Origin: a virus
Lineage: Duplodnaviria; Caudoviricetes
Virus record (IMG/VR): IMGVR_UViG_3300028591_000007
Location: 71,706 to 135,705 of that record
Strand: one strand, 5' to 3'
DNA length: 64,000 nucleotides
Shown here in pieces: positions 1 through 64,000 of this stretch. Made by a program: the position numbers and the translations under genes. The number at the start of each line of letters is the position of its first letter. The stretch's first letter is position 1. The notes beneath the pieces are model-generated. The model ran no database searches, had not been told where the DNA came from, and saw nothing but the letters and a program-made list of their open reading frames with translations.

Positions 1-1117
1 TCATACCTATCTTCTGACGCATTTCGTTACTTGTCATAATTTCATTTCTAGACAATACGTCAGCAAGTTTAGCAATTTCACTAACAGGTATAAGCCTAAA
101 CGGATCATCATAGTAAATAATTGACTGACCTTTTGTACGAGCAGTCTTTGTCAACCATTTACGTTTCATTTCATCACAAATTGCAGCACAGATGGGTTCA
201 ATTGTTCTTTTAATATAATTGTTCATCTCTACTTCATTTGCAGTTCCGTTTAGAATTGCATCAGTGATACCTAGATGATTCTTGTAAGTCTCCATCAAAT
301 ATTTGATATGTTCGAGGAGATTCGACTCAAGAGGCCTACTCAACTGAATAAGTTTCTCATTAATATCCATATACGCAATACCGTAAGGATTATTAACAAG
401 CTGGTCTTCAATCTCTTTTCTTCGTCTTGTTGCATTATCTTGATGAAGTTGAGATCTTGTTGAATAAGGTACTTGAATAATCATATTTAACTTGTTTGAT
501 GCGTTTTCATTGTCAACAACATCAAGCAGAGCTAACTTTTTAAATATCCTACTTAGAATAGAACTTGGTGCGTTCATTATTTCGTACATAGGATTTTGAA
601 CAATACATACAATCTCTTTATCAAGTAATAGTTTCTCAATTCGTCCAGTTTTGTCGTTGTATATTTCAACTTCAACCTTTCTTGGATACCATTGAACTAT
701 GTCGCCGCACCTGACGTCGTATATATCGTATGTACCGGTTTCATTAGGATTGTCATCAGATACTATTGGAGCAAGAGCAACAACTCCTTGTGCAAACATT
801 CTTTGAACTGCATCTTGTATAAAAGCTCGTCCTGTCTGATCAATGTTTGCACTGACATTAAGACACTCATTTAAAGGAGAATCTATATGATCTACAAAAT
901 TACCGTCTACATCTACCTTTGCATGCATTATCTCAACACTAGCTACATCAATTGCTATACGATTAAATATAGAATTAATCATAGAACGATCAGTTTGTGA
1001 TCTGTTTTGTGTTCGCTCTGGATAATAGTATGAACTTGGTCCTAACTCTTGTACTGGCGTAGGATCTTTATTCATAAATGCATTCCAGGCATGTTTTATT
1101 CTGTTTTTAAAGTCCAT
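1..1117 (-). CDS. phage portal protein (3' end outside window)
   Basis: Not in the ORF track. Reads MDFKNRIKHAWNAFMNKDPT from the ATG at 1117, after an AAGGAG RBS, directly downstream of terL. Confidence 0.8.
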   Translation of the reverse strand, partial: MDFKNRIKHAWNAFMNKDPTPVQELGPSSYYYPERTQNRSQTDRSMINSIFNRIAIDVASVEIMHAKVDVDGNFVDHIDSPLNECLNVSANIDQTGRAFIQDAVQRMFAQGVVALAPIVSDDNPNETGTYDIYDVRCGDIVQWYPRKVEVEIYNDKTGRIEKLLLDKEIVCIVQNPMYEIMNAPSSILSRIFKKLALLDVVDNENASNKLNMIIQVPYSTRSQLHQDNATRRRKEIEDQLVNNPYGIAYMDINEKLIQLSRPLESNLLEHIKYLMETYKNHLGITDAILNGTANEVEMNNYIKRTIEPICAAICDEMKRKWLTKTARTKGQSIIYYDDPFRLIPVSEIAKLADVLSRNEIMTSNEMRQKIGM

Positions 1118-1151
1118 TATGCATCTCCTTTTGATTACAATCCATTTTGAA

Positions 1152-2894
1152 TTATTCGAAAAAGTCTTTGTTTAATTTATATGCTACAAAAGCATCCATT
1201 AACGCAGACACGTTATCAATCTTATCTTGGTGTCTCTTTTTATGTAACTTTCTATTACCATTACTATCTTCACTAACAACTGCATTCTCCATAGCATAAC
1301 TCATCAGTTGTTCATCAAATAATAACATTCTATTTTCAGCAAGTTTCTTTAACTCACCAAGTGGTACTGATTCAGTTCTAACACCTTGTATTACTTTCTC
1401 AATTCCGTAAGGTCCATTATCCCTAGCCCATCGTTCAACAAACTCTTTAGCATTGTAAGGGTCATAACCTAAACATTCTATAGAGTATTGATGAGCTGCA
1501 ATAAACTGTTCCAGATCTTCATATACAATATTTAAATCCAAAACAGTAGCATCCATAACAACTAATGAACCTTCTTCAATGAAAGTATCATATAATAATC
1601 TTGTTGCCAAAGTCAGTTTAGATTGGGTTAATGTTGTAATATAACTTCGTGTCTTAACACCAAATGTACCATTAGAAAGTGGAAATAGAAAAGTAAATGC
1701 ACAAAAGTCATCACCTTGAGATAAGTCACAACCCATTGCACAAGACATGTTCCAAAATTCTTGATGAGGTCCTGGAACTGTTTCTTCATATGTGAAGTAA
1801 TATGTGAAACCTTCCATTGGAATATTAAACATCTTTGCAAGTATTTCATTTCTTAAAGACGGGAACGCATTTGCTTTCTTAACATCTTCTAAGTAATCCT
1901 CTTCTGAAGTTGTATAACCAATGTTAGGATTAGCTTTACGCCACATAAAAGGATAGTTAATCTCTTCCTTATTATCTAGCTTGTAATAGAAAATACTTGT
2001 GTGTGGATCTACGAACGTACCTTTGAGTATGTCCATTAACATCATTTTGATTGTATCACCAACACCATGTCTAATAGTTCCTTCTGATGAGGTACAAAGT
2101 AATAAGTAATCTGGTACTTTCTTTGCACCCTGTTCAATTGCTTCTATAGGATTCTCCTTAGTCTCACCTGATAACCATTCATCAAGACTTGCGACTTTAC
2201 AGCGCAAACCCTGAAGCGAATCAATCGACAATGGTCTTACTTCAAGAAGTGAGTTTGTTAAGAAGTTCTGTATTCCTTTCTTTGTAGAAGCAACTTTAAC
2301 TCTATTAGCTTTTGAGCCAGTAGTGTTATTAATTGAACCTTCTGTAAGAAATTTGAATAATGGGCCTCTAGCTTTAGTAAGTGCAGTCTTTATTGGAGAC
2401 ATTACTTCTTCAGCCTGTCTCATAGTTGGTGCTACTGCTATTTGGTGAGTAGTAGAATTATCTATATTCAAGAAGTAATTATGTATTGTACTTGAATACA
2501 GTGACTTTGATGCACGTCTCCCAACTATAAGAAATTGCTTGTGTATAAGTCGTCTACGAACGTTTTTTGTGACATAATGTCCGGGTTGTCCGTCATGTCC
2601 TTTAACAAATACTTGTGCCGGTTCAAAGTAATACCAACCAAATATCTGTTCAGCCCATAACTTAAATGAATCGAGTAGGACTAAATCCGAACCGTCTGTC
2701 AAAGTTAGTTCTTTCTCGCAGAACTTTATATAACCTTCTACAGGACCTCTATCATACCAAACTGTTGGATTCGCAATTAATCTATCAATTCGTTGCATCT
2801 CCATTGAAATAGTTTGACAGACAGGTATTTCTGCAGCTAAGACAGCGTCTCGAAATTGCCCATAATATTTCGGTACAGCTGTATTTGATATCAT
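1152..2894 (-). CDS. terL: terminase large subunit
   Basis: Walker A-like VGRRASKS, Walker B SLDEW, nuclease GCDLS and C-terminal KIDNVSA; upstream of portal. Confidence 0.95.
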   Translation of the reverse strand: MISNTAVPKYYGQFRDAVLAAEIPVCQTISMEMQRIDRLIANPTVWYDRGPVEGYIKFCEKELTLTDGSDLVLLDSFKLWAEQIFGWYYFEPAQVFVKGHDGQPGHYVTKNVRRRLIHKQFLIVGRRASKSLYSSTIHNYFLNIDNSTTHQIAVAPTMRQAEEVMSPIKTALTKARGPLFKFLTEGSINNTTGSKANRVKVASTKKGIQNFLTNSLLEVRPLSIDSLQGLRCKVASLDEWLSGETKENPIEAIEQGAKKVPDYLLLCTSSEGTIRHGVGDTIKMMLMDILKGTFVDPHTSIFYYKLDNKEEINYPFMWRKANPNIGYTTSEEDYLEDVKKANAFPSLRNEILAKMFNIPMEGFTYYFTYEETVPGPHQEFWNMSCAMGCDLSQGDDFCAFTFLFPLSNGTFGVKTRSYITTLTQSKLTLATRLLYDTFIEEGSLVVMDATVLDLNIVYEDLEQFIAAHQYSIECLGYDPYNAKEFVERWARDNGPYGIEKVIQGVRTESVPLGELKKLAENRMLLFDEQLMSYAMENAVVSEDSNGNRKLHKKRHQDKIDNVSALMDAFVAYKLNKDFFE

Positions 2895-2912
2895 ATAATT
2901 ACCTTTCTTTGC

Positions 2913-4523
2913 TTAGTCTATTCTGCCTTCGTCATAGGCATTTAACCAAGCATCTACGTACTCTTCGGCCTTCTTCTCAGCATCTTTAGAGTTCATCTTA
3001 CGTTCTTTCATATATTTCTTTTTCATATCTTTGACCCAATCGTCTATTACATCTGAGTCATGTTTCTTGAGATCTTTCTTCCATTGTTCATTACGAACTA
3101 CTGGTTCATTAAAGTAATCTGTTTCTGTAGTCTTTAACTGACCGAGATACTTCTTGGTAATGCTATTAGTTCTCTTGTCGTCAAGATCGAAGTCAGTTCC
3201 TTTAACATCTTCTTTATTCTTTTTGGAGAACCAGCCACCAATAGAACTCTTCTTGGATTGACTACCGATAAGATCGTATAAGTCGTGAATAGTGTCTTCA
3301 TCAGTTATACCTTTTGAAATAGCTTTTTCACGGAAATCGTCTTCACTAACTTTCTTACCTTTCTTACCAGAGTTACTATTATCACCTTTACCTTTACCGC
3401 TGCCAGAATTATCAAGTGATCCCCATTTGTCCTTGAAATCCTGCATAGACATTTTATTTGATTTCATACTTTCGTAGTCTGTTTCTCTATCTTTTGAAAG
3501 TAATTTCTTCCAATCGGTATCAAGATCAGTCTGTATGTTCTCTCTTATAAGTTTACGATTTTCGAGTGCTTGTTTTGCATTCTTAAGAGATTCTGCTTCA
3601 GTAAGAGGTTTGTTTAAAGGATTATAGAACCAATCAAGTTCTTTCTCAGCTTTCTCGGCCTCAATCTCTTCTTTCCTTGTCTTCGGTTTACTCTTAGGAT
3701 CCTTAAGCCATTGTAACTCAAGTTCTTCTTTTTCAGTCATTGGTTTGCTCTTAGGATTCTTAAGCCAATCTAATTCTAACTTATCTTTCTCAAGAGCAAT
3801 CTCTTCTTTCTTGGTAAGGGGCTTGGCTTTAGGATTTTTCAAGTATTCAAGTTCCGTAGCGCTCTTCTTTTCGCTAATAAGCTGACTTCTCTTTTCAGAA
3901 GCCTTCTTAGAAGCTTCATTAAGTTTGTTACTAATATTTGTGATTGGTGTAACAACTCTTTCAGCACTATTCAGAAACTTAGCTGCTTTGTCCATAAAGT
4001 AAACGCTATCTTTCTTGTTAGCATTCTCTAATGTTCTAAGATTCTGCATCTTGTTGAAACGAACTATTGCTTCATCAATCTCGTCATTAGTAAATTTGCT
4101 GATATTTCTTGAAATAAAGGAGAGATCACCGTTTTCGAGTGCCTCTCTTTTATCTCTATTAAACTCTCGTTTAGCTCTACGCTCTGCCTCATTATGTCTA
4201 GCACGCTTTCTAGCTTCACGGAGTTCTTGACGAGTCATATCCTTATATGCCTTACTACCAATCTTTATGTCTTCGCTTTTGTCTATTGACTCTTCAATTC
4301 CATTCTTGTGAGCATTGGCATCTTTTTCTTTTTGTTTCTCTTCTCGGATGTAACCAACTCGTCTTCTTTCTTTACCAAGTTCTGTATAAGTTCCATCAGG
4401 ATTTTGATAATTTCGCTGTCCCCACTTCTGGCCTTTTACACCATAATGTTCAAGCGAATTCTGATCATCTTCTTGCATTACTGCTTGTAGTTCTTCATTC
4501 ATTTGCATCATCCTCCGCTTCAA
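2913..4523 (-). CDS. HYG-motif (LEHYGVKGQKWG) phage protein, probably virion-associated, with internal repeats
   Basis: N-terminal HYGxKGxKWG motif; four EL-x-W/Y-LKNPKSKP-x-T repeats; true start probably near 4502-4508. Confidence 0.7.
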   Translation of the reverse strand: MKRRMMQMNEELQAVMQEDDQNSLEHYGVKGQKWGQRNYQNPDGTYTELGKERRRVGYIREEKQKEKDANAHKNGIEESIDKSEDIKIGSKAYKDMTRQELREARKRARHNEAERRAKREFNRDKREALENGDLSFISRNISKFTNDEIDEAIVRFNKMQNLRTLENANKKDSVYFMDKAAKFLNSAERVVTPITNISNKLNEASKKASEKRSQLISEKKSATELEYLKNPKAKPLTKKEEIALEKDKLELDWLKNPKSKPMTEKEELELQWLKDPKSKPKTRKEEIEAEKAEKELDWFYNPLNKPLTEAESLKNAKQALENRKLIRENIQTDLDTDWKKLLSKDRETDYESMKSNKMSMQDFKDKWGSLDNSGSGKGKGDNSNSGKKGKKVSEDDFREKAISKGITDEDTIHDLYDLIGSQSKKSSIGGWFSKKNKEDVKGTDFDLDDKRTNSITKKYLGQLKTTETDYFNEPVVRNEQWKKDLKKHDSDVIDDWVKDMKKKYMKERKMNSKDAEKKAEEYVDAWLNAYDEGRID

Positions 4524-4842
4524 CTTTTAATAAGTACTCGTATTCTTTTATTTGTTCTTCCATATGCTTTGATAAAGAAGAATTTGTTGCGGGATCAAAT
4601 AATGATTTAACTTTAAGATAGATGTAAACTTTACACATTTCTTCTTGTGTTATGTCTACAACAAATTTGTCCCATGTAGTGCTGCTGTCTTTTATTGAGA
4701 AGCCTTTAACTGGACCGACACCAAGCTGTGTCAGCCTTGCAAACGCAGCATTAATAAATATTATTATCTCTTGATCGAATGATTCATCTTCTGGCATAAG
4801 AGATAACTGTGTTTTGATTGATGTCAGTATGCTCTCATTCAT
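4495..4842 (-). CDS. head-tail connector/adaptor-like protein
   Basis: SIL..IK..L, FD.EI..FIN.AF..L.QLGVG and FDP pattern of a gp6/gp15-type adaptor; packaging-module context. Confidence 0.6.
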   Translation of the reverse strand: MNESILTSIKTQLSLMPEDESFDQEIIIFINAAFARLTQLGVGPVKGFSIKDSSTTWDKFVVDITQEEMCKVYIYLKVKSLFDPATNSSLSKHMEEQIKEYEYLLKVEAEDDANE

Positions 4843-4853
4843 AGTCTTCTCCT

Positions 4854-5093
4854 TTACAGAGTAGCAGTTCCCTTTTTCTGTACCTTTACTGTCTTGGGTT
4901 CCGGTTTAATTTCAACCTTAGGTTCAATTTTCTTAATCTCAACTGCTGGTGTTTCAACAGGTTTCACTGTTGTATCAAGTATTGGATTTGTTGCAGGTAC
5001 AGATTCTTCTACAGCAACATCTTCTACTACATGTGTTTCTGCTTCATTTGTAACTTCTTCGTTGTTCTGATAAAAGTTTCTATTCTTTCCCAT
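4854..5093 (-). CDS. hypothetical protein
   Basis: ORF with AAGGAG RBS that tiles the operon. Confidence 0.6.
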   Translation of the reverse strand: MGKNRNFYQNNEEVTNEAETHVVEDVAVEESVPATNPILDTTVKPVETPAVEIKKIEPKVEIKPEPKTVKVQKKGTATL

Positions 5094-5109
5094 TTTGGTA
5101 TTTCTCCTT

Positions 5110-5610
5110 TCATCTTATTATTGTCGGAATGTGTTCATACTTTGCAGTGAACATGTCTTGATCACCTGGATAACGTCTTACTGGATCTTTTGCAATTCTT
5201 GAAACATTTATGTCGCCGTAGTGAATTGCATTATGTGTCTCGAATGAAACACAGATCAAGTATTCAGGATCTAACAAGAATGGAGTACGATTAATAATGT
5301 CATCGGTAGTAATTGGATTCATATGATGTATTATTATTTTGACCTTATTAGGTATTTCGTATTCCGGTATTGCTAAATCACAAGCATTATCTCGTATAAC
5401 AATTTGTCTTTTAATTCTTGCCCATTCGATCGACTTGTAAAAGTTTTGGTTCATCCATCTTCTACTATAAGGACCGAATGTATCTTCTCCTATTCTCCCG
5501 TCAAGTTTTAAGTACTCGAAACGTTCTTTAAATGTTGGAAGTTGCATTAACTCAGTATACGTCCTGATACGGTCCGTAACCATCATTATCACCTTCCTCG
5601 TACTCGTCAT
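5110..5610 (-). CDS. HNH endonuclease (packaging-associated type)
   Basis: W..IK..IVIRDNAC ... IIHHMNP ... HNAIH motifs; upstream of terminase. Confidence 0.85.
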   Translation of the reverse strand: MTSTRKVIMMVTDRIRTYTELMQLPTFKERFEYLKLDGRIGEDTFGPYSRRWMNQNFYKSIEWARIKRQIVIRDNACDLAIPEYEIPNKVKIIIHHMNPITTDDIINRTPFLLDPEYLICVSFETHNAIHYGDINVSRIAKDPVRRYPGDQDMFTAKYEHIPTIIR

Positions 5611-5926
5611 AGTTTATACCTTGGTATTCTTGGAATGCCGAGATTATTTGTCCATATAATTCTTCTGTGCTTCTTGAACGTTCGATGTCGGCAACTCTTG
5701 CTTGAATTAATTTTGTTTCTTCTTCCAATTTTATTCTTTCTAGTCTTGCTTCAGGTGAAGCTTGCTTAACAAAATATAAGATCTCGGCTGAAGACGCCAC
5801 ACCATTTCGCATTCTTTGTTCAGCCAAGTCCATTGCAAGAGAGCCCATCTGTAGAGTTCTTTCCTCATCAGAAGACGCCGGCGGGAAGTCCGGAGTGTTT
5901 GGTTTCACTCTCTTGTCTTCTTTCAT
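5552..5926 (-). CDS. hypothetical protein, candidate terminase small subunit
   Basis: Helical 124-aa protein, first gene of the packaging operon; the function is inferred from position only. Confidence 0.4.
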   Translation of the reverse strand: MKEDKRVKPNTPDFPPASSDEERTLQMGSLAMDLAEQRMRNGVASSAEILYFVKQASPEARLERIKLEEETKLIQARVADIERSRSTEELYGQIISAFQEYQGINYDEYEEGDNDGYGPYQDVY

Positions 5927-5955
5927 ACACTTTCCTTCCTTTTCTATTTGCTTAA

Positions 5956-6136
5956 CAGTGAGGTCTATCCCACTTTAAAGCTCCACTGACACACTTTAGC
6001 CACAGTTTATTGGGCGTGACTGAGCTAATACCGCTTTGACTTCTGCAATCTTATGAAGGGCTTACAAAAATCAGTTAAAGGATAAGGAGACGAACCTAGC
6101 GAGACAATGGAGCTTTAGAGTGAGAAGACCCCACTG
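5956..6136. other. long inverted repeat (~33-bp imperfect stem enclosing ~110 nt) in late-operon leader
   Basis: CAGTGAGGTCTATCCCACTTTAAAGCTCCACTG pairs with CAATGGAGCTTTAGAGTGAGAAGACCCCACTG. Confidence 0.7.
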
Positions 6137-6311
6137 GTAAAGCCCCGGGTATAAAATCAAATATCAGCAGATCCCCCCGGAGAAATTTCGAAGTGGCGCT
6201 CGAAGCAAGAGTCCCATTCTTTCCCACGAACCCCCCGGGGTGTGTTTTATAGATATTAAGGGGTATATGTTCTTGGATAAACATTTTATAAACTTAATAT
6301 TAATAAAAACA

Positions 6312-6632
6312 TTAACTGAATCTGTCAACATCATCAACATTGTCGTCACTATACTCTTCCTCAGCTTTAACAACAGCATCCCAATCAGGTTCAGGTACTT
6401 CACGTACTAACTTCTTGTAGGTCTGAGGCATTAGCTTAACCCAACGATCAATGACTTGCTCCTTAATAGCTTCGTTATAGCTATCAGGTAAGCTGTCAGC
6501 AGGAGCAGGTGCAAGACGAGCTAACAATGCACAAGTGTTGTAACCAAACTGCATGTCAATCTTGTACCATTCCTCGAAATTGTCAAAGGGATTAAATGGA
6601 TTGTCTACTGTGGTAAGCATTACTTCTCTCAT
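6312..6632 (-). CDS. hypothetical protein
   Basis: ORF with strong AAAGGAGG RBS; MLTTVDNPFNP N-terminus. Confidence 0.75.
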   Translation of the reverse strand: MREVMLTTVDNPFNPFDNFEEWYKIDMQFGYNTCALLARLAPAPADSLPDSYNEAIKEQVIDRWVKLMPQTYKKLVREVPEPDWDAVVKAEEEYSDDNVDDVDRFS

Positions 6633-6760
6633 AGATTAATCCTCCTTTCCCTTTTATTATTATTACTATTATTATTTATTGACCCATTACAAATATCACA
6701 GTGAGTAGAAGGAACAACAACTGTGAGTGTAAATGTAAATATAAATGAATCTCTCATAGC

Positions 6761-9685
6761 TTACTCCTCCTTACCCTTAACATACTTGAAGACTGTTGTC
6801 TTAGATACACCAAGACGCTTAGCAATGTCCTCAAGAGTGTAACCGCTATTAGCCATAGACTTGATAAGATTCTGCTTGGTCTTAGGCAGTGTGTTAGCAG
6901 GTGCTTGAGGTGATGCAAGCTTCTTGACCTTATCACTATCAGCGTTCTTAAGGATCTCACGTAGCTTAGAAGGGCTAATGGCATTCTTCTGTATAGCTTC
7001 CCACTCACGAGGAGTAATCTCAACTTGTACATCCTTCTTATTAGCACCAACACGAGCTCTAGCCTTAGTCATCTGTAACTGTGCTTCCTTCTTGACCTTC
7101 TCGTTGTCCATACCAGGATTAGCTTCCTTGATCTCACGCATAGCAACATTAGCCAATACCTGTGCTTGTCTTTCTTTAGGTGCATTCCTTAAAGCATTCT
7201 CAAGTTTATTATTCAAAGATTCAACTTCTTCTTTATAAGCTTCTCTTGCTTCAGGATTACATTTTGCAGGTTTTATAGCTAATGATTCTTTACGAGCTTC
7301 AATTGCTAATCTTTTCATATTATTTGCATATTCTGCATAAAGTTCTTCCTGAATAAATCCTTTCTTAGGATTACTCATAAGTTCTCTTGCATCAGCAACC
7401 TGTGACATTTTAGAAACTTTTACTTTTACAGGTTCTTCTTTAAATATAACATTTCCATTCTCATCAGTTTTGAATGTGCCATCTTTATTTTTCTGAGGCT
7501 TCATTCTTGTACGACCTGTAGGCATATACATAAGTTCGCCAGATTCGTCTGGTCTCCAAGCTTTCTTAAGTTCTCCAGTCTTGGGATCGATTTTTGCTAA
7601 CTGAACTTCGTCTATATGTTGTTCAGAACCAGCTCTTGAAAGAAGAGTTCCAGCTCCACCATAACCTATAACATTACCGTCAGCATCATACTTCTTCTGA
7701 TACTTTTTCTTAAGGCTTTCGATATCATTCTCTTTGTAACTTCTCTGCCAATCAAGATTGTGTTTGTCTGCATCGATAACTGTGTTAGCATACTTAACTG
7801 CTCTTACTAACTCACCATCTTCAGCACCAATCATTGTCATGTCGGTAATTAAGTTTGAGATGATACCCATTTCCGTCTGAGTTCTCTTCTTGTCAAGGTG
7901 TTTCATTCCTTCTCTGTAAGGATACTCAGCTTTTGCATCAAAGCCAACAAGTCCTTCAAGAGGTGGTCTGTTCTTAATGTCTACTATCTTACTTGTAGGT
8001 ATTACAGTAACAGTATCCCCATCGAAGTCTGCTCCTGACATTATTTCTGCAACATTGTGGTTAATACCAATTGCATCGGGAGCTAAAGGACCTATAAACT
8101 TCTTGCCTTCTTTGTTTTTGTTATTTACAATCAGTCTAGGAATCTGGAATGTTCCTTCATGAGGATATCTGACTAATATAACTTCCTCACCATTATCATA
8201 GCCAGGTGCATAGACTTCATTGTCTTTCAAAGTGTTAATAGGAATTATAACATGTGACTGCTGTCTTGGTAATGCTGCTGCCTTAAGATCTACTGCTGCA
8301 CTATCGCACTGACTTGCAAACTCTTCAAGAGCTTTCTGTCTAACAACATCATTTGTATAATTCTTTATTTCATTGAATTCGTCAAGAGCTTCAGCATATG
8401 TTAAGTTAAGCTGTCTCTTGATAAGTTCTTTAGGCTGTTTACTTAAGAACTGTGAAGGAAGAGTCTTAGACCAACCTTGCCAAGTTCCTTCAGCATTAAC
8501 TTTATTTATCAAACCAAGATGCTCTTTACCGTCATCACCAATATAATGGTCTTGTCCATTAGTCATGATCTTTGCACCAAAGACTGCATCAACATCTGTT
8601 GTATCCTTGATAGGCTTAAGAGCTTTAGCATCGCCCTTTGATCTGGGCTTAGAACTGTTTACAACAATATCATAACCTTCAGGTATCTCATCAGAATATA
8701 CAGCCATTCCTTTAATGTATCTTGTAGTAGGTTCAGGATTACCATAATCATCTACTTTACCTTTAACATCACAATTCTTAACTGCAATTCTAACCTGTGC
8801 ATAAGTAGAATTTCCAAGAGATAAGTCTTTCAAACCTGGTCTAATCTCAACCATACCATCTCTCTCAGCTCCACCTTCATCAGGATACTTAATATAAACT
8901 CTACTTCTATCAATAGCTTCAGGCCATTCAGGAACCCACCAAGTTCTACCAGCATCAGGTGTATAATCTTCAACTGCATGAATCTTCTCGAGATTGTTTA
9001 ATATCTCTTTCTTGGTTGTTCCAGCTGGAGCTAATATCGTAGTGTTTGTATACTGACCAGGATTGGTTACCTGTCTCAGATTAATTACATGAATAGAATA
9101 TCCTTTCTCTCTAAGCATTATTGAAGCAGTTCTCAACTGACTTGAACTAATACCTGTCTTAGGAGCATCAGGTGACCAAGGATATCCAAGTTCTGTTCCT
9201 GTTGAAATATCCAAATATCCGCCTTTCTGCTTAAGAATCTTCTCAAGTCTGTCTGCAACTTGCTGATTCAACTGTTTCTTAGGAGCTTTAGCATTCTTGT
9301 AAATGGAACGAGCTGTTGATTCATTCTTTAAGCCCATCTCCTGTGCTATAGCTGTCCAACCCATACCTTTCTTATCATGAAGTCTAACAACTCTAACTCT
9401 CTGAGCTTCTTTCTCTTGCTGTGAAGACATTGAACGACGTGCTTTAAGTTCATTAATTGAACAATCGCAAAGGTCAGCAATTTCTTTATCACTCATTCCT
9501 TTATTGTGACAATCATTATAAAAGCGATGAAAATCTTCATTTCTTTGATAAGGATTATCTCCTGAACCCCAAGGATATCTACCAGAATGTCTAGGGGTTC
9601 CATAATGTTGTAATGATGACTCCGTTTCATGGAGTTCAATATATGCTTTGATTTTGTCATCTAAAGACATATTAGTAGTATCCAT
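6761..9685 (-). CDS. single-chain double-psi-barrel (YonO/RdRP-like) DNA-dependent RNA polymerase, putative
   Basis: YAQVRI and YIKGMA (barrel B-like); LVRYPH followed by MSGADFDGDTV (DxDGD at 8015-8029); HTH-like segments at both ends; N-terminal LQHYG motif. Confidence 0.8.
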   Translation of the reverse strand: MDTTNMSLDDKIKAYIELHETESSLQHYGTPRHSGRYPWGSGDNPYQRNEDFHRFYNDCHNKGMSDKEIADLCDCSINELKARRSMSSQQEKEAQRVRVVRLHDKKGMGWTAIAQEMGLKNESTARSIYKNAKAPKKQLNQQVADRLEKILKQKGGYLDISTGTELGYPWSPDAPKTGISSSQLRTASIMLREKGYSIHVINLRQVTNPGQYTNTTILAPAGTTKKEILNNLEKIHAVEDYTPDAGRTWWVPEWPEAIDRSRVYIKYPDEGGAERDGMVEIRPGLKDLSLGNSTYAQVRIAVKNCDVKGKVDDYGNPEPTTRYIKGMAVYSDEIPEGYDIVVNSSKPRSKGDAKALKPIKDTTDVDAVFGAKIMTNGQDHYIGDDGKEHLGLINKVNAEGTWQGWSKTLPSQFLSKQPKELIKRQLNLTYAEALDEFNEIKNYTNDVVRQKALEEFASQCDSAAVDLKAAALPRQQSHVIIPINTLKDNEVYAPGYDNGEEVILVRYPHEGTFQIPRLIVNNKNKEGKKFIGPLAPDAIGINHNVAEIMSGADFDGDTVTVIPTSKIVDIKNRPPLEGLVGFDAKAEYPYREGMKHLDKKRTQTEMGIISNLITDMTMIGAEDGELVRAVKYANTVIDADKHNLDWQRSYKENDIESLKKKYQKKYDADGNVIGYGGAGTLLSRAGSEQHIDEVQLAKIDPKTGELKKAWRPDESGELMYMPTGRTRMKPQKNKDGTFKTDENGNVIFKEEPVKVKVSKMSQVADARELMSNPKKGFIQEELYAEYANNMKRLAIEARKESLAIKPAKCNPEAREAYKEEVESLNNKLENALRNAPKERQAQVLANVAMREIKEANPGMDNEKVKKEAQLQMTKARARVGANKKDVQVEITPREWEAIQKNAISPSKLREILKNADSDKVKKLASPQAPANTLPKTKQNLIKSMANSGYTLEDIAKRLGVSKTTVFKYVKGKEE

Positions 9686-10257
9686 TACAATTCTCCTTTG
9701 ATGTTATTTAATAATTTGTCGAATTGAATTATTTTATCCATAATTGGTAGAATATCTTCTCCGGTTAAACCAGTAGAGGCATTCGCAATATCAATTCCAT
9801 TATTCTGATAGATTCGTAACTCAAAGCCCATGTTACCAGGTTTTTGGTGATATTCCAAACAAAATAAAGCAGCGTATATAAGTAACTGCTCCATCTTTGC
9901 TGGTATCTCTCCAGTCTTTAAATCATGGATTCTTAAGAACTTAGTCTTTTCATCCCATGCAATAGCATCCGCTGTTCCAAAACAATTATCACTATAATAT
10001 AAAGTCTGTTCTGGTCTCATTCGAAAACCAATTGCGTCATTTACATATTGATCAAATGTTTTAGTTGTTTGAGGAAGTTCAATTCCAAGCTTTATTAACT
10101 TTGCAGCAAGGTCATGTAATTCTGTTCCTCTTTCAACAGCAATAAAACGTAAATATCTTGCTTTGAGTTTAACGGGGTCATCTTTTAACCAACCGTATTT
10201 ACTTGCACCAAGAAAAGCATGATTACCTGCAATCTTGGAATGATCGTTCCATTTCAT
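9685..10257 (-). CDS. PD-(D/E)XK exonuclease (DUF2800/Cas4-like)
   Basis: HAFLGAS, RGTELH, PEQ, GTAD, DLKTG and QL..YA motifs. Confidence 0.8.
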   Translation of the reverse strand: MKWNDHSKIAGNHAFLGASKYGWLKDDPVKLKARYLRFIAVERGTELHDLAAKLIKLGIELPQTTKTFDQYVNDAIGFRMRPEQTLYYSDNCFGTADAIAWDEKTKFLRIHDLKTGEIPAKMEQLLIYAALFCLEYHQKPGNMGFELRIYQNNGIDIANASTGLTGEDILPIMDKIIQFDKLLNNIKGEL

Positions 10258-10594
10258 TTAATACCTCCTCTACATTTTCAGGATATACATAAGATGCGTA
10301 AGACATATCATTCATTGTATTAATATACCATGCTTGATTCTGATCTTGTCGTTTTGTGGTGCACCGAATGTATTCCTCTTCTGAGACTTTGTTTTCCAAA
10401 GCAGCCCAGTGATTCTTGTAGAGTACTGTAAGGTCAGGAATTCCTTGAATATAATTTGCATCATTCTTCATAACAATACAACCTGGAAATCTGTCTCGCA
10501 GTTTGGTAATTAAATCAGATTGGAAATCACTTTCTTTTTTGTAATGCTTCATTTGGTCGTCTCCTTTTTTTGTGTTACGTTCAACATCGCCCAA
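10223..10594 (-). CDS. VRR-NUC-type nuclease / Holliday junction resolvase
   Basis: ESDFQ, GIPDL, LENK and NQ.WY motifs; real start probably MKHYKK. Confidence 0.8.
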   Translation of the reverse strand: MGDVERNTKKGDDQMKHYKKESDFQSDLITKLRDRFPGCIVMKNDANYIQGIPDLTVLYKNHWAALENKVSEEEYIRCTTKRQDQNQAWYINTMNDMSYASYVYPENVEEVLNEMERSFQDCR

Positions 10595-10609
10595 TGTTGA
10601 TATTCGAAA

Positions 10610-10703
10610 AAATAAAAAACAAAAGGTTACACCAATCTCTTTTTAATTCAAGAATCACATCATTTGTTATCTCAAACAAAGCAAAAAAGAGTTGGTCTTA
10701 CCC
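10610..10703 (-). ncRNA. candidate promoter-driven hairpin small RNA
   Basis: Downstream of the promoter at 10710-10733; GGTAAGACCAACTCTTTTT pairs with AAAAAGAGATTGGTGTAACC, followed by a U-run; no ORF. Confidence 0.45.
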
Positions 10704-10709
10704 CTCTAC

Positions 10710-10733
10710 ATAATAGGAGCGAATTTTTTCGCG
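10710..10733 (-). promoter_or_regulatory. phage promoter CGCG-N14-TATTAT
   Basis: Member of the fixed-spacing motif family (about 22 copies). Confidence 0.75.
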
Positions 10734-10956
10734 AATTCCGAAGTGTTTTGGTTTTAACACTTTGGTCAATAAGCTAAAGTCAGCTTGTCTGACGGGAGCG
10801 AATTCTAGAGTGAAGGTTTTTAACACTCTAGCTAATACTGGAAGTTTGCTTGTCAAACTGAGCGAATTCTATACTACAGCTGTAGAATACTTTTGCAAAA
10901 ATATCCAGTAAGTAAAAAAATAAATGAGCATAAACTACAGCTCCTCTAAATATCAT

Positions 10957-12210
10957 TTATCTCTCCTCTCTATTTTTAGGGAATAAATATCCAAAGAATT
11001 TCTCTTCATTAAATTTCTTCTTTTGTTTAATAGCTCTTGCAATTCCTCTATCAATTCCTGATTTAGTTTTGAAATGATAATACCACAAGTTAGTAAATGG
11101 TGTTGTTAATCTATCAATTCTTCCAGCTGCTTGTACCATTACTTTATATGAATAGTTTGGACTAAAGAATATAATTGTATCTGTTTGTGTGCAATTCCAT
11201 CCTTCATTACCTGCATTGTATTGTACAAGATAAACCCAAATATCATTTGTTGGTATTTCTTCATGTTTATGACCATTCCATTGTGTATAAGGTATTTGCG
11301 TTTTATCAAAGAGTTCTTTCAATGCATCAAGCTCATAATCAAAATTATAAAATATAATTACTTTCTTTCTCGTCTCAATAATATCCAATATAATGTTAAA
11401 CTTCTCTGGTGATAGATTACAAACTTTTCGTAATGCGCTACACAATTCATTAGCATTCTTAAATGGCACATTCTTTTCAAAATCGAATCTTGTTTTCATT
11501 ATTTTATCATAAAGAGCACTATCATATGTTACATATATATCCTCGTGATGTTGAACAGTCTTTCTTTCAAAAGGCATATCAACTAAAATATCATTTCTCA
11601 ATTGTTCAAGTTTAGGTACATTTAAATATCGTTCAACTTGTCTAAACTTTGAGAAAGGATTATACACAACATGCTGTAATCTAAAATCTGTAAAATTCTT
11701 GTAAAAGCCATTTGCTATAAATACTGGAATATAATCTAACCATGTATCACCTGGTGTTGCACTAAGTAATATCCATTCATTATACTTTGCCAAACATAAA
11801 AAAGACTTAACCCAAGTTCCTGTACCAATTACTCGTTGTTCATCAAATATAAAATATGCATCAGTAACTAATGGTCTCCAACCTCTACCTTCTTTATGCT
11901 CAACATACTTGTGCAAATTATTCCATGAATCAATTACTACTTTATTACCAAAGTTCTTACCATTTCTTGATAAACCAAAATGTAGTAATTCATCATCCCA
12001 CTCAAATGTATCTCTTTTTCTTGCTGTTGTGATAATATATAAATCTTTCATTTGTTTTGGAAATCTGAAAGGTTCTATACTTCCTCCAGCTTTTAAAAAA
12101 TAATATGAGATACTTGTAATACTTTTACCAGAACCAACACCACCACAAAGAATACATCCATTCTTCATTTGTGTAAGTGCTTTCTTCTGATGATTTCGTA
12201 ATGTTACCAT
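10957..12210 (-). CDS. superfamily 2 (SNF2/ResIII-like) helicase
   Basis: GVGSGKS Walker A, FDEQ Walker B, SATP motif III, QAAGRIDR motif VI. Confidence 0.9.
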   Translation of the reverse strand: MVTLRNHQKKALTQMKNGCILCGGVGSGKSITSISYYFLKAGGSIEPFRFPKQMKDLYIITTARKRDTFEWDDELLHFGLSRNGKNFGNKVVIDSWNNLHKYVEHKEGRGWRPLVTDAYFIFDEQRVIGTGTWVKSFLCLAKYNEWILLSATPGDTWLDYIPVFIANGFYKNFTDFRLQHVVYNPFSKFRQVERYLNVPKLEQLRNDILVDMPFERKTVQHHEDIYVTYDSALYDKIMKTRFDFEKNVPFKNANELCSALRKVCNLSPEKFNIILDIIETRKKVIIFYNFDYELDALKELFDKTQIPYTQWNGHKHEEIPTNDIWVYLVQYNAGNEGWNCTQTDTIIFFSPNYSYKVMVQAAGRIDRLTTPFTNLWYYHFKTKSGIDRGIARAIKQKKKFNEEKFFGYLFPKNREER

Positions 12211-12300
12211 AAAACTACCTCTTTTTGGCTGTTTTTTTGCCGTTTTTATTTTGTGAAAAAATATAAAAAATATTATTTTAAAACTATTTATTAAATATAC

Positions 12301-12415
12301 TCCTCTCGCGCGCGAGGTAAAATGATATAAAAAATACGACCAAGTTCTTCGCGCATTATGCGTACGTACGCGTACCTGGGCGGATGCGCTAGGCGGGCGC
12401 TGGCGCGCGCGAGGA
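12301..12415. other. GC-rich, CG-repeat intergenic island
   Basis: CTCGCGCGCGAG palindrome ... GCGCGCGCGAGGA, flanked by A/T tracts. Confidence 0.6.
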
Positions 12416-12473
12416 TTTCACTGTGTTTTTCTTATTCAAAAATAGGACAAAAATAAGACAAATATTTTGTCAC

Positions 12474-12608
12474 AAAAAAAATAAAAAAGAAGCTAAGAAT
12501 CCTCTCACGTCCACTGTCTTTCAAGCCGCTAGATCGGTCTCCCGTAATCTATTAGTCACCTAATAAACATTCTTATTTAACTATAACCTATTGCTCAATT
12601 ATAGCCTT
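12474..12608 (-). ncRNA. candidate promoter-driven small RNA
   Basis: Follows the promoter at 12615-12638; ends pair (AAGAAGGCT/AGCTTCTT); long U-run; no ORF. Confidence 0.45.
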
Positions 12609-12614
12609 CTTTTC

Positions 12615-12638
12615 ATTATATAATATTCTTTTTACGCG
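12615..12638 (-). promoter_or_regulatory. phage promoter CGCG-N14-TATAAT
   Basis: Motif family member; overlaps the upstream gene's stop codon. Confidence 0.75.
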
Positions 12639-12952
12639 ACCCAAAATATTAAAATATCATTATCAAAATTGCAATTCATATCTTCAGGTAAAACTATATT
12701 AACTTCATTATCAAATTTAAAATAGTCTTCATAATTTGTAATTATAAAACAATGATAATAATATGAATCGGAATTGTTATCTCTCTTTTCAATAGAATAC
12801 TTTCTCAAAATATCAAAGAATTCTTTTTGTGAATCTTTACTAATAAATAATTCATCTGTGACATCACCTTCTGGATACATTGATAAATAAGGTAATACTT
12901 TGTCATTGTTGCATTCTTTTGAATAAATTCCATAATAAATACTATTTCCCAT
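12632..12952 (-). CDS. hypothetical protein
   Basis: ORF with AAGGAG RBS. Confidence 0.7.
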   Translation of the reverse strand: MGNSIYYGIYSKECNNDKVLPYLSMYPEGDVTDELFISKDSQKEFFDILRKYSIEKRDNNSDSYYYHCFIITNYEDYFKFDNEVNIVLPEDMNCNFDNDILIFWVA

Positions 12953-12967
12953 TATATATTCTCCTTT

Positions 12968-13309
12968 TCATGTAAGTGCTTCTTTGATCATATTCTTTAT
13001 TTCATTATAAGTTTCTTTTACATATAAATCTTTATTACATTCTTTATTAAAACCAACTAATTGAATAATAGCATTTGCATTTTGTGCTTCATCTTGTATG
13101 CTAGTAATTCTTTCTTTTAAAGTATCACCAAACAAATTATAAAATGCTTGCATTTCTTCACTATCAGTTATTTCTGTAATCATATCTTTATCACTTTTTG
13201 TCATTGGAATAACACGAAGGATATTGTTAACATTGATTAAACTTTTTTCATCACATTTGGTAACTTCAATAAAATTTTTCATATATATTCTCCTTTCTAA
13301 AAATATCAT
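12968..13309 (-). CDS. hypothetical protein, paralog of 15555-15881
   Basis: MKNFIEV..IN.NNI and ET..EIK..I shared with the paralog; likely start at MKNF. Confidence 0.7.
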   Translation of the reverse strand: MIFLERRIYMKNFIEVTKCDEKSLINVNNILRVIPMTKSDKDMITEITDSEEMQAFYNLFGDTLKERITSIQDEAQNANAIIQLVGFNKECNKDLYVKETYNEIKNMIKEALT

Positions 13310-13424
13310 TCAAGATAAGGATCTGCACCTTATATGATATAAAGTTTTGCTAAGATTATTCTTAATGGTTTTATATATCTTTAACCCTATCACTAAAAAC
13401 GTCTACCTATTCCGCCACCTGAAT
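13308..13424 (-). ncRNA. tRNA-like RNA with anticodon arm replaced by a long insert (copy A)
   Basis: Acceptor ATTCAGG/CTTGAAT, D arm TGGCGGAATAGGTAGACG, T arm ATAAGG-TGCAGAT-CCTTAT. Confidence 0.75.
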
Positions 13425-13552
13425 GATGATTGCTTACTCATGAGGGACATACCACTTTCAGCTTGAGGCCCATATTCATTTATATAGCGCACCAAAAGCT
13501 CCTCTGTGCTTCAACTGCCATTGTGTCCACGGCCATCCGTGCGCATAAATTT

Positions 13553-13738
13553 GTATTCAAGAAATAATTCATACAATTTCACCATCTATTCAACCCCTAC
13601 GTTTTACCAAATATGGTTCTAGTTTACTTATTCGTTAGATGCACCCTTTTCGGGTATTAAGTGACATTACTGCCTCAGCCTTCAACTGCCGTAGGCGACA
13701 TCCAGCATCTTGACCATATGAATTAATTTCTTGAATAA
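13553..13738 (-). ncRNA. candidate ~185-nt structured RNA
   Basis: Terminal stem TATTCAAGAAATTAATTCATA/TATGAATTATTTCTTGAATA; internal AGATGC/GCATCT pairing and ACCC-GAAAA-GGGT hairpin; starts just after tRNA-Gln. Confidence 0.55.
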
Positions 13739-13739
13739 A

Positions 13740-13812
13740 CAGCCCCTACTGGATTCGAACCAGTGAATAACGGTGTCAAAGACCACCGCCTTCACCACTT
13801 GGCTAAGGGGCT
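13740..13812 (-). tRNA. tRNA-Gln(UUG)
   Basis: Cloverleaf AGCCCCT/AGGGGCT, anticodon loop CTTTGAC, T arm ACTGG-TTCGAAT-CCAGT; CCA not encoded. Confidence 0.9.
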
Positions 13813-13824
13813 ACAAAATATCAT

Positions 13825-14247
13825 TTATCGAATTATTTCTTCAAATCTAAACTTTTGCTTTATGTTCGGATATTTTTCTTTGTCCACTTCACTTACAAAT
13901 TCATTATATGGACGAACATATAATTTAAAATCTCCATACATAGCACGATATATAACCATTGATGATTGATCTAAAGTATTAATAGCAAAATCTTCTATTC
14001 TATATATGTATTTATTTTGTGCTTTTTCTGCATCTGATAATGTTTCATATTTAAAATGCTTTACTATACTTCCGACTTGTATCATTTTTTCTCCTTTTGG
14101 TTCTTCATATTCCATATTAAGCCATTCTTCCATACAATCAATATCATCTATGTAAGCTGATCTAAGTGCAAGGATTTGTGGCTGGATTGATCTGCTCCAA
14201 TATATTTCCTTGCCAAATATCTTTTTAAATTTTTCTCTATTTGTCAT
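13825..14247 (-). CDS. DUF1653-domain protein
   Basis: VKHFK..Y, VIYRAMYG, YVRPYNEF.SEVD.EKYP, Q..RFE. Confidence 0.8.
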   Translation of the reverse strand: MTNREKFKKIFGKEIYWSRSIQPQILALRSAYIDDIDCMEEWLNMEYEEPKGEKMIQVGSIVKHFKYETLSDAEKAQNKYIYRIEDFAINTLDQSSMVIYRAMYGDFKLYVRPYNEFVSEVDKEKYPNIKQKFRFEEIIR

Positions 14248-14465
14248 ATGTTCACATCCTCAAATAATAATTTTATTTTAGCAGACATTATCTTATAGCA
14301 AGATTCGCAATAGTCTTTTTGTATAAATAACTGACTATTTTGTTTATCTGCACTTTTATTAACGTCTAATCTAAGTAAATAAATATCTTTAGGCCAAATA
14401 CCTCTCTTTTTGCATTTATCACAAACATATGTTTGAACATTATATTCTATTATTCCTTTAGACAT
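14244..14465 (-). CDS. small zinc-ribbon protein
   Basis: YxCDxC ... DxCxxC. Confidence 0.6.
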   Translation of the reverse strand: MSKGIIEYNVQTYVCDKCKKRGIWPKDIYLLRLDVNKSADKQNSQLFIQKDYCESCYKIMSAKIKLLFEDVNI

Positions 14466-14492
14466 ACCTTATTTCTCCTTTCTAAAAATATC

Positions 14493-14624
14493 ATTCAGGG
14501 TAAAGATTTGCACCTTACACAAGATACCAGAACTAATATCTCTCGCCATTTATACGCCAATCTACGGCTCAGTCTGTTCAGATTACTCTGCTTGCTATGC
14601 GTCTACCTATTCCGCCACCTGAAT
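14493..14624 (-). ncRNA. tRNA-like RNA with anticodon arm replaced by a long insert (copy B)
   Basis: Acceptor ATTCAGG/CCTGAAT, same D arm as copy A, T arm GTAAGG-TGCAAAT-CTTTAC; 7 nt downstream of tRNA-Gln. Confidence 0.75.
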
Positions 14625-14631
14625 GATTTAA

Positions 14632-14703
14632 CAGCCCCTACTGGATTCGAACCAGTGAATGCATCTGTCAAAGAGATGTACCTTGCCGCTTGGTGAAGGG
14701 GCT
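14632..14703 (-). tRNA. tRNA-Gln(UUG)
   Basis: Cloverleaf with anticodon arm CATCT-CTTTGAC-AGATG; CCA not encoded. Confidence 0.9.
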
Positions 14704-14711
14704 ACAAAATA

Positions 14712-14897
14712 TCATTTATTAATCTGCTCAATATGTTTAGTTGTTGTAACACTATCAGATAATACCTTACCCGCCATAATAGATATACATAGCAAAGAAA
14801 GATTATAAGATGATATTTTATGTATACCATGATAGTGTTCCCAACATATTTTATACATATCAATTTCATCTGGTATTTCAATCACTATTTTTGACAT
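14712..14897 (-). CDS. hypothetical protein
   Basis: Tiles the - strand array. Confidence 0.55.
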   Translation of the reverse strand: MSKIVIEIPDEIDMYKICWEHYHGIHKISSYNLSLLCISIMAGKVLSDSVTTTKHIEQINK

Positions 14898-15199
14898 ATT
14901 TCCTCTCCTAAAAATTTCTCAATATTTATGGATATTGTTGCATTTAATAAACCACCATGATTATCACAATAATTATCAAACTCTTTTCTATATTGCTCAT
15001 AAATATCTTTGTCTTCTTCTGGAACTTTCCAATAATCTCCATTTGGACATCTACTACAACCCATACAAGAATATCCATCACATACTTCAGAATACTCAGG
15101 TTTTGGTATAGGTGGATACAGTTTATCCCATTTTTCTTTTAACTGGTTCTTTGGTGGATCAAATATAGTTCCATCAGGAAATACTATATTATTATTCAT
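14885..15199 (-). CDS. hypothetical protein (Cys cluster)
   Basis: CxxxxCxxCxxC; AGGAG RBS. Confidence 0.65.
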   Translation of the reverse strand: MNNNIVFPDGTIFDPPKNQLKEKWDKLYPPIPKPEYSEVCDGYSCMGCSRCPNGDYWKVPEEDKDIYEQYRKEFDNYCDNHGGLLNATISINIEKFLGEEICQK

Positions 15200-15554
15200 G
15201 TTGTTTTCTCCTAAAATAATTCCATCTTATAAAAGTATTTTAAATGTCTTACATACAAGACATTCATCCATGCACACCATTCTACCAAGACTTTTATAAT
15301 ATTTAAAACAAGATTCAGCATTATCCTTATTATCAAAAACTGTAACTATGGGTTCTTCATTAGTATTAGGAAAATATTGTGTTACTGTATAAACAATTTG
15401 TTTCATCTTTCCTCCTAAAATAATTTTATCGGGTTACTTCTTTTTCTTAATTTTAGTTATAACGTAATTATAACCTAATGTTATTATAGCTATCAAAACA
15501 ATGAATATTCCTATAATTGCTAAATCATTCATCTTTTTCTCCTAAAAATATCAT

Positions 15555-15881
15555 TTAACATAAAGCATTTTCAATCTTAACTTTAATTTCATCAAAAGTT
15601 TCTAAAGCAAATATACTATTATCACTTTTATCATTACTACCAGTAGTTAAAATTATAATTGTATTTGCTTTAAGCATATTGCTAGACATATTATTCAACT
15701 TACTTTTTGTCTCATCGTCACTAATAAATTCCATAAAAAGATCCCACTTGTCATTTTTGAAAACACCATCAAGAACTTTTTTATCTCCATCATTGATAGG
15801 ATATACTTTTGCAATATTATTTATGTTAACTAAATACTTTGAACCTTCTTCAACACCATTAACTTCAATAAAATTTTTCAT
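15555..15881 (-). CDS. hypothetical protein, paralog of 12968-13309
   Basis: Shared N- and C-terminal motifs. Confidence 0.7.
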   Translation of the reverse strand: MKNFIEVNGVEEGSKYLVNINNIAKVYPINDGDKKVLDGVFKNDKWDLFMEFISDDETKSKLNNMSSNMLKANTIIILTTGSNDKSDNSIFALETFDEIKVKIENALC

Positions 15882-16059
15882 ATATTTTTCCTCCGTTTAT
15901 AAATATCATTTATTCTAAAATATTTTTATGTAGTTACTTCATACTTCTTAATGGTTCTAATAAACAAGTCAATTATAGCATCAACTACACATGGATCTTT
16001 TGCTAATACTTGTTTGTCAGCCTGCGAATACCAGTCCTTTATTTCTTTTCTGACATTTT

Positions 16060-16683
16060 TCATTTCTCCTTAACAGGCCACTCAAAACCAAAGTCACTTC
16101 TTTTAATCTTACAAATAGGTTCGCTACCTGTAGGATCAGTAAACCAGAATACTATACCTTCTATTTCATTGTTATATAAATACTCTCTAAGAATATCTAT
16201 TGTTAATGGTTTATTAGATAATTCTTCAATGACACTAACACCATGCTTATACAAAGTATCTTTTTCTAATTTATATGGATTACCTTGGAAATGCGGTCCA
16301 ATAGCTTCATAAGTTACCGGACACCATTTGTCACCACTTTCAATTTCATATAATTCACGATAATTATTAAAAGCAGCAATAAACCATTTATCTTCTGCTT
16401 TATCAGGATTAAGTTCTATCCAATGAGGCCAATGACCTGTAATAGGATCTGGATTATCTTGACAAGGTATTGCACCTTCTGGAACTTTCTTACCAGCTTT
16501 AGCATCATATCTCTTATACCACTTGTCATCAATTACGGCACAACAAGAACCATCAATCTTGACAGTAGGAGTACATCTACCATCTAATACAACTTGTAAT
16601 CTTTTATCTGTTAATGTATCTGTTATTCCAACAACTTTATGATTTTCATATGTTCTTTCAAATAATGTAGGTATTTTTCTCAT
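16060..16683 (-). CDS. ATP-dependent RNA ligase-like protein (DUF5565/RLIG1-like)
   Basis: KIPTLF, nucleotidyltransferase motif I KIDG, TYEAIGP, EGIVF, KIKR. Confidence 0.75.
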   Translation of the reverse strand: MRKIPTLFERTYENHKVVGITDTLTDKRLQVVLDGRCTPTVKIDGSCCAVIDDKWYKRYDAKAGKKVPEGAIPCQDNPDPITGHWPHWIELNPDKAEDKWFIAAFNNYRELYEIESGDKWCPVTYEAIGPHFQGNPYKLEKDTLYKHGVSVIEELSNKPLTIDILREYLYNNEIEGIVFWFTDPTGSEPICKIKRSDFGFEWPVKEK

Positions 16684-17003
16684 AATTCAAATGCATCTCC
16701 TAAAACATAAATTTCCTTAATACTATCTTTGTAATATATTTCACTGAACAATTGTCTTTTGCTATCAATTGTCTGTATATCGCAATTCTCGACATAAAAC
16801 ATTCCATCATATAACACATTATCAAGTCTATGTGATTTACCAAGTTGCCATTCCGTTATTTTATTACGAACTATTTCATTATATTCTTCTGTAAAAATAA
16901 ATAAAATTCCAGAATAGTTAACATCTTCTAATGATAAATTTTCAAATTCTTCTTTTGTAATGTTATAAACTGGAATACAAATATTCATAAGAAAATTAGC
17001 CAT
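16680..17003 (-). CDS. hypothetical protein
   Basis: GGAGG RBS; coupled to the ligase gene. Confidence 0.65.
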   Translation of the reverse strand: MANFLMNICIPVYNITKEEFENLSLEDVNYSGILFIFTEEYNEIVRNKITEWQLGKSHRLDNVLYDGMFYVENCDIQTIDSKRQLFSEIYYKDSIKEIYVLGDAFEL

Positions 17004-17023
17004 TTATCATTCCTCCTCAAATA

Positions 17024-17305
17024 TCATTTAATTGTTATAGCATCAATACCATTTAATTTAACAAACTTCATACGTCTCCAATCTTTAAAATAATAACGAA
17101 TTGCTTCATTAAGATCATCTTGTTTTTCTTTAAAATTAAACTCAATGTCATCTCCTTGTGTAATCACAATTACATTTTTATCTTTACAATACCATATTCC
17201 ATCCATATGTGTTGCATTACATTCCCATCCACTATGTGATAACAATAAAACATTATCCGGAATTTTATTTCTATCTATTATTTCTTTTAATGCACCAAAA
17301 GTCAT
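17024..17305 (-). CDS. hypothetical protein
   Basis: AGGAGG RBS. Confidence 0.65.
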   Translation of the reverse strand: MTFGALKEIIDRNKIPDNVLLLSHSGWECNATHMDGIWYCKDKNVIVITQGDDIEFNFKEKQDDLNEAIRYYFKDWRRMKFVKLNGIDAITIK

Positions 17306-17329
17306 GTTTTATTCCTCCTAAAATATCAT

Positions 17330-17635
17330 TTAATCTCTTATTTTTGCACCAAAATCAGATAAATCTAAATAACCATCTCTCATTAAAGTAAAACGTAAAT
17401 TATTCATAGTTTTATATATCTTTTCTATTTTTGCAATTTCATCATCAGATGAAGAAGCGCCTGCTAAAAACTGATTATTATCTTCTTTAAAATCTATATA
17501 ATATGTACAATCATCTGTTGCATAAAATTCAATTTGCAAAGTTTTTAAATAAAAACCAACATGAGGTGTTTCAACTACAAAATAATTTCTAACTGCCTCA
17601 ACATCATTTATTCCTCTTAATGTTATTCTAAACAT
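17330..17635 (-). CDS. hypothetical protein
   Basis: GGAGG RBS. Confidence 0.65.
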   Translation of the reverse strand: MFRITLRGINDVEAVRNYFVVETPHVGFYLKTLQIEFYATDDCTYYIDFKEDNNQFLAGASSSDDEIAKIEKIYKTMNNLRFTLMRDGYLDLSDFGAKIRD

Positions 17636-17657
17636 AATTCCTCCCTTTTCATAGAAT

Positions 17658-17770
17658 GGTCTTATAAAGCACCAGAAGCCTCATTTAGGCCTGTTTCATA
17701 TTTTACCCTGCAATTATACTGGAATTATACTAAAAAGCCAAATATGGGCATTCTGGTGCGTCTGAGAGCA
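17658..17770. repeat. ~115-bp imperfect palindromic element, copy A
   Basis: GCACCAGAA...TTCTGGTGC arms with an AT-rich core; homologous to copies B-D. Confidence 0.8.
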
Positions 17771-17828
17771 CTTTCCTGCAAACCAGGAAACTACATTTCT
17801 CACTTTGTTCAAAATACATTATAAAATA

Positions 17829-18065
17829 TCATTTATTCATTTCTTCTAATAATTCAGTAACCTGAGGAAAATGTCTTCCGGTCTTTCTAATATTATCATT
17901 ACTTGTACAAGTATGATGATGTCCACCAGCACTTATACATTGATAAACCATACAATCTCCTCTATTACCAACCAAATGAACTACTACATTGTAAGCATTT
18001 CTGCCTTCTGTTCCAACTCTAAGTTCATCACCAACTACAATATCATTTGTAATTTGTTCTGACAT
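17829..18065 (-). CDS. small KOW/SH3-like protein
   Basis: IVVGDEL ... KTGRHF; family with several paralogs in the window. Confidence 0.6.
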   Translation of the reverse strand: MSEQITNDIVVGDELRVGTEGRNAYNVVVHLVGNRGDCMVYQCISAGGHHHTCTSNDNIRKTGRHFPQVTELLEEMNK

Positions 18066-18097
18066 TTTATATACCTCACAAATATCATTTTTCTAAA

Positions 18098-18213
18098 TAC
18101 CCTCTGTAACGCACTACAAGCCTCATTTAGGCCCATTTCGTATTTTACCATACAATTATACCATAAATATACCAAACAGGCCTTTACGGGCATTCTGATG
18201 CGTTACAGGGGCA
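18098..18213. repeat. ~115-bp imperfect palindromic element, copy B
   Basis: CCTCTGTAACGCA...TGCGTTACAGGGG arms. Confidence 0.8.
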
Positions 18214-18238
18214 TATCTTGATTACTAAATATCTTTAA

Positions 18239-18751
18239 TCATTCAAACGGTATCACTTCAGCTTCTTCCTCTTCAGGGTCAGTATACATCTCATACTTCT
18301 TCTCAAACTCATCCTGTTCAATGTTTACATACATCTTGTCAAGATAAGCTGCAACTCCTGCCTTACCCTGTACCTCATAATAATAAGGTCTGATAACAAT
18401 ATCACAATAAGCAATATCTGCCTGGTCAAGAATCTGTGCTGTCTGAGGTGTGATAAGAACTTTCTTATTATTATTAATCATATAGATATGAGGACTAAGT
18501 AACTCACTACCATCATCATTATATCTAAAGTTAACTTTAACCTTTAAGAACGGAACATCAGGATCTGTCTCTTCTTTCTTTTTAAAATACTTTACTGCAA
18601 ATCCCATATCAACTAATGCCTGTACATCTTCATAAGTATCAAGTACAACTGCAAAGTCTCTTGCTCCACCTTTCTTGTTCCAATCAGTAGGACGTCCTGA
18701 AAAATTCTTAAATGTAATTCTTGCTCCTGCGATGTTAATCTTTTGTGCCAT
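18239..18751 (-). CDS. ssb: single-stranded DNA-binding protein
   Basis: FKNFSG and OB-fold-like pattern; acidic tail ending EEEEAEVIPFE; next to the polymerase. Confidence 0.8.
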   Translation of the reverse strand: MAQKINIAGARITFKNFSGRPTDWNKKGGARDFAVVLDTYEDVQALVDMGFAVKYFKKKEETDPDVPFLKVKVNFRYNDDGSELLSPHIYMINNNKKVLITPQTAQILDQADIAYCDIVIRPYYYEVQGKAGVAAYLDKMYVNIEQDEFEKKYEMYTDPEEEEAEVIPFE

Positions 18752-18919
18752 AATTCTTTTCTCCTTTTCTTCTTTTAAAGGGAATACAGTTTACTTTGTA
18801 AAGTGCTAACCCCTTTTCTTGTTCGAGTATTCTAAAATATCTTTAATACATAAACCCAATCAAACTGTATTAAATAACCAACCCCTAATCACATTATGGT
18901 CTTTCCCGATAAATATCAT

Positions 18920-21900
18920 TTATTCAAAGAACCCATCAGTTCCGCCATAACTTGAAATATCATTTATAGCATCCTGACACATCTTGTCGAAGTAACCATA
19001 ATCAATCTTATCTTCAAGATGATGTTCTTTAACATAACTTGCTTCCATCCAACGAACATCTTTACAGCCACTTGGTGATACATATTTACCATCGTCATTC
19101 AAACAAACTAATTCTGCACCACCATAACCTTCTCGTATAGGACAGAAGTTACCAACTTTACCAATAAACTGTCTACTATGTCCAGCAGCTATCATTTTAT
19201 CAAGATCTTCTTCACTATATGTCTTTAAGAATTCATTCATTTCAGCAATTGCTTTCTTTGTATACTTCTTATCAATATCAGTACCATTATTTATATCTGT
19301 AAGAATATCTTTAAATAATTCATACTTAGTTACATCATTTAAGTTCTCATTAAAATCAAGATACAATGAACCTTTACTTACATTCTTAATCATACATACA
19401 TCTTCAAATGTAATAGGTTCTTTACTAAATAATGTCTTAAATACATAAGGAATCTGGAACTGTGCTCCAGTTGCTGTCCATCTTGTAGGTTCAGGTAAAC
19501 CTTTCTCAATAGCTTTCTTACATTCTTTCTTCCAGTCACTATCATTCTCAGTTACTTTAGCTATATAAACTGCATCATTTACCAAGCAGATCTTTTCAAA
19601 TTCATGTTCAACTTCAAATGAATAACCATATCTCTTTCCAAAGTCCAATATAAATTTCTCAATATATTCATCAGGATTAATTACTTTCAATGAATCAGTC
19701 TTAATATGGAATATCTGATAACCCTGTGCTAATACTGCATCTCTTAGATCCATCATAAAGAGTGCACCACGTTTTGCAACAATATTATCATAATTATCAG
19801 GATGTCTTAAATTATTCTCAAATTTAGCTGCTGTTAAACCATAAACAGCATTAATAGGTGTCTTAAGTGCTGTACTCAATTTCTTTTTCTGGTCATCATC
19901 TGTACAATACTTTAACAACTTACCATCAAATAACTTACCTAAGAATTCCATATCATCATGTTTAATCGCAATTCTTGCTCTAACCAAGTTATAATATCCT
20001 TCAGTATACTTACCAAAATAATATTCTGCCGCCAAGCTGTGAGGATGCATTGACGTAACATCGAATGTTTTGGCATAACCATATACTCCAGGAACTGCTC
20101 TAACTAATCCACCTTCTCCAATCTCTTCACCTTTATAAATACTTGTCTTGGTGAACTTATCAAATGTATAACCAGGGAAGTAAGGCAATAATGACTTCTC
20201 TTCACCATGTGTTGTGCTCATCATCTCAGGGAAGACTTCCTCTAAGAATTCTTTCTGGTCTGGATCAAGATGATAAACAGGTTTAGCTAAATCTCTATAA
20301 TAGAATGAAGCTTTAGCTGCTTTTCTCTCCTGATAGTTAGTTCCAAGAATCAATCTCTCAGTTAATGTATTATCTGTATCATTTACACAACCACCTGCAA
20401 TATCTGCTAATATCTGTCTTGATGTGAAGTCAACTTGAGTAGCTAACCAAACTGCCTCAGTCGCGTCTAAGTCATATCCGTTATACTCTTTTGCTGCCAT
20501 CCACAATTCTTCAGGAAGAGGTTTATTCCAATCAGCATCCATTTCTTTGTGATAGATACCTAACTCAATCTCCCATTTCTTAAGTGATTGCTTCTTCTTA
20601 CTATAATCATAAATATCTGTGTAAGATAAATTATATGCTTCACCGAACAATCCATTATCTTTATCACCTTTCTTAGTACTAACTATCTTTTGTGATAACT
20701 TATACAATTGTTCATTAGTGTAACCATTCAAGAAAGCATATGTAATATGATTATCATACTTTCTACAGTTAAATCCAACTAACTTACATTTTAACAACCA
20801 TTCAATATCTGCAGGTTTAGGATTTAATAATACATGTTTCTCTTTACCTAAGAACTTATAACCAAATATAAATAAATTCGGCCAAACTTCTACATCATAA
20901 AATACAGGTAAATCAATATCATAGTCTTTTTCTACTGCCTCGCTAGGTTCGTCGCTCTTTAAAGGCATCTTACTTAATAACTCCAAACAATACTCAGAAC
21001 TATTTGATGAAGCCATAGCATAATTTAAAATATCATTATACATATCGGTGAGGTCGAAATGTACATTATTATTATATGCATCTGTTAATATCTTGTAGAT
21101 GAAGTCCATATTAGGTTTATGATGGCCATGAATTTCATTACGTAGACATTTAATAATAGTTCTTCGCATCATGTTTTCAGTTTGCAAAGCTTCTTGATCT
21201 AACATCTTACCTCCTTTCTTTTCTTTCAGAGGCAATCCTTCAGATATCTTTGCAATGTCTTCATTATTAAATTTTGTTAATTGCCTCCTCAATGATGCAT
21301 TACCAGTAAATATCTTTATTTCAATATCATCTCCAAATATTCTACTAAGTTCACTTATGTCACCAGAGTATAAATAATGAAGATGTATACCAGCACCAGA
21401 CTTACTTAATTCTGCATATGTTCTCGGAAACTTATTAGCTTCTTTAAGATTCAATTCATAATCTTTTTCACCATTTTCATTTTTCTTATCAAAATCTATA
21501 ACTATCAATTGTTCTGGAGCTTGGACATAATGTAACTTATCTGTAGAAATATCTTTAAGTGTTGTTGTTACATTCTCCCAACGTTTCCCAGGAATACCAT
21601 CTTTAGTTGCATACTGTGCTTTATAATCTTTTAAGTATTCATCAAGTTTAGATTCACATTCACCATATGTCTTGTCAAATGTTAACCAATTAACAGAATC
21701 TTTGTCAACTGTTTCTATATCAATATTATTTTCTTCAGCATAGTCTTTATTAATAATTACATTCTTACGAGGTTTCTTTACTTTAGTTGCTTTTTTAATT
21801 AAGTCATCAAATTTCTTTTTTATAAAACCTTTATACACATGATAATGATTATGGTTATCATCACCTATTTTAGTTTCATAATAATATTCTTCAAAATATT

Positions 21901-23161
21901 TTTTAAGTTGTTCTCGTACTTCAACCTTTCTATGAAAATGTTTAATACCATTATCTTCTACAAATATCTTGTACATTCTCCAGACTTGTTCAAGATATGT
22001 ATAATCCTGTTTCCTAAAAATATCATAGTTCTCCTCCATAAACTGAAAAAACTGATTTGTTTTAGAAAACATATCTTCAGCAACATATCCATTAAAATAA
22101 GTTTTACCCAATCTATTAAATACTTGAAGACATTTATATGCTATTGCACCTCTTTCATATTTTGTGATACGATTCAACAAAATATCATATTCATCAGTTG
22201 GAATGGGTTCACCACCAGTTGGATTAATATCTATAAGTCTTCTTGTAAAACCTGATTGAGGACCTGTCATTTGTACCGGTTCATTACTTGACATGATTAA
22301 CAAAGTTTTAAATTTTACTGGATAAGGACTTTTAAACTTTGTCTCAACTGGAATGGTCTCATGAGATACAATACTATTCAATCTTGTGTTATCTTGAACT
22401 TGTGATAAGTCGCCATCTTCATCAATTGCAACAAGAGGATTCATTGCTAAACATTCCAATGGAAAATTACTATTACTTACAATTCTTTTTGAGATAAATG
22501 GAGCATAATATGGTTTAAACATTGACTCAATTATCTTCATTATTGTACCTTTTCCAGACCCAGGATCCCCATAAAAAACAAAGAACTTTTGTATTTTTGT
22601 ACTATATCCAGAAACGATACTTCCAATCATCCATTCTATCTTTTCTTTCTCTTCTGGTTCGTACAAATAACCGACCATTTGGTCCCAACTTTCAGTGCTT
22701 CCTTCTTCCAAATTATAAGGCAATTTTCCAGTGCTATAATCTTCTCTTTTTAGGTCCATATTTTTGAAGATAATATGAGGGTTTAAATCTATATCTTCAT
22801 GGTACTTTTCAACCCTTTTTGTGAACTGTAAAAACTTCTCTAAATAACCAGAATCACTTGTGTAATTATCAAATTCAATATCATTAGTTATAAACTTACG
22901 ATCTGCAGCAGGAAGACGTTTATTTGCTTCATCAATTTCCTTTACTTTAGCATTATATTTTTTAATCCAGTCATTGTTTAGAACCTTCATCATTTTGTCC
23001 ATATCAGTGACCCAAATTTTCTTACTTTCATCATAAATTGCATATACTCCACCACCCTTAATTATGATGTCATTTGAGTCATCTAAATTGATATGAGGTT
23101 CAAGCGTAATTGTATGTCTATTTTTTGCATTACTTTTTGCTCTTACTGATAAAAAATCCAT
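18920..23161 (-). CDS. fused SF3 helicase - AEP primase - family B DNA polymerase
   Basis: GDPGSGKGT Walker A; VIDFD and SKSGAGIHLHY AEP motifs; Exo I FYDVE, Exo II GFNCRKYD, Exo III YNGYD; Pol motifs DVTSMHP, KTPINAVYG, HIKTDS. Confidence 0.9.
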   Translation of the reverse strand: MDFLSVRAKSNAKNRHTITLEPHINLDDSNDIIIKGGGVYAIYDESKKIWVTDMDKMMKVLNNDWIKKYNAKVKEIDEANKRLPAADRKFITNDIEFDNYTSDSGYLEKFLQFTKRVEKYHEDIDLNPHIIFKNMDLKREDYSTGKLPYNLEEGSTESWDQMVGYLYEPEEKEKIEWMIGSIVSGYSTKIQKFFVFYGDPGSGKGTIMKIIESMFKPYYAPFISKRIVSNSNFPLECLAMNPLVAIDEDGDLSQVQDNTRLNSIVSHETIPVETKFKSPYPVKFKTLLIMSSNEPVQMTGPQSGFTRRLIDINPTGGEPIPTDEYDILLNRITKYERGAIAYKCLQVFNRLGKTYFNGYVAEDMFSKTNQFFQFMEENYDIFRKQDYTYLEQVWRMYKIFVEDNGIKHFHRKVEVREQLKKYFEEYYYETKIGDDNHNHYHVYKGFIKKKFDDLIKKATKVKKPRKNVIINKDYAEENNIDIETVDKDSVNWLTFDKTYGECESKLDEYLKDYKAQYATKDGIPGKRWENVTTTLKDISTDKLHYVQAPEQLIVIDFDKKNENGEKDYELNLKEANKFPRTYAELSKSGAGIHLHYLYSGDISELSRIFGDDIEIKIFTGNASLRRQLTKFNNEDIAKISEGLPLKEKKGGKMLDQEALQTENMMRRTIIKCLRNEIHGHHKPNMDFIYKILTDAYNNNVHFDLTDMYNDILNYAMASSNSSEYCLELLSKMPLKSDEPSEAVEKDYDIDLPVFYDVEVWPNLFIFGYKFLGKEKHVLLNPKPADIEWLLKCKLVGFNCRKYDNHITYAFLNGYTNEQLYKLSQKIVSTKKGDKDNGLFGEAYNLSYTDIYDYSKKKQSLKKWEIELGIYHKEMDADWNKPLPEELWMAAKEYNGYDLDATEAVWLATQVDFTSRQILADIAGGCVNDTDNTLTERLILGTNYQERKAAKASFYYRDLAKPVYHLDPDQKEFLEEVFPEMMSTTHGEEKSLLPYFPGYTFDKFTKTSIYKGEEIGEGGLVRAVPGVYGYAKTFDVTSMHPHSLAAEYYFGKYTEGYYNLVRARIAIKHDDMEFLGKLFDGKLLKYCTDDDQKKKLSTALKTPINAVYGLTAAKFENNLRHPDNYDNIVAKRGALFMMDLRDAVLAQGYQIFHIKTDSLKVINPDEYIEKFILDFGKRYGYSFEVEHEFEKICLVNDAVYIAKVTENDSDWKKECKKAIEKGLPEPTRWTATGAQFQIPYVFKTLFSKEPITFEDVCMIKNVSKGSLYLDFNENLNDVTKYELFKDILTDINNGTDIDKKYTKKAIAEMNEFLKTYSEEDLDKMIAAGHSRQFIGKVGNFCPIREGYGGAELVCLNDDGKYVSPSGCKDVRWMEASYVKEHHLEDKIDYGYFDKMCQDAINDISSYGGTDGFFE

Positions 23162-23358
23162 ACAATTTTGTATTCCTCCTTTCGCGAAAAAGTATCATTT
23201 TTTGGCATTTTTTTCGCCGGACACGATGTCAGAGCATACTTTTAAAACTTTTTTAAAAAAAGTGTCTTTTTCATAAAGATTTTTGTAATGTTCTTTTTAC
23301 CTACAAAATAAGACAACTTTTTTACTCAAAAAATCATCAAAATCACACCAAAAAATGC

Positions 23359-23910
23359 CTAAATAAAGTATGATTTTAGATACAAATTAGCCTGCATATA
23401 TAGGTCATCATTCATATTTGAGTAAACTTCTCTACAAGGGAACAAAACAGGAGGATTTTCATTACCTTTTGGCTCTCTTCCATTAAAAGTTCCATGTATA
23501 AAATCATTCAAAATACCAGCCACAATATCCTGATCAAAATCATATTTTGTAGCCCATTTTAAACCCAAATTATCTATAAACATCCAGAAAAAATCACATC
23601 GTTTTAAACTAACAATATACGTCAATCTATCAGCAAAAGCAACCAACATTTCAAGCATCGAACAAGGTTTATTTTGTAATAGATTTAGCAATAAATTTCC
23701 ATCATTTTCACCCAATAATTTGGCATAAATTTTTCTCAATTTTAGACCATCTGCAGCCCTATTTTCGTCAAGAGGAACCGACTCTAACCAAACAAAATCC
23801 GTGTTAAATAAAAGCTCGATTAAATCCTCATATAAACCAGCTTTTTCTTTATCATCAATCTGTTCAACCAACCAATCAACATACAATTTAACCAAATATT
23901 CTTCATTCAT
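23359..23910 (-). CDS. hypothetical protein
   Basis: AGGAGG RBS; DENRAADG..LR and CSMLEML motifs. Confidence 0.75.
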   Translation of the reverse strand: MNEEYLVKLYVDWLVEQIDDKEKAGLYEDLIELLFNTDFVWLESVPLDENRAADGLKLRKIYAKLLGENDGNLLLNLLQNKPCSMLEMLVAFADRLTYIVSLKRCDFFWMFIDNLGLKWATKYDFDQDIVAGILNDFIHGTFNGREPKGNENPPVLFPCREVYSNMNDDLYMQANLYLKSYFI

Positions 23911-24007
23911 AACTTACCTCCTTGTCTAAAAAATTTACAAGGATAATATCTTTATTCATATTCTCTCCTTTCCGCCCAAATTTAAAAGGCCACCTAGGGC
24001 CTTCTCG

Positions 24008-24031
24008 TTTATATTATAAAACATTTTCGCG
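24008..24031 (-). promoter_or_regulatory. phage promoter CGCG-N14-TATAAA
   Basis: Motif family member, immediately after the upstream stop. Confidence 0.55.
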
Positions 24032-24460
24032 TCACATTTCTTCTTCTCTTGGTATACAAATTATTCTATAAAATGGAGCGATAATTGGATCTTCATCAAA
24101 ACTTGTACCGCCTTGACAAAAGAAAACAGGTAATACATTATCTTCATCTTTACCGCTTGAAGGAATCCATCTATTCATTAAACAATAATAAAATTGATCA
24201 CCAGGAAAACAAGAAAATAACTTACCTTTTCTATATCTGTCAATAATATCTTTACAGAAATCTTCTAACGAAATTTCTTGATCATCTTTGGTATAAATTA
24301 TGGAATTTTTAAAACCAACATATTCAAAATTTCCATTAATTTCGTTATATTTTACATCGTAACATAGGTCTTCATCTTCGCTATATGCTCTTATATCATC
24401 ATAATCTCCAATGCTTAATTGTCTATAAGAACAAGGTCTATCTTCTAATATTTCATACAT
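24032..24460 (-). CDS. hypothetical protein
   Basis: AAGGAG RBS. Confidence 0.7.
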   Translation of the reverse strand: MYEILEDRPCSYRQLSIGDYDDIRAYSEDEDLCYDVKYNEINGNFEYVGFKNSIIYTKDDQEISLEDFCKDIIDRYRKGKLFSCFPGDQFYYCLMNRWIPSSGKDEDNVLPVFFCQGGTSFDEDPIIAPFYRIICIPREEEM

Positions 24461-24536
24461 ATTTTTGTCTCCTTTTTCTTTATTTTTATTAATTATCTAC
24501 AATCCCCCAAATCGATACTTATTATCATAAGATCTA

Positions 24537-25385
24537 TTATCGGCAGTCACCTAAATGATCAAAGTCTTCAGTACCATTATAGATTATATGATAGTCTGTA
24601 TGTATCACTTCATCTCTCAAATATATCTCGTATAAATCACTCTTGCCATCTAAACTTGCCTGTTCAGTACCAAATAAATTCAAGTTATCAAGACCAAAAT
24701 ATTCTTCTGTTAGATGGTCAACAATAGTATCATCGAGAGTTGCAAATATACCATTTTGTTCATAATACATTACTTCTTCTTTAACATAACCACCGGCTCT
24801 TTCATAACTATCTTTGGTGATTTGATGAGGGTATTTCGGTTCTTCTATCTCTTCTCGTTCATATTCTTTTGACAAATTTTGAAACTTATTTTTACTAATT
24901 TTTGCATAATCAACCTTAGGTCTCCAGCCTCTATCTGTCTCCAAAATACCAGTTCCAATATTAAAATCTGAAGGGTCAGGAACATCAGAAACGTCTTCAG
25001 ATTGTGCATCTTGCATCGCTGTTTTAGGACTTTTATTTAATATAGTATCGTCAATTCTACCATCTTCAGTAACCTTAATTCTGGTTGTTAAAGTGGTCGT
25101 AGAAGGTGTCTTTTCAGGTACATTTTTCTGTTCAACAGCTGCATAATTTATCCCAGTTTTAAGCTTTTTTAGCTCTTCAATCTTGTTATTATAGAACTCA
25201 TAAACCTCGTTTAAATGCTTCTGTTGAGCCTCCAAATCCCTCTTATATTCGAGTTTTTTAAGCTTTTTTAACACAAAAATAGTACCTACAGAACCTACAA
25301 TTGTACCCAAAAAAGTACCACAAAGTAGCCCCAAATTATCATTTTTTAGTGTCATTTTTTCTCTCCTTTTCATAAAAAATCTCAT
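24537..25385 (-). CDS. N-terminally membrane-anchored protein
   Basis: Hydrophobic Gly-rich helix followed by a coiled coil and an acidic domain. Confidence 0.7.
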   Translation of the reverse strand: MRFFMKRREKMTLKNDNLGLLCGTFLGTIVGSVGTIFVLKKLKKLEYKRDLEAQQKHLNEVYEFYNNKIEELKKLKTGINYAAVEQKNVPEKTPSTTTLTTRIKVTEDGRIDDTILNKSPKTAMQDAQSEDVSDVPDPSDFNIGTGILETDRGWRPKVDYAKISKNKFQNLSKEYEREEIEEPKYPHQITKDSYERAGGYVKEEVMYYEQNGIFATLDDTIVDHLTEEYFGLDNLNLFGTEQASLDGKSDLYEIYLRDEVIHTDYHIIYNGTEDFDHLGDCR

Positions 25386-25392
25386 AAAAATC

Positions 25393-25980
25393 TCATTTTT
25401 TCTCTATAAATTCGCCCGGTTCAAGGGTAGTTTCAGACTCTTTTTTACCCATTTTTGCATCAAATTCTGACTTGGACATGACATTTACACGTTCTAATTT
25501 GTCCGCCAAATCTCCAATTTCTTCTTCTGAAATGGCTTTAAAAGCCTCATTTTTATCATTTCCAGAGCTATTTACATACCCTAAAAATCCATCATAAGTG
25601 TCATTTTTGTCCTTTTTTGCCGGTTTTTCATCAAAATAATAGGCATTTTCGGCCTCTTTTGACACTTTTCCAGCCAAATTTATCTCCAAACCGGTCTCTT
25701 TTTCATCATTTTTGGTAACTTCTTCACCATCAGCCCAAGCTTTTTCAGAAGTGTACTCATAAACACCATCAACACCAGTTTCTTTCTCCAAACGCTTCTG
25801 TTCTTCCCAAATTATCTCAAAATAAGACTTCATATCGTCTTTTATGAGTAATTTTAGCATAATTTTCTTCTCATCAAGGCTCATTTTTGAGAAAATATCA
25901 TTTATTACCCTATTTTTTTCTTCAAAAGTACTTGCTAAAGCCATTTTTATTCCTCCTTTTTTACTTATGGTCCCATCCAT
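25393..25980 (-). CDS. hypothetical protein
   Basis: Likely start MALAS after AAGGAGG. Confidence 0.65.
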   Translation of the reverse strand: MDGTISKKGGIKMALASTFEEKNRVINDIFSKMSLDEKKIMLKLLIKDDMKSYFEIIWEEQKRLEKETGVDGVYEYTSEKAWADGEEVTKNDEKETGLEINLAGKVSKEAENAYYFDEKPAKKDKNDTYDGFLGYVNSSGNDKNEAFKAISEEEIGDLADKLERVNVMSKSEFDAKMGKKESETTLEPGEFIEKK

Positions 25981-26179
25981 TTCCTGTAATATTTGCTATT
26001 CTAGACTCCAATAAAGCTATTTTTCGTTCAAGTGACCTTATAACTCTATTAAATTCTTCTTTTGTGACATAAGTATTATCACCAAAATCTTCTTCGACTA
26101 AGTCACTATCTCTATCTTCATTTGTACCACTTGCATACATTTCATTTCTTAAGTCTCTCATTGCAATATTCCTCCCCAT
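25961..26179 (-). CDS. hypothetical protein
   Basis: Tiles the array; short coiled coil. Confidence 0.55.
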   Translation of the reverse strand: MGRNIAMRDLRNEMYASGTNEDRDSDLVEEDFGDNTYVTKEEFNRVIRSLERKIALLESRIANITGNGWDHK

Positions 26180-27081
26180 TTTTCGTAAATTGTCTTCATA
26201 TCATCTTTGTATTCGAAGTCTTTAGGTATGTTTTTTATAATATTTTTCAAGACATCTGGTCCGTAATTCATCTTAAGTGGTAACTTATAACCATTTACAC
26301 CGTCTTGAACAATATCTTTAAACGCTTCAATATCTGTAACAACAACCGGTGTTTTTAACATTAAAGCTTCATGAACTGCATAACAATAACCTTCTTTATC
26401 ACTTAATTGAACCAAATAGTCAGCATCAGCTATCATATCAAGTAAATGATTGTGTTCAATATTTGGCAAAAATGTTATAAGACCATGTTTTTTACTTTGC
26501 AAATATGTAACACCATTCCTATCTATCTCACTGTAATTAATCCATTGAAACCTAACTCCAAATTCATCCAAGTCATCAGCTAAATGATACATCCTATCAA
26601 AACCTTTATTATTATAGATCCTTGAACAAGAAACAATTCTCAATACACGTCTTGGTTCATAAGGTATTACAAATGATGAAATATCTTTACAAGGTATACC
26701 AAATCTTTTTGTGAATCCATCAGCTGCTTGCTTTGATACTGCTATAAATTCACTACCATCATTAAGATCATGAAAGTCAGACTTAACATTTTCATAATTA
26801 CAATGAACTATCTTAAACTTCTTTTTACAAGTAAAGTTGGCAGGTAATGTAACAAAGTCTAACATATATATTAATATATCAGTATCATAAATAATATTAG
26901 AATCCCACTTAATTACATTAATACCTTCCTTATGCAAAATATCATATAACTCAGGTTTTATTACTTGAGTCATTATTTCAATATTATACTGTCTATGCAA
27001 TAACTTGTAGAAATTACACATCCAAGTAAAGATACCATCTGCATAAACTATATGATCAATGTATATTGTTATTCGTTTCAT
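26158..27081 (-). CDS. glycosyltransferase, GT-B fold (GT4-like)
   Basis: IAVS, SRI..NKG, EGYCYAVHEAL and TPVVVTD motifs. Confidence 0.85.
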   Translation of the reverse strand: MKRITIYIDHIVYADGIFTWMCNFYKLLHRQYNIEIMTQVIKPELYDILHKEGINVIKWDSNIIYDTDILIYMLDFVTLPANFTCKKKFKIVHCNYENVKSDFHDLNDGSEFIAVSKQAADGFTKRFGIPCKDISSFVIPYEPRRVLRIVSCSRIYNNKGFDRMYHLADDLDEFGVRFQWINYSEIDRNGVTYLQSKKHGLITFLPNIEHNHLLDMIADADYLVQLSDKEGYCYAVHEALMLKTPVVVTDIEAFKDIVQDGVNGYKLPLKMNYGPDVLKNIIKNIPKDFEYKDDMKTIYEKWGGILQ

Positions 27082-27389
27082 AATAACCTCTTTGTATGCT
27101 TGTTAATTATATCAAGTGCTTGTTGAGCTGTTTTAACTCTTTCTTGTGCTTCAATACTTCTTATAGTTTTATTCTTTGTTATTATCTGATTAATTTCACT
27201 TTTTATATCATTAATGATTTTACTAGATTCTTTATTTGAACAATCTTCTTCATTTAATGGTGTTATTGGTTTAGTAACATCTTTACCTTCTGCAATACAA
27301 GTTAATGCTGAAAGTATATCGTCGCCATGATAGTTACTATGTCCTGATATTAATCCATATATATTATCAATATGTATATATCTTTTCAT
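27078..27389 (-). CDS. hypothetical protein
   Basis: GGAGG RBS. Confidence 0.65.
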   Translation of the reverse strand: MKRYIHIDNIYGLISGHSNYHGDDILSALTCIAEGKDVTKPITPLNEEDCSNKESSKIINDIKSEINQIITKNKTIRSIEAQERVKTAQQALDIINKHTKRLL

Positions 27390-27406
27390 TTTAATTCCTC
27401 CATATG

Positions 27407-27604
27407 TTATTCATGATTTAAAACATCTATAGCATATTTTATACCTTTCCAATAATCACTATCTGTATGATAAGCATTATACTCACTTTCAAGAGAAGAT
27501 AATTGTTTTGTTATTTGAACTGCTTTATCATATGCCATACACCAATCCCTGCAATTAACATAGTCGTCTAGTGTTAATATTTTTATTATTTTATCTAAAG
27601 ACAT
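27407..27604 (-). CDS. hypothetical protein
   Basis: Start corrected to MSLDK (AAGGAG RBS); the ORF-track extension runs through repeat copy C. Confidence 0.55.
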   Translation of the reverse strand: MSLDKIIKILTLDDYVNCRDWCMAYDKAVQITKQLSSLESEYNAYHTDSDYWKGIKYAIDVLNHE

Positions 27605-27617
27605 ATTATCTCCTTTT

Positions 27618-27744
27618 CTAGAATGCCCTTCTAACGCACCAGAATCGATTTTAAGGCCTATTTCATATTTATTCATAGATTTATACCTTAAATACCCCAA
27701 ACAGGCCTTTATGGGCATTTTAGAGCGTTCTAGAGGCATTTCTA
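27618..27744. repeat. ~115-bp imperfect palindromic element, copy C
   Basis: TAGAATGCC...GGCATTTCTA arms; shares CAGGCCTTTA(C/T)GGGCA with other copies. Confidence 0.8.
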
Positions 27745-27754
27745 TGAATAAGTT

Positions 27755-28873
27755 CTACAACTTCCTCATTTTTTCTACAAAATCATATACACTTCTTACA
27801 AATTTTGAATCAATTAATATTATATGTGATAACTCAGTAATAAGTTTTTCGTTTAATAAATTTGTAAGTTGCTTCTTTCTAATGTTGTCTTTTGAAGCAT
27901 CAATAACTCTCATAAAAGTATATAACAATACTAAATACTCATTATAAAATATCTTTATTTCAAATTCTTCTTTATAGAAATCAATATTTTCATTATAATA
28001 GTGCTCTCTATCGTACATATTAAACATTCTATCAAAGAAATTAACTCTTGACAAGTGAGCATCTAATATATCTTCCGTCTTGTACAAGTTACTATCTGCT
28101 AAATTACCACCAGGACGATAGAAATATGTTACTGTCGGTGTGAATATTACCTTTCTTGCTTTGTAAAGTAATTCATGAGCAGTAAAATTGTCATCTTTTG
28201 TTCTATAATCAGGAAATCTTACATCATCAAATAAGCTTAATCTAAATATCTTATTCCAAGTAGCACAAAAAGCAACACTTGGTTTAACTATTTTATGTCC
28301 TGGAATCATATATGGGTCACATAATATGTCCAAACTCTCATAATTATTATAAATTTTGAATGGGAAATCACTAATTTCAGCATCTCCATTATAAACTGCC
28401 CTATGAAAATCCCTATTTTTGACCCATTCTATCTCATTTCTTGTAAAATTACCTATAGAAATATCTATATTTGGGTCTTTTTTCATATTATTCCACAAAA
28501 ATTCAAGACAATATATACTCAATTCATCATCTGAGTCAGCAAAAAACACATAATTAGATAATTCAGCCATTCTAATATAGTCCAAAGCCCAATTTCTGCA
28601 GAAAGAATGACCATGATTATGAGTCATTGTGTCTATTGCATCACTTTGAGGACGTTTCACAAGGTGTAAATTATCTATATTACGCTTTGCATTGGTCCAT
28701 TTTTGCTTAATTTTCTCAAAAAGTGCATCAACATCATAACTTGTAGACCAATCATCAATAAAAACAAAAGAAAAGTTATTAAATGTTTGCTCAATTACTG
28801 AATTTATAGCAGATAATAACTTATACTCTTCTGTATTATAACTTTGCATTACTACACAAATATCATTTTCCAT
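27755..28873 (-). CDS. glycosyltransferase, GT-A fold (GT2)
   Basis: VVMQSYN, FIDDWST, RN.AL, FADSDD (DxD), WNKIFR. Confidence 0.9.
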   Translation of the reverse strand: MENDICVVMQSYNTEEYKLLSAINSVIEQTFNNFSFVFIDDWSTSYDVDALFEKIKQKWTNAKRNIDNLHLVKRPQSDAIDTMTHNHGHSFCRNWALDYIRMAELSNYVFFADSDDELSIYCLEFLWNNMKKDPNIDISIGNFTRNEIEWVKNRDFHRAVYNGDAEISDFPFKIYNNYESLDILCDPYMIPGHKIVKPSVAFCATWNKIFRLSLFDDVRFPDYRTKDDNFTAHELLYKARKVIFTPTVTYFYRPGGNLADSNLYKTEDILDAHLSRVNFFDRMFNMYDREHYYNENIDFYKEEFEIKIFYNEYLVLLYTFMRVIDASKDNIRKKQLTNLLNEKLITELSHIILIDSKFVRSVYDFVEKMRKL

Positions 28874-29490
28874 ACATTTTCCTCTTTTTTATACAAGTCA
28901 ATCCCAGAATGGGGTCCTTAGATGATGGTTAAAATACAATCACAAATATTTAAAAGGATTATAAAAGTTAATGGGGTTCTCACATGACAAACATACGGAT
29001 AATCTAAGGACCCAACTCTAGGATCAACTCAAATATCTTTATTTTTCACTACCTAAACCAGTAACCCAACTTATAATATTTAACCAAAACATTATCTTAA
29101 AACAATATTTAATCGTCTTCCACAGCATTTAATAAATCCTCCTTAATATTTTCAACAACTTTTTTAAAATTTTCAGCAATAGATCGTCTTATTCTTGTTT
29201 CTTTAACATCACTAGCAGTCTCGTTATAAGAAGCAATATACTTATCCAAAAGATTTATAACAGTTTCTTTTTTCATAATACAATTTCCTCCTTTATTTTA
29301 CAATAGGACTCTCAAACGTTTTTGAGTATGTGTTTTTGACAACGATTGTGAACTAGTTATTTTTTTATTTTATTTTTTTTTTTGTGTTTTTGGGTTATTT
29401 GAGAGCCCTATTCTAAAATAAAAGAAGCTTGACAAACTCAAATAACGAATCCGCCAAGCCTCTTATATAATGTTATTGAAACAACCGCAA

Positions 29491-29633
29491 TTATCCAATG
29501 ACTACAGGATCCAACAGTCTCACTACGTTACGACGTATTTATCCTATTACTACAGGATCTTGCAGTCTCACTATGTTACGACGCAACGCTCCATCGCCAT
29601 TAGCTAAAAATCAGCCAATGACTACAGGATCCT
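29491..29633 (-). repeat. in-frame repeats of the terminal DPVVIG-stop codons
   Basis: Gene end plus two downstream units 48 bp apart, each reading RRN(I/V)VRL(Q/L)DPVVIG*. Confidence 0.9.
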
Positions 29634-30615
29634 TACCTATCTTGCCGCCCATAACACCACCATCAGCTTTGTCATACCTTAGATACTGTCTATATTCTGC
29701 AGTATACTGAGCTGATACATGAACTGCACCATCAAGAAAGATCTTCATAATCGGTTCAACATCTTTATTAAAACCATATCCACGAGCAAATTCAGGATTA
29801 TGGTCCGGGTCATGAAGCTTAAAGTTAGGACAATCAGTCAATCCCTTTCTCCAAATCCAGCTCCATCCACCTGCAATTTCTGGATGACCACATGCACGCA
29901 TAATATCATTTATATAAACTGTTTCACCAAGTTCATATTTCATCTTAATCTCATCTTCGATATTTTGACACATGAAATCATTAGCCTGAGGACATCCTTC
30001 AGTATACTCGCTACAAGAACTATTATATAACAAATATGAACCATTCCTAAATTCACCAGCATATTCACCAATTACATTTTCATTCGCCTGGTCAATCTTA
30101 GCCTGCTCAAATATCTTTTTCTCTTCATCTTCACCAACTCTCTCTGCAACTCTTGCTCTATACTTATTCAAGAACTGCTCGAGACCGATATATGCAGACA
30201 TTAATGCTTCATTCTTTGCTACTTCAATACAATGTGCTCTGATGATTAATCCATAACCAACTGTTAACAGACCTACTGCAGGCCAGAACTTTCTTACATA
30301 ATCAACACCGATATGACGATAAGCTTTCATTACTTCTTTATGTGTAGACTTCTCATCCATACCAAGTTCTGCACAATTTGCTTTTGTATCGTCAACAAGT
30401 TTCTTATGTTCATCTGCCTTATTTGCAATCTTTAATGTTGCTCTACAAGCTAATACAGTTCCTGCCAAACCAGCAACAACACCTATACCGGTTATAAGAC
30501 CTGTATGAGACTCTACATTATTTTTAAGTTCGTGGAAGTTATGCCAAAAATCCTGGCAAAATTCAGCCATCTTACCCATTTTGTTATTTCTCCTTTTCTT
30601 GTAAATATTCATCAA
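29611..30615 (-). CDS. membrane-associated phage protein (DUF6353-like)
   Basis: TGIGVVAGLAGTVLACRAT TM segment and YRARVAERVGEDEE; paralog of 40441-41325. Confidence 0.7.
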   Translation of the reverse strand: MMNIYKKRRNNKMGKMAEFCQDFWHNFHELKNNVESHTGLITGIGVVAGLAGTVLACRATLKIANKADEHKKLVDDTKANCAELGMDEKSTHKEVMKAYRHIGVDYVRKFWPAVGLLTVGYGLIIRAHCIEVAKNEALMSAYIGLEQFLNKYRARVAERVGEDEEKKIFEQAKIDQANENVIGEYAGEFRNGSYLLYNSSCSEYTEGCPQANDFMCQNIEDEIKMKYELGETVYINDIMRACGHPEIAGGWSWIWRKGLTDCPNFKLHDPDHNPEFARGYGFNKDVEPIMKIFLDGAVHVSAQYTAEYRQYLRYDKADGGVMGGKIGKDPVVIG

Positions 30616-30853
30616 AAGTTATTTGATGGAATCCTTGTCTTGCTTCTTTTATTTTCTTCAGTTCTTCTTTAGTCTTGAAGAACACATTACCGTTATCATC
30701 AAAATTTATAACACCATCTTTACAAAGTTTATCAAATATTGCATAAACCTGCTTTGGCTGCATTTTGTCAACTCGGTCAATCCATTTTCTATCACCATAT
30801 GCTAACTTTAATGCAGACCTTCTTTGTTCAGTTGTTAAATATCTTTTACTCAT
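30584..30853 (-). CDS. hypothetical protein
   Basis: Y..KW..RVDKM...QV.AI motif. Confidence 0.7.
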   Translation of the reverse strand: MSKRYLTTEQRRSALKLAYGDRKWIDRVDKMQPKQVYAIFDKLCKDGVINFDDNGNVFFKTKEELKKIKEARQGFHQITFDEYLQEKEK

Positions 30854-31110
30854 TTATCACTTCTCCTAATAAAACTTGCATCTACTACAGACAATACTTT
30901 ATGTTTATTATTCATCGCATCTAAAGAGATACCAGTCTTAATCCTAAAACTTGTTTCATTAGATATCATGTTTATTACTCTATTATACCATATACGAAGT
31001 TCATTATCAGACATTTCTAAAATATCATTTATGTCATAATTCATCAACTTACAATATCTTATTATGTTTCTGAACTCCAAATAAGGTTTCTTTTTCTTAA
31101 ACAAATCCAA
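30850..31110 (-). CDS. ExxxRIxTG-motif small protein 1
   Basis: ETSFRIKTG. Confidence 0.65.
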   Translation of the reverse strand: MDLFKKKKPYLEFRNIIRYCKLMNYDINDILEMSDNELRIWYNRVINMISNETSFRIKTGISLDAMNNKHKVLSVVDASFIRRSDK

Positions 31111-31374
31111 TTATAACGGCACCTCCTTATTCAAAGTTTCCCAACCAATTCCTCTGACACACCAAGTTAAAACTCTTACTGGTGTAACTATACCTGTTGC
31201 TATTCTTGTACGAATCTCCTCACTGATTCTTTGTTTCCAGCACCAAATGTAATCGTTATAATCACCATTGTAACTTGTTAAAATATCTATAATGTTTTCG
31301 CCATTCAAAGTTGTTAACAATGTTAAATCTTTTAATTCATCATTTGATTCATTATTCATATTTTCACCCCACAT
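31111..31374 (-). CDS. ExxxRIxTG-motif small protein 2
   Basis: EIRTRIATG. Confidence 0.65.
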   Translation of the reverse strand: MWGENMNNESNDELKDLTLLTTLNGENIIDILTSYNGDYNDYIWCWKQRISEEIRTRIATGIVTPVRVLTWCVRGIGWETLNKEVPL

Positions 31375-31591
31375 TTGCTTCGGCCATTAATACTTGAAAG
31401 AATATATCTGTATTAATCTTTGTTGTAGGCACACCGGTTTTTATTCTCTTGTTTAATTCCTCGCGAACGAACTCAACAAAAGCTTCATAATAATCATATA
31501 CTATTACCTTTGGAATGCCATAAATGTCTGCCATAAACAATGCTTCTTGAAACAAACTATCAATATATTCTTTATCGTCATTCTTTTCCAT
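31364..31591 (-). CDS. ExxxRIxTG-motif small protein 3
   Basis: ELNKRIKTG. Confidence 0.65.
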   Translation of the reverse strand: MEKNDDKEYIDSLFQEALFMADIYGIPKVIVYDYYEAFVEFVREELNKRIKTGVPTTKINTDIFFQVLMAEANVG

Positions 31592-31613
31592 ATTTTTATC
31601 TCCATTAACTCTA

Positions 31614-31838
31614 TTAACTCCAAATATCTTTCAATTCAATTTTGTTAACAGTTCCAGTTCTTATTCTATTTTTCAGCTCTTTCTTAATACAATTTAAATA
31701 ATCAACATACCAATAAGGAAAATTTCTTAAACTACCCTCACAATAGCTTAATATCTCTTCCGGACTAGCATTGTGTTTCCTACAAAATTGTAAAAATCTT
31801 TTTCTAATCACAGTATACTTATAAGTATATTCTTTCAT
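31614..31838 (-). CDS. ExxxRIxTG-motif small protein 4
   Basis: ELKNRIRTG. Confidence 0.65.
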   Translation of the reverse strand: MKEYTYKYTVIRKRFLQFCRKHNASPEEILSYCEGSLRNFPYWYVDYLNCIKKELKNRIRTGTVNKIELKDIWS

Positions 31839-31839
31839 A

Positions 31840-32550
31840 TTATACCTTTCCTAAGGGACTTGGCTGAGGCAATTTTAATATAAATGTACCATCTCCAACA
31901 GGTATTACCCTATGCCAATCAAAACCGTACCATCCCCAATTCTGAAGAACCATTTCATAATTAGGAATACCACTTAAATTCATTAAATGAGCTACAGTTG
32001 CTACATTATACAAACTAATACGTTCACACATCTTAACATAAACATTTTCAGCATCCTGCCAACTTGCATATCTTATATAATCTGGGTCATATACGTCCGC
32101 GCTTGTATACTTTCCAAAATTAGCATCATTACCTACAGATACTTTAGGTCCATTATTTGTTACGACCTGGCCATTCTGAATACGAGTTATGTTACTATAA
32201 TATGAAGTATTAGCCATTGCTCCACCAGACCAAAGTGGCTTAAATAATCCTCCAGGTCCATTAGAGTAACCATTTTTACCAAACAACCACATATAAACTC
32301 CACTTGTGATTGCGTTTGCAAGACCAGTTTTGAGAGACGGAACAATAACATCTTTAACAATATTTGTCTTAACAGTCTTTAAATCCTCGACAAAGAAACC
32401 ACGAAAGAGTTTCTTTAATCCAGAAGTCTTTTTAACTGTTACCGAAGACTGTACTACAGAATTTAATTGTTCTGTCTGAGATGCTTGTAACTGTCCAGGT
32501 GTTGCTGTCTTGCCAATACCTACTACATCTCCTTGCACTTTTTCTACCAA
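31840..32550 (-). CDS. hypothetical protein
   Basis: TTG start after AAAGGAG; C-terminal WGW and LKLPQP. Confidence 0.75.
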   Translation of the reverse strand: MVEKVQGDVVGIGKTATPGQLQASQTEQLNSVVQSSVTVKKTSGLKKLFRGFFVEDLKTVKTNIVKDVIVPSLKTGLANAITSGVYMWLFGKNGYSNGPGGLFKPLWSGGAMANTSYYSNITRIQNGQVVTNNGPKVSVGNDANFGKYTSADVYDPDYIRYASWQDAENVYVKMCERISLYNVATVAHLMNLSGIPNYEMVLQNWGWYGFDWHRVIPVGDGTFILKLPQPSPLGKV

Positions 32551-32583
32551 TGATTTGCTCTCCTTTCTTTAAATACTTTAAAT

Positions 32584-32620
32584 GAAAAATTGAGAGAACC
32601 ATATTTCTATGATTCCCTCT
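32584..32620 (-). terminator. intrinsic terminator
   Basis: GAGGGAATCATA-GAAA-TATGGTTCTCTC hairpin plus a T-rich tail. Confidence 0.7.
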
Positions 32621-32641
32621 TGGTGTTACCTGATTAAAAAA

Positions 32642-32968
32642 TTACTTCTCAGGAGTTGCCTCTGCAGGCTTTGTTTCCTGAGACTCTGCTGCCGGCGCCT
32701 GTGTTTCAGCTGTTGCAGGTGCTGCTGTTGTTGTCTTTGCATTCAGAGTATCCTCGAGCTGCTTTCTCTTCTTGTGTTCTCTGATCAAAAGCCAAATTAC
32801 TATCGGTAACCCAATTCCTGATATTCCTATCAGTCCAAGGATTACGTAGAAAATGACCTTATGACCAGTGTCCACAGAATCATCTGCAACTACCGGACAT
32901 GTGTCCTGCTCAACAACGTTGCTAACCTGTTCTGCTACGGGTGTCATTACATTGTTCTCATTCTCCAT
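32642..32968 (-). CDS. single-pass membrane protein in a promoter-terminator cassette
   Basis: TM segment VIFYVILGLIGISGIGLPIVIWLLI; GGAGG RBS. Confidence 0.75.
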   Translation of the reverse strand: MENENNVMTPVAEQVSNVVEQDTCPVVADDSVDTGHKVIFYVILGLIGISGIGLPIVIWLLIREHKKRKQLEDTLNAKTTTAAPATAETQAPAAESQETKPAEATPEK

Positions 32969-33018
32969 TTTTATTTCCTCCGTTTTTTAAAATAATTTTA
33001 TATCAAGGTTTCTACCTC

Positions 33019-33042
33019 AATATACATGCATAAAATTTCGCG
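33019..33042 (-). promoter_or_regulatory. phage promoter CGCG-N14-TATATT
   Basis: Motif family member. Confidence 0.75.
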
Positions 33043-33060
33043 TCCGAAAGTGGCGAAAAC

Positions 33061-33095
33061 AAAAGAATAAGAGGACCATACTTCAGTCCTCCCTT
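33061..33095 (-). terminator. intrinsic terminator (GGACTGA-N4-TGGTCC family)
   Basis: Hairpin plus T-rich tail; near-identical copies at about 35793-35821 and 36812-36842. Confidence 0.7.
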
Positions 33096-33131
33096 CTTAT
33101 TCATACCACCTGGCCATGTGGGTCTAAATCA

Positions 33132-33209
33132 TCATTTCTTATCCTTTATCTCATCAATAATCATCTTTAACCCAACACAGACCAATAATACTCCTAAAAA
33201 CAAGTGCAT
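33132..33209 (-). CDS. 25-aa hydrophobic peptide (not in ORF track)
   Basis: AAGGAGG RBS; MHLFLGVLLVCVGLKMIIDEIKDKK; has its own promoter and terminator. Confidence 0.65.
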   Translation of the reverse strand: MHLFLGVLLVCVGLKMIIDEIKDKK

Positions 33210-33290
33210 ACCTTTGTCCTCCTTATTCTTTGATATCTATGTCAATTTCTATATGAAGCTCACTTCTTTATTTCGTTCCGTGAGCGTCTC

Positions 33291-33314
33291 ATTATATTGC
33301 CATAAAAAATCGCG
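33291..33314 (-). promoter_or_regulatory. phage promoter CGCG-N14-TATAAT
   Basis: Motif family member. Confidence 0.75.
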
Positions 33315-33463
33315 AATTTCAGACTTACATAGTAAGTATGTTAAATGCTGGTTGTTTACTTGTAAACCGAGCGAATTCTGTACTAAATTAGTACAGCGAT
33401 TGCGTCAGTTTTGTTTATGAAAGTGGCGTCTACTTGTAATATTAGAGGACTAAAATATCATTT

Positions 33464-33676
33464 TTAGGTATTATTTTCCATTACACCTACTACATAATCG
33501 GGATCAAATGATGCAATTAAATATTCATTAGGTACATCATCTTCGTCATCATTTATCTTTTTCTTACTAAACTGCAAAACATTATCACTAGTATAAGTCC
33601 AATCCATTGCCTTTACATCAATATGAGGTACTGCAGATCCACTTGTAAATATTACTCTAAAAGATTTGTATTCCAT
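33464..33676 (-). CDS. hypothetical protein
   Basis: AAGGAG RBS. Confidence 0.65.
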   Translation of the reverse strand: MEYKSFRVIFTSGSAVPHIDVKAMDWTYTSDNVLQFSKKKINDDEDDVPNEYLIASFDPDYVVGVMENNT

Positions 33677-33690
33677 TTAATTTAATCTCC

Positions 33691-33939
33691 TTATTCACTC
33701 ATTTTCTTTTTAAGATCATATACTTCTTTATAATTCTTACCAGTAAACCGCATAATATGTTCATCAACAGAATCAAATGCCGCAATCTCGGTTAACTCTT
33801 CATCTGCAGCATAAAAATACTTTATATGGTCATCATCATCAAGATCAAAACCAGTTACAACCCATTTTCTGTTATCGTGAATAAACTCATCACCAAGATT
33901 AATTCCATTACCATTAAAATCATAAGCCTTAATTATCAT
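33691..33939 (-). CDS. small KOW/SH3-like protein
   Basis: INLGDEF ... FTGKNY. Confidence 0.6.
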   Translation of the reverse strand: MIIKAYDFNGNGINLGDEFIHDNRKWVVTGFDLDDDDHIKYFYAADEELTEIAAFDSVDEHIMRFTGKNYKEVYDLKKKMSE

Positions 33940-33952
33940 TTAGTTACCTCCT

Positions 33953-34162
33953 TCAATTGTCATTCTGCATTTTATTAATAAATAATCTAACTTCTTCACC
34001 ACATCCCTTACAAACATGAATATCTTTAACATGTTCGGATATAGGCATTTCAATTTCCCAGTTATTACTATAAGCCATTGTTATATGCATACAAGATTTC
34101 TCTTCTTTTGGATTTTTTATTTCTTTCTTGCATATATCACAAAAATACTTAACCTGTTTCAT
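33953..34162 (-). CDS. small zinc-ribbon protein
   Basis: YFCDIC ... HVCKGC. Confidence 0.65.
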   Translation of the reverse strand: MKQVKYFCDICKKEIKNPKEEKSCMHITMAYSNNWEIEMPISEHVKDIHVCKGCGEEVRLFINKMQNDN

Positions 34163-34348
34163 TAATATCCCTCCAACATTTTATGACAATCAGGTTTTAA
34201 ACCATGTATTATTTTAATCTTTGGATAAATATCTTGATGCTCAATCATAAAATCTTGTGCTGCTTGTTCATTTCTAGCACCAACATATTCAACAAGACGA
34301 TTATTTTTGTCGTAACATTCAATTGTACATTTCATAGTAATACCTCAT

Positions 34349-34555
34349 TTAAATCTCAGTTACATTTACAAGTTTACTATAACCAGCTATCTTACTTTTT
34401 AAAAACTGTGCTTCTAATGTTTCTTTTGTATCAGCACCGACAGGACCTGTAAAGCGAGTACTATAAAAGTTAATATAGTTATCGCTATCTTTTATTTTAT
34501 CTGCATTAATTATAGTATGCTTTCCGTTATCAAAAAATATTGCAAACTTTTCCAT
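34349..34555 (-). CDS. hypothetical protein
   Basis: AAGGAG RBS. Confidence 0.6.
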   Translation of the reverse strand: MEKFAIFFDNGKHTIINADKIKDSDNYINFYSTRFTGPVGADTKETLEAQFLKSKIAGYSKLVNVTEI

Positions 34556-34623
34556 ATTTATTCTCCTTAAAAAATAAGGAGGAACATAAATCGTTCCCCC
34601 AAAATGATCTTTTGTGTCAAGTA

Positions 34624-34950
34624 TTACTCTTCCTGATACTCCGGCTTGAGTACATACTTATAGTCTATGTATGTATGCTCCTCTACCGGGATTTTATCAT
34701 ACTTGTCCATTATTGTAGGGTCGGGGAGTTTCTCAACCTCTACTACTGTCTTCTTACTAAATGCCTTAGCTCCAATCCATGTAGAGATCACTGCTCCTCC
34801 GATTACTCCTGCAATCGATGCAACTTTATGATCTCTTGCCCAGTCAAGAGTCTTCTCATACCAAGACTTGTCCTCAACTGTTGTTTCCTGAGTATCGTTT
34901 ACCTCTTCATCGTATAACACTTCATCCTGAATCGTTTCGTTCTCATTCAT
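34624..34950 (-). CDS. single-pass membrane protein in a promoter-terminator cassette
   Basis: TM segment VASIAGVIGGAVISTWIGA. Confidence 0.75.
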   Translation of the reverse strand: MNENETIQDEVLYDEEVNDTQETTVEDKSWYEKTLDWARDHKVASIAGVIGGAVISTWIGAKAFSKKTVVEVEKLPDPTIMDKYDKIPVEEHTYIDYKYVLKPEYQEE

Positions 34951-34988
34951 TTTATTTTCCTCCTTAATATTATTAAGTCTTTCGACCT

Positions 34989-35012
34989 ATAATATACATA
35001 TTAATTTTCGCG
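34989..35012 (-). promoter_or_regulatory. phage promoter CGCG-N14-TATTAT
   Basis: Motif family member; overlaps the upstream gene end. Confidence 0.75.
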
Positions 35013-35393
35013 GTGTCGCTTAACAAACTTCTTATAAGGTTTAGAATCCTGGATAAAGAAGATAGTATCGATATATTTCTTAAAGTTATCTAATACCATT
35101 AGTCCAAGAGTTCTACCATATCCTTCATTCTGTGAAATCATCTCGAATACGTTATCCGGAAGCTTTAACTCCTCATCATATACCACTCCATAAGAAGTAA
35201 TGTTAATATGCAGCGTATTAATGTCCGTTTCATTAGTCTTCTCCTCCATCTTGACATAGATATGAGCCCGGATCTTGTTCTTAAGAACGTTAAACACGAT
35301 GGACTCAATCTTCTTCTCGATAGTAGATACATCAGTCATTACAGTTTTGTTGTTTTCATTGGTTACTTCATTCATTGTTTTGTTCTCCTTCAT
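35001..35393 (-). CDS. hypothetical protein
   Basis: Likely start MNEV after AAGGAG. Confidence 0.65.
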   Translation of the reverse strand: MKENKTMNEVTNENNKTVMTDVSTIEKKIESIVFNVLKNKIRAHIYVKMEEKTNETDINTLHINITSYGVVYDEELKLPDNVFEMISQNEGYGRTLGLMVLDNFKKYIDTIFFIQDSKPYKKFVKRHREN

Positions 35394-35649
35394 CAGTTAA
35401 GTCTTGTAAATCTTTATAATAGTCCTGTCCTTCAGTATATATGTACAGGAATCTATCCAGTTTGTCGCAGCAATCCACACACAAATTTATTTCTCTTGGT
35501 TGCGAATTAAAATCATTATACCGTTGTATAATGTACTGTGGAAATGAAAATGATGAAATATCTTTTGAGTTATATGTCATTTTCTTAAATGTTTTTCCGC
35601 ATCTCGTACAAGGTATTTCATCATTCGTGTTTGCTTTTACTTTCGGCAT
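35368..35649 (-). CDS. small zinc-ribbon protein
   Basis: CTRC ... NLCVDC. Confidence 0.65.
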   Translation of the reverse strand: MPKVKANTNDEIPCTRCGKTFKKMTYNSKDISSFSFPQYIIQRYNDFNSQPREINLCVDCCDKLDRFLYIYTEGQDYYKDLQDLTDEGEQNNE

Positions 35650-35809
35650 TACGACCCTTCTTTCTTATAACACTATACACTAATCTTTTAGGTATTTCAA
35701 GTTCATATGCTATATCGTCCGGCTCCATACCTTTTTTGATTAATTGTTGTATGTCATTATATGTTTTGTCATCCATAGACTGTACCTCATAAAAGAAATA
35801 GAGGACCAT
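35621..35809 (-). CDS. small HTH protein
   Basis: GMEPDDIAYELEIPKRLVY. Confidence 0.6.
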   Translation of the reverse strand: MVLYFFYEVQSMDDKTYNDIQQLIKKGMEPDDIAYELEIPKRLVYSVIRKKGRNAESKSKHE

Positions 35810-35839
35810 AATTCAGTCCCCTAAATCTTAGCTTAACAT

Positions 35840-36121
35840 TTATTTTGTTTCAGTTGGAGTTTCCTCCGTTGTTTGTGTTGCAACCTGAGCCTGAGCCTGA
35901 GCTGCTTTGTCGGCGTCATAAGCATCCTTTTCTTTCAATATCTTCCAAGTGCCTACTGCAGCACCTGAAATTCCTGTCAAGATTGCACCTACCAGACCGA
36001 CAATCTTCAGTCCAGACTCTGTCTTATCAAACTTTCCAAACATATTACAGTTCCTCCTTATATTCTTTAATATTTGTCTTGCTATAATGCAATTAAATAA
36101 GTTCGCGAAGTCACGAATCAC
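35840..36121 (-). CDS. single-pass membrane protein in a promoter-terminator cassette
   Basis: Real start likely MFGKF after AAGGAGG; GxxxG TM segment. Confidence 0.7.
   Translation of the reverse strand: MIRDFANLFNCIIARQILKNIRRNCNMFGKFDKTESGLKIVGLVGAILTGISGAAVGTWKILKEKDAYDADKAAQAQAQVATQTTEETPTETK
36084..36107 (-). promoter_or_regulatory. phage promoter CGCG-N14-CATTAT
   Basis: Motif family member. Confidence 0.65.
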
Positions 36122-36374
36122 TTTGTATAGTATTTAACAAACTATCAAGAATATCTTTATCTGTTTTGTTTGAATCCATATAGTCTTCTTTACATAATGT
36201 AATTGTTTTTAGTTGTGAAGGTATTCCGCCACTCAAAAGTTTATTTGTAGATAACTCAATCTCATCATAATCATAACTCATCATATAAACAATATCTTTA
36301 TGTTCTTTATTTAAGTTTATACAAGAAGTTAAACATTTTTCAACAAAGTTATCCCATTTATTATCGTCAGGCAT
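36111..36374 (-). CDS. hypothetical protein
   Basis: Tiles the array. Confidence 0.6.
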   Translation of the reverse strand: MPDDNKWDNFVEKCLTSCINLNKEHKDIVYMMSYDYDEIELSTNKLLSGGIPSQLKTITLCKEDYMDSNKTDKDILDSLLNTIQSDS

Positions 36375-36765
36375 TTGTATTCTCTCCTAATATTTCTTCT
36401 TTTATATCGAAATGTCTTGTATCCTCTGCATTCCACCATTCAGGAGCAGTATCTGATGTAGTGAATATTAAGTATTTCTTTTCTCCAGTCATATTATTTG
36501 TAAACTCAGTAGCATAATCGCCATTAGATGCATATTCAAGCTGTTTCTCACCAAGTTCTTCCATTGCGTTATATGCATGCATGTTTACAAGTAGTTCATA
36601 TTCAGGACTTTCAAAAGCCTTCTTCTTGCCAATCTCATAACATATTTTACCACTAGCTGCAGCGATACCAGCACCAGCTCCTACACAAATTCCTGCAATC
36701 TTTAATATCTTTTTAAACTTTGCCTTCCTTATAACTTTCTTATCTTCTTTAGTTAATTCTGCCAT
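36367..36765 (-). CDS. membrane-anchored protein, probable paralog of 48279-48644
   Basis: Gly/Ala TM segment plus Y.(I/L)GK and PEW motifs. Confidence 0.65.
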   Translation of the reverse strand: MAELTKEDKKVIRKAKFKKILKIAGICVGAGAGIAAASGKICYEIGKKKAFESPEYELLVNMHAYNAMEELGEKQLEYASNGDYATEFTNNMTGEKKYLIFTTSDTAPEWWNAEDTRHFDIKEEILGENTNA

Positions 36766-36860
36766 TATTATTCTCCTTTTTTATTTTATACTTTATTACA
36801 TTTTTCAATCTGAAAAGAACAAGGGACCATATTTCAGTCCCTTTGGATATATTTCAATCC

Positions 36861-37124
36861 TTAACTCTGTTTAGTCCCTTGCTCTCTTGTTACAAAATTT
36901 GTTTCAAAATATTTTCTGTCCATAATTACAACATCCGGCTTTTTCTCCTTCTTTAAGAACATCTTTAAAATTCGTGTTACTAATATTGCTATAATGACAA
37001 CCGGCAACATCCAGATGCCAAAGCTTAGCAAACCAATTGCCAATGCTCCTAAAGCAAGAAGAAACATTATACCTAATATAATTGTAAACATGTTACTACC
37101 TCCTTTAATATTATTGAGACACAT
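36861..37124 (-). CDS. small membrane protein in a promoter-terminator cassette
   Basis: Long hydrophobic segment; real start MFTII after AAAGGAGG. Confidence 0.7.
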   Translation of the reverse strand: MCLNNIKGGSNMFTIILGIMFLLALGALAIGLLSFGIWMLPVVIIAILVTRILKMFLKKEKKPDVVIMDRKYFETNFVTREQGTKQS

Positions 37125-37133
37125 TTCGTCCCT

Positions 37134-37157
37134 ATAATATAGATGGAGATTTTCGCG
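37134..37157 (-). promoter_or_regulatory. phage promoter CGCG-N14-TATTAT
   Basis: Motif family member. Confidence 0.75.
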
Positions 37158-37351
37158 TTTTAAACCCTTCTAGCTCTCTTACTTGCAGGTAATGATTTGA
37201 ATATGACATCTTCTTTCTTCTTACCTGCTGCATTTGCTGCTGCATCTCTCTTAACTTCTCTCAAAGCTAAGAACTTCTCTATTGTTTTACTGTTTCTGTT
37301 CATGTGTTTTGTTCTCCTTCACATTTTATTTCTTCCAGCATTAAAGCAATA

Positions 37352-37546
37352 TCACTCATCATCAATCACCTCAAGATCTTTCTCAATACTATCTTCTGAT
37401 TCACCAGTTACAATCTTTGGATCTGGTACAGATATATTACCATATTTGATAGACTTTATATCTGCTTTCTTCTTTTGTAATGCCTGTGACTTCATTATAG
37501 ATTTCTGAAAGAACTGTTTCTTATTATAATTATTTTGTCTTGACAT
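37352..37546 (-). CDS. hypothetical protein
   Basis: AAGGAG RBS. Confidence 0.6.
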   Translation of the reverse strand: MSRQNNYNKKQFFQKSIMKSQALQKKKADIKSIKYGNISVPDPKIVTGESEDSIEKDLEVIDDE

Positions 37547-37627
37547 ATTAATCTCCTTGTATAAAGAAAAATAGAGAGTACCAAATATCTTTGATACTCC
37601 CTTTAAAACCTAAATTACTTTAAGTTT

Positions 37628-38173
37628 TTATACTTCTTTTCTTACATTCTCAAGTTTCTTAATGGTATTTGTGATACCTGCTTGAGCCTGCTTTGATACT
37701 GCGGTTCTAAATGTACCGGTTTCCTCAAAGTACATTGACTCCAAGAATGCCTTTCTGCTAAAATAGATACTCAGACCTGTACCGATTAATCCAATACCAG
37801 CAACTCCCCATTTAGCAATCAGATCTCTCTTAGCAGCCTTCTTCTCATTCTCGGCTTTTACTTCTTCAATTTTGACCTTCTTTTCCTCGATCTCTTTCTC
37901 ATTATCGATTCTTTTCAGTTCAAGTTCTCTGTCAGCATTAGCCTTATCCTGATCAATATTAAGCTTACGCTCTTCGAGTTCTAATTTCTTTGCCTCATTA
38001 GCGAATTTCTGAGCTTCGTTCTCTGCTTTCATCAACTCAATCTGAGCCCTCTTATCATCCTTCTTAGACTCTTTTACTTCTTCTTCCGGTTCATCGGCGA
38101 GATAATACTCGTCTTCTACCTCAGTCTCTACTACATTCTCAACAGGATCAACTTCTTTTTTCTTTCCCATCAT
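37628..38173 (-). CDS. coiled-coil membrane protein in a promoter-terminator cassette
   Basis: Coiled coil followed by the TM segment GVAGIGLIGTGLSIYF. Confidence 0.75.
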   Translation of the reverse strand: MMGKKKEVDPVENVVETEVEDEYYLADEPEEEVKESKKDDKRAQIELMKAENEAQKFANEAKKLELEERKLNIDQDKANADRELELKRIDNEKEIEEKKVKIEEVKAENEKKAAKRDLIAKWGVAGIGLIGTGLSIYFSRKAFLESMYFEETGTFRTAVSKQAQAGITNTIKKLENVRKEV

Positions 38174-38208
38174 TTATCTCCTTTCAAATGTACGAGCACT
38201 TATCGCTC

Positions 38209-38232
38209 ATAGTATAGACATAAAAATTAGCG
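38209..38232 (-). promoter_or_regulatory. phage promoter CGCT-N14-TACTAT
   Basis: Degenerate motif family member. Confidence 0.6.
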
Positions 38233-38619
38233 TTTCGGTCTCTTAGCATCTGCAACAGCTCTTGCTATGTCAACTGTACCCTTAATGACTGCTGCAATTG
38301 TAAGATAACCCCAGAAACCAATCTTGAAAGGCTTCTTCTGAGGTGTGGTCTTAGGTGCTTTAGGTGCATCAGAACTCTTTTTAACTGCTTCAGTTATAGT
38401 ATCAATAAGCTTGTCAATAGAATTCTTTGCTCTTTCTGCACTTTCGTTAAGTTCCTTATCTTCTTCATTAAGTTCCTTATCTGTTTCTTCGGTTTCTTCA
38501 GGTGCAATATTTGTTATGTTATCAAAACCATCATTTCTGTCAGCTGCTTTGAAATCATTACAAACCTCATCAGTTACATTAGTACAATCCTTAAACATCT
38601 TGCAATCCTTACATTCCAT
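38227..38619 (-). CDS. hypothetical protein (Cys N-terminus, hydrophobic C-terminus)
   Basis: CKDC..C..C; DKELNE duplicated. Confidence 0.65.
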   Translation of the reverse strand: MECKDCKMFKDCTNVTDEVCNDFKAADRNDGFDNITNIAPEETEETDKELNEEDKELNESAERAKNSIDKLIDTITEAVKKSSDAPKAPKTTPQKKPFKIGFWGYLTIAAVIKGTVDIARAVADAKRPKR

Positions 38620-38977
38620 CTTTGTTAGTCTCCTTTTTATTTAATATTTTTTCAAGTTCTTCAGTTGTATATCCTATTTCTTGTATCTGTTTCTTAAGAT
38701 CTTCAAGATTATAGAATATATTCTTATCACCAAATGTCATGGTTATTAATCCACTCTCAGCATCAAACATTATCATAAAGTTATCATCTGATGTAAAGTT
38801 TAAGTGAGTTAAGTCACCACTATTCCATGTTAAAATACCATTATTTCCATTAAATGTTAATGTTCCTTCATTATCAAAAGTTGTTTGTATACTTCTTGAT
38901 TCAATTACTAAACGTCCTTCAGCATCTTCTGTTTTGACCATTGGAACATTAACTTGACTATGTCGTTTTCTAGGCAT
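38609..38977 (-). CDS. hypothetical protein
   Basis: Tiles the array. Confidence 0.65.
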   Translation of the reverse strand: MPRKRHSQVNVPMVKTEDAEGRLVIESRSIQTTFDNEGTLTFNGNNGILTWNSGDLTHLNFTSDDNFMIMFDAESGLITMTFGDKNIFYNLEDLKKQIQEIGYTTEELEKILNKKETNKDGM

Positions 38978-38980
38978 ATA

Positions 38981-39259
38981 TTACCTCGCTTTATCTAATA
39001 TCTTTGTGCGGTCATAAAATTTCATTTCTTCAGGACCAACTTTCTTGACTGAAAAAGTAAGATACTTATACTCGTGCCAATGAGATATTCTATATGGTGA
39101 TTCTATTCCGATATGGTCTTCAGCATTAATACGATAATCAATCACCACATTTCCAGCCCAAGGTGCTTTCTTATGTATATGTATCTTATTTATTACAATA
39201 CCGATTATTATTCCAACAATAAATACTACTGCACAAACTATTGACTGTTCTAAGTTCAT
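38981..39259 (-). CDS. N-terminally anchored membrane protein
   Basis: Hydrophobic N-terminus; AGGAGG RBS. Confidence 0.65.
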   Translation of the reverse strand: MNLEQSIVCAVVFIVGIIIGIVINKIHIHKKAPWAGNVVIDYRINAEDHIGIESPYRISHWHEYKYLTFSVKKVGPEEMKFYDRTKILDKAR

Positions 39260-39271
39260 TTTACTTTCCTC

Positions 39272-39556
39272 CTAATTTCTAAGGAAGTTTAAGAGTTTAC
39301 TCGAAGCATTTTCAAATAGAATATTTGTTTCATTTCCTTTCAAGTTAAAAACTATTTTATTATCTACAAATAATTCCATTACCCAATAATTTCTGTAGTT
39401 TAATTTTAATTCTACATTTGCGTACCGTCTTCTAAGTTCATCAAATGCTTTGTAGAAATTCTCAACACTACCTTGCATTCTTCTTTTTCTCCTTTTCTTT
39501 AGATTTACGATAATTATCAGATTCTTTAAAATATACTGGTCTTTTACTATCTTCAT
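39272..39556 (-). CDS. hypothetical protein
   Basis: Real start likely MQGSV. Confidence 0.55.
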   Translation of the reverse strand: MKIVKDQYILKNLIIIVNLKKRRKRRMQGSVENFYKAFDELRRRYANVELKLNYRNYWVMELFVDNKIVFNLKGNETNILFENASSKLLNFLRN

Positions 39557-39659
39557 TAACTGGTTCGTCTAAGCATAAGTAACAGGGATTATCTTCTTCC
39601 TGATTATCTTTATACTTGCAATTCTTACACCAGTTATCAAACTCTACAATATGTGTCAT
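39468..39659 (-). CDS. small Cys-rich protein
   Basis: WCKNCKY ... PCYLC. Confidence 0.6.
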   Translation of the reverse strand: MTHIVEFDNWCKNCKYKDNQEEDNPCYLCLDEPVNEDSKRPVYFKESDNYRKSKEKEKKKNAR

Positions 39660-39961
39660 ACCGGTTTCTCCTTTAATTCACCTATTACTCCTGAATACTT
39701 TGTAATATTGCAATCCACAAACTTACCATGAAATGCAGAATAAAATGTAGGTGATTCAAATGTACAATTTGTAAAATAAGTTTCTCTTGTAATATGATCA
39801 AATATGCAATTAATAAAAGTTGAATTTCTAAATTGCTTATTTGTGCACAAACTAAAAGTACAATTTTCAAATATCATGTGTTCATTGTGCATAATCTCGA
39901 GAAATTCATTTAATTCTCTGTCATCGTCTCTTGTTAAAAATTCTTCGTTTCTTTTTGTCAT
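39656..39961 (-). CDS. pentapeptide-repeat-like protein
   Basis: Repeated F-x-N-C-T-F units. Confidence 0.55.
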   Translation of the reverse strand: MTKRNEEFLTRDDDRELNEFLEIMHNEHMIFENCTFSLCTNKQFRNSTFINCIFDHITRETYFTNCTFESPTFYSAFHGKFVDCNITKYSGVIGELKEKPV

Positions 39962-40170
39962 ATCTTTATCTCCTCTTCATTCTTTTTAAAAATGTATTTA
40001 AGATTAAACATACCATATATTTCTTTCCAAAGAGCATACATCGCTCTTAAATCTTCTTTAGTTTTTGTTCGGCAACCGCCAGATGGTTTACCATATTCGT
40101 ATACTTCCATACTAAATGGATAGTTTGGATTATTTTCTTCAAGGAATATAAAGTCAATAGCTTTTGCCAT
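39958..40170 (-). CDS. hypothetical protein
   Basis: Tiles the array. Confidence 0.55.
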   Translation of the reverse strand: MAKAIDFIFLEENNPNYPFSMEVYEYGKPSGGCRTKTKEDLRAMYALWKEIYGMFNLKYIFKKNEEEIKI

Positions 40171-40183
40171 ATTATTTATCCTT

Positions 40184-40372
40184 TCATCGCATGAAATTAG
40201 TTCTTGCCCAAACTAATAATCTATCAATTTCTTGTTCTGTAGTACAGCTTTCAAGTTTTTCTAATATGGTTGCTGTATGTTTGCCATCAATTCCGTAAAG
40301 ATCTCTTATTATTCTTCTTGTAGTAGCTTTAAATGAATTAAAGTCGGTTTTAACATTTTTTTGGTATGACAT
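40184..40372 (-). CDS. hypothetical protein
   Basis: GAGGAG RBS. Confidence 0.6.
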   Translation of the reverse strand: MSYQKNVKTDFNSFKATTRRIIRDLYGIDGKHTATILEKLESCTTEQEIDRLLVWARTNFMR

Positions 40373-40440
40373 AATTATATCTCCTCTTAAAGAAATAATA
40401 GGACGCCTAATAATTCTAGACGCCCCATATATAAATATCT

Positions 40441-41325
40441 TTAATACAAATAATTTATTTCATTTCCGGATGCGTTCCAATATGCTTTATATCTTATCTT
40501 TGCATAGAACTGTGTTCCGATTCGTACACCTTCATCAAACTTATTACTATAATCTATGCCATGATAACCGCATCTATCATATGACCAACCAGCTTCTTGT
40601 GCTTCTGGACAACTTGTTGAATCATATTTAACTTCATTTTGTGCATACCGACTTAAATTATACAAGAAGTCTGCAACAGGTACAAAGTCTTCTTGACCGG
40701 TCTTTATACGATAATTTATCTCTTCGAATGCTCTAACTATATCTGATTCACTACAATAAATAGTCTGCTTAGTTAAAGGTTCAAAGAATGCTGCCGGTCC
40801 ATTATAAATATTATTCTCATAATTACTCTTTTGTGTCTCTAAGAATTTCTGTTCTTCTTCTTTCTTTACGGGATTCTCGAGAATATCGTTTTTCATCTTT
40901 TCTCGTTCAATCTCTTTTTCCTTTTCACCTAAGACTTTCTCAGCTGCTTTCTTATAAGTTTCAAACGCTTGATTAGTTGCTGCTAATGCTGTAGTTAATC
41001 CAGCAATCTTTGTTGCACTTATCTTGTAAGACTTAACAGTACAATAAATAGTTATAGTTGCTCCAAGTACTACTGGTGCTAATGCAGGCCACTTTTCCTT
41101 AACATGTAATATAACACTATCTTTCTTTGTAACAATCTCACCAGCGGCTTTCTTTTCTTCAATCTTCTTCTTTACAATTTCATCTTTTTTCTGAAGTTTC
41201 TTTCCTGCAAAGATAGACACTACCGAAGTTGCTACAACTCCTACGCAGGCAAGTCCTGTTAAAATAAGAGGACTGTCCTTCTTCATATCAGACCAACCCT
41301 CTTCAAAAATTTTGTACAAGTTCAT
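40441..41325 (-). CDS. membrane-associated phage protein (DUF6353-like)
   Basis: KKDSPLILTGLACVGVVATSV N-terminus; paralog of 29611-30615. Confidence 0.75.
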   Translation of the reverse strand: MNLYKIFEEGWSDMKKDSPLILTGLACVGVVATSVVSIFAGKKLQKKDEIVKKKIEEKKAAGEIVTKKDSVILHVKEKWPALAPVVLGATITIYCTVKSYKISATKIAGLTTALAATNQAFETYKKAAEKVLGEKEKEIEREKMKNDILENPVKKEEEQKFLETQKSNYENNIYNGPAAFFEPLTKQTIYCSESDIVRAFEEINYRIKTGQEDFVPVADFLYNLSRYAQNEVKYDSTSCPEAQEAGWSYDRCGYHGIDYSNKFDEGVRIGTQFYAKIRYKAYWNASGNEINYLY

Positions 41326-41386
41326 TTTTACTTATACTCCTTTCAAATATTTTATTATATAAAAAATACAGGACCCATATCGTCCC

Positions 41387-41410
41387 ACTATAGCACTAAA
41401 CATTTTCGCG
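41387..41410 (-). promoter_or_regulatory. phage promoter CGCG-N14-TATAGT
   Basis: Motif family member. Confidence 0.75.
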
Positions 41411-41476
41411 AAGTTCTTGCGAAGTCAAGAGCTTTCATGATTAGTCTACTTGTTAGACTGGTCGCGTCAAGGATTT

Positions 41477-41598
41477 CTAGAATGCCCTTCAGACGCACCA
41501 GAATGCCCATATTCGGCTTTTTAGTATATTCTTGGTATAAATCTACCTTGAAATATGAAACAGGCCTTTACGGGCAAATCTGTGCGTTACAGAGGTAT
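41477..41598. repeat. ~115-bp imperfect palindromic element, copy D (inverted relative to A)
   Basis: CAGACGCACCAGAATGCCCATATT matches the reverse complement of copy A. Confidence 0.8.
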
Positions 41599-41951
41599 TA
41601 CATAGTATCACTTTTCCATCTTACAATTGGCTGAGGACCTTTTGCTAATAACCAGGCATTCATCTCAATTATGCAACCAGGTTTAATACTTCCATCCTTT
41701 TCAGCAAGTAAGAAAAACACATCACAATTCTTCATCTTGTTGAATGCCTTCTCGAGATGATGCAACTTTGGATATCTTGTGTTGACAGGCGCAGGAGGTT
41801 CATCAAGATTACTTTCAATATCTATTATATCATCTTCGTGTATTCCTTCGTATTCATTTCTTACTGTACGTTCAACATATTCATAAATATCATTTTTCTC
41901 TGATTCTGAAACACCACTTATAGCTGTGGACAGAAATACTGATAATACCAT
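41598..41951 (-). CDS. nucleoside 2-deoxyribosyltransferase-fold protein (DUF4406-like)
   Basis: VFLS.AISG, CDVFF and GC..E motifs. Confidence 0.55.
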   Translation of the reverse strand: MVLSVFLSTAISGVSESEKNDIYEYVERTVRNEYEGIHEDDIIDIESNLDEPPAPVNTRYPKLHHLEKAFNKMKNCDVFFLLAEKDGSIKPGCIIEMNAWLLAKGPQPIVRWKSDTM

Positions 41952-42061
41952 ATATACCTCCCATCGTGAAAGCCAAATGCCATTACTTCTCTTTGTATTA
42001 ATTCTTTTTCTTTAGCCATAATAACACTTAATACCATCTGCAACATCATTAACTGTAATAG

Positions 42062-42376
42062 TCATGCAATATTCTCCGTTTCTTTGTAAAGTTTGTAACC
42101 GCCGAATTCAATACCATCATTATAACAAAAAGATGTATTGAAGTATGCCCGTGCATTCTCGTATGGTTCTCTTCTATCTGAATGAGCAGCTATACTTAAG
42201 GTAATATGATATGGATGCTTTTCAATAACTTTTGCTCTATAAAAATATCCTGTAAGTATACCGTTTCTTTCATGATAGATAACTTCGTCACCGATTTTGA
42301 GTTCGTGTACTTGTTTTTCATTTAATGCTATCATTTTATGCCTTTCTTTTTTAAATAAATTTTGTGATAATAACAA
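42062..42376 (-). CDS. hypothetical protein
   Basis: LKIGDEV KOW-like start. Confidence 0.6.
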   Translation of the reverse strand: MLLSQNLFKKERHKMIALNEKQVHELKIGDEVIYHERNGILTGYFYRAKVIEKHPYHITLSIAAHSDRREPYENARAYFNTSFCYNDGIEFGGYKLYKETENIA

Positions 42377-42570
42377 TGCTCACATTTAGAATACTCTGGG
42401 TCTAGAGTATCCGTTAAACCACAACAACCAGACCCAGAAGCATAGCCTTTATGGAACATCTTTAAATAACATTTATACAAATCCTTATCTTTATTCATTT
42501 TCCATTCTAATAAAGATGAAAATACAATAAATAGAATTAGTATACCCATTATAATAAAAACAGATTCCAT
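42331..42570 (-). CDS. small membrane protein with Cys motif
   Basis: N-terminal TM segment; CEHC. Confidence 0.6.
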   Translation of the reverse strand: MESVFIIMGILILFIVFSSLLEWKMNKDKDLYKCYLKMFHKGYASGSGCCGLTDTLDPEYSKCEHCYYHKIYLKKKGIK

Positions 42571-42583
42571 TTACAAATCCTCC

Positions 42584-44359
42584 TTAAATAGGATTATTAC
42601 GCATTCTCATTATAGCTGCTGCACTAACACCAAGCATCTGTCCAAGCTCAAATGCAGAATAACCATTACCATAGAATTTATTTATTGCAAAATGTTTACA
42701 TTCTCTATCAAAGTATTTTTGTAATTCAGACATACATTTATACTTGCCTTCATACTTTACTTTAGTCCTTTCAAGAATATCTTCTGATTCTTCTTTGGTA
42801 AGATAACTAGGGAATGCTATTTCGGTTAATCTTTTGTGATAACCACCACGAGGTTTCTTTTCCTTCTTGGAATTCTTAACCGCTTTCTTAAGAATTCTTG
42901 CAGCTTTCTTCTCAGTCTTAGGATTAGTATATGCATCGAGATATTTCTTTACAAAATACTCAGTCAATCCTAATTCTTTTGAAATCTTGTTAATAGAATA
43001 ACCCTTATTAAATAAATCAATAATATTCTGGTCAGTAATTGTGTCTTTCTCTTCCATGTTACAAGGTTTATTATCTGGAATTTTATTTACAGAATTAGTG
43101 ACTTTCTTTAAATCATCTAAATATGATAATAAATTTTCTTTTGCGGTTTCCCAAACAGTCTTATTTTTAGTTTCAAGAATATCTTTAACTTCACCTTTAG
43201 TAATACCAAGACATCTTGCAATCCTCTCAACCGAATAATCAAGAGCTTTTAATGCTTTTACTCTATCTTCAGTTTTAAGATTTACAGCATTATACATATA
43301 CTTTAATACATAGTTATAATGCCAGTCTTTATCATTTTTATAAAAATAATCTTTAACAATAGACATTGCTATAACTTTTTCAACATCTATTTCATCTTTA
43401 TAAGGAATATCAAATATTTCAGTCCATTTATTACTATTATGAATATACTTACATAAAACCATTAAGATTCCCTTTTCAGGATCATAGTCATCTCCAGGTC
43501 TACACTTAACAACCACTTTCTTATTATCTGTTGTGAATAAGATAGTTGCAGGTCCATTCAGCTTAATATCTTTAATCTTAGTCATTTTAGTCTCCTTTTT
43601 TGACATGTTTAAAGGTTTACAATCCCAACTCCATTGTTTTTCCAATTTATTTGTTATTCTAGGTTCTTCTTTCTTAGATTTTGTAAAGCGAATACAATCA
43701 TTTAAATCAGTAAAGAATTCTACATTTTTATGACAAATATTGCCATAATATATTACTTTTTCATATGCATTATGCAAATTTTTATCTGTTAAGAAATTTC
43801 TACTATCAAATTCTAATATGCGAAATGTTAATAAATCTGAAGAAGTTGAAACTGTTATAACTGGTTCAATCGGAACATATCTTAAAGTAAAATCAGTGCG
43901 ATAATTATTCCAAATAGCAGTTTTAATTGCTCGAGTATCACCATTTTTATATACAAAACTATCATATTCTTCCTTAGTCAAAGTAAAGTAATATGTTTGT
44001 TTATCATTCTCAGACTTTGTTAAATTATTATTGTGCAAAGTGTATTTATAATTATCACGTATATAAACACCAAATGCAGAATTAAATAACTTTACTCTAA
44101 TCTCTTTATTGCAATCTTTAAATGATTTTAAAGTTATTAAACTTAATGGTTTCAACGCTTGAAATTTATCATCGAAACCAATTATTGCAAAAGGTTCAGC
44201 AAAATAAGTTATTTCAGCTATAAATGTTCTTACAAATATACCATCAGTTATATCTATAAAAACTTTGTCATTAACTTCATATTTTCCATTTTCTTTTTTA
44301 TCTACCAATTGACAAAATTCTTTTAAATCATTAATATCTAAACCAAAATATAAATGCAT
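42584..44359 (-). CDS. multi-domain protein with three HTH-like modules
   Basis: NGPATI..K.VVKC..GD.YDPEKG domain; YSVERIARCLGIT, YSINKISKELGLT, YSAFELGQMLGVS. Confidence 0.7.
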   Translation of the reverse strand: MHLYFGLDINDLKEFCQLVDKKENGKYEVNDKVFIDITDGIFVRTFIAEITYFAEPFAIIGFDDKFQALKPLSLITLKSFKDCNKEIRVKLFNSAFGVYIRDNYKYTLHNNNLTKSENDKQTYYFTLTKEEYDSFVYKNGDTRAIKTAIWNNYRTDFTLRYVPIEPVITVSTSSDLLTFRILEFDSRNFLTDKNLHNAYEKVIYYGNICHKNVEFFTDLNDCIRFTKSKKEEPRITNKLEKQWSWDCKPLNMSKKETKMTKIKDIKLNGPATILFTTDNKKVVVKCRPGDDYDPEKGILMVLCKYIHNSNKWTEIFDIPYKDEIDVEKVIAMSIVKDYFYKNDKDWHYNYVLKYMYNAVNLKTEDRVKALKALDYSVERIARCLGITKGEVKDILETKNKTVWETAKENLLSYLDDLKKVTNSVNKIPDNKPCNMEEKDTITDQNIIDLFNKGYSINKISKELGLTEYFVKKYLDAYTNPKTEKKAARILKKAVKNSKKEKKPRGGYHKRLTEIAFPSYLTKEESEDILERTKVKYEGKYKCMSELQKYFDRECKHFAINKFYGNGYSAFELGQMLGVSAAAIMRMRNNPI

Positions 44360-44361
44360 AT

Positions 44362-44703
44362 TCAGCTCTCCTTTTTATATTTTAATGCTTTTCTTTGCAT
44401 TTCTAGATCTTTAAAATCATCGTAATCATAACCAGTTTCATAAAAATTATTCCAGAAAGTATCTTCATCAATAATACCTGCTTTTACTTGTTCATACCAA
44501 GCCATAATTTCATTATCAGTTTCAAAATCATTTTTAGTTTGTAAAATGCACATATTATTATTTTTACTATTACTAACAAGTTCTATAGTAACAAATTCAC
44601 TATTATCATCAAACATATTATATAATCCATCATCAGCGTATATACGCATATTATCAGGTAATTCCGCAATCATTTTCTTCAAATAACCAATTGTCATATT
44701 CAA
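44362..44703 (-). CDS. hypothetical protein, paralog of 59269-59589
   Basis: LPD.MRIYADDG and LQTKNDF shared. Confidence 0.7.
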   Translation of the reverse strand: MNMTIGYLKKMIAELPDNMRIYADDGLYNMFDDNSEFVTIELVSNSKNNNMCILQTKNDFETDNEIMAWYEQVKAGIIDEDTFWNNFYETGYDYDDFKDLEMQRKALKYKKES

Positions 44704-44712
44704 TTCTCCTTT

Positions 44713-45276
44713 TTATTCAAGATTCACTTCGTTACAACATTTTTCTTTCTCAACATATGGAAGGTCATTTAATTCAGGTTTATTCCTTACAGTCCAAAGT
44801 AATCCTAACATATTCCAAAGAAATGCTCGGTCGTGAGGTTCATCGTCCCATTTGTCAATCCATTTTAGAAAATGCCTTACTCCAGAATCAACATAACAAT
44901 GTATAGGAATTCCTTTCTCCCAATTTCTTTCAGCATACTTTTTGGCACCTTCTTCGTAATGCTTAGATACTTCCATAAAAGCTTTTGATGGTGACCAGTT
45001 GTTAAGGGCAATAAATAAGTCTATTGCTTTATATATTTCAAGTTCATCACCATTTCTTATAAAATTATTTATATTGCACAATATATTTTCGTAATTTTCG
45101 TTTTTTTCATTTATGTCATTAAGTGCAAAATACTCTCCGATAATGTCTAATGGCAATAAATCACATCTACCACGTCCGTCAGCACTGTCTCTAACAGCAC
45201 CAGTTTCAAACTGTCTTCTTACTCCACTGTCAAGTATCTTTCTTTCTGTCTCATAATTATTTGTTTCTGTGTTCAT
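44713..45276 (-). CDS. dATP/dGTP diphosphohydrolase (DUF5664-like)
   Basis: FETGAVRD, DLLP, GAKKY..RNWEKG, RH and DEPH motifs. Confidence 0.85.
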   Translation of the reverse strand: MNTETNNYETERKILDSGVRRQFETGAVRDSADGRGRCDLLPLDIIGEYFALNDINEKNENYENILCNINNFIRNGDELEIYKAIDLFIALNNWSPSKAFMEVSKHYEEGAKKYAERNWEKGIPIHCYVDSGVRHFLKWIDKWDDEPHDRAFLWNMLGLLWTVRNKPELNDLPYVEKEKCCNEVNLE

Positions 45277-45312
45277 ATTTATTTGTTCCCCTTTTCTAAA
45301 ATAGTTATTGAG

Positions 45313-45516
45313 TTATTTTTTAGATTTGCTTAAACGTGGTTCAGCCAGTTTAAACTTCTTGCATATATAATTGCACACATTTGCACAACCACAATTATAA
45401 TAATAATCTTTTATATTATCTCCTGTTGTTGTACCATTTACTTTGTCAGTGTCGTGCAGACGATATAACTCATTAATTACCTTTGCTAATTTTTTCTTTG
45501 ATACAAATCCTAACAT
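45313..45516 (-). CDS. hypothetical protein
   Basis: Tiles the array. Confidence 0.55.
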   Translation of the reverse strand: MLGFVSKKKLAKVINELYRLHDTDKVNGTTTGDNIKDYYYNCGCANVCNYICKKFKLAEPRLSKSKK

Positions 45517-45517
45517 A

Positions 45518-46045
45518 TTATTTTTCTTCCTCCTTTAACTGTTCCAGAACCTCGGTTATCTTATCAAAATGACGTCCTGTCTTTTTTATATCTTCTAATT
45601 TCCTTCTTCCGGTTGAACCATCATACCATAATACGTATAATGTTAATGGAGATACAAACGTCACTATTCCTTTTCCAGAATTGAAAACTTCTCCATCTAC
45701 CACTTCATCGCCAACCTTAATCTCATTGTCAGCTCGTTTCTGCTTTTCTTCATATTCCTTGATTTTTGCTATGGCATCGGATGGTGAAAAATTCAAAAAT
45801 ATGTCGCCAATCCTTGCAGTATCAAATATCTCTCTTAGTGCGTATGTAGAGTAACCACCAAGACTTACATTACACGTTATCTTCTTTGCGCATTCCCAAG
45901 CATCATTTAGCCCCGCCTTGTGTCCATCTCCATATTTGCCATCATTTAGTTCTAATATACGATTACAAGCGCTATCAATTATTTCTTTCTTAAATCCTGT
46001 AAAATAGCACTCAAGTATTGCCGTTATGTTTTCTTTATCTGTCAT
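45518..46045 (-). CDS. hypothetical protein with C-terminal KOW/SH3-like domain
   Basis: GLNDAWECAKK; EIKVGDEV ... KTGRHF. Confidence 0.7.
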   Translation of the reverse strand: MTDKENITAILECYFTGFKKEIIDSACNRILELNDGKYGDGHKAGLNDAWECAKKITCNVSLGGYSTYALREIFDTARIGDIFLNFSPSDAIAKIKEYEEKQKRADNEIKVGDEVVDGEVFNSGKGIVTFVSPLTLYVLWYDGSTGRRKLEDIKKTGRHFDKITEVLEQLKEEEK

Positions 46046-46057
46046 TCACTTACCTCC

Positions 46058-46291
46058 TTAAATTAGATGTTTAATTGCCTCAGTCATACCTAAAAGCGAT
46101 TTTTGGCTATCGGATATGTTCTCAAGCTGATTTTTATATTTTTGAATGTCTCTCTTTAAAGTAAAGTTTTCTACTTGCAGACTTGCATTCTCATTTTTTA
46201 ACTTAATTATATCCAGTTTTAACCTTTCAACTTCGCTCTTAAAATGCTTCGATATGTCTGCTCGGCATTTTTCATATTCTTTACTTTTCAT
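46058..46291 (-). CDS. coiled-coil protein, paralog of 53133-53360
   Basis: Near-identical sequence. Confidence 0.7.
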   Translation of the reverse strand: MKSKEYEKCRADISKHFKSEVERLKLDIIKLKNENASLQVENFTLKRDIQKYKNQLENISDSQKSLLGMTEAIKHLI

Positions 46292-46303
46292 TCACTTACC
46301 TCT

Positions 46304-46558
46304 TTATCCAAAATATCTAGCAGCATCAATTTCATTATCATAACATTTGCAACCCCAAAATGTTTGATTTTCCGAATCATAATATTTTTCAAAACTTTCT
46401 TTACTACACCATTTCTTAACTGCAATTTCGCAAGCCTCTTTAAAACTTTCAGCTGTAACTCTACCTATAAACTCATGAGTTTTAGATGCTTCGGTACAAT
46501 TATAACCTTCCATCCATACTTCATAAACTTTAGTCATCTGTATCACCTCTCTTCTCAA
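46304..46558 (-). CDS. hypothetical protein
   Basis: YEVW.EGY, SFKEAC, WGC..YDNE..A. Confidence 0.65.
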   Translation of the reverse strand: MRREVIQMTKVYEVWMEGYNCTEASKTHEFIGRVTAESFKEACEIAVKKWCSKESFEKYYDSENQTFWGCKCYDNEIDAARYFG

Positions 46559-46818
46559 TGATCACCCATATTACCAAAATTTTTGTAGTCCGGAGCATAT
46601 TTACACTTAAATTCTTTAACTTTACATTTTCCATTATCCATTTGAAATGGACACTCACGGCATCTAAATTTTAAATCACCAAATCTCTCGTAGTCATTTT
46701 TATATCTGCAAAATGTCTTTGCAAATAAATCCAACAACATTATAGATTGGTTAATATCCCTTGCGTCTATTTGCTCTTGCTCAATTTTTGCATCAACCAT
46801 CTGTATTACGCCAGCCAT
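46555..46818 (-). CDS. small Cys-rich protein
   Basis: CRECPF...C. Confidence 0.6.
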   Translation of the reverse strand: MAGVIQMVDAKIEQEQIDARDINQSIMLLDLFAKTFCRYKNDYERFGDLKFRCRECPFQMDNGKCKVKEFKCKYAPDYKNFGNMGDH

Positions 46819-47142
46819 GGATATCTCTCCTTTAAATTTTTTATTTTTCTTTTAAGTTCATCATATGTTACATTCGCCTGATAATGATCAAGCATATCAT
46901 ATATTTCTTCTGCTATATCTGAAGGAATACTGTGAAATGTCATTTGTTCACCACCATCAAATCTTATACTTACATTAGCCATTATTATTTACCTCTTCAT
47001 TGTCTAATTCCCATAAATCGGTTCTATGATCAGTTCCATAGATACAAGAAATACATGGATACTTGCCGTCTGATGTGTTCTTATGTTTACATCTTCCGCA
47101 AGTGTGATATTTCTCATTATTTATAAATTCTTCGTTTGTCAT

Positions 47143-47511
47143 TTAATCCTCCCCATGTAAAAATCTTTCAAATTCGTCATGTAATGTATCAGCACTTCCA
47201 TCTGATTCTTCAGATTTGTCATTCATATGTTCCATTTTTCCTTTTAATTCATCAAGAAGTTCTTTAAGGGAATCCATTCTTTTAAAAGCTTGTTTTTTAG
47301 CTTCTTCAACTTGTCTGTCAAGTTCTTCACTTGATAAGAAAGCACTTTTAATCATTTTATCAAAGAAATCTTTATATACTTCTGCAGCTTCTGGATTTTC
47401 TTCACTAATGGATCTATATACGCTTCTTATAAAAGCAAGTGATTCAACAGAAAGATCTATAACACTACCAGATATTAAAAGTTCTCCTTTTTCACTATCA
47501 AATCTAATCAT
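47143..47511 (-). CDS. hypothetical protein
   Basis: GGAGG RBS; coiled coil. Confidence 0.65.
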   Translation of the reverse strand: MIRFDSEKGELLISGSVIDLSVESLAFIRSVYRSISEENPEAAEVYKDFFDKMIKSAFLSSEELDRQVEEAKKQAFKRMDSLKELLDELKGKMEHMNDKSEESDGSADTLHDEFERFLHGED

Positions 47512-47786
47512 AATTTCTTTTTAACCTCCCAATAATCTCTTTTATCAAGTTCTTTAGCCATCTTTGAAAATTCTGGTTTAAAATATCCTGTTAAAGTTAC
47601 ATGTTTCATACTTTGAATTTCTTCAAACATATCAAATTTGCTATTTATTAAAAATAGTTTACCTACTTTATTATCTTGTCCAAGTTCAATTTTTGTAATA
47701 TACCACAGGTCTGCTCCACCTGGTAACAACACCTCCATTCCTACTTTATATTTAGTTCCCCTTGCATCATATGCTTCAGTTGTCAT
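47508..47786 (-). CDS. small KOW/SH3-like protein
   Basis: YKVGMEV ... LTGYF. Confidence 0.6.
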   Translation of the reverse strand: MTTEAYDARGTKYKVGMEVLLPGGADLWYITKIELGQDNKVGKLFLINSKFDMFEEIQSMKHVTLTGYFKPEFSKMAKELDKRDYWEVKKKL

Positions 47787-48130
47787 TATCTTCTCCTTTT
47801 ATTTAATATTTTTAAAGCGCTCTCGGGCCATTTTGTTTCGGCACACCAATTTGGTACTTCATGTGCCATCTTATAACAATCAATAAATTTTCCATTAATA
47901 CATAATTTAGGTGTTGCCCATGTAGATGATAAATATGTATATTCATCTGTGACAGGTTCACCATTTTTATAAATTACTCCGCCAGTCCATTCCCAATCTT
48001 CATCAAGACCTGCTGATGCATAATCGGTTTTATTTTCTTTTATTAACCTTGCAGCCTTATTCCAATCAAATACCATAAGTTCATTTCCTCTGTATGCTTG
48101 ACCCATTACCATTGCATATATACTGTTCAT
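47786..48130 (-). CDS. hypothetical protein
   Basis: VFDWNKAA, AGL.EDW.WT, LSSTWATP. Confidence 0.7.
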   Translation of the reverse strand: MNSIYAMVMGQAYRGNELMVFDWNKAARLIKENKTDYASAGLDEDWEWTGGVIYKNGEPVTDEYTYLSSTWATPKLCINGKFIDCYKMAHEVPNWCAETKWPESALKILNKRRR

Positions 48131-48278
48131 TATCTTCTCCTTTTAAGTATTTTTAAAAGTTTAAAAAGAAACAAGAGTCCCCACACTATTCATTTTATTC
48201 ATAGTGGTCCTCTCTTTAAAAAGAAATAAGAGAAGCCAATATTTCTATCAACTTCTCATGTTTGTTTCTAAATATCTT

Positions 48279-48644
48279 TTACTTCTTGGTACTGGTTGAA
48301 GTAACAAGTTCTCCAAAATAACTTTCAGTTGTTACTTCATAAGAATTGTCAAACCACTCAGGTTTCTCATCACAGAGTACAAGTTCTGCACATGTTTCGT
48401 TACCATCCTGATCAATAATACCAACACCAACATGCTCTCCTTCTTTTAATTCATTAACACGATCTAATAAATATCTGTTAATTGCATTATCATCTTTCAA
48501 AGTATGCTGGTATTCGGTATTGAACTTTCCTAACTTGTAAGCTACAATGCTTCCTCCCACAGTTCCGATACCACCTAAGATCCACGGTAATGTCTTCTTC
48601 ATCTTTTTCTTAAAAGTTTCTTCAACCATTTTATTTACCTCCAT
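48279..48644 (-). CDS. membrane-anchored protein in a promoter-terminator cassette
   Basis: GGIGTVGG TM segment; probable paralog of 36367-36765. Confidence 0.7.
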   Translation of the reverse strand: MEVNKMVEETFKKKMKKTLPWILGGIGTVGGSIVAYKLGKFNTEYQHTLKDDNAINRYLLDRVNELKEGEHVGVGIIDQDGNETCAELVLCDEKPEWFDNSYEVTTESYFGELVTSTSTKK

Positions 48645-48669
48645 AAAAATATTTAGGACCTATCATCCC

Positions 48670-48693
48670 ACTATAGCGTTAAATAAATCCGCG
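48670..48693 (-). promoter_or_regulatory. phage promoter CGCG-N14-TATAGT
   Basis: Motif family member. Confidence 0.75.
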
Positions 48694-48753
48694 AATTAGT
48701 TAGATATGTAGTAGCTAAATTATTGTATCAGTTTCGTTTATGAAAGTGATGAA

Positions 48754-49317
48754 TTATTCATCTTTCAAATAAATATCCCATTCATACCAATAAATAAAAT
48801 ATCTTGTACATTCATTTTTTATAAAATAATTCTTTTCAGAATTTTTATGTATAGTTATTTTTGTTGGATCAATTTGTTCAGTTATAATCTTTCCTTCATT
48901 ATTAATATATGTTACATATATAGATTCTTTCTTATATTCAAATTTTTCAATATTATACGATGACACTGCTTCACTTCTTGTATATTCTGAAGTGAATGCA
49001 TTACACATTTCTTTTGTTAGCTTAATAGATAAGACTGTACCACCAATAGCAAATAATAGTATAAATATTGATCCTAATATTAAATGACGCAATGTAAATT
49101 TACCCATTAATATACATAAGAATAGCACAAATCCTATTAATATGATTACAAATATTGTTTCCATTACAGTAATACTCATATTATTTCTCCTCAATATTTT
49201 TATTATAGTTTCCTTTATTCCAACAAACTTTACAAGTATCAAATGAACAATATCTTGGATTGTTTGGGTCCATATTACAATTGTGGAAGAACTTTTTTCC
49301 AGGTTTGTAAAATTCAC
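48754..49317 (-). CDS. two-TM membrane protein
   Basis: Real start likely MSITV after GAGGAG. Confidence 0.6.
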   Translation of the reverse strand: MNFTNLEKSSSTIVIWTQTIQDIVHLILVKFVGIKETIIKILRRNNMSITVMETIFVIILIGFVLFLCILMGKFTLRHLILGSIFILLFAIGGTVLSIKLTKEMCNAFTSEYTRSEAVSSYNIEKFEYKKESIYVTYINNEGKIITEQIDPTKITIHKNSEKNYFIKNECTRYFIYWYEWDIYLKDE

Positions 49318-49391
49318 AATGCAGTTTCATTTTATCAAATACTTCAAAATTTTCCATTTATTATTTCTTTCCTCCTAAATCAATAACAGCT

Positions 49392-49685
49392 TTATAATAT
49401 GTTTTCACGGATATCTTTATCATTATTGAACGATAACATAGTCTTTTTTGGAAGCATTTTTTCTAAATCTTCAAAAGCTTCTTCTCCAGATAAATATAGT
49501 TTTGATGTATAAATATTACAAGAGTTTTTACCATTGTCTATTTCTTTTACTTTCGTCATAAAAGTTTTTGCTACAGTTTCATCTTTGAATAAAAACTCTC
49601 TTGGTCTATCTCCTCTAATCCAAGCATATACGGAATATATTACCATAGTTTTCTCCTTATCTCTGTTCCCAACATGTGAAAACAT
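49392..49685 (-). CDS. hypothetical protein
   Basis: Real start likely MVIYS. Confidence 0.55.
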   Translation of the reverse strand: MFSHVGNRDKEKTMVIYSVYAWIRGDRPREFLFKDETVAKTFMTKVKEIDNGKNSCNIYTSKLYLSGEEAFEDLEKMLPKKTMLSFNNDKDIRENIL

Positions 49686-49938
49686 TTTCAGGCATTTTCA
49701 TTTCTGTGATAAGAGATTTATCCAGATTTTTGTTTGATTGTAACCTTAATTCAAGTTCACCAAAATCATGCATATTCTTATCTTTTTTATCTAGGAATTC
49801 CTTTGCGTCATCAATTGCTTTATTAACAAACCATTTAATGATATCATTGTCATTCATATTATAATCTGTTACATCATCAACAATAGTAGAATACCGGCAA
49901 TATCTTCCATTTGGTTGTTTATAGAATATTGTAGCCAT
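49657..49938 (-). CDS. hypothetical protein
   Basis: KQPNGRYCRYS.IVD..TDYNM. Confidence 0.65.
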   Translation of the reverse strand: MATIFYKQPNGRYCRYSTIVDDVTDYNMNDNDIIKWFVNKAIDDAKEFLDKKDKNMHDFGELELRLQSNKNLDKSLITEMKMPENVFTCWEQR

Positions 49939-50429
49939 TATTCGATCCCTTCTTTAATTTGTAATTCATTCACCATCTTTGCTCCGCAATTAGGACAGAA
50001 ATTAGGTTTAATCCTATCCCACCAAACTTCTGTACCACTAACAAAATATTCGGCATACTTACCACACTCTGAACATTTATATGTATGCCTACCAAATGCA
50101 GCATCTACTTTATCAGTATCATCAATCCAATGACCTGTCTTTTCCTTTGGTGTGACACTTTTTATTCCTAACTCAAAACCTTGACAGAAACCATAATCTA
50201 TTTTGTCGTCAATGTATGTTAAATCATTTATTCTTATCTTATCTAGTATATAAGCTTGTCCATCATTATAGGCTTTTACAATAGCGTGGTCATGCTCATA
50301 TTCAGATTTAGTACCATCTTTAATTCCTTGCTTATAACCTTTGTCATAAGCATTTTTGATACTTTCCTTGACGTTTCCAATTAAACCTTCTAAATTGCTA
50401 TAATCTTTGCTCATCATCCAATCTCCCAT
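49938..50429 (-). CDS. zinc-ribbon protein
   Basis: GHWI..YKCSECG..PNFCPNCGAKM. Confidence 0.7.
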   Translation of the reverse strand: MGDWMMSKDYSNLEGLIGNVKESIKNAYDKGYKQGIKDGTKSEYEHDHAIVKAYNDGQAYILDKIRINDLTYIDDKIDYGFCQGFELGIKSVTPKEKTGHWIDDTDKVDAAFGRHTYKCSECGKYAEYFVSGTEVWWDRIKPNFCPNCGAKMVNELQIKEGIE

Positions 50430-50617
50430 GCCTTTCTTTCTTTCAAAAACGCATCTAAATTTTCTCGATTACGAAATACATTTCTAATAACATAATCATA
50501 GCACATTACAATAGTTTCTCTATTTTCATCTGATATAATATCTCTATTAGCATTGTCTGCGCACTCATCACTGCCGGTATGAATCAGATTTTCAAAATAA
50601 TGTTCTTCTCTGCTCAT
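50414..50617 (-). CDS. hypothetical protein
   Basis: Tiles the array. Confidence 0.55.
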   Translation of the reverse strand: MSREEHYFENLIHTGSDECADNANRDIISDENRETIVMCYDYVIRNVFRNRENLDAFLKERKAWEIG

Positions 50618-50833
50618 TTAATTCTCCTTTGGCGGTTCTACTGCTCTAATTCCTCTTTGGTATTTTCTAGCCAAATTTATTTCTCCTTGACATTCAAAAC
50701 ATAAATCAAGCTTTGTAAGGGCATACAGAGCTTCTATATCGCCTTTTTTATCGTTAACCATTACACTATATTGAATCGGCATAGACTCATCTGTAAAGAA
50801 ACTACCGCATAGATCACATTTATATGCTTTCAT
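50618..50833 (-). CDS. small zinc-ribbon protein
   Basis: YKCDLCG ... DLCFEC. Confidence 0.65.
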   Translation of the reverse strand: MKAYKCDLCGSFFTDESMPIQYSVMVNDKKGDIEALYALTKLDLCFECQGEINLARKYQRGIRAVEPPKEN

Positions 50834-51077
50834 TTTTTACCTCCGTATTTTCCTTAAAATGTATTTTATTTTCTTTGAGTAAACAGTACATTTCATCACC
50901 AAGTGGTCCTTTTATTGCCCATTTGTAAAAATCTTTCTTTACTTTATTTTTCTTCTTGTTGCTAAAACTTACAGATGACGAAACAAAAGGACCACATATA
51001 TTAATGCTTATTCTCCATATTTTGGATTCTTTATTATACCATATATAAGGTTCATTAATATGAATTGTTAAATCCAT
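50820..51077 (-). CDS. hypothetical protein
   Basis: AAGGAGG RBS. Confidence 0.6.
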   Translation of the reverse strand: MDLTIHINEPYIWYNKESKIWRISINICGPFVSSSVSFSNKKKNKVKKDFYKWAIKGPLGDEMYCLLKENKIHFKENTEVKNESI

Positions 51078-51319
51078 TAAGATTCCTCCTTATCAATATA
51101 TCTTTGTATAGTATTACTAATTGAATCTGCAGCTTTATCCAAAACGTGCAGATAAATCCTATTTGTACCATCTTTAGTTGTCTTACACATTAATATATTT
51201 CCACTCTTGAAATCATTATTGTCCTTAAACAGTTCAAAAAGATTGTCAAAAGTTGTATCCATATTATTCTTATTATCAAAAGTAATTGTAAATGTTTTCA
51301 TATTTTTTATCCTTATCAA
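51077..51319 (-). CDS. shorter tandem paralog of 51379-51699
   Basis: M.TF.ITFDNK.MD.T.DNLFE ... IYLHV.DKAA. Confidence 0.65.
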   Translation of the reverse strand: MIRIKNMKTFTITFDNKNNMDTTFDNLFELFKDNNDFKSGNILMCKTTKDGTNRIYLHVLDKAADSISNTIQRYIDKEES

Positions 51320-51378
51320 TTTCCAGCCGCCAGAAAGTAATACATGATCTTCCAGCAGCTGGTTAACTTATTTCTTTA

Positions 51379-51699
51379 TTATTTCTTTTCCTCTTCATAG
51401 AATGTTGTAATGCTTGAATTTACAGGCAACTTGATCGGAATATCTTTACATTCAGATTTAGTTGTTATGAAGTTAAAGCTCATAGGCGCATCAAATGCAT
51501 TTGCTATAACTATTGCATATGAACCTGCTGCCTTATCTGAAACATGCAGATAGATCTTATTTATACCATCTTCAGTTGTCTTACACATTACTATTTTACC
51601 TGTCTTAAGATCATTACTACCCTTAAATACTTCAAAAAGATTGTCTAAAGTTACGTCCATATCGTTCTTGTTGTCAAAAGTAATTACAAATGTTCTCAT
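51379..51699 (-). CDS. hypothetical protein, tandem paralog of 51077-51319
   Basis: Shared sequence; AAGGAG RBS. Confidence 0.7.
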   Translation of the reverse strand: MRTFVITFDNKNDMDVTLDNLFEVFKGSNDLKTGKIVMCKTTEDGINKIYLHVSDKAAGSYAIVIANAFDAPMSFNFITTKSECKDIPIKLPVNSSITTFYEEEKK

Positions 51700-52074
51700 A
51701 TTTTTATTCTCCTTTGTATGTATGTTTTTTATTATGTTTTATTACTGGCTAGAATCTCTTTTAATTATTAAAATTCATCTCATGTATTATATTTTCTACT
51801 GCATCTTTAAGTATTTCATTAAAGCTATAAGTTCTTTTGAATCCTTGAAGAATCATCTCAAGTGTCATTACTGCCATTTCCAATTTTATCATTCTCCTCC
51901 TTGTTAAGTATCCAAGCATTATAACACTTAATGAAAGCTTCTTTTGTAAGTATTAATTTTCTGTAACCAACAAATTTAGAATCTTTATCATTAAACTTGT
52001 CATCTTGTCACCAGTTTCTTGAATATAATTTATCATCTTCTATATAATATTCAATACCTTGATCAATAATCATA

Positions 52075-52317
52075 TTATTTCTCACTTTCTTTCAGTCTTT
52101 GCAAGGCGTCATAATAACCTTTTCTATATGCCTTTTCTAACGCACTTGCATTTTGTGTAGCCGTTGTCCATTTTTCTGTCACATCTACACCATACAATGT
52201 ATAGTTAATAGCATAAACATACGCTGTTTCTATTACCATTGGTGGCATCTTTGATAATTCATCTATTAACTGTTTGGTTTTATATTCCTGTATCTGTTTT
52301 TCAAAATCTTGAATCAT
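52075..52317 (-). CDS. hypothetical protein
   Basis: Tiles the array. Confidence 0.6.
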   Translation of the reverse strand: MIQDFEKQIQEYKTKQLIDELSKMPPMVIETAYVYAINYTLYGVDVTEKWTTATQNASALEKAYRKGYYDALQRLKESEK

Positions 52318-52324
52318 ATTATTT

Positions 52325-52609
52325 TTACTTTTTAGTTAAATCTGGTAAGTTATATAAATAATCAAGACTAACTGCTTCAATTGCTGTACCATTGATATTA
52401 ATAGTTATAACTGGATTATCTTTGTCGATCTTATCTTCATCTATTTTACCTAAATCCACAATTTTTCCATGATTTGCAGGAAATGGTGCACTGTTTGCAA
52501 TAGCTTCATAAACTCTTGATGCCAGACTATTAAAGGGTGCTTTTTCATACTCTTTGAGTCTTTCATAATCTTCTTCTGATATTTTAATTACTAATTCCAT
52601 GTCCGCCAT
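52325..52609 (-). CDS. hypothetical protein
   Basis: ELVIKISEEDY ... P..HG. Confidence 0.65.
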   Translation of the reverse strand: MADMELVIKISEEDYERLKEYEKAPFNSLASRVYEAIANSAPFPANHGKIVDLGKIDEDKIDKDNPVITININGTAIEAVSLDYLYNLPDLTKK

Positions 52610-52611
52610 AA

Positions 52612-53118
52612 TTATTCCTCGCTTTCTGCTTTATATTTATCTATTACATCAAGACACCAACATAATGCTCTTGCTCTATCTGTATTTAAATTTTGGTTGA
52701 TTTTTGCACGCTCCTCTATATCTGCCCTTATCTTATCTAGAATAAATTGTTGTTTCTCATGTTGCTTCATTTTTATCTTGTAAGTTAAATTATCTATACA
52801 TACTCCAGTATAATAATAATCCTTACAAGTTGTTTCAAGTAAATATGTTGGATTATCCCATTTGTTTTCATCAATATCAACATCTGTTATATCTATAACA
52901 ATTTGCCATAAAGGACTACGATAAAGATAATCACGTATAAAGTGTGTTACATCTTTTAAACTATCTGCAACAAACCATATTTGACAAGGTTCTGTACCAT
53001 GACCGCAACAACATTCAACAGTTTCTATACCTTCTATATTATTCATACATTTAATTAACTCAACTAATTCATAGTCAATATCATTGTATGGAATAACAGT
53101 ATTACTTCCTTTTTTCAT
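52612..53118 (-). CDS. hypothetical protein with TxxCCxGH motif (Tyw3-like signature)
   Basis: GIETVECCCGHG. Confidence 0.55.
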   Translation of the reverse strand: MKKGSNTVIPYNDIDYELVELIKCMNNIEGIETVECCCGHGTEPCQIWFVADSLKDVTHFIRDYLYRSPLWQIVIDITDVDIDENKWDNPTYLLETTCKDYYYTGVCIDNLTYKIKMKQHEKQQFILDKIRADIEERAKINQNLNTDRARALCWCLDVIDKYKAESEE

Positions 53119-53132
53119 TTATTCATCATCCT

Positions 53133-53360
53133 TTAAATTAAATTATTAATTGCTTCAGTTAAACCAAAAAGTGACTTTTGGCTATCGGATATACTCTCGA
53201 GTTTGTTTTTATATTTTTGAATATCTTTCTTTAATGCAAAGTTTTCAGCTTGTAGGTCTGCATTTTCGTTATTCAATCTAATTATTTCTAATTTTAATTT
53301 TTCCATTTCATCCTTAAAATGTTTTGATACTTCAGCTCGTATTCTTTCATAGTCTTTCAT
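53133..53360 (-). CDS. coiled-coil protein, paralog of 46058-46291
   Basis: Near-identical sequence. Confidence 0.7.
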   Translation of the reverse strand: MKDYERIRAEVSKHFKDEMEKLKLEIIRLNNENADLQAENFALKKDIQKYKNKLESISDSQKSLFGLTEAINNLI

Positions 53361-53924
53361 TTATTCACCATCCTCACTTTCTTCAAGTTCTTTTAAACTT
53401 TTCTTTACATATGATATAGTATCTTTTAGAGTATAATCTAGTTTATTCTCACACATTGAAATAGCAGTATTAACGATGTTTAATAACATAAGATCTTTTT
53501 TATTTTTAGTTTGTTTTATATCTTTATCTTCATCTGATTCTTCTTTATATTCTAATAATTCTTTAGGAGAACCTTCAAAAAGAATTTTATCATAATGTAT
53601 AACTTTTATATATATTTCATTTTTACAACCATTATACACTATATCATAATTGTAATCTCCTTTAAAATCTTGAGGATAAATATATACCTCACCGGGACCC
53701 TTTTTTACATTACTAATATATTGCGCTATTAAACATGAAAAACCATTTGCAATCGTATTCATATCATCAAAACATATTATTCCATTAACTATCTTTTTAG
53801 ATAATAAAAACTCTGCTAAGTCATGTCCAACTCCCTCGATGTAACCGTCATAATGATGATATACATTAACTAAAATTGAATTATCTTCTTCATATTTAAA
53901 TCTTATAGCTGCAGTTGTTCCCAT
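53361..53924 (-). CDS. conserved phage protein (Y.H.DGY motif)
   Basis: MGT.A.I ... VYHHYDGY.EGVG.DL. Confidence 0.7.
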   Translation of the reverse strand: MGTTAAIRFKYEEDNSILVNVYHHYDGYIEGVGHDLAEFLLSKKIVNGIICFDDMNTIANGFSCLIAQYISNVKKGPGEVYIYPQDFKGDYNYDIVYNGCKNEIYIKVIHYDKILFEGSPKELLEYKEESDEDKDIKQTKNKKDLMLLNIVNTAISMCENKLDYTLKDTISYVKKSLKELEESEDGE

Positions 53925-53947
53925 TTAGTTCTCCTTATCAAATTTAA

Positions 53948-54220
53948 TTACATATTCATTAATTTTTCATAAATCATATCTAATTTTTTGTCAATTGATT
54001 TTGTTTTAAAATCTTTTATTAATTCATCATTGTGATGTGTCTTATTTTTTTGATTAGTTGGTTGATATATTTCTGTAGGTATATGTTTTTGTGGGCCATC
54101 CATAGGACAAGATAATACATCATAACGATTGCCAATATTTGCATAAACTGTGCAATCTTGTGCATACTTACAATGGATGCATAATGATATAGAATTTTTA
54201 CTTTTTTGTATTATATCCAT
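53948..54220 (-). CDS. small Cys-rich protein
   Basis: LCIHCKY...C. Confidence 0.6.
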   Translation of the reverse strand: MDIIQKSKNSISLCIHCKYAQDCTVYANIGNRYDVLSCPMDGPQKHIPTEIYQPTNQKNKTHHNDELIKDFKTKSIDKKLDMIYEKLMNM

Positions 54221-54419
54221 TATTTATTCACTCCTTTTTAATTATCTCAGTACACTCGCTTCTGCCATTCCAGTTTATTATTGCTTCACTTGTACGCTCG
54301 AACTCCTTTGTTTGCATACCGCATTGTGGACATATTATTTTATATTTTGTACGAATGTCGTATGACAAAAATTCTATTCTGCCATTACATATGCATATCT
54401 TTGGTATATATGTGGAACT

Positions 54420-54641
54420 TCATAAAGTTATTTTTACATTGTTACAACTTGGACAAGACAATAAACCAGGAAAATCTTTGTCATCATTTGTAAGATTATT
54501 ATAAGATTTAGATTGATTTAATTTTTTATCATATTCATTAAATATTTTGTTTTCAGTTTTTATTTTTACAATTATACCTGTTATAAATGATATAGTAAAG
54601 GAAACTGCAAAACATATCCAAAATACTGCACAATTAGTCAT
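54420..54641 (-). CDS. small membrane protein
   Basis: N-terminal TM segment; CPSC. Confidence 0.55.
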   Translation of the reverse strand: MTNCAVFWICFAVSFTISFITGIIVKIKTENKIFNEYDKKLNQSKSYNNLTNDDKDFPGLLSCPSCNNVKITL

Positions 54642-54904
54642 TTATTCCTCCCTTTCATAAATAATTGTGTATGTTGTTACTTCTTTATCTGCAGAATCTT
54701 TTATATGATCCTGAAATACATTAATGATTGTATAACCGCATCCTTGAAGTAAATATAATTCATGACTAAGATCACCAGGTTTTATCATTTCTGAATATAC
54801 TTTTTTCATTTATTTCTCCTTATTCATAACCACTTTCTTATCACACTTTTTATTCTAAAAACTGAATTTTTCATTACATTCAAAATTAAACTGTACTACT
54901 TATT

Positions 54905-55381
54905 TTATTCATAGCAGAAATATTCATATTTTATTTTTTCATTTGGTGTTGGAACTTTATCATATAAACCGCTACCTAATTTTGAATTCTTGGATTGATA
55001 TACAACATTAGACGGACATATAGGTCCAAATATTAATAAATACTTAGCTAACATTTTTATTCTTTTTGGAACTTTTACAGTTTTATAACCATTTACAGTA
55101 ACATTTGCATATTGTCCTTTTGTTGTAATTATTTCGTCAATAGTATCGCCTTTCCAGCTCTTTCGATATACTCGATTAAGTACAACAGAACCAGTGAGTA
55201 AAAGGCACTTATCACCATTATCTTTATTTTCAATAGTCATGACACCACCAAGACTTTGAACATCTTGCTTTGAAGGTGAGCCAAACATATCAAACCATTT
55301 ATCAGGGATTGTTCCTCCTGATAAAATAATACTAAGCGCTACTATACCAACAATTGTTTTTGTTATCTGAGTTACTTCCAT
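54905..55381 (-). CDS. SleB/CwlJ-like cell wall hydrolase
   Basis: N-terminal hydrophobic leader; Glu in TIE; SVVLNRV and TI.EII...GQY motifs. Confidence 0.65.
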   Translation of the reverse strand: MEVTQITKTIVGIVALSIILSGGTIPDKWFDMFGSPSKQDVQSLGGVMTIENKDNGDKCLLLTGSVVLNRVYRKSWKGDTIDEIITTKGQYANVTVNGYKTVKVPKRIKMLAKYLLIFGPICPSNVVYQSKNSKLGSGLYDKVPTPNEKIKYEYFCYE

Positions 55382-55402
55382 TTTTATTTCTCCTCCTTTA
55401 AT

Positions 55403-55828
55403 TTAAATTATTCCTTTCTGTTCTGCTTTCCATTCGGCAATTTTATCATAAAATATCTTTTCAGCATGTTCTTTGTCTTTTGCTTGAATATATATTTGGA
55501 AACCGTAAGGACTTCCATCAATTTTAGTTTTATTTATGACTTTATTTATTTCTTTTAAGGTAGAAACATACCAGTAATTTTCCCGATAAATTTCAATTGA
55601 TTCATTATGAATAATCTTACCATCTATAATATTTCTAGTTGGTAAATTATACTCACAGTTCCAACATGGATCATTTATTAATATCTTTGGAAAATCATCA
55701 GTATCATATTCTTCTATTCTTTCTTCAGGAAATACATTAACCATTTTTTCTGCTTCTTCTTTATCTAAAGTAACCGCATCAATACAATAATCAGAATATT
55801 CACCAGATGTTATAATATATACTTTCAT
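55403..55828 (-). CDS. hypothetical protein
   Basis: MKVYIITSGEYSDY.I.AV. Confidence 0.7.
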   Translation of the reverse strand: MKVYIITSGEYSDYCIDAVTLDKEEAEKMVNVFPEERIEEYDTDDFPKILINDPCWNCEYNLPTRNIIDGKIIHNESIEIYRENYWYVSTLKEINKVINKTKIDGSPYGFQIYIQAKDKEHAEKIFYDKIAEWKAEQKGII

Positions 55829-56011
55829 TTATTTACCCCTTTTCTTTTAAGTATTCATTAATTATGTCAATTCCTTCTTGAATTTTATTAAGTAAAACAT
55901 TATATTCTTCTTGTGTTAAAACAAATTGATCATTATCATTAGATTCTTTTTTCAAAAATACTCCACAAACTCTTGTAAAACTAACTTTACTTTCACTTAA
56001 TTCAAATGCTG

Positions 56012-56341
56012 TCATTTTATTAATCCGTCCTTCCCATATAATTTATCTACATTTTCTTTATATTTTCTCAAATCTTCAAGTTCTTTTACTGCTGCATCAA
56101 CTTCTCTATCTTTATTAACAAGTTCACGATCATAAATGTATTTCTCTGATGTTTTTTCAATCATTTCTATAACTCGATTATAAGTTATAATTTTTGCATA
56201 ATTTGCTGCAATAGTAATACTATTAGTATCATCGGGATCTGCTGCAGCTGATACTCTATTTCTTTCATCTGAAATATTTTCTATAATTATATCTTTTAAT
56301 TGATTTGCATAATATACATGATCTCCACTCATATCATTCAC
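56012..56341 (-). CDS. hypothetical protein
   Basis: AAGGAG RBS. Confidence 0.6.
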   Translation of the reverse strand: MNDMSGDHVYYANQLKDIIIENISDERNRVSAAADPDDTNSITIAANYAKIITYNRVIEMIEKTSEKYIYDRELVNKDREVDAAVKELEDLRKYKENVDKLYGKDGLIK

Positions 56342-56344
56342 TCC

Positions 56345-56683
56345 TTAATTCAATGGACATTTTGGATCTCTTTGTTTCTCGTAATCTGTACTATCATCCA
56401 TTAGTAACATTCCGTAATCAAGACCGCAATAATCAAAAAGACCATCTTCTACATGATACACACATTTATCACAAGATTCGGGTTTATATTCTTCTTCATT
56501 TTCGTCGGGAGCACTAGGATTATCACATTCCATCATACCACATTCATTAGGTCTTTTATCAGTTACTTCGAAATGTTTCTGTCTTGCATTACAATATACT
56601 TCTTTTGGTGTTATATGTATACTGCAAGGACATTCTCCACAATTTTTTGGAATATCTTGTAAATACTTTACTAAAAATGGCAT
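56345..56683 (-). CDS. Cys-rich protein
   Basis: Two P..C..C repeats ending CPL. Confidence 0.65.
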   Translation of the reverse strand: MPFLVKYLQDIPKNCGECPCSIHITPKEVYCNARQKHFEVTDKRPNECGMMECDNPSAPDENEEEYKPESCDKCVYHVEDGLFDYCGLDYGMLLMDDSTDYEKQRDPKCPLN

Positions 56684-56899
56684 TTATTCCTCCTTTAGAA
56701 AACCTATAACTTTATTAATATCTATACTATCGATAATTCTATACTGATTAATCCAATCTTTACCAATAGCAACCGGTTCAAAATCTATAGTATCAAGACA
56801 ATGGAAACTATTTTCTCTTTCTCTGAGTATTAAATAATGTGTATCATCATTCGGATTACATGTATCGACTATAATATCTCCCCGTTTGAATTCTTTCAT
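56684..56899 (-). CDS. small KOW/SH3-like protein
   Basis: FKRGDII. Confidence 0.6.
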   Translation of the reverse strand: MKEFKRGDIIVDTCNPNDDTHYLILRERENSFHCLDTIDFEPVAIGKDWINQYRIIDSIDINKVIGFLKEE

Positions 56900-57080
56900 T
56901 CTTTTTCTCCTTTATCATTTTAAAAATCTTATTTATTATTTTTTCGTCAATTTCATAATCTTTAAATGAACCTTCAGAAAAAACTTCGGCATATACACAA
57001 TTAGTTTTATCACTTTTAAAAAATGTAATACTACTAATACGGTTTAAATTACATATATTATCATCTTCATCTTGAATCAT
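56856..57080 (-). CDS. hypothetical protein
   Basis: AAGGAGG RBS. Confidence 0.55.
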   Translation of the reverse strand: MIQDEDDNICNLNRISSITFFKSDKTNCVYAEVFSEGSFKDYEIDEKIINKIFKMIKEKKNERIQTGRYYSRYM

Positions 57081-57150
57081 TTATTTACTCCTCCTTAACA
57101 ATTAAAATATTTTTCACATTTTATTTCTTTATTATATCATTTACAATTTT

Positions 57151-57402
57151 TTAACATTCTTTTAATTTAATATATACTGTTTTTCCATCATGTTCAACTT
57201 CATAGGTCAACTGTCCATCACCTTCAATATACAATTTATCATACTTGTGACTAATTGTTAAAAAACCAACAGCTGACAAAATATATCTTATATCAAAAGT
57301 TTCAAAGTAAAACCATTTTTTATCTCCAGGTTGTATAGGTATCTGCATACTATTTAAGTATAATATTATATTACTATCGTTTATTACTGTATATTGAGTC
57401 AT
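57151..57402 (-). CDS. hypothetical protein
   Basis: Tiles the array. Confidence 0.55.
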   Translation of the reverse strand: MTQYTVINDSNIILYLNSMQIPIQPGDKKWFYFETFDIRYILSAVGFLTISHKYDKLYIEGDGQLTYEVEHDGKTVYIKLKEC

Positions 57403-57524
57403 TAATATCTTTCCTTTCTATCTGTGTACAACAATTGTTTCTCGTAGTTCGTATGTTACGTTTGTTACAGAATTCTTTATATTTTACATAATGTTTACAA
57501 TTAATACATCTTGCTTCTATTATT

Positions 57525-58574
57525 TTATATTTCATTATAGTATTTACATCCTTCCATTGACATATTGCATAAAAATCCTCCAGTACATTTATTACCAAAT
57601 CCTTTAAAATGCACACAATTTTCACAAAGTCCACTATCTTCATTATAATATTCTTCTGGAACAAAGTCTTTACAAGCTTCCTTACCTTGTTCTCCCAACT
57701 GACATTCATAACGGTTATCACACTCGTCACAAATATTTGTATGCTCTTTTTCTTCAATACAGTTATCTTTTTCATCTTCTGACTTAAAACTTAATCCATA
57801 ACTTAACAACTTATCCCGTATCTCTTGTAAGGACCTACGACCAAGATTTCTTACTTGCATTACATCTGATTCGGTAGCATTACAAATATCTTTTATTGTA
57901 TTATAGCCACCACGCTTAAGACAATTGTAGGTTCTTACGCTAAAGCCAACTTCATCAAGAGGTAGAGAATAACTTATTTCTGTCTTTACATCAGTTTTTA
58001 CTTCTATACCAACATTATTCAAAGCATCAGTTAATATCTTTATATGATTCATTGATTCAGTTATAAGATCACTTAACTCATTCTTCTTTAAAGTTAATAC
58101 ATCGGTCTTTTCTTTTATTTCCTGAGAAAGTTTAAAAGGAGAGAATATTGCCTTAGCTCTCATTGGATGTCTCATTTTTCTTAAAGCTTTATTCTCAATC
58201 ATCCTTATTCTTTCTCTTGTAACACCAAATCCTTTTGCAATTTCACCAAGAGTTAATTTTCCTCTGAACCTCATGCGAAGAATATTTGCTTCTTTTGCTT
58301 CCATTAAGTTGTCTAAGATGTATTCTATATTTGCTTCAACTTCTTTTATAGATTTAGCATCATTTATAGCTATTTCATTTTTATAACCAAATATACAATA
58401 AATAAGATTCATAGGATATTCAATATCAATATCACAATCTTTATCATCTTTACTATTTAAATCACCATATAACAATTCCAATAATTTTGCAAGTTCATCA
58501 TATTCTATATTAGTTAAAGCGCTATGATTTTTACACTTATCTGTTATTACTTTAATCATAAAATTATCAGACAT
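57525..58574 (-). CDS. sigma70 region-4 / RNA polymerase alpha-CTD fusion with Cys-rich tail
   Basis: TLGEIAKGFGVTRERIRMIENKALRKMRHP (sigma 4.2); FSVRTYNCLKRGG.NTI..VRNLGRRSLQEI (alpha-CTD); two CxxC clusters. Confidence 0.9.
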   Translation of the reverse strand: MSDNFMIKVITDKCKNHSALTNIEYDELAKLLELLYGDLNSKDDKDCDIDIEYPMNLIYCIFGYKNEIAINDAKSIKEVEANIEYILDNLMEAKEANILRMRFRGKLTLGEIAKGFGVTRERIRMIENKALRKMRHPMRAKAIFSPFKLSQEIKEKTDVLTLKKNELSDLITESMNHIKILTDALNNVGIEVKTDVKTEISYSLPLDEVGFSVRTYNCLKRGGYNTIKDICNATESDVMQVRNLGRRSLQEIRDKLLSYGLSFKSEDEKDNCIEEKEHTNICDECDNRYECQLGEQGKEACKDFVPEEYYNEDSGLCENCVHFKGFGNKCTGGFLCNMSMEGCKYYNEI

Positions 58575-58588
58575 TAGTTATTCTCCTT

Positions 58589-59056
58589 TCAAGTAAAAAG
58601 ATTCTCAAATGTTTCATTACACAATACAGACATGTTTCTAACACCATTAACAATTTTAAACCAATCTTTTAATTCAATACCGCCACGATCATAAAGTTCT
58701 TCGAGTGAAAGTATGCACTGTTGTAAATATCTTGTAGACATCCAACCTTGAAAAAGTAAATTATAATCCACTATCACAAAATTATCATGTCCACAATATT
58801 CAAATAAATGTTCATTGAATCTATTTATTGTGAATGGATCAACTTTAAAATATCTTTTTGTCATTTCTTTATATACTAATTCCATTGTATAAGTATAGAA
58901 ATGATCAATTGGATATTCAGTTATAACATTAACCAATAAATGATTCGGTGTTCCAAGTGTTGCTAAGTTACTTGCTATTGCACAACATTCACGCCATTGT
59001 CCCAATAATTGTTGATCAGGTAAAAACTCGATTAAGCACTTATGCCATAAACGCAT
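58589..59056 (-). CDS. pyrimidine-dimer DNA glycosylase-like protein
   Basis: MRLWH..LI..LP.QQLLGQWREC, NHLLVN. Confidence 0.8.
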   Translation of the reverse strand: MRLWHKCLIEFLPDQQLLGQWRECCAIASNLATLGTPNHLLVNVITEYPIDHFYTYTMELVYKEMTKRYFKVDPFTINRFNEHLFEYCGHDNFVIVDYNLLFQGWMSTRYLQQCILSLEELYDRGGIELKDWFKIVNGVRNMSVLCNETFENLFT

Positions 59057-59265
59057 TATGTCTCCTTTCTTTTTTTATTACGATATATAACTTTCCGTTT
59101 TTCATTTATTTCATCTTTATGTTTCTGATAATACTCTTTGTTGTATTTTCTTTTTTCATCATTATGTTTCTGATAATACTCTTCAGAATATTTTTTATGC
59201 TTCTCAAGTAATTCTTCTTTATGTTTTTGATAATACTCTTTATTATACTCTGAACTATTATGCAA
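59056..59265 (-). CDS. low-complexity protein with EYYQKH repeats
   Basis: Three EYYQKH repeats. Confidence 0.5.
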   Translation of the reverse strand: MHNSSEYNKEYYQKHKEELLEKHKKYSEEYYQKHNDEKRKYNKEYYQKHKDEINEKRKVIYRNKKRKET

Positions 59266-59268
59266 TGG

Positions 59269-59589
59269 TTAATCCTCCTTTCTAAATTTAAGAGCTTCTT
59301 CTTGCATTTTAGGATCTACAATATCATCATAATCATAACCTAATTCATAAAAACTTTTCCAGAAAGCATTAGCATCAATACCATTATTTTTTGCAGTACT
59401 ATACCAAGCTGTAATTTCATTATTTACATCAAAATCATTTTTAGTTTGCAAAACACACATATTGTCATGAGGAATAGCAAGAATAAATTCACTATTATTA
59501 GTAAACATACCTTTTGTACCATCATCTGCATATATTCGCATATCATCTGGCAAATTTTCAATTATCTTTTTTAATCTTTTAATTGTCAT
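59269..59589 (-). CDS. hypothetical protein, paralog of 44362-44703
   Basis: Shared sequence. Confidence 0.7.
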   Translation of the reverse strand: MTIKRLKKIIENLPDDMRIYADDGTKGMFTNNSEFILAIPHDNMCVLQTKNDFDVNNEITAWYSTAKNNGIDANAFWKSFYELGYDYDDIVDPKMQEEALKFRKED

Positions 59590-59615
59590 AAACTATTTTT
59601 CCTTTCTAAATTATT

Positions 59616-59852
59616 TTATTTGCGATCATTCCAATAATCAAGAACTCTTTGTGTTCCTTCATCAATACTAACATCTTTAATAAAATTCTTAAAACCTTTT
59701 AATCCGCAATCAGCACAAAAAATATTAATGGTATATATAAAATCTATTTTAGGAGAATCTGAATAAATTCTTTTTCCACCGCATAAAGGGCATGGTTTTG
59801 CTTTTTCAGATAAATCTCTTAACATATAGTCTCCTTTCATCATTGAATGCAT
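59616..59852 (-). CDS. Lar-family (restriction alleviation-like) zinc-ribbon protein
   Basis: KPCPLCGG ... IFCADCG ... YWNDR. Confidence 0.65.
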   Translation of the reverse strand: MHSMMKGDYMLRDLSEKAKPCPLCGGKRIYSDSPKIDFIYTINIFCADCGLKGFKNFIKDVSIDEGTQRVLDYWNDRK

Positions 59853-59933
59853 AATTTTAAAAATAAAAAGAAGAAAGCAACCTAATTAATTTCTTAAGTC
59901 ACTTTCTTCACACTCGAGGGCTTCCATCACCTC

Positions 59934-59957
59934 ATAACGGGAACAGACTTTTTCGCG
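59934..59957 (-). promoter_or_regulatory. phage promoter CGCG-N14-CGTTAT
   Basis: Degenerate -10; followed by a ~70-nt ORF-less unit and a terminator. Confidence 0.55.
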
Positions 59958-60356
59958 CTAGCCCTCAATTTGCTCAAAGAACTCACAAGTATTCAAAGCA
60001 AATGTTTCCTTATTATCTCTTGTACAAGTATATTTTGCTTTAATAAGATTTTGTCCTCTACCAAATTGTTTCATGCATTTTGTACAATTCATACAACATT
60101 TAGATATAGTTTTATTAATTTTATTATTTTTATATATTTGATGTTTGAACTGAAATACATCTGTATTACCAAGATTGAGTGATTCATTTAACATTATATC
60201 TTCCATTTCCTGGAACTTTAATCCTCTTTCAATTGTAGCAATATCTTTATCATCAAGTATATTTGCTTCAATTATTTTGTTAAGTATTCTATTAGATTCG
60301 TCGAACATTTTAAATAATCTCCTCTCCATAAACTGTGAACACTGATAAAAATGCAT
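59958..60356 (-). CDS. Cys-containing hypothetical protein
   Basis: Real start likely MFDES. Confidence 0.6.
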   Translation of the reverse strand: MHFYQCSQFMERRLFKMFDESNRILNKIIEANILDDKDIATIERGLKFQEMEDIMLNESLNLGNTDVFQFKHQIYKNNKINKTISKCCMNCTKCMKQFGRGQNLIKAKYTCTRDNKETFALNTCEFFEQIEG

Positions 60357-60717
60357 CTATATGATTAATTTTTCTAGGTTTTCTATCATTCCAGAAAATC
60401 CTGACAAGACCATTTTCACGTTCAACATCAATGCTTATACCATTTCTACCAAAGTTCATTAAACTAGCAACATCATGCCAATCGCCAAAATTATAATACT
60501 TTTTAGCATTATCTTCATCATAGTTATAACCAACTATTTGCATGCAATTATAACCTGAACCATCATCAAATTCTTCATCTTCATCTGTAGGAATTACATA
60601 GAAACCCCTGATTTCAACTTCCTCAAAATCTTTAATCATGTTTTTAAGAATGTAGTCTTTTGTGTCCATCATGTTTTTGTCTCCTTTTTGTATGTGTGTT
60701 TTTATTTGTAAGAACAA
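60310..60717 (-). CDS. hypothetical protein
   Basis: Real start likely MMDTK; DGSGYNCM. Confidence 0.65.
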   Translation of the reverse strand: MFLQIKTHIQKGDKNMMDTKDYILKNMIKDFEEVEIRGFYVIPTDEDEEFDDGSGYNCMQIVGYNYDEDNAKKYYNFGDWHDVASLMNFGRNGISIDVERENGLVRIFWNDRKPRKINHIDAFLSVFTVYGEEII

Positions 60718-60876
60718 GAGAACCGTAGTTATCCACTATCAGCTCTCCCGCTCTTCTTTGGTAAGAGGTAGGATATAGATATGTCGACCCTAGTTGACTA
60801 ATATCAATTATTTATAAATTTCATTAAATAACTAATATTAATCAATTAAGTTCATATATCTGAGGCCCTACCTCCT
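60712..60876 (-). ncRNA. candidate promoter-driven long-hairpin RNA plus terminator
   Basis: ~110-nt rod at 60765-60874 (GAGGTAGG/CCTACCTC, TAATTGATTAATATTAGTTATTTA/TAAATAATTGATATTAGTCAACTA). Confidence 0.55.
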
Positions 60877-60877
60877 C

Positions 60878-60901
60878 AATATACGGTAATTAAATTTCGC
60901 G
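60878..60901 (-). promoter_or_regulatory. phage promoter CGCG-N14-TATATT
   Basis: Motif family member. Confidence 0.75.
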
Positions 60902-60981
60902 AATTGATTATTTGTTAGACTGTTTACGAATTAAAAAAAAAAATAGAGCAGTTTAAAGTCTTGCTCAGGACCTTGTGATAA

Positions 60982-61281
60982 TTACTTCTTTGTACTAGAG
61001 GAGATTTTTGTTTCAACTTCCTTAAAATTATCCTCAGTAATCTTAGTACGTGCCTCAACTCCGTCCAAACGATTGTCTAAACCCACTATGATTTTCTTTA
61101 GATCATTTACTTCACTCTGTGTCTTATTCTTAGACACTATTGTAAAATACTTGTCTATTGCTGTCATAGCAATGTCTACAACCTTTGAAAGGTCTTCCTC
61201 AACGTTTTCACTACTGTAATTAATCTGTACATCAAACTTCATTGTTCTACCTCCATTTTTATAATGTTTATTAACTACCAC
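60982..61281 (-). CDS. coiled-coil protein in a promoter-terminator cassette
   Basis: Real start likely MKFDV after GGAGG. Confidence 0.65.
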   Translation of the reverse strand: MVVNKHYKNGGRTMKFDVQINYSSENVEEDLSKVVDIAMTAIDKYFTIVSKNKTQSEVNDLKKIIVGLDNRLDGVEARTKITEDNFKEVETKISSSTKK

Positions 61282-61284
61282 TGC

Positions 61285-61308
61285 ATAATATAGACATTAA
61301 ATTTCGCG
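61285..61308 (-). promoter_or_regulatory. phage promoter CGCG-N14-TATTAT
   Basis: Motif family member. Confidence 0.75.
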
Positions 61309-61386
61309 TTTTGTTAGACCGTTTGCGAATTTCAAAAAAAAAAAAATAAGGACTTATTTATAGTCGCTCCTTATACGACTTTATTA

Positions 61387-61734
61387 TTATTCCTTTGTTA
61401 AATCTTCAAACTCAGTTAATTCCGATTCTATAAAATTAACTGTATTATTGTACGCTTTCACTACATTTACATACATTTTTTCTGCTTTACTTCTGTTAAT
61501 ACGAATTAATATCATTGGCACTACATCAAATGCTACTAATAATACCGGCCATAATGCTACTAATGCTAATGTAAACTCAATAATTCCTAATGTTTTCAAG
61601 AATTTACCAAATTTATGATGTCCTTCTAACATCTTTTCATAATTTTGATAACTCTTTGATTCAAACATATTCTTTACTGTTTTTGCATTAATTAGTGCAT
61701 AAATGATGCCGATTAATAAATATGTAGTTATCAT
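61387..61734 (-). CDS. membrane protein in a promoter-terminator cassette
   Basis: Two hydrophobic segments; AAAGGAG RBS. Confidence 0.7.
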   Translation of the reverse strand: MITTYLLIGIIYALINAKTVKNMFESKSYQNYEKMLEGHHKFGKFLKTLGIIEFTLALVALWPVLLVAFDVVPMILIRINRSKAEKMYVNVVKAYNNTVNFIESELTEFEDLTKE

Positions 61735-61845
61735 ATATACTCCTTTCTGTATTAACCTCCAGTTGCATAATATGAATGGAAATAAAAACGAAAGGAACCA
61801 AATATCTTGATTCCAATCGTTCTGAATATTTACACAACAAATGAA

Positions 61846-62070
61846 TTACTTACAATACAAATAATTTCTTCTTCCGAATCTGTAAACATTTGCAAGTTTG
61901 CTAGCTCGTTTGCAGTGGTGATCAACTTTTCTCATTCCAAGTTCGGGTAGATCTACCGTCCCGCAATCCGCTTCCATTTTTGCTATTACTTTGTTTACTG
62001 ATAACTTGCGAAATTTTTCTGTTTTCATAAGCATATCCTCCATGTTGTTTAATAAGCTACCATTATACAA
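61846..62070 (-). CDS. small basic protein in a cassette
   Basis: Real start likely after GGAGG (MKTEK). Confidence 0.55.
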   Translation of the reverse strand: MYNGSLLNNMEDMLMKTEKFRKLSVNKVIAKMEADCGTVDLPELGMRKVDHHCKRASKLANVYRFGRRNYLYCK

Positions 62071-62105
62071 ATAGAGATTTTAGCGAAAATTTATAGTAAT
62101 ATTAT
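62062..62105. promoter_or_regulatory. divergent promoter pair sharing one core
   Basis: - strand CGCT-N14-TATAAT; + strand AGCG-N14-TATTAT. Confidence 0.7.
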
Positions 62106-62148
62106 GAGAAACTCATTAAATATTTTTTTATAAAATAGGAGGTATATT

Positions 62149-62379
62149 ATGGAAAGAACTAGTTACATTTGCGATAAATGTGGTAAGGAATTTAAGTCGT
62201 ATAATGAATTAGAAAGTTATTGGCCTTTATGCATTGAACAATGCTATAAAAGGAGTAGTAACTTTAGTAGGATCAATGATAAATTAAAAGTAGATTTATG
62301 CAATGAATGTAATAAACTTTTTAGAAAACGCATCAATGATTTTATAACAGAATTAAGTAAAGAGTTTAATTCTCAATAA
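62149..62379 (+). CDS. small zinc-ribbon protein (+ strand)
   Basis: AGGAGG RBS, YICDKC..DLCNEC, own promoter and a hairpin terminator at about 62386-62420. Confidence 0.75.
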   Translation: MERTSYICDKCGKEFKSYNELESYWPLCIEQCYKRSSNFSRINDKLKVDLCNECNKLFRKRINDFITELSKEFNSQ

Positions 62380-62463
62380 TAAAGTAGGTAGTCTTGTAGA
62401 AATACAGGACTATCTTTTTTAAAAAATTTAGCGCCAAATTTCGACGCTAAATATCTTTTGAAA

Positions 62464-62685
62464 CTACTTTAGGATCAAACCAAGAAATTCAGTATGGTTA
62501 TGATCAATTATACGAGTCAGTAATACATTATATTCATCATATTTCTTGTTAAAGGGAGTATATCCTAACTTCTTGTAGAATTCCACACAAAAGTTAAGAT
62601 CATTTTCCTCTTCATCAATATTTCTGATGAAACCATAATGATTACCATTTGTCTCGTTTAACATCCATGTTTCTTTTACTATCAT
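62464..62685 (-). CDS. hypothetical protein in a cassette
   Basis: AAAGGAGG RBS; promoter at 62712-62735 (CGCA-N14-TATTAT). Confidence 0.7.
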   Translation of the reverse strand: MIVKETWMLNETNGNHYGFIRNIDEEENDLNFCVEFYKKLGYTPFNKKYDEYNVLLTRIIDHNHTEFLGLILK

Positions 62686-62786
62686 ATCTTAATCCTCCTT
62701 TATTAGTTTCTATAATATAGGTAAATATCTTTGCGAAAAAAATAAGGGGAAAATATATCCCCTTTTATGATAAACAATAAATAGCT

Positions 62787-63086
62787 TTATATTCGTGATA
62801 TAATATCTTCAGCAGTAAGCCAACCTTCATAGCAATCGCCATTTCGGACAATATCGCCCATGATCTCAAGTAATCCATCTAATCCACCGTAAGAACAATA
62901 ATGACATACAGCATCCCACTTACGTTTATCTATTTCTTTATCATATTTTGATTTATAAATAATTATCTGGTGGAATTCTCTTTCATCAGGGTGTTCATAT
63001 GTTGGATATTGATCGATTCTTTTATAAATTAAGCCTTTATCCTTACAATACTTTTCGAGTTTGTTTAATTCCTTTAAATTTATCAT
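62787..63086 (-). CDS. hypothetical protein in a cassette
   Basis: WDAVCH..SYG...GLLEIMG, GWLTAED; AAAGGAGG RBS. Confidence 0.75.
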   Translation of the reverse strand: MINLKELNKLEKYCKDKGLIYKRIDQYPTYEHPDEREFHQIIIYKSKYDKEIDKRKWDAVCHYCSYGGLDGLLEIMGDIVRNGDCYEGWLTAEDIISRI

Positions 63087-63129
63087 ATCTTAATCCTCCT
63101 TTATGTGCAAAGCTATTTATATTGCTTTC

Positions 63130-63173
63130 AATATATACTTATAAAAATGCGCGTTATTTAATGTTCATATAAT
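63130..63173. promoter_or_regulatory. divergent promoter pair on one palindromic CGCG
   Basis: CGCG at 63150-63153 with TATATT (- strand) and TATAAT (+ strand), each exactly 14 nt away. Confidence 0.8.
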
Positions 63174-63194
63174 GAGAAAGAGAGGTGATATATA

Positions 63195-63431
63195 ATGTTA
63201 AAAACATATCTAATTGTTTACGTCATTGTATACATAACTTGGTATCTGATCAATAAGGTATTTGATGGACAACCTGATAAATATCTTAGGGCAAAGATCT
63301 GGTACATATTTGAAACACAATATGGGATCATAGTACCTGAAGATATGAAACAGAATCCATTAAAGTATCTGTTGGCAGATCTCAAGAGTATGTTACATAA
63401 GAAAGGAGGTAAAAAACATAAAGATGAGTAG
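63195..63431 (+). CDS. small membrane protein (+ strand)
   Basis: GAGGTG RBS, N-terminal TM segment, own promoter, GAGTAG/CTACTC terminator. Confidence 0.7.
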   Translation: MLKTYLIVYVIVYITWYLINKVFDGQPDKYLRAKIWYIFETQYGIIVPEDMKQNPLKYLLADLKSMLHKKGGKKHKDE

Positions 63432-63481
63432 CAGTTATATTTACTACTCTCTTTTTTACAAAAAAAAAAGAAAGAGGAGCA

Positions 63482-63601
63482 TTACGCTCCTTCTTCCTCT
63501 TTCTTATCAGATACAGTAATTCTACCAAGAATATATCCATAAGCGATAAGTATCAGTGATAAGAAAAACATTCCAATATTCTCTTTTGTTTTCTTACTCA
63601 T
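63482..63601 (-). CDS. 39-aa membrane peptide (not in ORF track)
   Basis: GGAGG RBS; MSKKTKENIGMFFLSLILIAYGYILGRITVSDKKEEEGA; promoter at 63653-63676. Confidence 0.65.
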   Translation of the reverse strand: MSKKTKENIGMFFLSLILIAYGYILGRITVSDKKEEEGA

Positions 63602-63753
63602 AATAACTACCTCCATTTTGATTTATTATTTTGTATATTACTTTATCTTGCTATAATATAGACATAAGTTTTCACGAAAGAAAGGCCGAAGTACTATGTA
63701 CAAGCTCCTTATCTTTTCAATTTCCTAACTATGTTAGAAAATAAAAAAGAAAG

Positions 63754-63827
63754 GCCCTTAGATAGCTTCGAACTATCGTCTCTCACATAAGTGAGCGTAA
63801 TATCCCATTATACGATATTAACAGGGT
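63754..63827 (-). ncRNA. tRNA-like RNA with collapsed 4-nt anticodon loop
   Basis: D arm GTA-TAATGGGATAT-TAC, CTCAC-TTAT-GTGAG, T arm GATAG-TTCGAAG-CTATC; bulged acceptor; own promoter and U-run. Confidence 0.6.
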
Positions 63828-63852
63828 ATAACTCCCTTTTATCCTCCTTTCC

Positions 63853-63876
63853 AATATAAAAGAGTATGTTTTCGCG
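63853..63876 (-). promoter_or_regulatory. phage promoter CGCG-N14-TATATT
   Basis: Motif family member. Confidence 0.75.
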
Positions 63877-64000
63877 AAATATCTTAAAAAAAAAAATAAG
63901 GAGATAATATACTCAATCTCTGCTCGTCGTGTATTCGATCAATATCGGTTACACCGGACAATCTTTCATTATATCCTTACCTCTTTTCCTTTGTGAACAT

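Follow-up and report, generated by a model that had tools for sequence, protein, structure and literature searches.

Likely promoters of a phage-encoded single-chain RNA polymerase in a tailed phage genome

Which RNA polymerase uses the signal CGCG-N14-TATAAT that recurs in a 64,000-nucleotide stretch (the window) of the 135,705-bp genome of a tailed phage (IMG/VR record IMGVR_UViG_3300028591_000007)? A preliminary description of the window saw in this signal a phage-specific promoter class, with 20 minus-strand and 2 plus-strand sites, and proposed that a phage factor recognises the CGCG box at -30 and the host sigma factor SigA takes the hexamer as its -10. Based on sequence comparisons, we consider it likely that these sites serve as promoters for the 974-aa single-chain RNA polymerase that the phage itself encodes, and not for a hijacked host sigma.

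A repeated promoter signal

The repeated signal is real. Exact copies occur 3 times in the window, where 0.04 are expected, and copies with at most one mismatch occur 16 times against 1.8 expected, a count reached in 0 of 100 shuffles. With a PWM refined on the whole genome, we found 50 sites genome-wide at a score of at least 12, compared with 0.75 in Markov shuffles. All 22 sites of the preliminary description were recovered by this PWM at their listed cores from 10730 to 63873, those at 62082 and 63150 on both strands (Table 1). CGCG is otherwise rare, as had been said: of 28 copies in the window, 15 are in the motif, 9 are in a GC-rich patch at 12307-12408, and 4 are elsewhere. The 14-nt spacing between box and hexamer is also rigid, with 48 sites at 14 nt versus 0-5 at 11-17 nt. 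Nearly all of the sites are intergenic and oriented with the downstream gene, with an SD and start codon 10-60 nt further on, so the promoter class itself is borne out by enrichment, orientation, intergenic position and spacing. Gene ends are marked by a hairpin and a T-run, the kind of terminator that is typical for bacterial RNA polymerase.

The motif is longer than first described, with information across ~32 contiguous positions, and in this phage takes the form T-CGC[G/T]-[A/T]AA[A/T]T-n-T-A-T ... YY[A/C]-TAT[A/T]AT-G-purine-rich. The second position of the box is G in 49/49 sites and the first is C in 46/49, the 3 exceptions being the reverse reading of shared divergent sites; a palindromic CGCG core is common to six divergent promoter pairs. 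No position upstream of the box is conserved in the aligned sites. The PWM scan found none of these promoters in the structural half of the genome (18-82 kb), so another polymerase or read-through would be needed there.

Table 1. Predicted promoters, and the genes of the proposed polymerase and its neighbour, in the window.
Feature	Coordinates	Strand	Core or box	PWM score	Remarks
Promoter	10710..10733	-	10730	23.2	Upstream of Cas4-like exonuclease/RNA polymerase/106-aa gene block
Promoter	12615..12638	-	12635	24.5	Exact match; followed by ~400-nt GC-rich leader, then helicase gene 10957-12210
Promoter, hexamer TATAAA	24008..24031	-	24028	16.2	Upstream of 23359-23910
Promoter	33019..33042	-	33039	23.2	5' hairpin; upstream of 32642-32968
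Promoter with long leader	33291..33314	-	33311	25.8	Exact match
Promoter	34989..35012	-	35009	22.4	GAAA-loop hairpin starting at hexamer's end; upstream of 34624-34950
Promoter, hexamer CATTAT	36084..36107	-	36104	21.3	
Promoter	37134..37157	-	37154	25.3	Hairpin from hexamer+2; upstream of 36861-37124
Promoter, box CGCT	38209..38232	-	38229	23.4	Upstream of 37628-38173
Promoter	41387..41410	-	41407	23.6	Hairpin from hexamer+1; upstream of 40441-41325
Promoter	48670..48693	-	48690	19.6	Upstream of 48279-48644; orthologous site kept in relative L016 at 11632
Weak promoter, hexamer CGTTAT	59934..59957	-	59954	11.7	Heads operon containing sigma4/alpha-CTD fusion gene; orthologous site in L014 at 9875
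Promoter	60878..60901	-	60898	25.8	
Promoter	61285..61308	-	61305	27.2	
Promoter, box CGTT	61767..61790	-	61787	16.9	
Back-to-back divergent pair	62062..62105	both	62082-62085	26.5 (minus), 23.4 (plus)	One CGCT/AGCG box
Promoter, box CGCA	62712..62735	-	62732	20.3	
Back-to-back divergent pair	63130..63173	both	63150-63153	21.1 (minus), 22.4 (plus)	Palindromic CGCG; plus-strand site is an exact match
Promoter, box CGTG	63653..63676	-	63673	24.4	
Promoter	63853..63876	-	63873	23.0	
Single-chain two-barrel RNA polymerase, 974 aa	6761..9685	-			Proposed reader/user of the promoters
106-aa protein, no known family	6312..6632	-			Just downstream of polymerase gene

Predicted position of the RNA start

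The hexamer is followed by G in 66/85 and by A in 15/85 sites of this phage and its close relatives, and by a purine in 196/196 sites of distant relatives. The SD core starts within 6 nt of the hexamer at 36 of 130 sites in relatives and at 7 of 61 here, and a start 7 nt downstream would cut such an SD off. At ~27 of the 85 sites, a hairpin starts at or near the first bases that follow the hexamer. Because SD sites and 5' hairpins so often start directly after the hexamer, the sequence points to an RNA start immediately behind it.

The motif and the polymerase across phages

De novo motif discovery in 12 distant 50-62-kb IMG/VR phages, whose polymerases are 42-46% identical, returned the same ~32-nt architecture in each, with the shared form (T)CGC[G/A/T]-WAAWWT-(ACA)-N5-TATWAT-G-purines. 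The same motif is found in cultured Lactococcus phage 1706, Faecalibacterium phage FP_oengus, Arthrobacter phage Tribby, and Streptomyces phage OlympicHelado (59% GC), and so spans phages of Firmicutes and of Actinobacteria, two phyla whose sigma-A promoters are very unlike each other. In Tribby, a promoter sits at the position equivalent to 10710..10733, upstream of the VRR-Nuc, exonuclease and RNAP genes. Every one of the 12 IMG/VR phages and four cultured phages encodes a homologue of the 974-aa polymerase. In a comparison of 16 motif-bearing genomes, the non-structural proteins common to 16/16 are only five: the polymerase, its 106-aa neighbour, the primase-polymerase, a helicase and a Cas4-like nuclease. 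Searching from the motif instead, among 45 viral records chosen only by an exact match to an 18-base pattern, we found the polymerase in 38, and in 30 of the 31 that are at least 90% complete; the gene is missing from 1 of these near-complete genomes. These sequence comparisons show an association of motif and polymerase across genomes, and of the candidates listed in the preliminary description it is the polymerase that tracks the motif.

The 974-aa protein gives weak Pfam matches to RdRP, HTH_23, HTH_7, and Sigma70_r4_2. Its HTH modules lie at about residues 95-131 and at 936-970, and two HTH modules are kept in every homologue. GADFDGD, among other columns, does not vary across 14 homologues. 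Foldseek with an AF2 model (pLDDT 75) found QDE-1 (E 2e-9), the P23-45-type gp64 RNAP (E 1.5e-7), and P23-45 gp96. Judged from sequence and model, the protein is a two-barrel RNA polymerase, an identity already proposed from HHpred (bioRxiv 10.1101/842583).

How the promoters would be used

Their positions place the predicted promoters at the head of small promoter-gene-terminator units, in the early-looking, the replication and the tRNA regions; the same class heads the operon that holds the polymerase gene itself. In the likely reading that the phage polymerase uses them, its HTH modules would bind duplex DNA, apparently unaided, at two places: the CGC(G) box and, about one helical turn further downstream, a second sub-element that reads T-A-T in this phage but ACA in most relatives. 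The enzyme would then melt the A/T hexamer and begin the transcript with the very next base, the conserved purine that is usually G. On that start, the hexamer would occupy -6 to -1 and the CGCG box -24 to -21.

Canonical TTGACA-N16-18-TATAAT promoters are not enriched (8 versus 11.3 expected at up to one mismatch; 135 versus 138 at up to two). Since the polymerase's own operon is served by the same promoter class and canonical SigA promoters were not detected, the enzyme's first molecules would most likely arrive with the virion. The 1706 homologue, orf75, carries the annotation 'structural protein', and the N-terminus of the polymerase has an SLxH-YG plus Gly/aromatic motif in common with the DUF7211 protein adjoining the terminase; from this one annotation and one sequence motif, we infer that the polymerase may be packaged.

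Alternative readings

A sigma-like division of labour, in which the phage polymerase uses the sites but a separate small protein such as the 106-aa neighbour reads the box, is in our view unlikely. The gene for this protein adjoins that of the polymerase and occurs in 16/16 motif-bearing genomes, and it is the only further protein kept there that belongs to neither replication nor structure. Box variants (CGCG, CGCA, CACA) showed no clean covariation with residues of the HTH recognition helices, as might be expected if the polymerase were not the box reader. However, the 106-aa protein has no Pfam match and no recognisable DNA-binding domain, while two HTH modules are present in every polymerase homologue, and two motif sub-elements about one helical turn apart would fit two modules on one chain. 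The neighbour is possibly an accessory or specificity factor, and it could be the real specificity factor.

Sigma appropriation as first proposed, in which the hexamer serves SigA holoenzyme as a -10 and a phage factor at CGCG stands in for the -35 contact in the manner of T4 MotA/AsiA, we regard as quite improbable. The factor could be the sigma4/alpha-CTD fusion (57525-58574), the triple-HTH protein (42584-44359), or the 974-aa protein, working as an activator through its HTH modules. It was correctly noted that there is no -35 at the SigA distance, nothing being conserved upstream of the box, and the hexamer in this genome is TATWAT, a good enough TATAAT that host SigA could bind. The box lies about where a MotA box would be, and a protein of host-like sigma region 4 and alpha-CTD means that the phage clearly deals with the host polymerase. 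That fusion, however, is missing in 26 of 26 related 50-68-kb genomes searched, in which the motif persists, and its recognition helix, VTRERIRMIE, differs little from the SigA helix, so that TTGACA and not CGCG would be its expected target. The triple-HTH protein is likewise missing from the genomes with the strongest motif. The genome yielded no AsiA, no MotA C-terminal domain and no sigma region 2, and host-type early promoters from which a factor could be expressed first were not detected.

The hexamer itself also argues against a -10. Recognition of a sigma70-type -10 requires A at position 2. The hexamer is CTTAAT or CTTTAT in relatives G009 and G010 and in FP_oengus, and TTTTAT in G024, so in several lineages it is not a sigma70 -10. 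The conservation of one motif across two host phyla, the rigid spacer, and the SD sites and hairpins that begin right after the hexamer, placing the start there, also speak against SigA.

Very improbable, in our estimation, is that these are ordinary promoters read by the housekeeping sigma alone, in a host with such promoters. G-rich discriminators (GGGA) can strengthen promoters that have no -35, and here a GGGA discriminator could compensate for the absent -35 beside a TATAAT-like hexamer. Yet the same motif is found in phages of Lactococcus, Faecalibacterium, Arthrobacter and Streptomyces, the spacing is rigid, the SD falls inside the would-be discriminator, and the phage-borne copy of sigma4, with its canonical -35-reading helix, suggests a host with normal promoters. 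That the motif is a repeated operator or another protein-binding or recombination site is likewise very improbable, since despite the palindromic core of the divergent pairs, strand and position are strictly tied to a downstream gene or tRNA, a conserved stretch of purines stands behind the A/T melting element, and the sites stand directly after terminators and ahead of an SD.

Related systems

The phage polymerase reading has a close parallel in Thermus phage P23-45, where the virion RNAP gp96 uses an AT-rich motif and the non-virion RNAP gp64 a GC-rich motif (bioRxiv 10.1101/2022.12.01.518664). In both cases, a conserved phage-specific motif lies directly upstream of the starts (as predicted from sequence here) and accompanies the polymerase gene from one relative to the next, the first genes are transcribed by an enzyme brought in with the virion (as would be the case here), and the enzyme folds are related (Foldseek matches 8f72, 8f5m, 8h2m). 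The motif sequences differ, however, with a distal CGC box here 18 nt upstream of the melting element, and the enzyme here has two fused HTH modules.

With the promoters of T7/T3/SP6-type enzymes (Pol-I-like single-subunit RNAPs), ours share a contiguous motif (~25-30 nt there) with rigid spacing in many copies per genome and, given the predicted start, an A/T melting segment ending at -1, a G start and a purine-rich initial sequence, although the polymerase folds are unrelated. T7 promoters are recognised by a specificity loop and an AT-rich recognition loop, not by HTH modules. T4 middle promoters (a MotA box at -30 with a sigma70 -10, and AsiA) also lack a -35, and there too a conserved box precedes a TATAAT-like hexamer by ~12-14 bp. 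They differ in that our phage has no detected AsiA or MotA homologue and no host-type early promoters, that in several relatives the hexamer is not a -10, and that the predicted start is at hexamer+1.

For the polymerase itself, the systems to compare are SPbeta YonO and the family of 1706 orf75, the FP_oengus putative RNA polymerase and the actinophage HTH proteins (PMC5467207; bioRxiv 10.1101/842583). It is a full-length homologue (38-44% identity) of the orf75 family, with the HTH-RdRP-like-HTH layout and DxDGD loop already described. The promoter of YonO is explicitly given as not known (PMC5467207), and for the orf75 family neither activity nor promoter is reported in the literature covered (bioRxiv 10.1101/842583). 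Gordonia cluster DJ phage Vardy also encodes a homologue (H56), and its genome has five intergenic copies of a 50-bp motif containing TATAAT, which its authors read as a sigma70 -10, with no link to the polymerase or to other phage groups (PMC9671010). Judged from the published description, this motif probably belongs to the same promoter class. A very widespread family of putative polymerases thereby gains a candidate promoter, which is open to trial at the bench.

The window makes up the final 64 kb of a 135,705-bp IMG/VR virus record whose GC content is 32%, and carries almost all of its genes on the minus strand, among them genes for the large terminase subunit, a primase-polymerase and a helicase, long runs of small ORFs, and two tRNA-Gln genes, which are the only Rfam matches in the window. 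Megablast gave no nucleotide match to cultured phages. The two ends of the genome have 127 bp in common, listed as a 'direct terminal repeat', and assemblers commonly use k-mers of exactly this length; the repeat therefore probably marks a circular assembly, whose ends are not true phage ends. From the strong Shine-Dalgarno (SD) sites, a Firmicute-like sigma4 and alpha-CTD, and the sample names, we infer that the host is a rumen or gut Firmicute.

A rigid intergenic motif

The preliminary description had reported a CGCG box 14 nt ahead of a TATAAT-like hexamer, and we confirmed this signal: the window has 3 exact copies against 0.04 expected, and 16 copies with at most one mismatch against 1.8 expected. 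CGCG is as rare as had been stated, with 28 occurrences in the window, 15 of which are inside the motif. A position weight matrix refined on the entire genome recovers all 22 of the sites originally listed, and genome-wide it gives about 50 sites that score 12 or higher, where 0.75 would be expected. The sites are a discrete class, since their number is nearly constant over thresholds from 8 to 18.

Approximately 32 contiguous positions carry information. Besides the box and the hexamer, which is TATWAT in this genome, the motif includes a T-A-T sub-element at positions 10 to 12 counted from the box, pyrimidines immediately in front of the hexamer and, directly behind it, a G that is strongly conserved and leads into purines, while the -35 position upstream has no information content. 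The distance between box and hexamer is 14 nt at 48 sites versus 0 to 5 sites at any other length. The sites are intergenic, oriented toward the next gene, and 10-60 nt 5' of an SD and start codon, and many come right after the terminator T-run of the previous gene, so that the genes are arranged in promoter-gene-terminator units. Five divergent pairs have one common palindromic box and a sixth has adjacent boxes. In the structural half of the genome (18-82 kb) there are zero sites.

Outside the window, one copy is located within about 15 nt of a downstream tRNA-like sequence, GGTTAGCTCAGCTGGTAGAGC, suggesting that the same class would also drive tRNA genes. We also noted a GC-rich patch with CGCGCGCG runs that holds 9 of the 28 CGCG in the window; it is part of a roughly 400-nt leader that separates a motif site from the helicase gene, and no Rfam family matches this leader.

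Positions of the features discussed
Feature	Sequence	Position	Strand
DUF7211 protein	window	2913-4523	-
106-aa neighbour of the polymerase	window	6312-6632	-
HTH-bearing polymerase	window	6761-9685	-
Motif site heading the polymerase operon	window	10733	
GC-rich patch	window	12307-12408	-
Motif site ahead of the helicase leader	window	12638	
150-nt element, copy 1	window	17636-17828	-
150-nt element, copy 2	window	18066-18238	-
150-nt element, copy 3	window	27605-27754	-
150-nt element, copy 4	genome	12622-12798	
Triple-HTH protein	window	42584-44359	
Sigma4/alpha-CTD fusion	window	57525-58574	-
End repeat	genome	1-127 and 135579-135705	
Motif site ahead of tRNA-like sequence	genome	4086	+
Hairpin repeats	genome	26929-27081	
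Hairpin repeats	genome	49665-49869	
Hairpin repeat	window	~17700	
Polymerase homologue orf75	Lactococcus phage 1706 (L136)	52082-55171	
Promoter-flanking inverted repeat	Streptomyces phage OlympicHelado (L140)	7891-15790	

A predicted RNA polymerase of the phage

A 974-aa protein with clear Pfam HTH matches is predicted to be an RNA polymerase, based on a weak Pfam RdRP match, a GADFDGD loop that is invariant across 14 homologues, and an AF2 model (pLDDT 75) for which Foldseek finds QDE-1 and phage RNA polymerases of the P23-45 type. By tblastn against cultured phages it is 38-44% identical over 97-99% of its length to 250 records, from phages of Arthrobacter, Gordonia, Streptomyces, Rhodococcus, Lactococcus (1706 orf75), Faecalibacterium (FP_oengus) and other hosts. 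The N- and C-terminal HTH regions align in all homologues and the DxDGD loop is present, placing the protein by sequence in the 1706-orf75 / FP_oengus / actinophage HTH-RdRP-HTH polymerase family, and the family is very large, with more than 8000 proteins scored in one metagenomic search. In phage 1706 the homologue is annotated as 'structural protein', and many actinophage homologues carry the label 'helix-turn-helix DNA-binding protein', apparently a misannotation that extends through the family.

The N-terminus of the polymerase has an invariant SLxH-YG...RYPWGSG motif. Here the protein begins ...ESSLQH-YGTPRHSGRYPWGSGDNPYQR, and a 537-aa DUF7211 protein encoded next to the terminase begins ...QNSLEH-YGVKGQKWGQRNYQNPDG; the SLxH-YG plus Gly/aromatic motif common to the two N-termini may serve in capsid targeting or as a protease site. 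The gene that follows directly downstream of the polymerase encodes a 106-aa protein that matches no known family; this protein could be a partner or specificity factor of the polymerase and is kept in all 16 of the motif-bearing genomes that we compared.

The motif and the polymerase gene occur together

Close relatives collected through the sigma4/alpha-CTD fusion protein retain the motif. In a wider set of IMG/VR genomes gathered through polymerase homology, a strict motif pattern matched 15/27, and de novo motif discovery in the upstream regions of nine genomes, among them all six in which the strict pattern had found nothing, gave the same architecture every time (for example TCGCAAAAATTAC..TTCTTAATGAA, TTCGCGAAAATTTCA..TTTATGGAA and CGCGAAATTTACA..TATTATGAGA). 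The other three of the 12 genomes fetched (IMG/VR genomes G017, G019 and G022) have CGCG at spacer 14 in a k-mer scan, so that the motif was recovered from 12/12 genomes chosen by the gene. Cultured phages have this architecture as well: TCGCGTAAATTACA.GGGCTATAATAGAAGA in Arthrobacter phage Tribby, TCGCAAGAATTACA.GCCCTATAATGAGACCCC in OlympicHelado, the genome of which is 59% GC, ACGCGAAAAATACAG.CTCCTTTATGGAA in FP_oengus and CACAAGTTTTACATACACTATAGTAGAAAGAA in 1706. A fragment of 7.3 kb (L018) that encodes a 38%-identical polymerase has no motif, and it spans late genes only.

In the reverse direction, 45 viral records were selected solely because they match an 18-base version of the motif exactly; 38 of them have the polymerase, including 30 of the 31 that are at least 90% complete. 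Motif and polymerase gene thus co-occur across genomes. When all proteins of this phage were run by tblastn against 16 motif-bearing genomes, the universal non-structural proteins were the polymerase, its 106-aa neighbour, a Cas4-like nuclease, the helicase and the primase-polymerase. Comparison of box variants with the HTH recognition helices of 16 polymerases showed no clean covariation, as the HTH residues do not track the variants.

Likely start of transcription

A purine directly follows the hexamer at 81/85 sites in this genome and its close relatives and at 196/196 sites in distant relatives. The SD core starts no more than 6 nt from the hexamer at 7/61 sites here and at 36/130 in relatives, as where CTTTAT is followed immediately by GGAGGTGAATCAAATG, so a start 7 nt downstream would drop the SD from the mRNA. 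At about 27 of 85 sites a stable hairpin begins around the first transcribed bases, placed as 5' stabilisers are. Taken together, the purine at hexamer+1, the SD positions and the hairpin positions point to the first base after the hexamer as the likely start of the RNA, a T7-like geometry.

In OlympicHelado, an inverted repeat flanks the promoters, with one arm, AGGGGTCTC, just before and over the CGC box and the other, GAGACCCCT, beginning at the base that follows the hexamer, so each transcript could pair through its 5' end with sequence at the next promoter.

Phage polymerase or host sigma factor

The sites had been proposed as sigma-appropriation promoters, at which a phage factor bound to the box would redirect host polymerase as in the middle promoters of T4. 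The TATWAT hexamer of this genome resembles a host -10, and a divergent phage sigma could escape the Sigma70_r2 model, which has no match here. Hexamers of the sigma70 -10 type have A at position 2 and T at position 6. T4-type appropriation keeps this element, whereas in three IMG/VR relatives (G009, G010 and G024) and in FP_oengus the hexamer is CTTAAT, CTTTAT or TTTTAT, lacking the A at position 2, and the rest of the motif is identical. T4 middle promoters also depend on AsiA, which remodels sigma region 4, and on the box-binding activator MotA, but neither was detected here, as PF09010 and PF09158 have no match in the genome. Such systems express their appropriation factors from host-type early promoters, whereas TTGACA-N16-18-TATAAT occurs in this genome at chance level only. 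Reading by SigA holoenzyme by itself fits no better, because canonical sigma-A promoters have a TTGACA-like element 16-18 bp upstream and a variable spacer, in contrast to a motif with no -35 and a spacer fixed at 14. The motif is moreover common to phages whose hosts span two phyla. Appropriation is therefore not supported, and these features, along with the start-position evidence, disfavor any host sigma. On the strength of these sequence comparisons, we think it quite probable that the phage's own two-barrel RNA polymerase, with its HTH modules, uses the sites as its promoters.

Three proteins had been suggested as readers of the box. The polymerase, one of them, tracks the motif (16/16), but most motif-bearing relatives lack the sigma4/alpha-CTD fusion and the triple-HTH protein. 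The fusion joins Sigma70_r4 to an alpha-CTD and ends in a Cys-rich tail. Its recognition helix, VTRERIRMIENKALRKMRHP, differs little from the helix with which SigA reads the -35, and its alpha-CTD retains the DNA-binding residues, so it should read -35/UP-type DNA and not CGCG. We rejected it as box reader given this helix and its absence from 26/26 related genomes of 50-68 kb, none of which has an alpha-CTD, and, by tblastn, from 16/16 motif-bearing genomes. A metagenomic protein search with the fusion returned about 1890 proteins at E<=0.001, and both domains are present in most of the 120 matches listed, while an IMG/VR peptide-pattern search for its relatives returned none. Rather than reading the motif promoters, the fusion more likely acts against host transcription, possibly as a decoy or blocker directed at host -35/UP-dependent promoters or at the beta-flap. 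The triple-HTH protein was also rejected, as its Pfam HTH matches are weak and the genomes with the strongest motif have no homologue.

Other repeated elements

An element of about 150 nt is present in four copies. Its inverted repeats, GAATGCCC..AACGCACCAGAA ... TTCTGGTGCGTT..GGGCATTC, are nested, the inner stem being AAAGGCCT...AGGCCT, and inside the repeats is a conserved core, TTTGGTATATT-N5-GGTATAAT-N-TATGGTAAAATA, directly 5' of an SD. The element has no Rfam match and could be either a promoter of a second class, extended -10-like (TGgTATAAT), or a leader RNA with a defined structure. Intergenic DNA of the structural half contains repeated CACTTTCC-N6-GGAAACTGC hairpins, some of them in tandem, and these also occur in the window.

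Proposed mechanism and significance

The two HTH modules of the enzyme probably read the CGC box and the ACA/TAT sub-element, after which the polymerase would open the A/T hexamer and start RNA at the next G. Both here and in Tribby the polymerase operon is headed by the same promoter, and host-type promoters were not detected, so the first enzyme molecules are probably injected with the virion. The 'structural protein' annotation in 1706 and the DUF7211-like N-terminus of the polymerase support injection. Late genes need another source of transcription.

As a fuller model, which we offer tentatively and regard as somewhat doubtful in its entirety, the polymerase would be self-sufficient and sigma-free, its HTH modules reading, in the major groove of duplex DNA, two elements separated by one helical turn (CGCG at about -24 to -21 and ACA/TAT at about -14 to -12) next to the hexamer that it opens. 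Delivered by the virion, it would carry out early transcription without the host enzyme while the sigma4/alpha-CTD mimic shuts down -35/UP-dependent host promoters, and this grammar would be kept across phages of two phyla.

How single-chain two-barrel RNA polymerases (YonO, crAss-like, P23-45) find their promoters is largely an open question. The YonO promoter was stated to be unknown (PMC5467207), and P23-45 has two such polymerases, each with its own promoter motif (bioRxiv 10.1101/2022.12.01.518664). The 'HTH-RdRP-HTH' (orf75) family was proposed as a polymerase from sequence alone (bioRxiv 10.1101/842583), and the announcement of Gordonia phage Vardy (PMC9671010) describes a 50-bp intergenic repeat containing TATAAT, read there as a sigma70 -10. 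In our literature search we found no paper tying this polymerase family to this promoter. A rigid promoter of about 32 nt that is kept across two phyla makes both the activity of the family and its recognition of DNA testable by in vitro transcription, and could give Gram-positive hosts a compact, orthogonal pair of polymerase and promoter. Databases call the family 'helix-turn-helix DNA-binding protein', and the annotation of thousands of phage genomes would be corrected.
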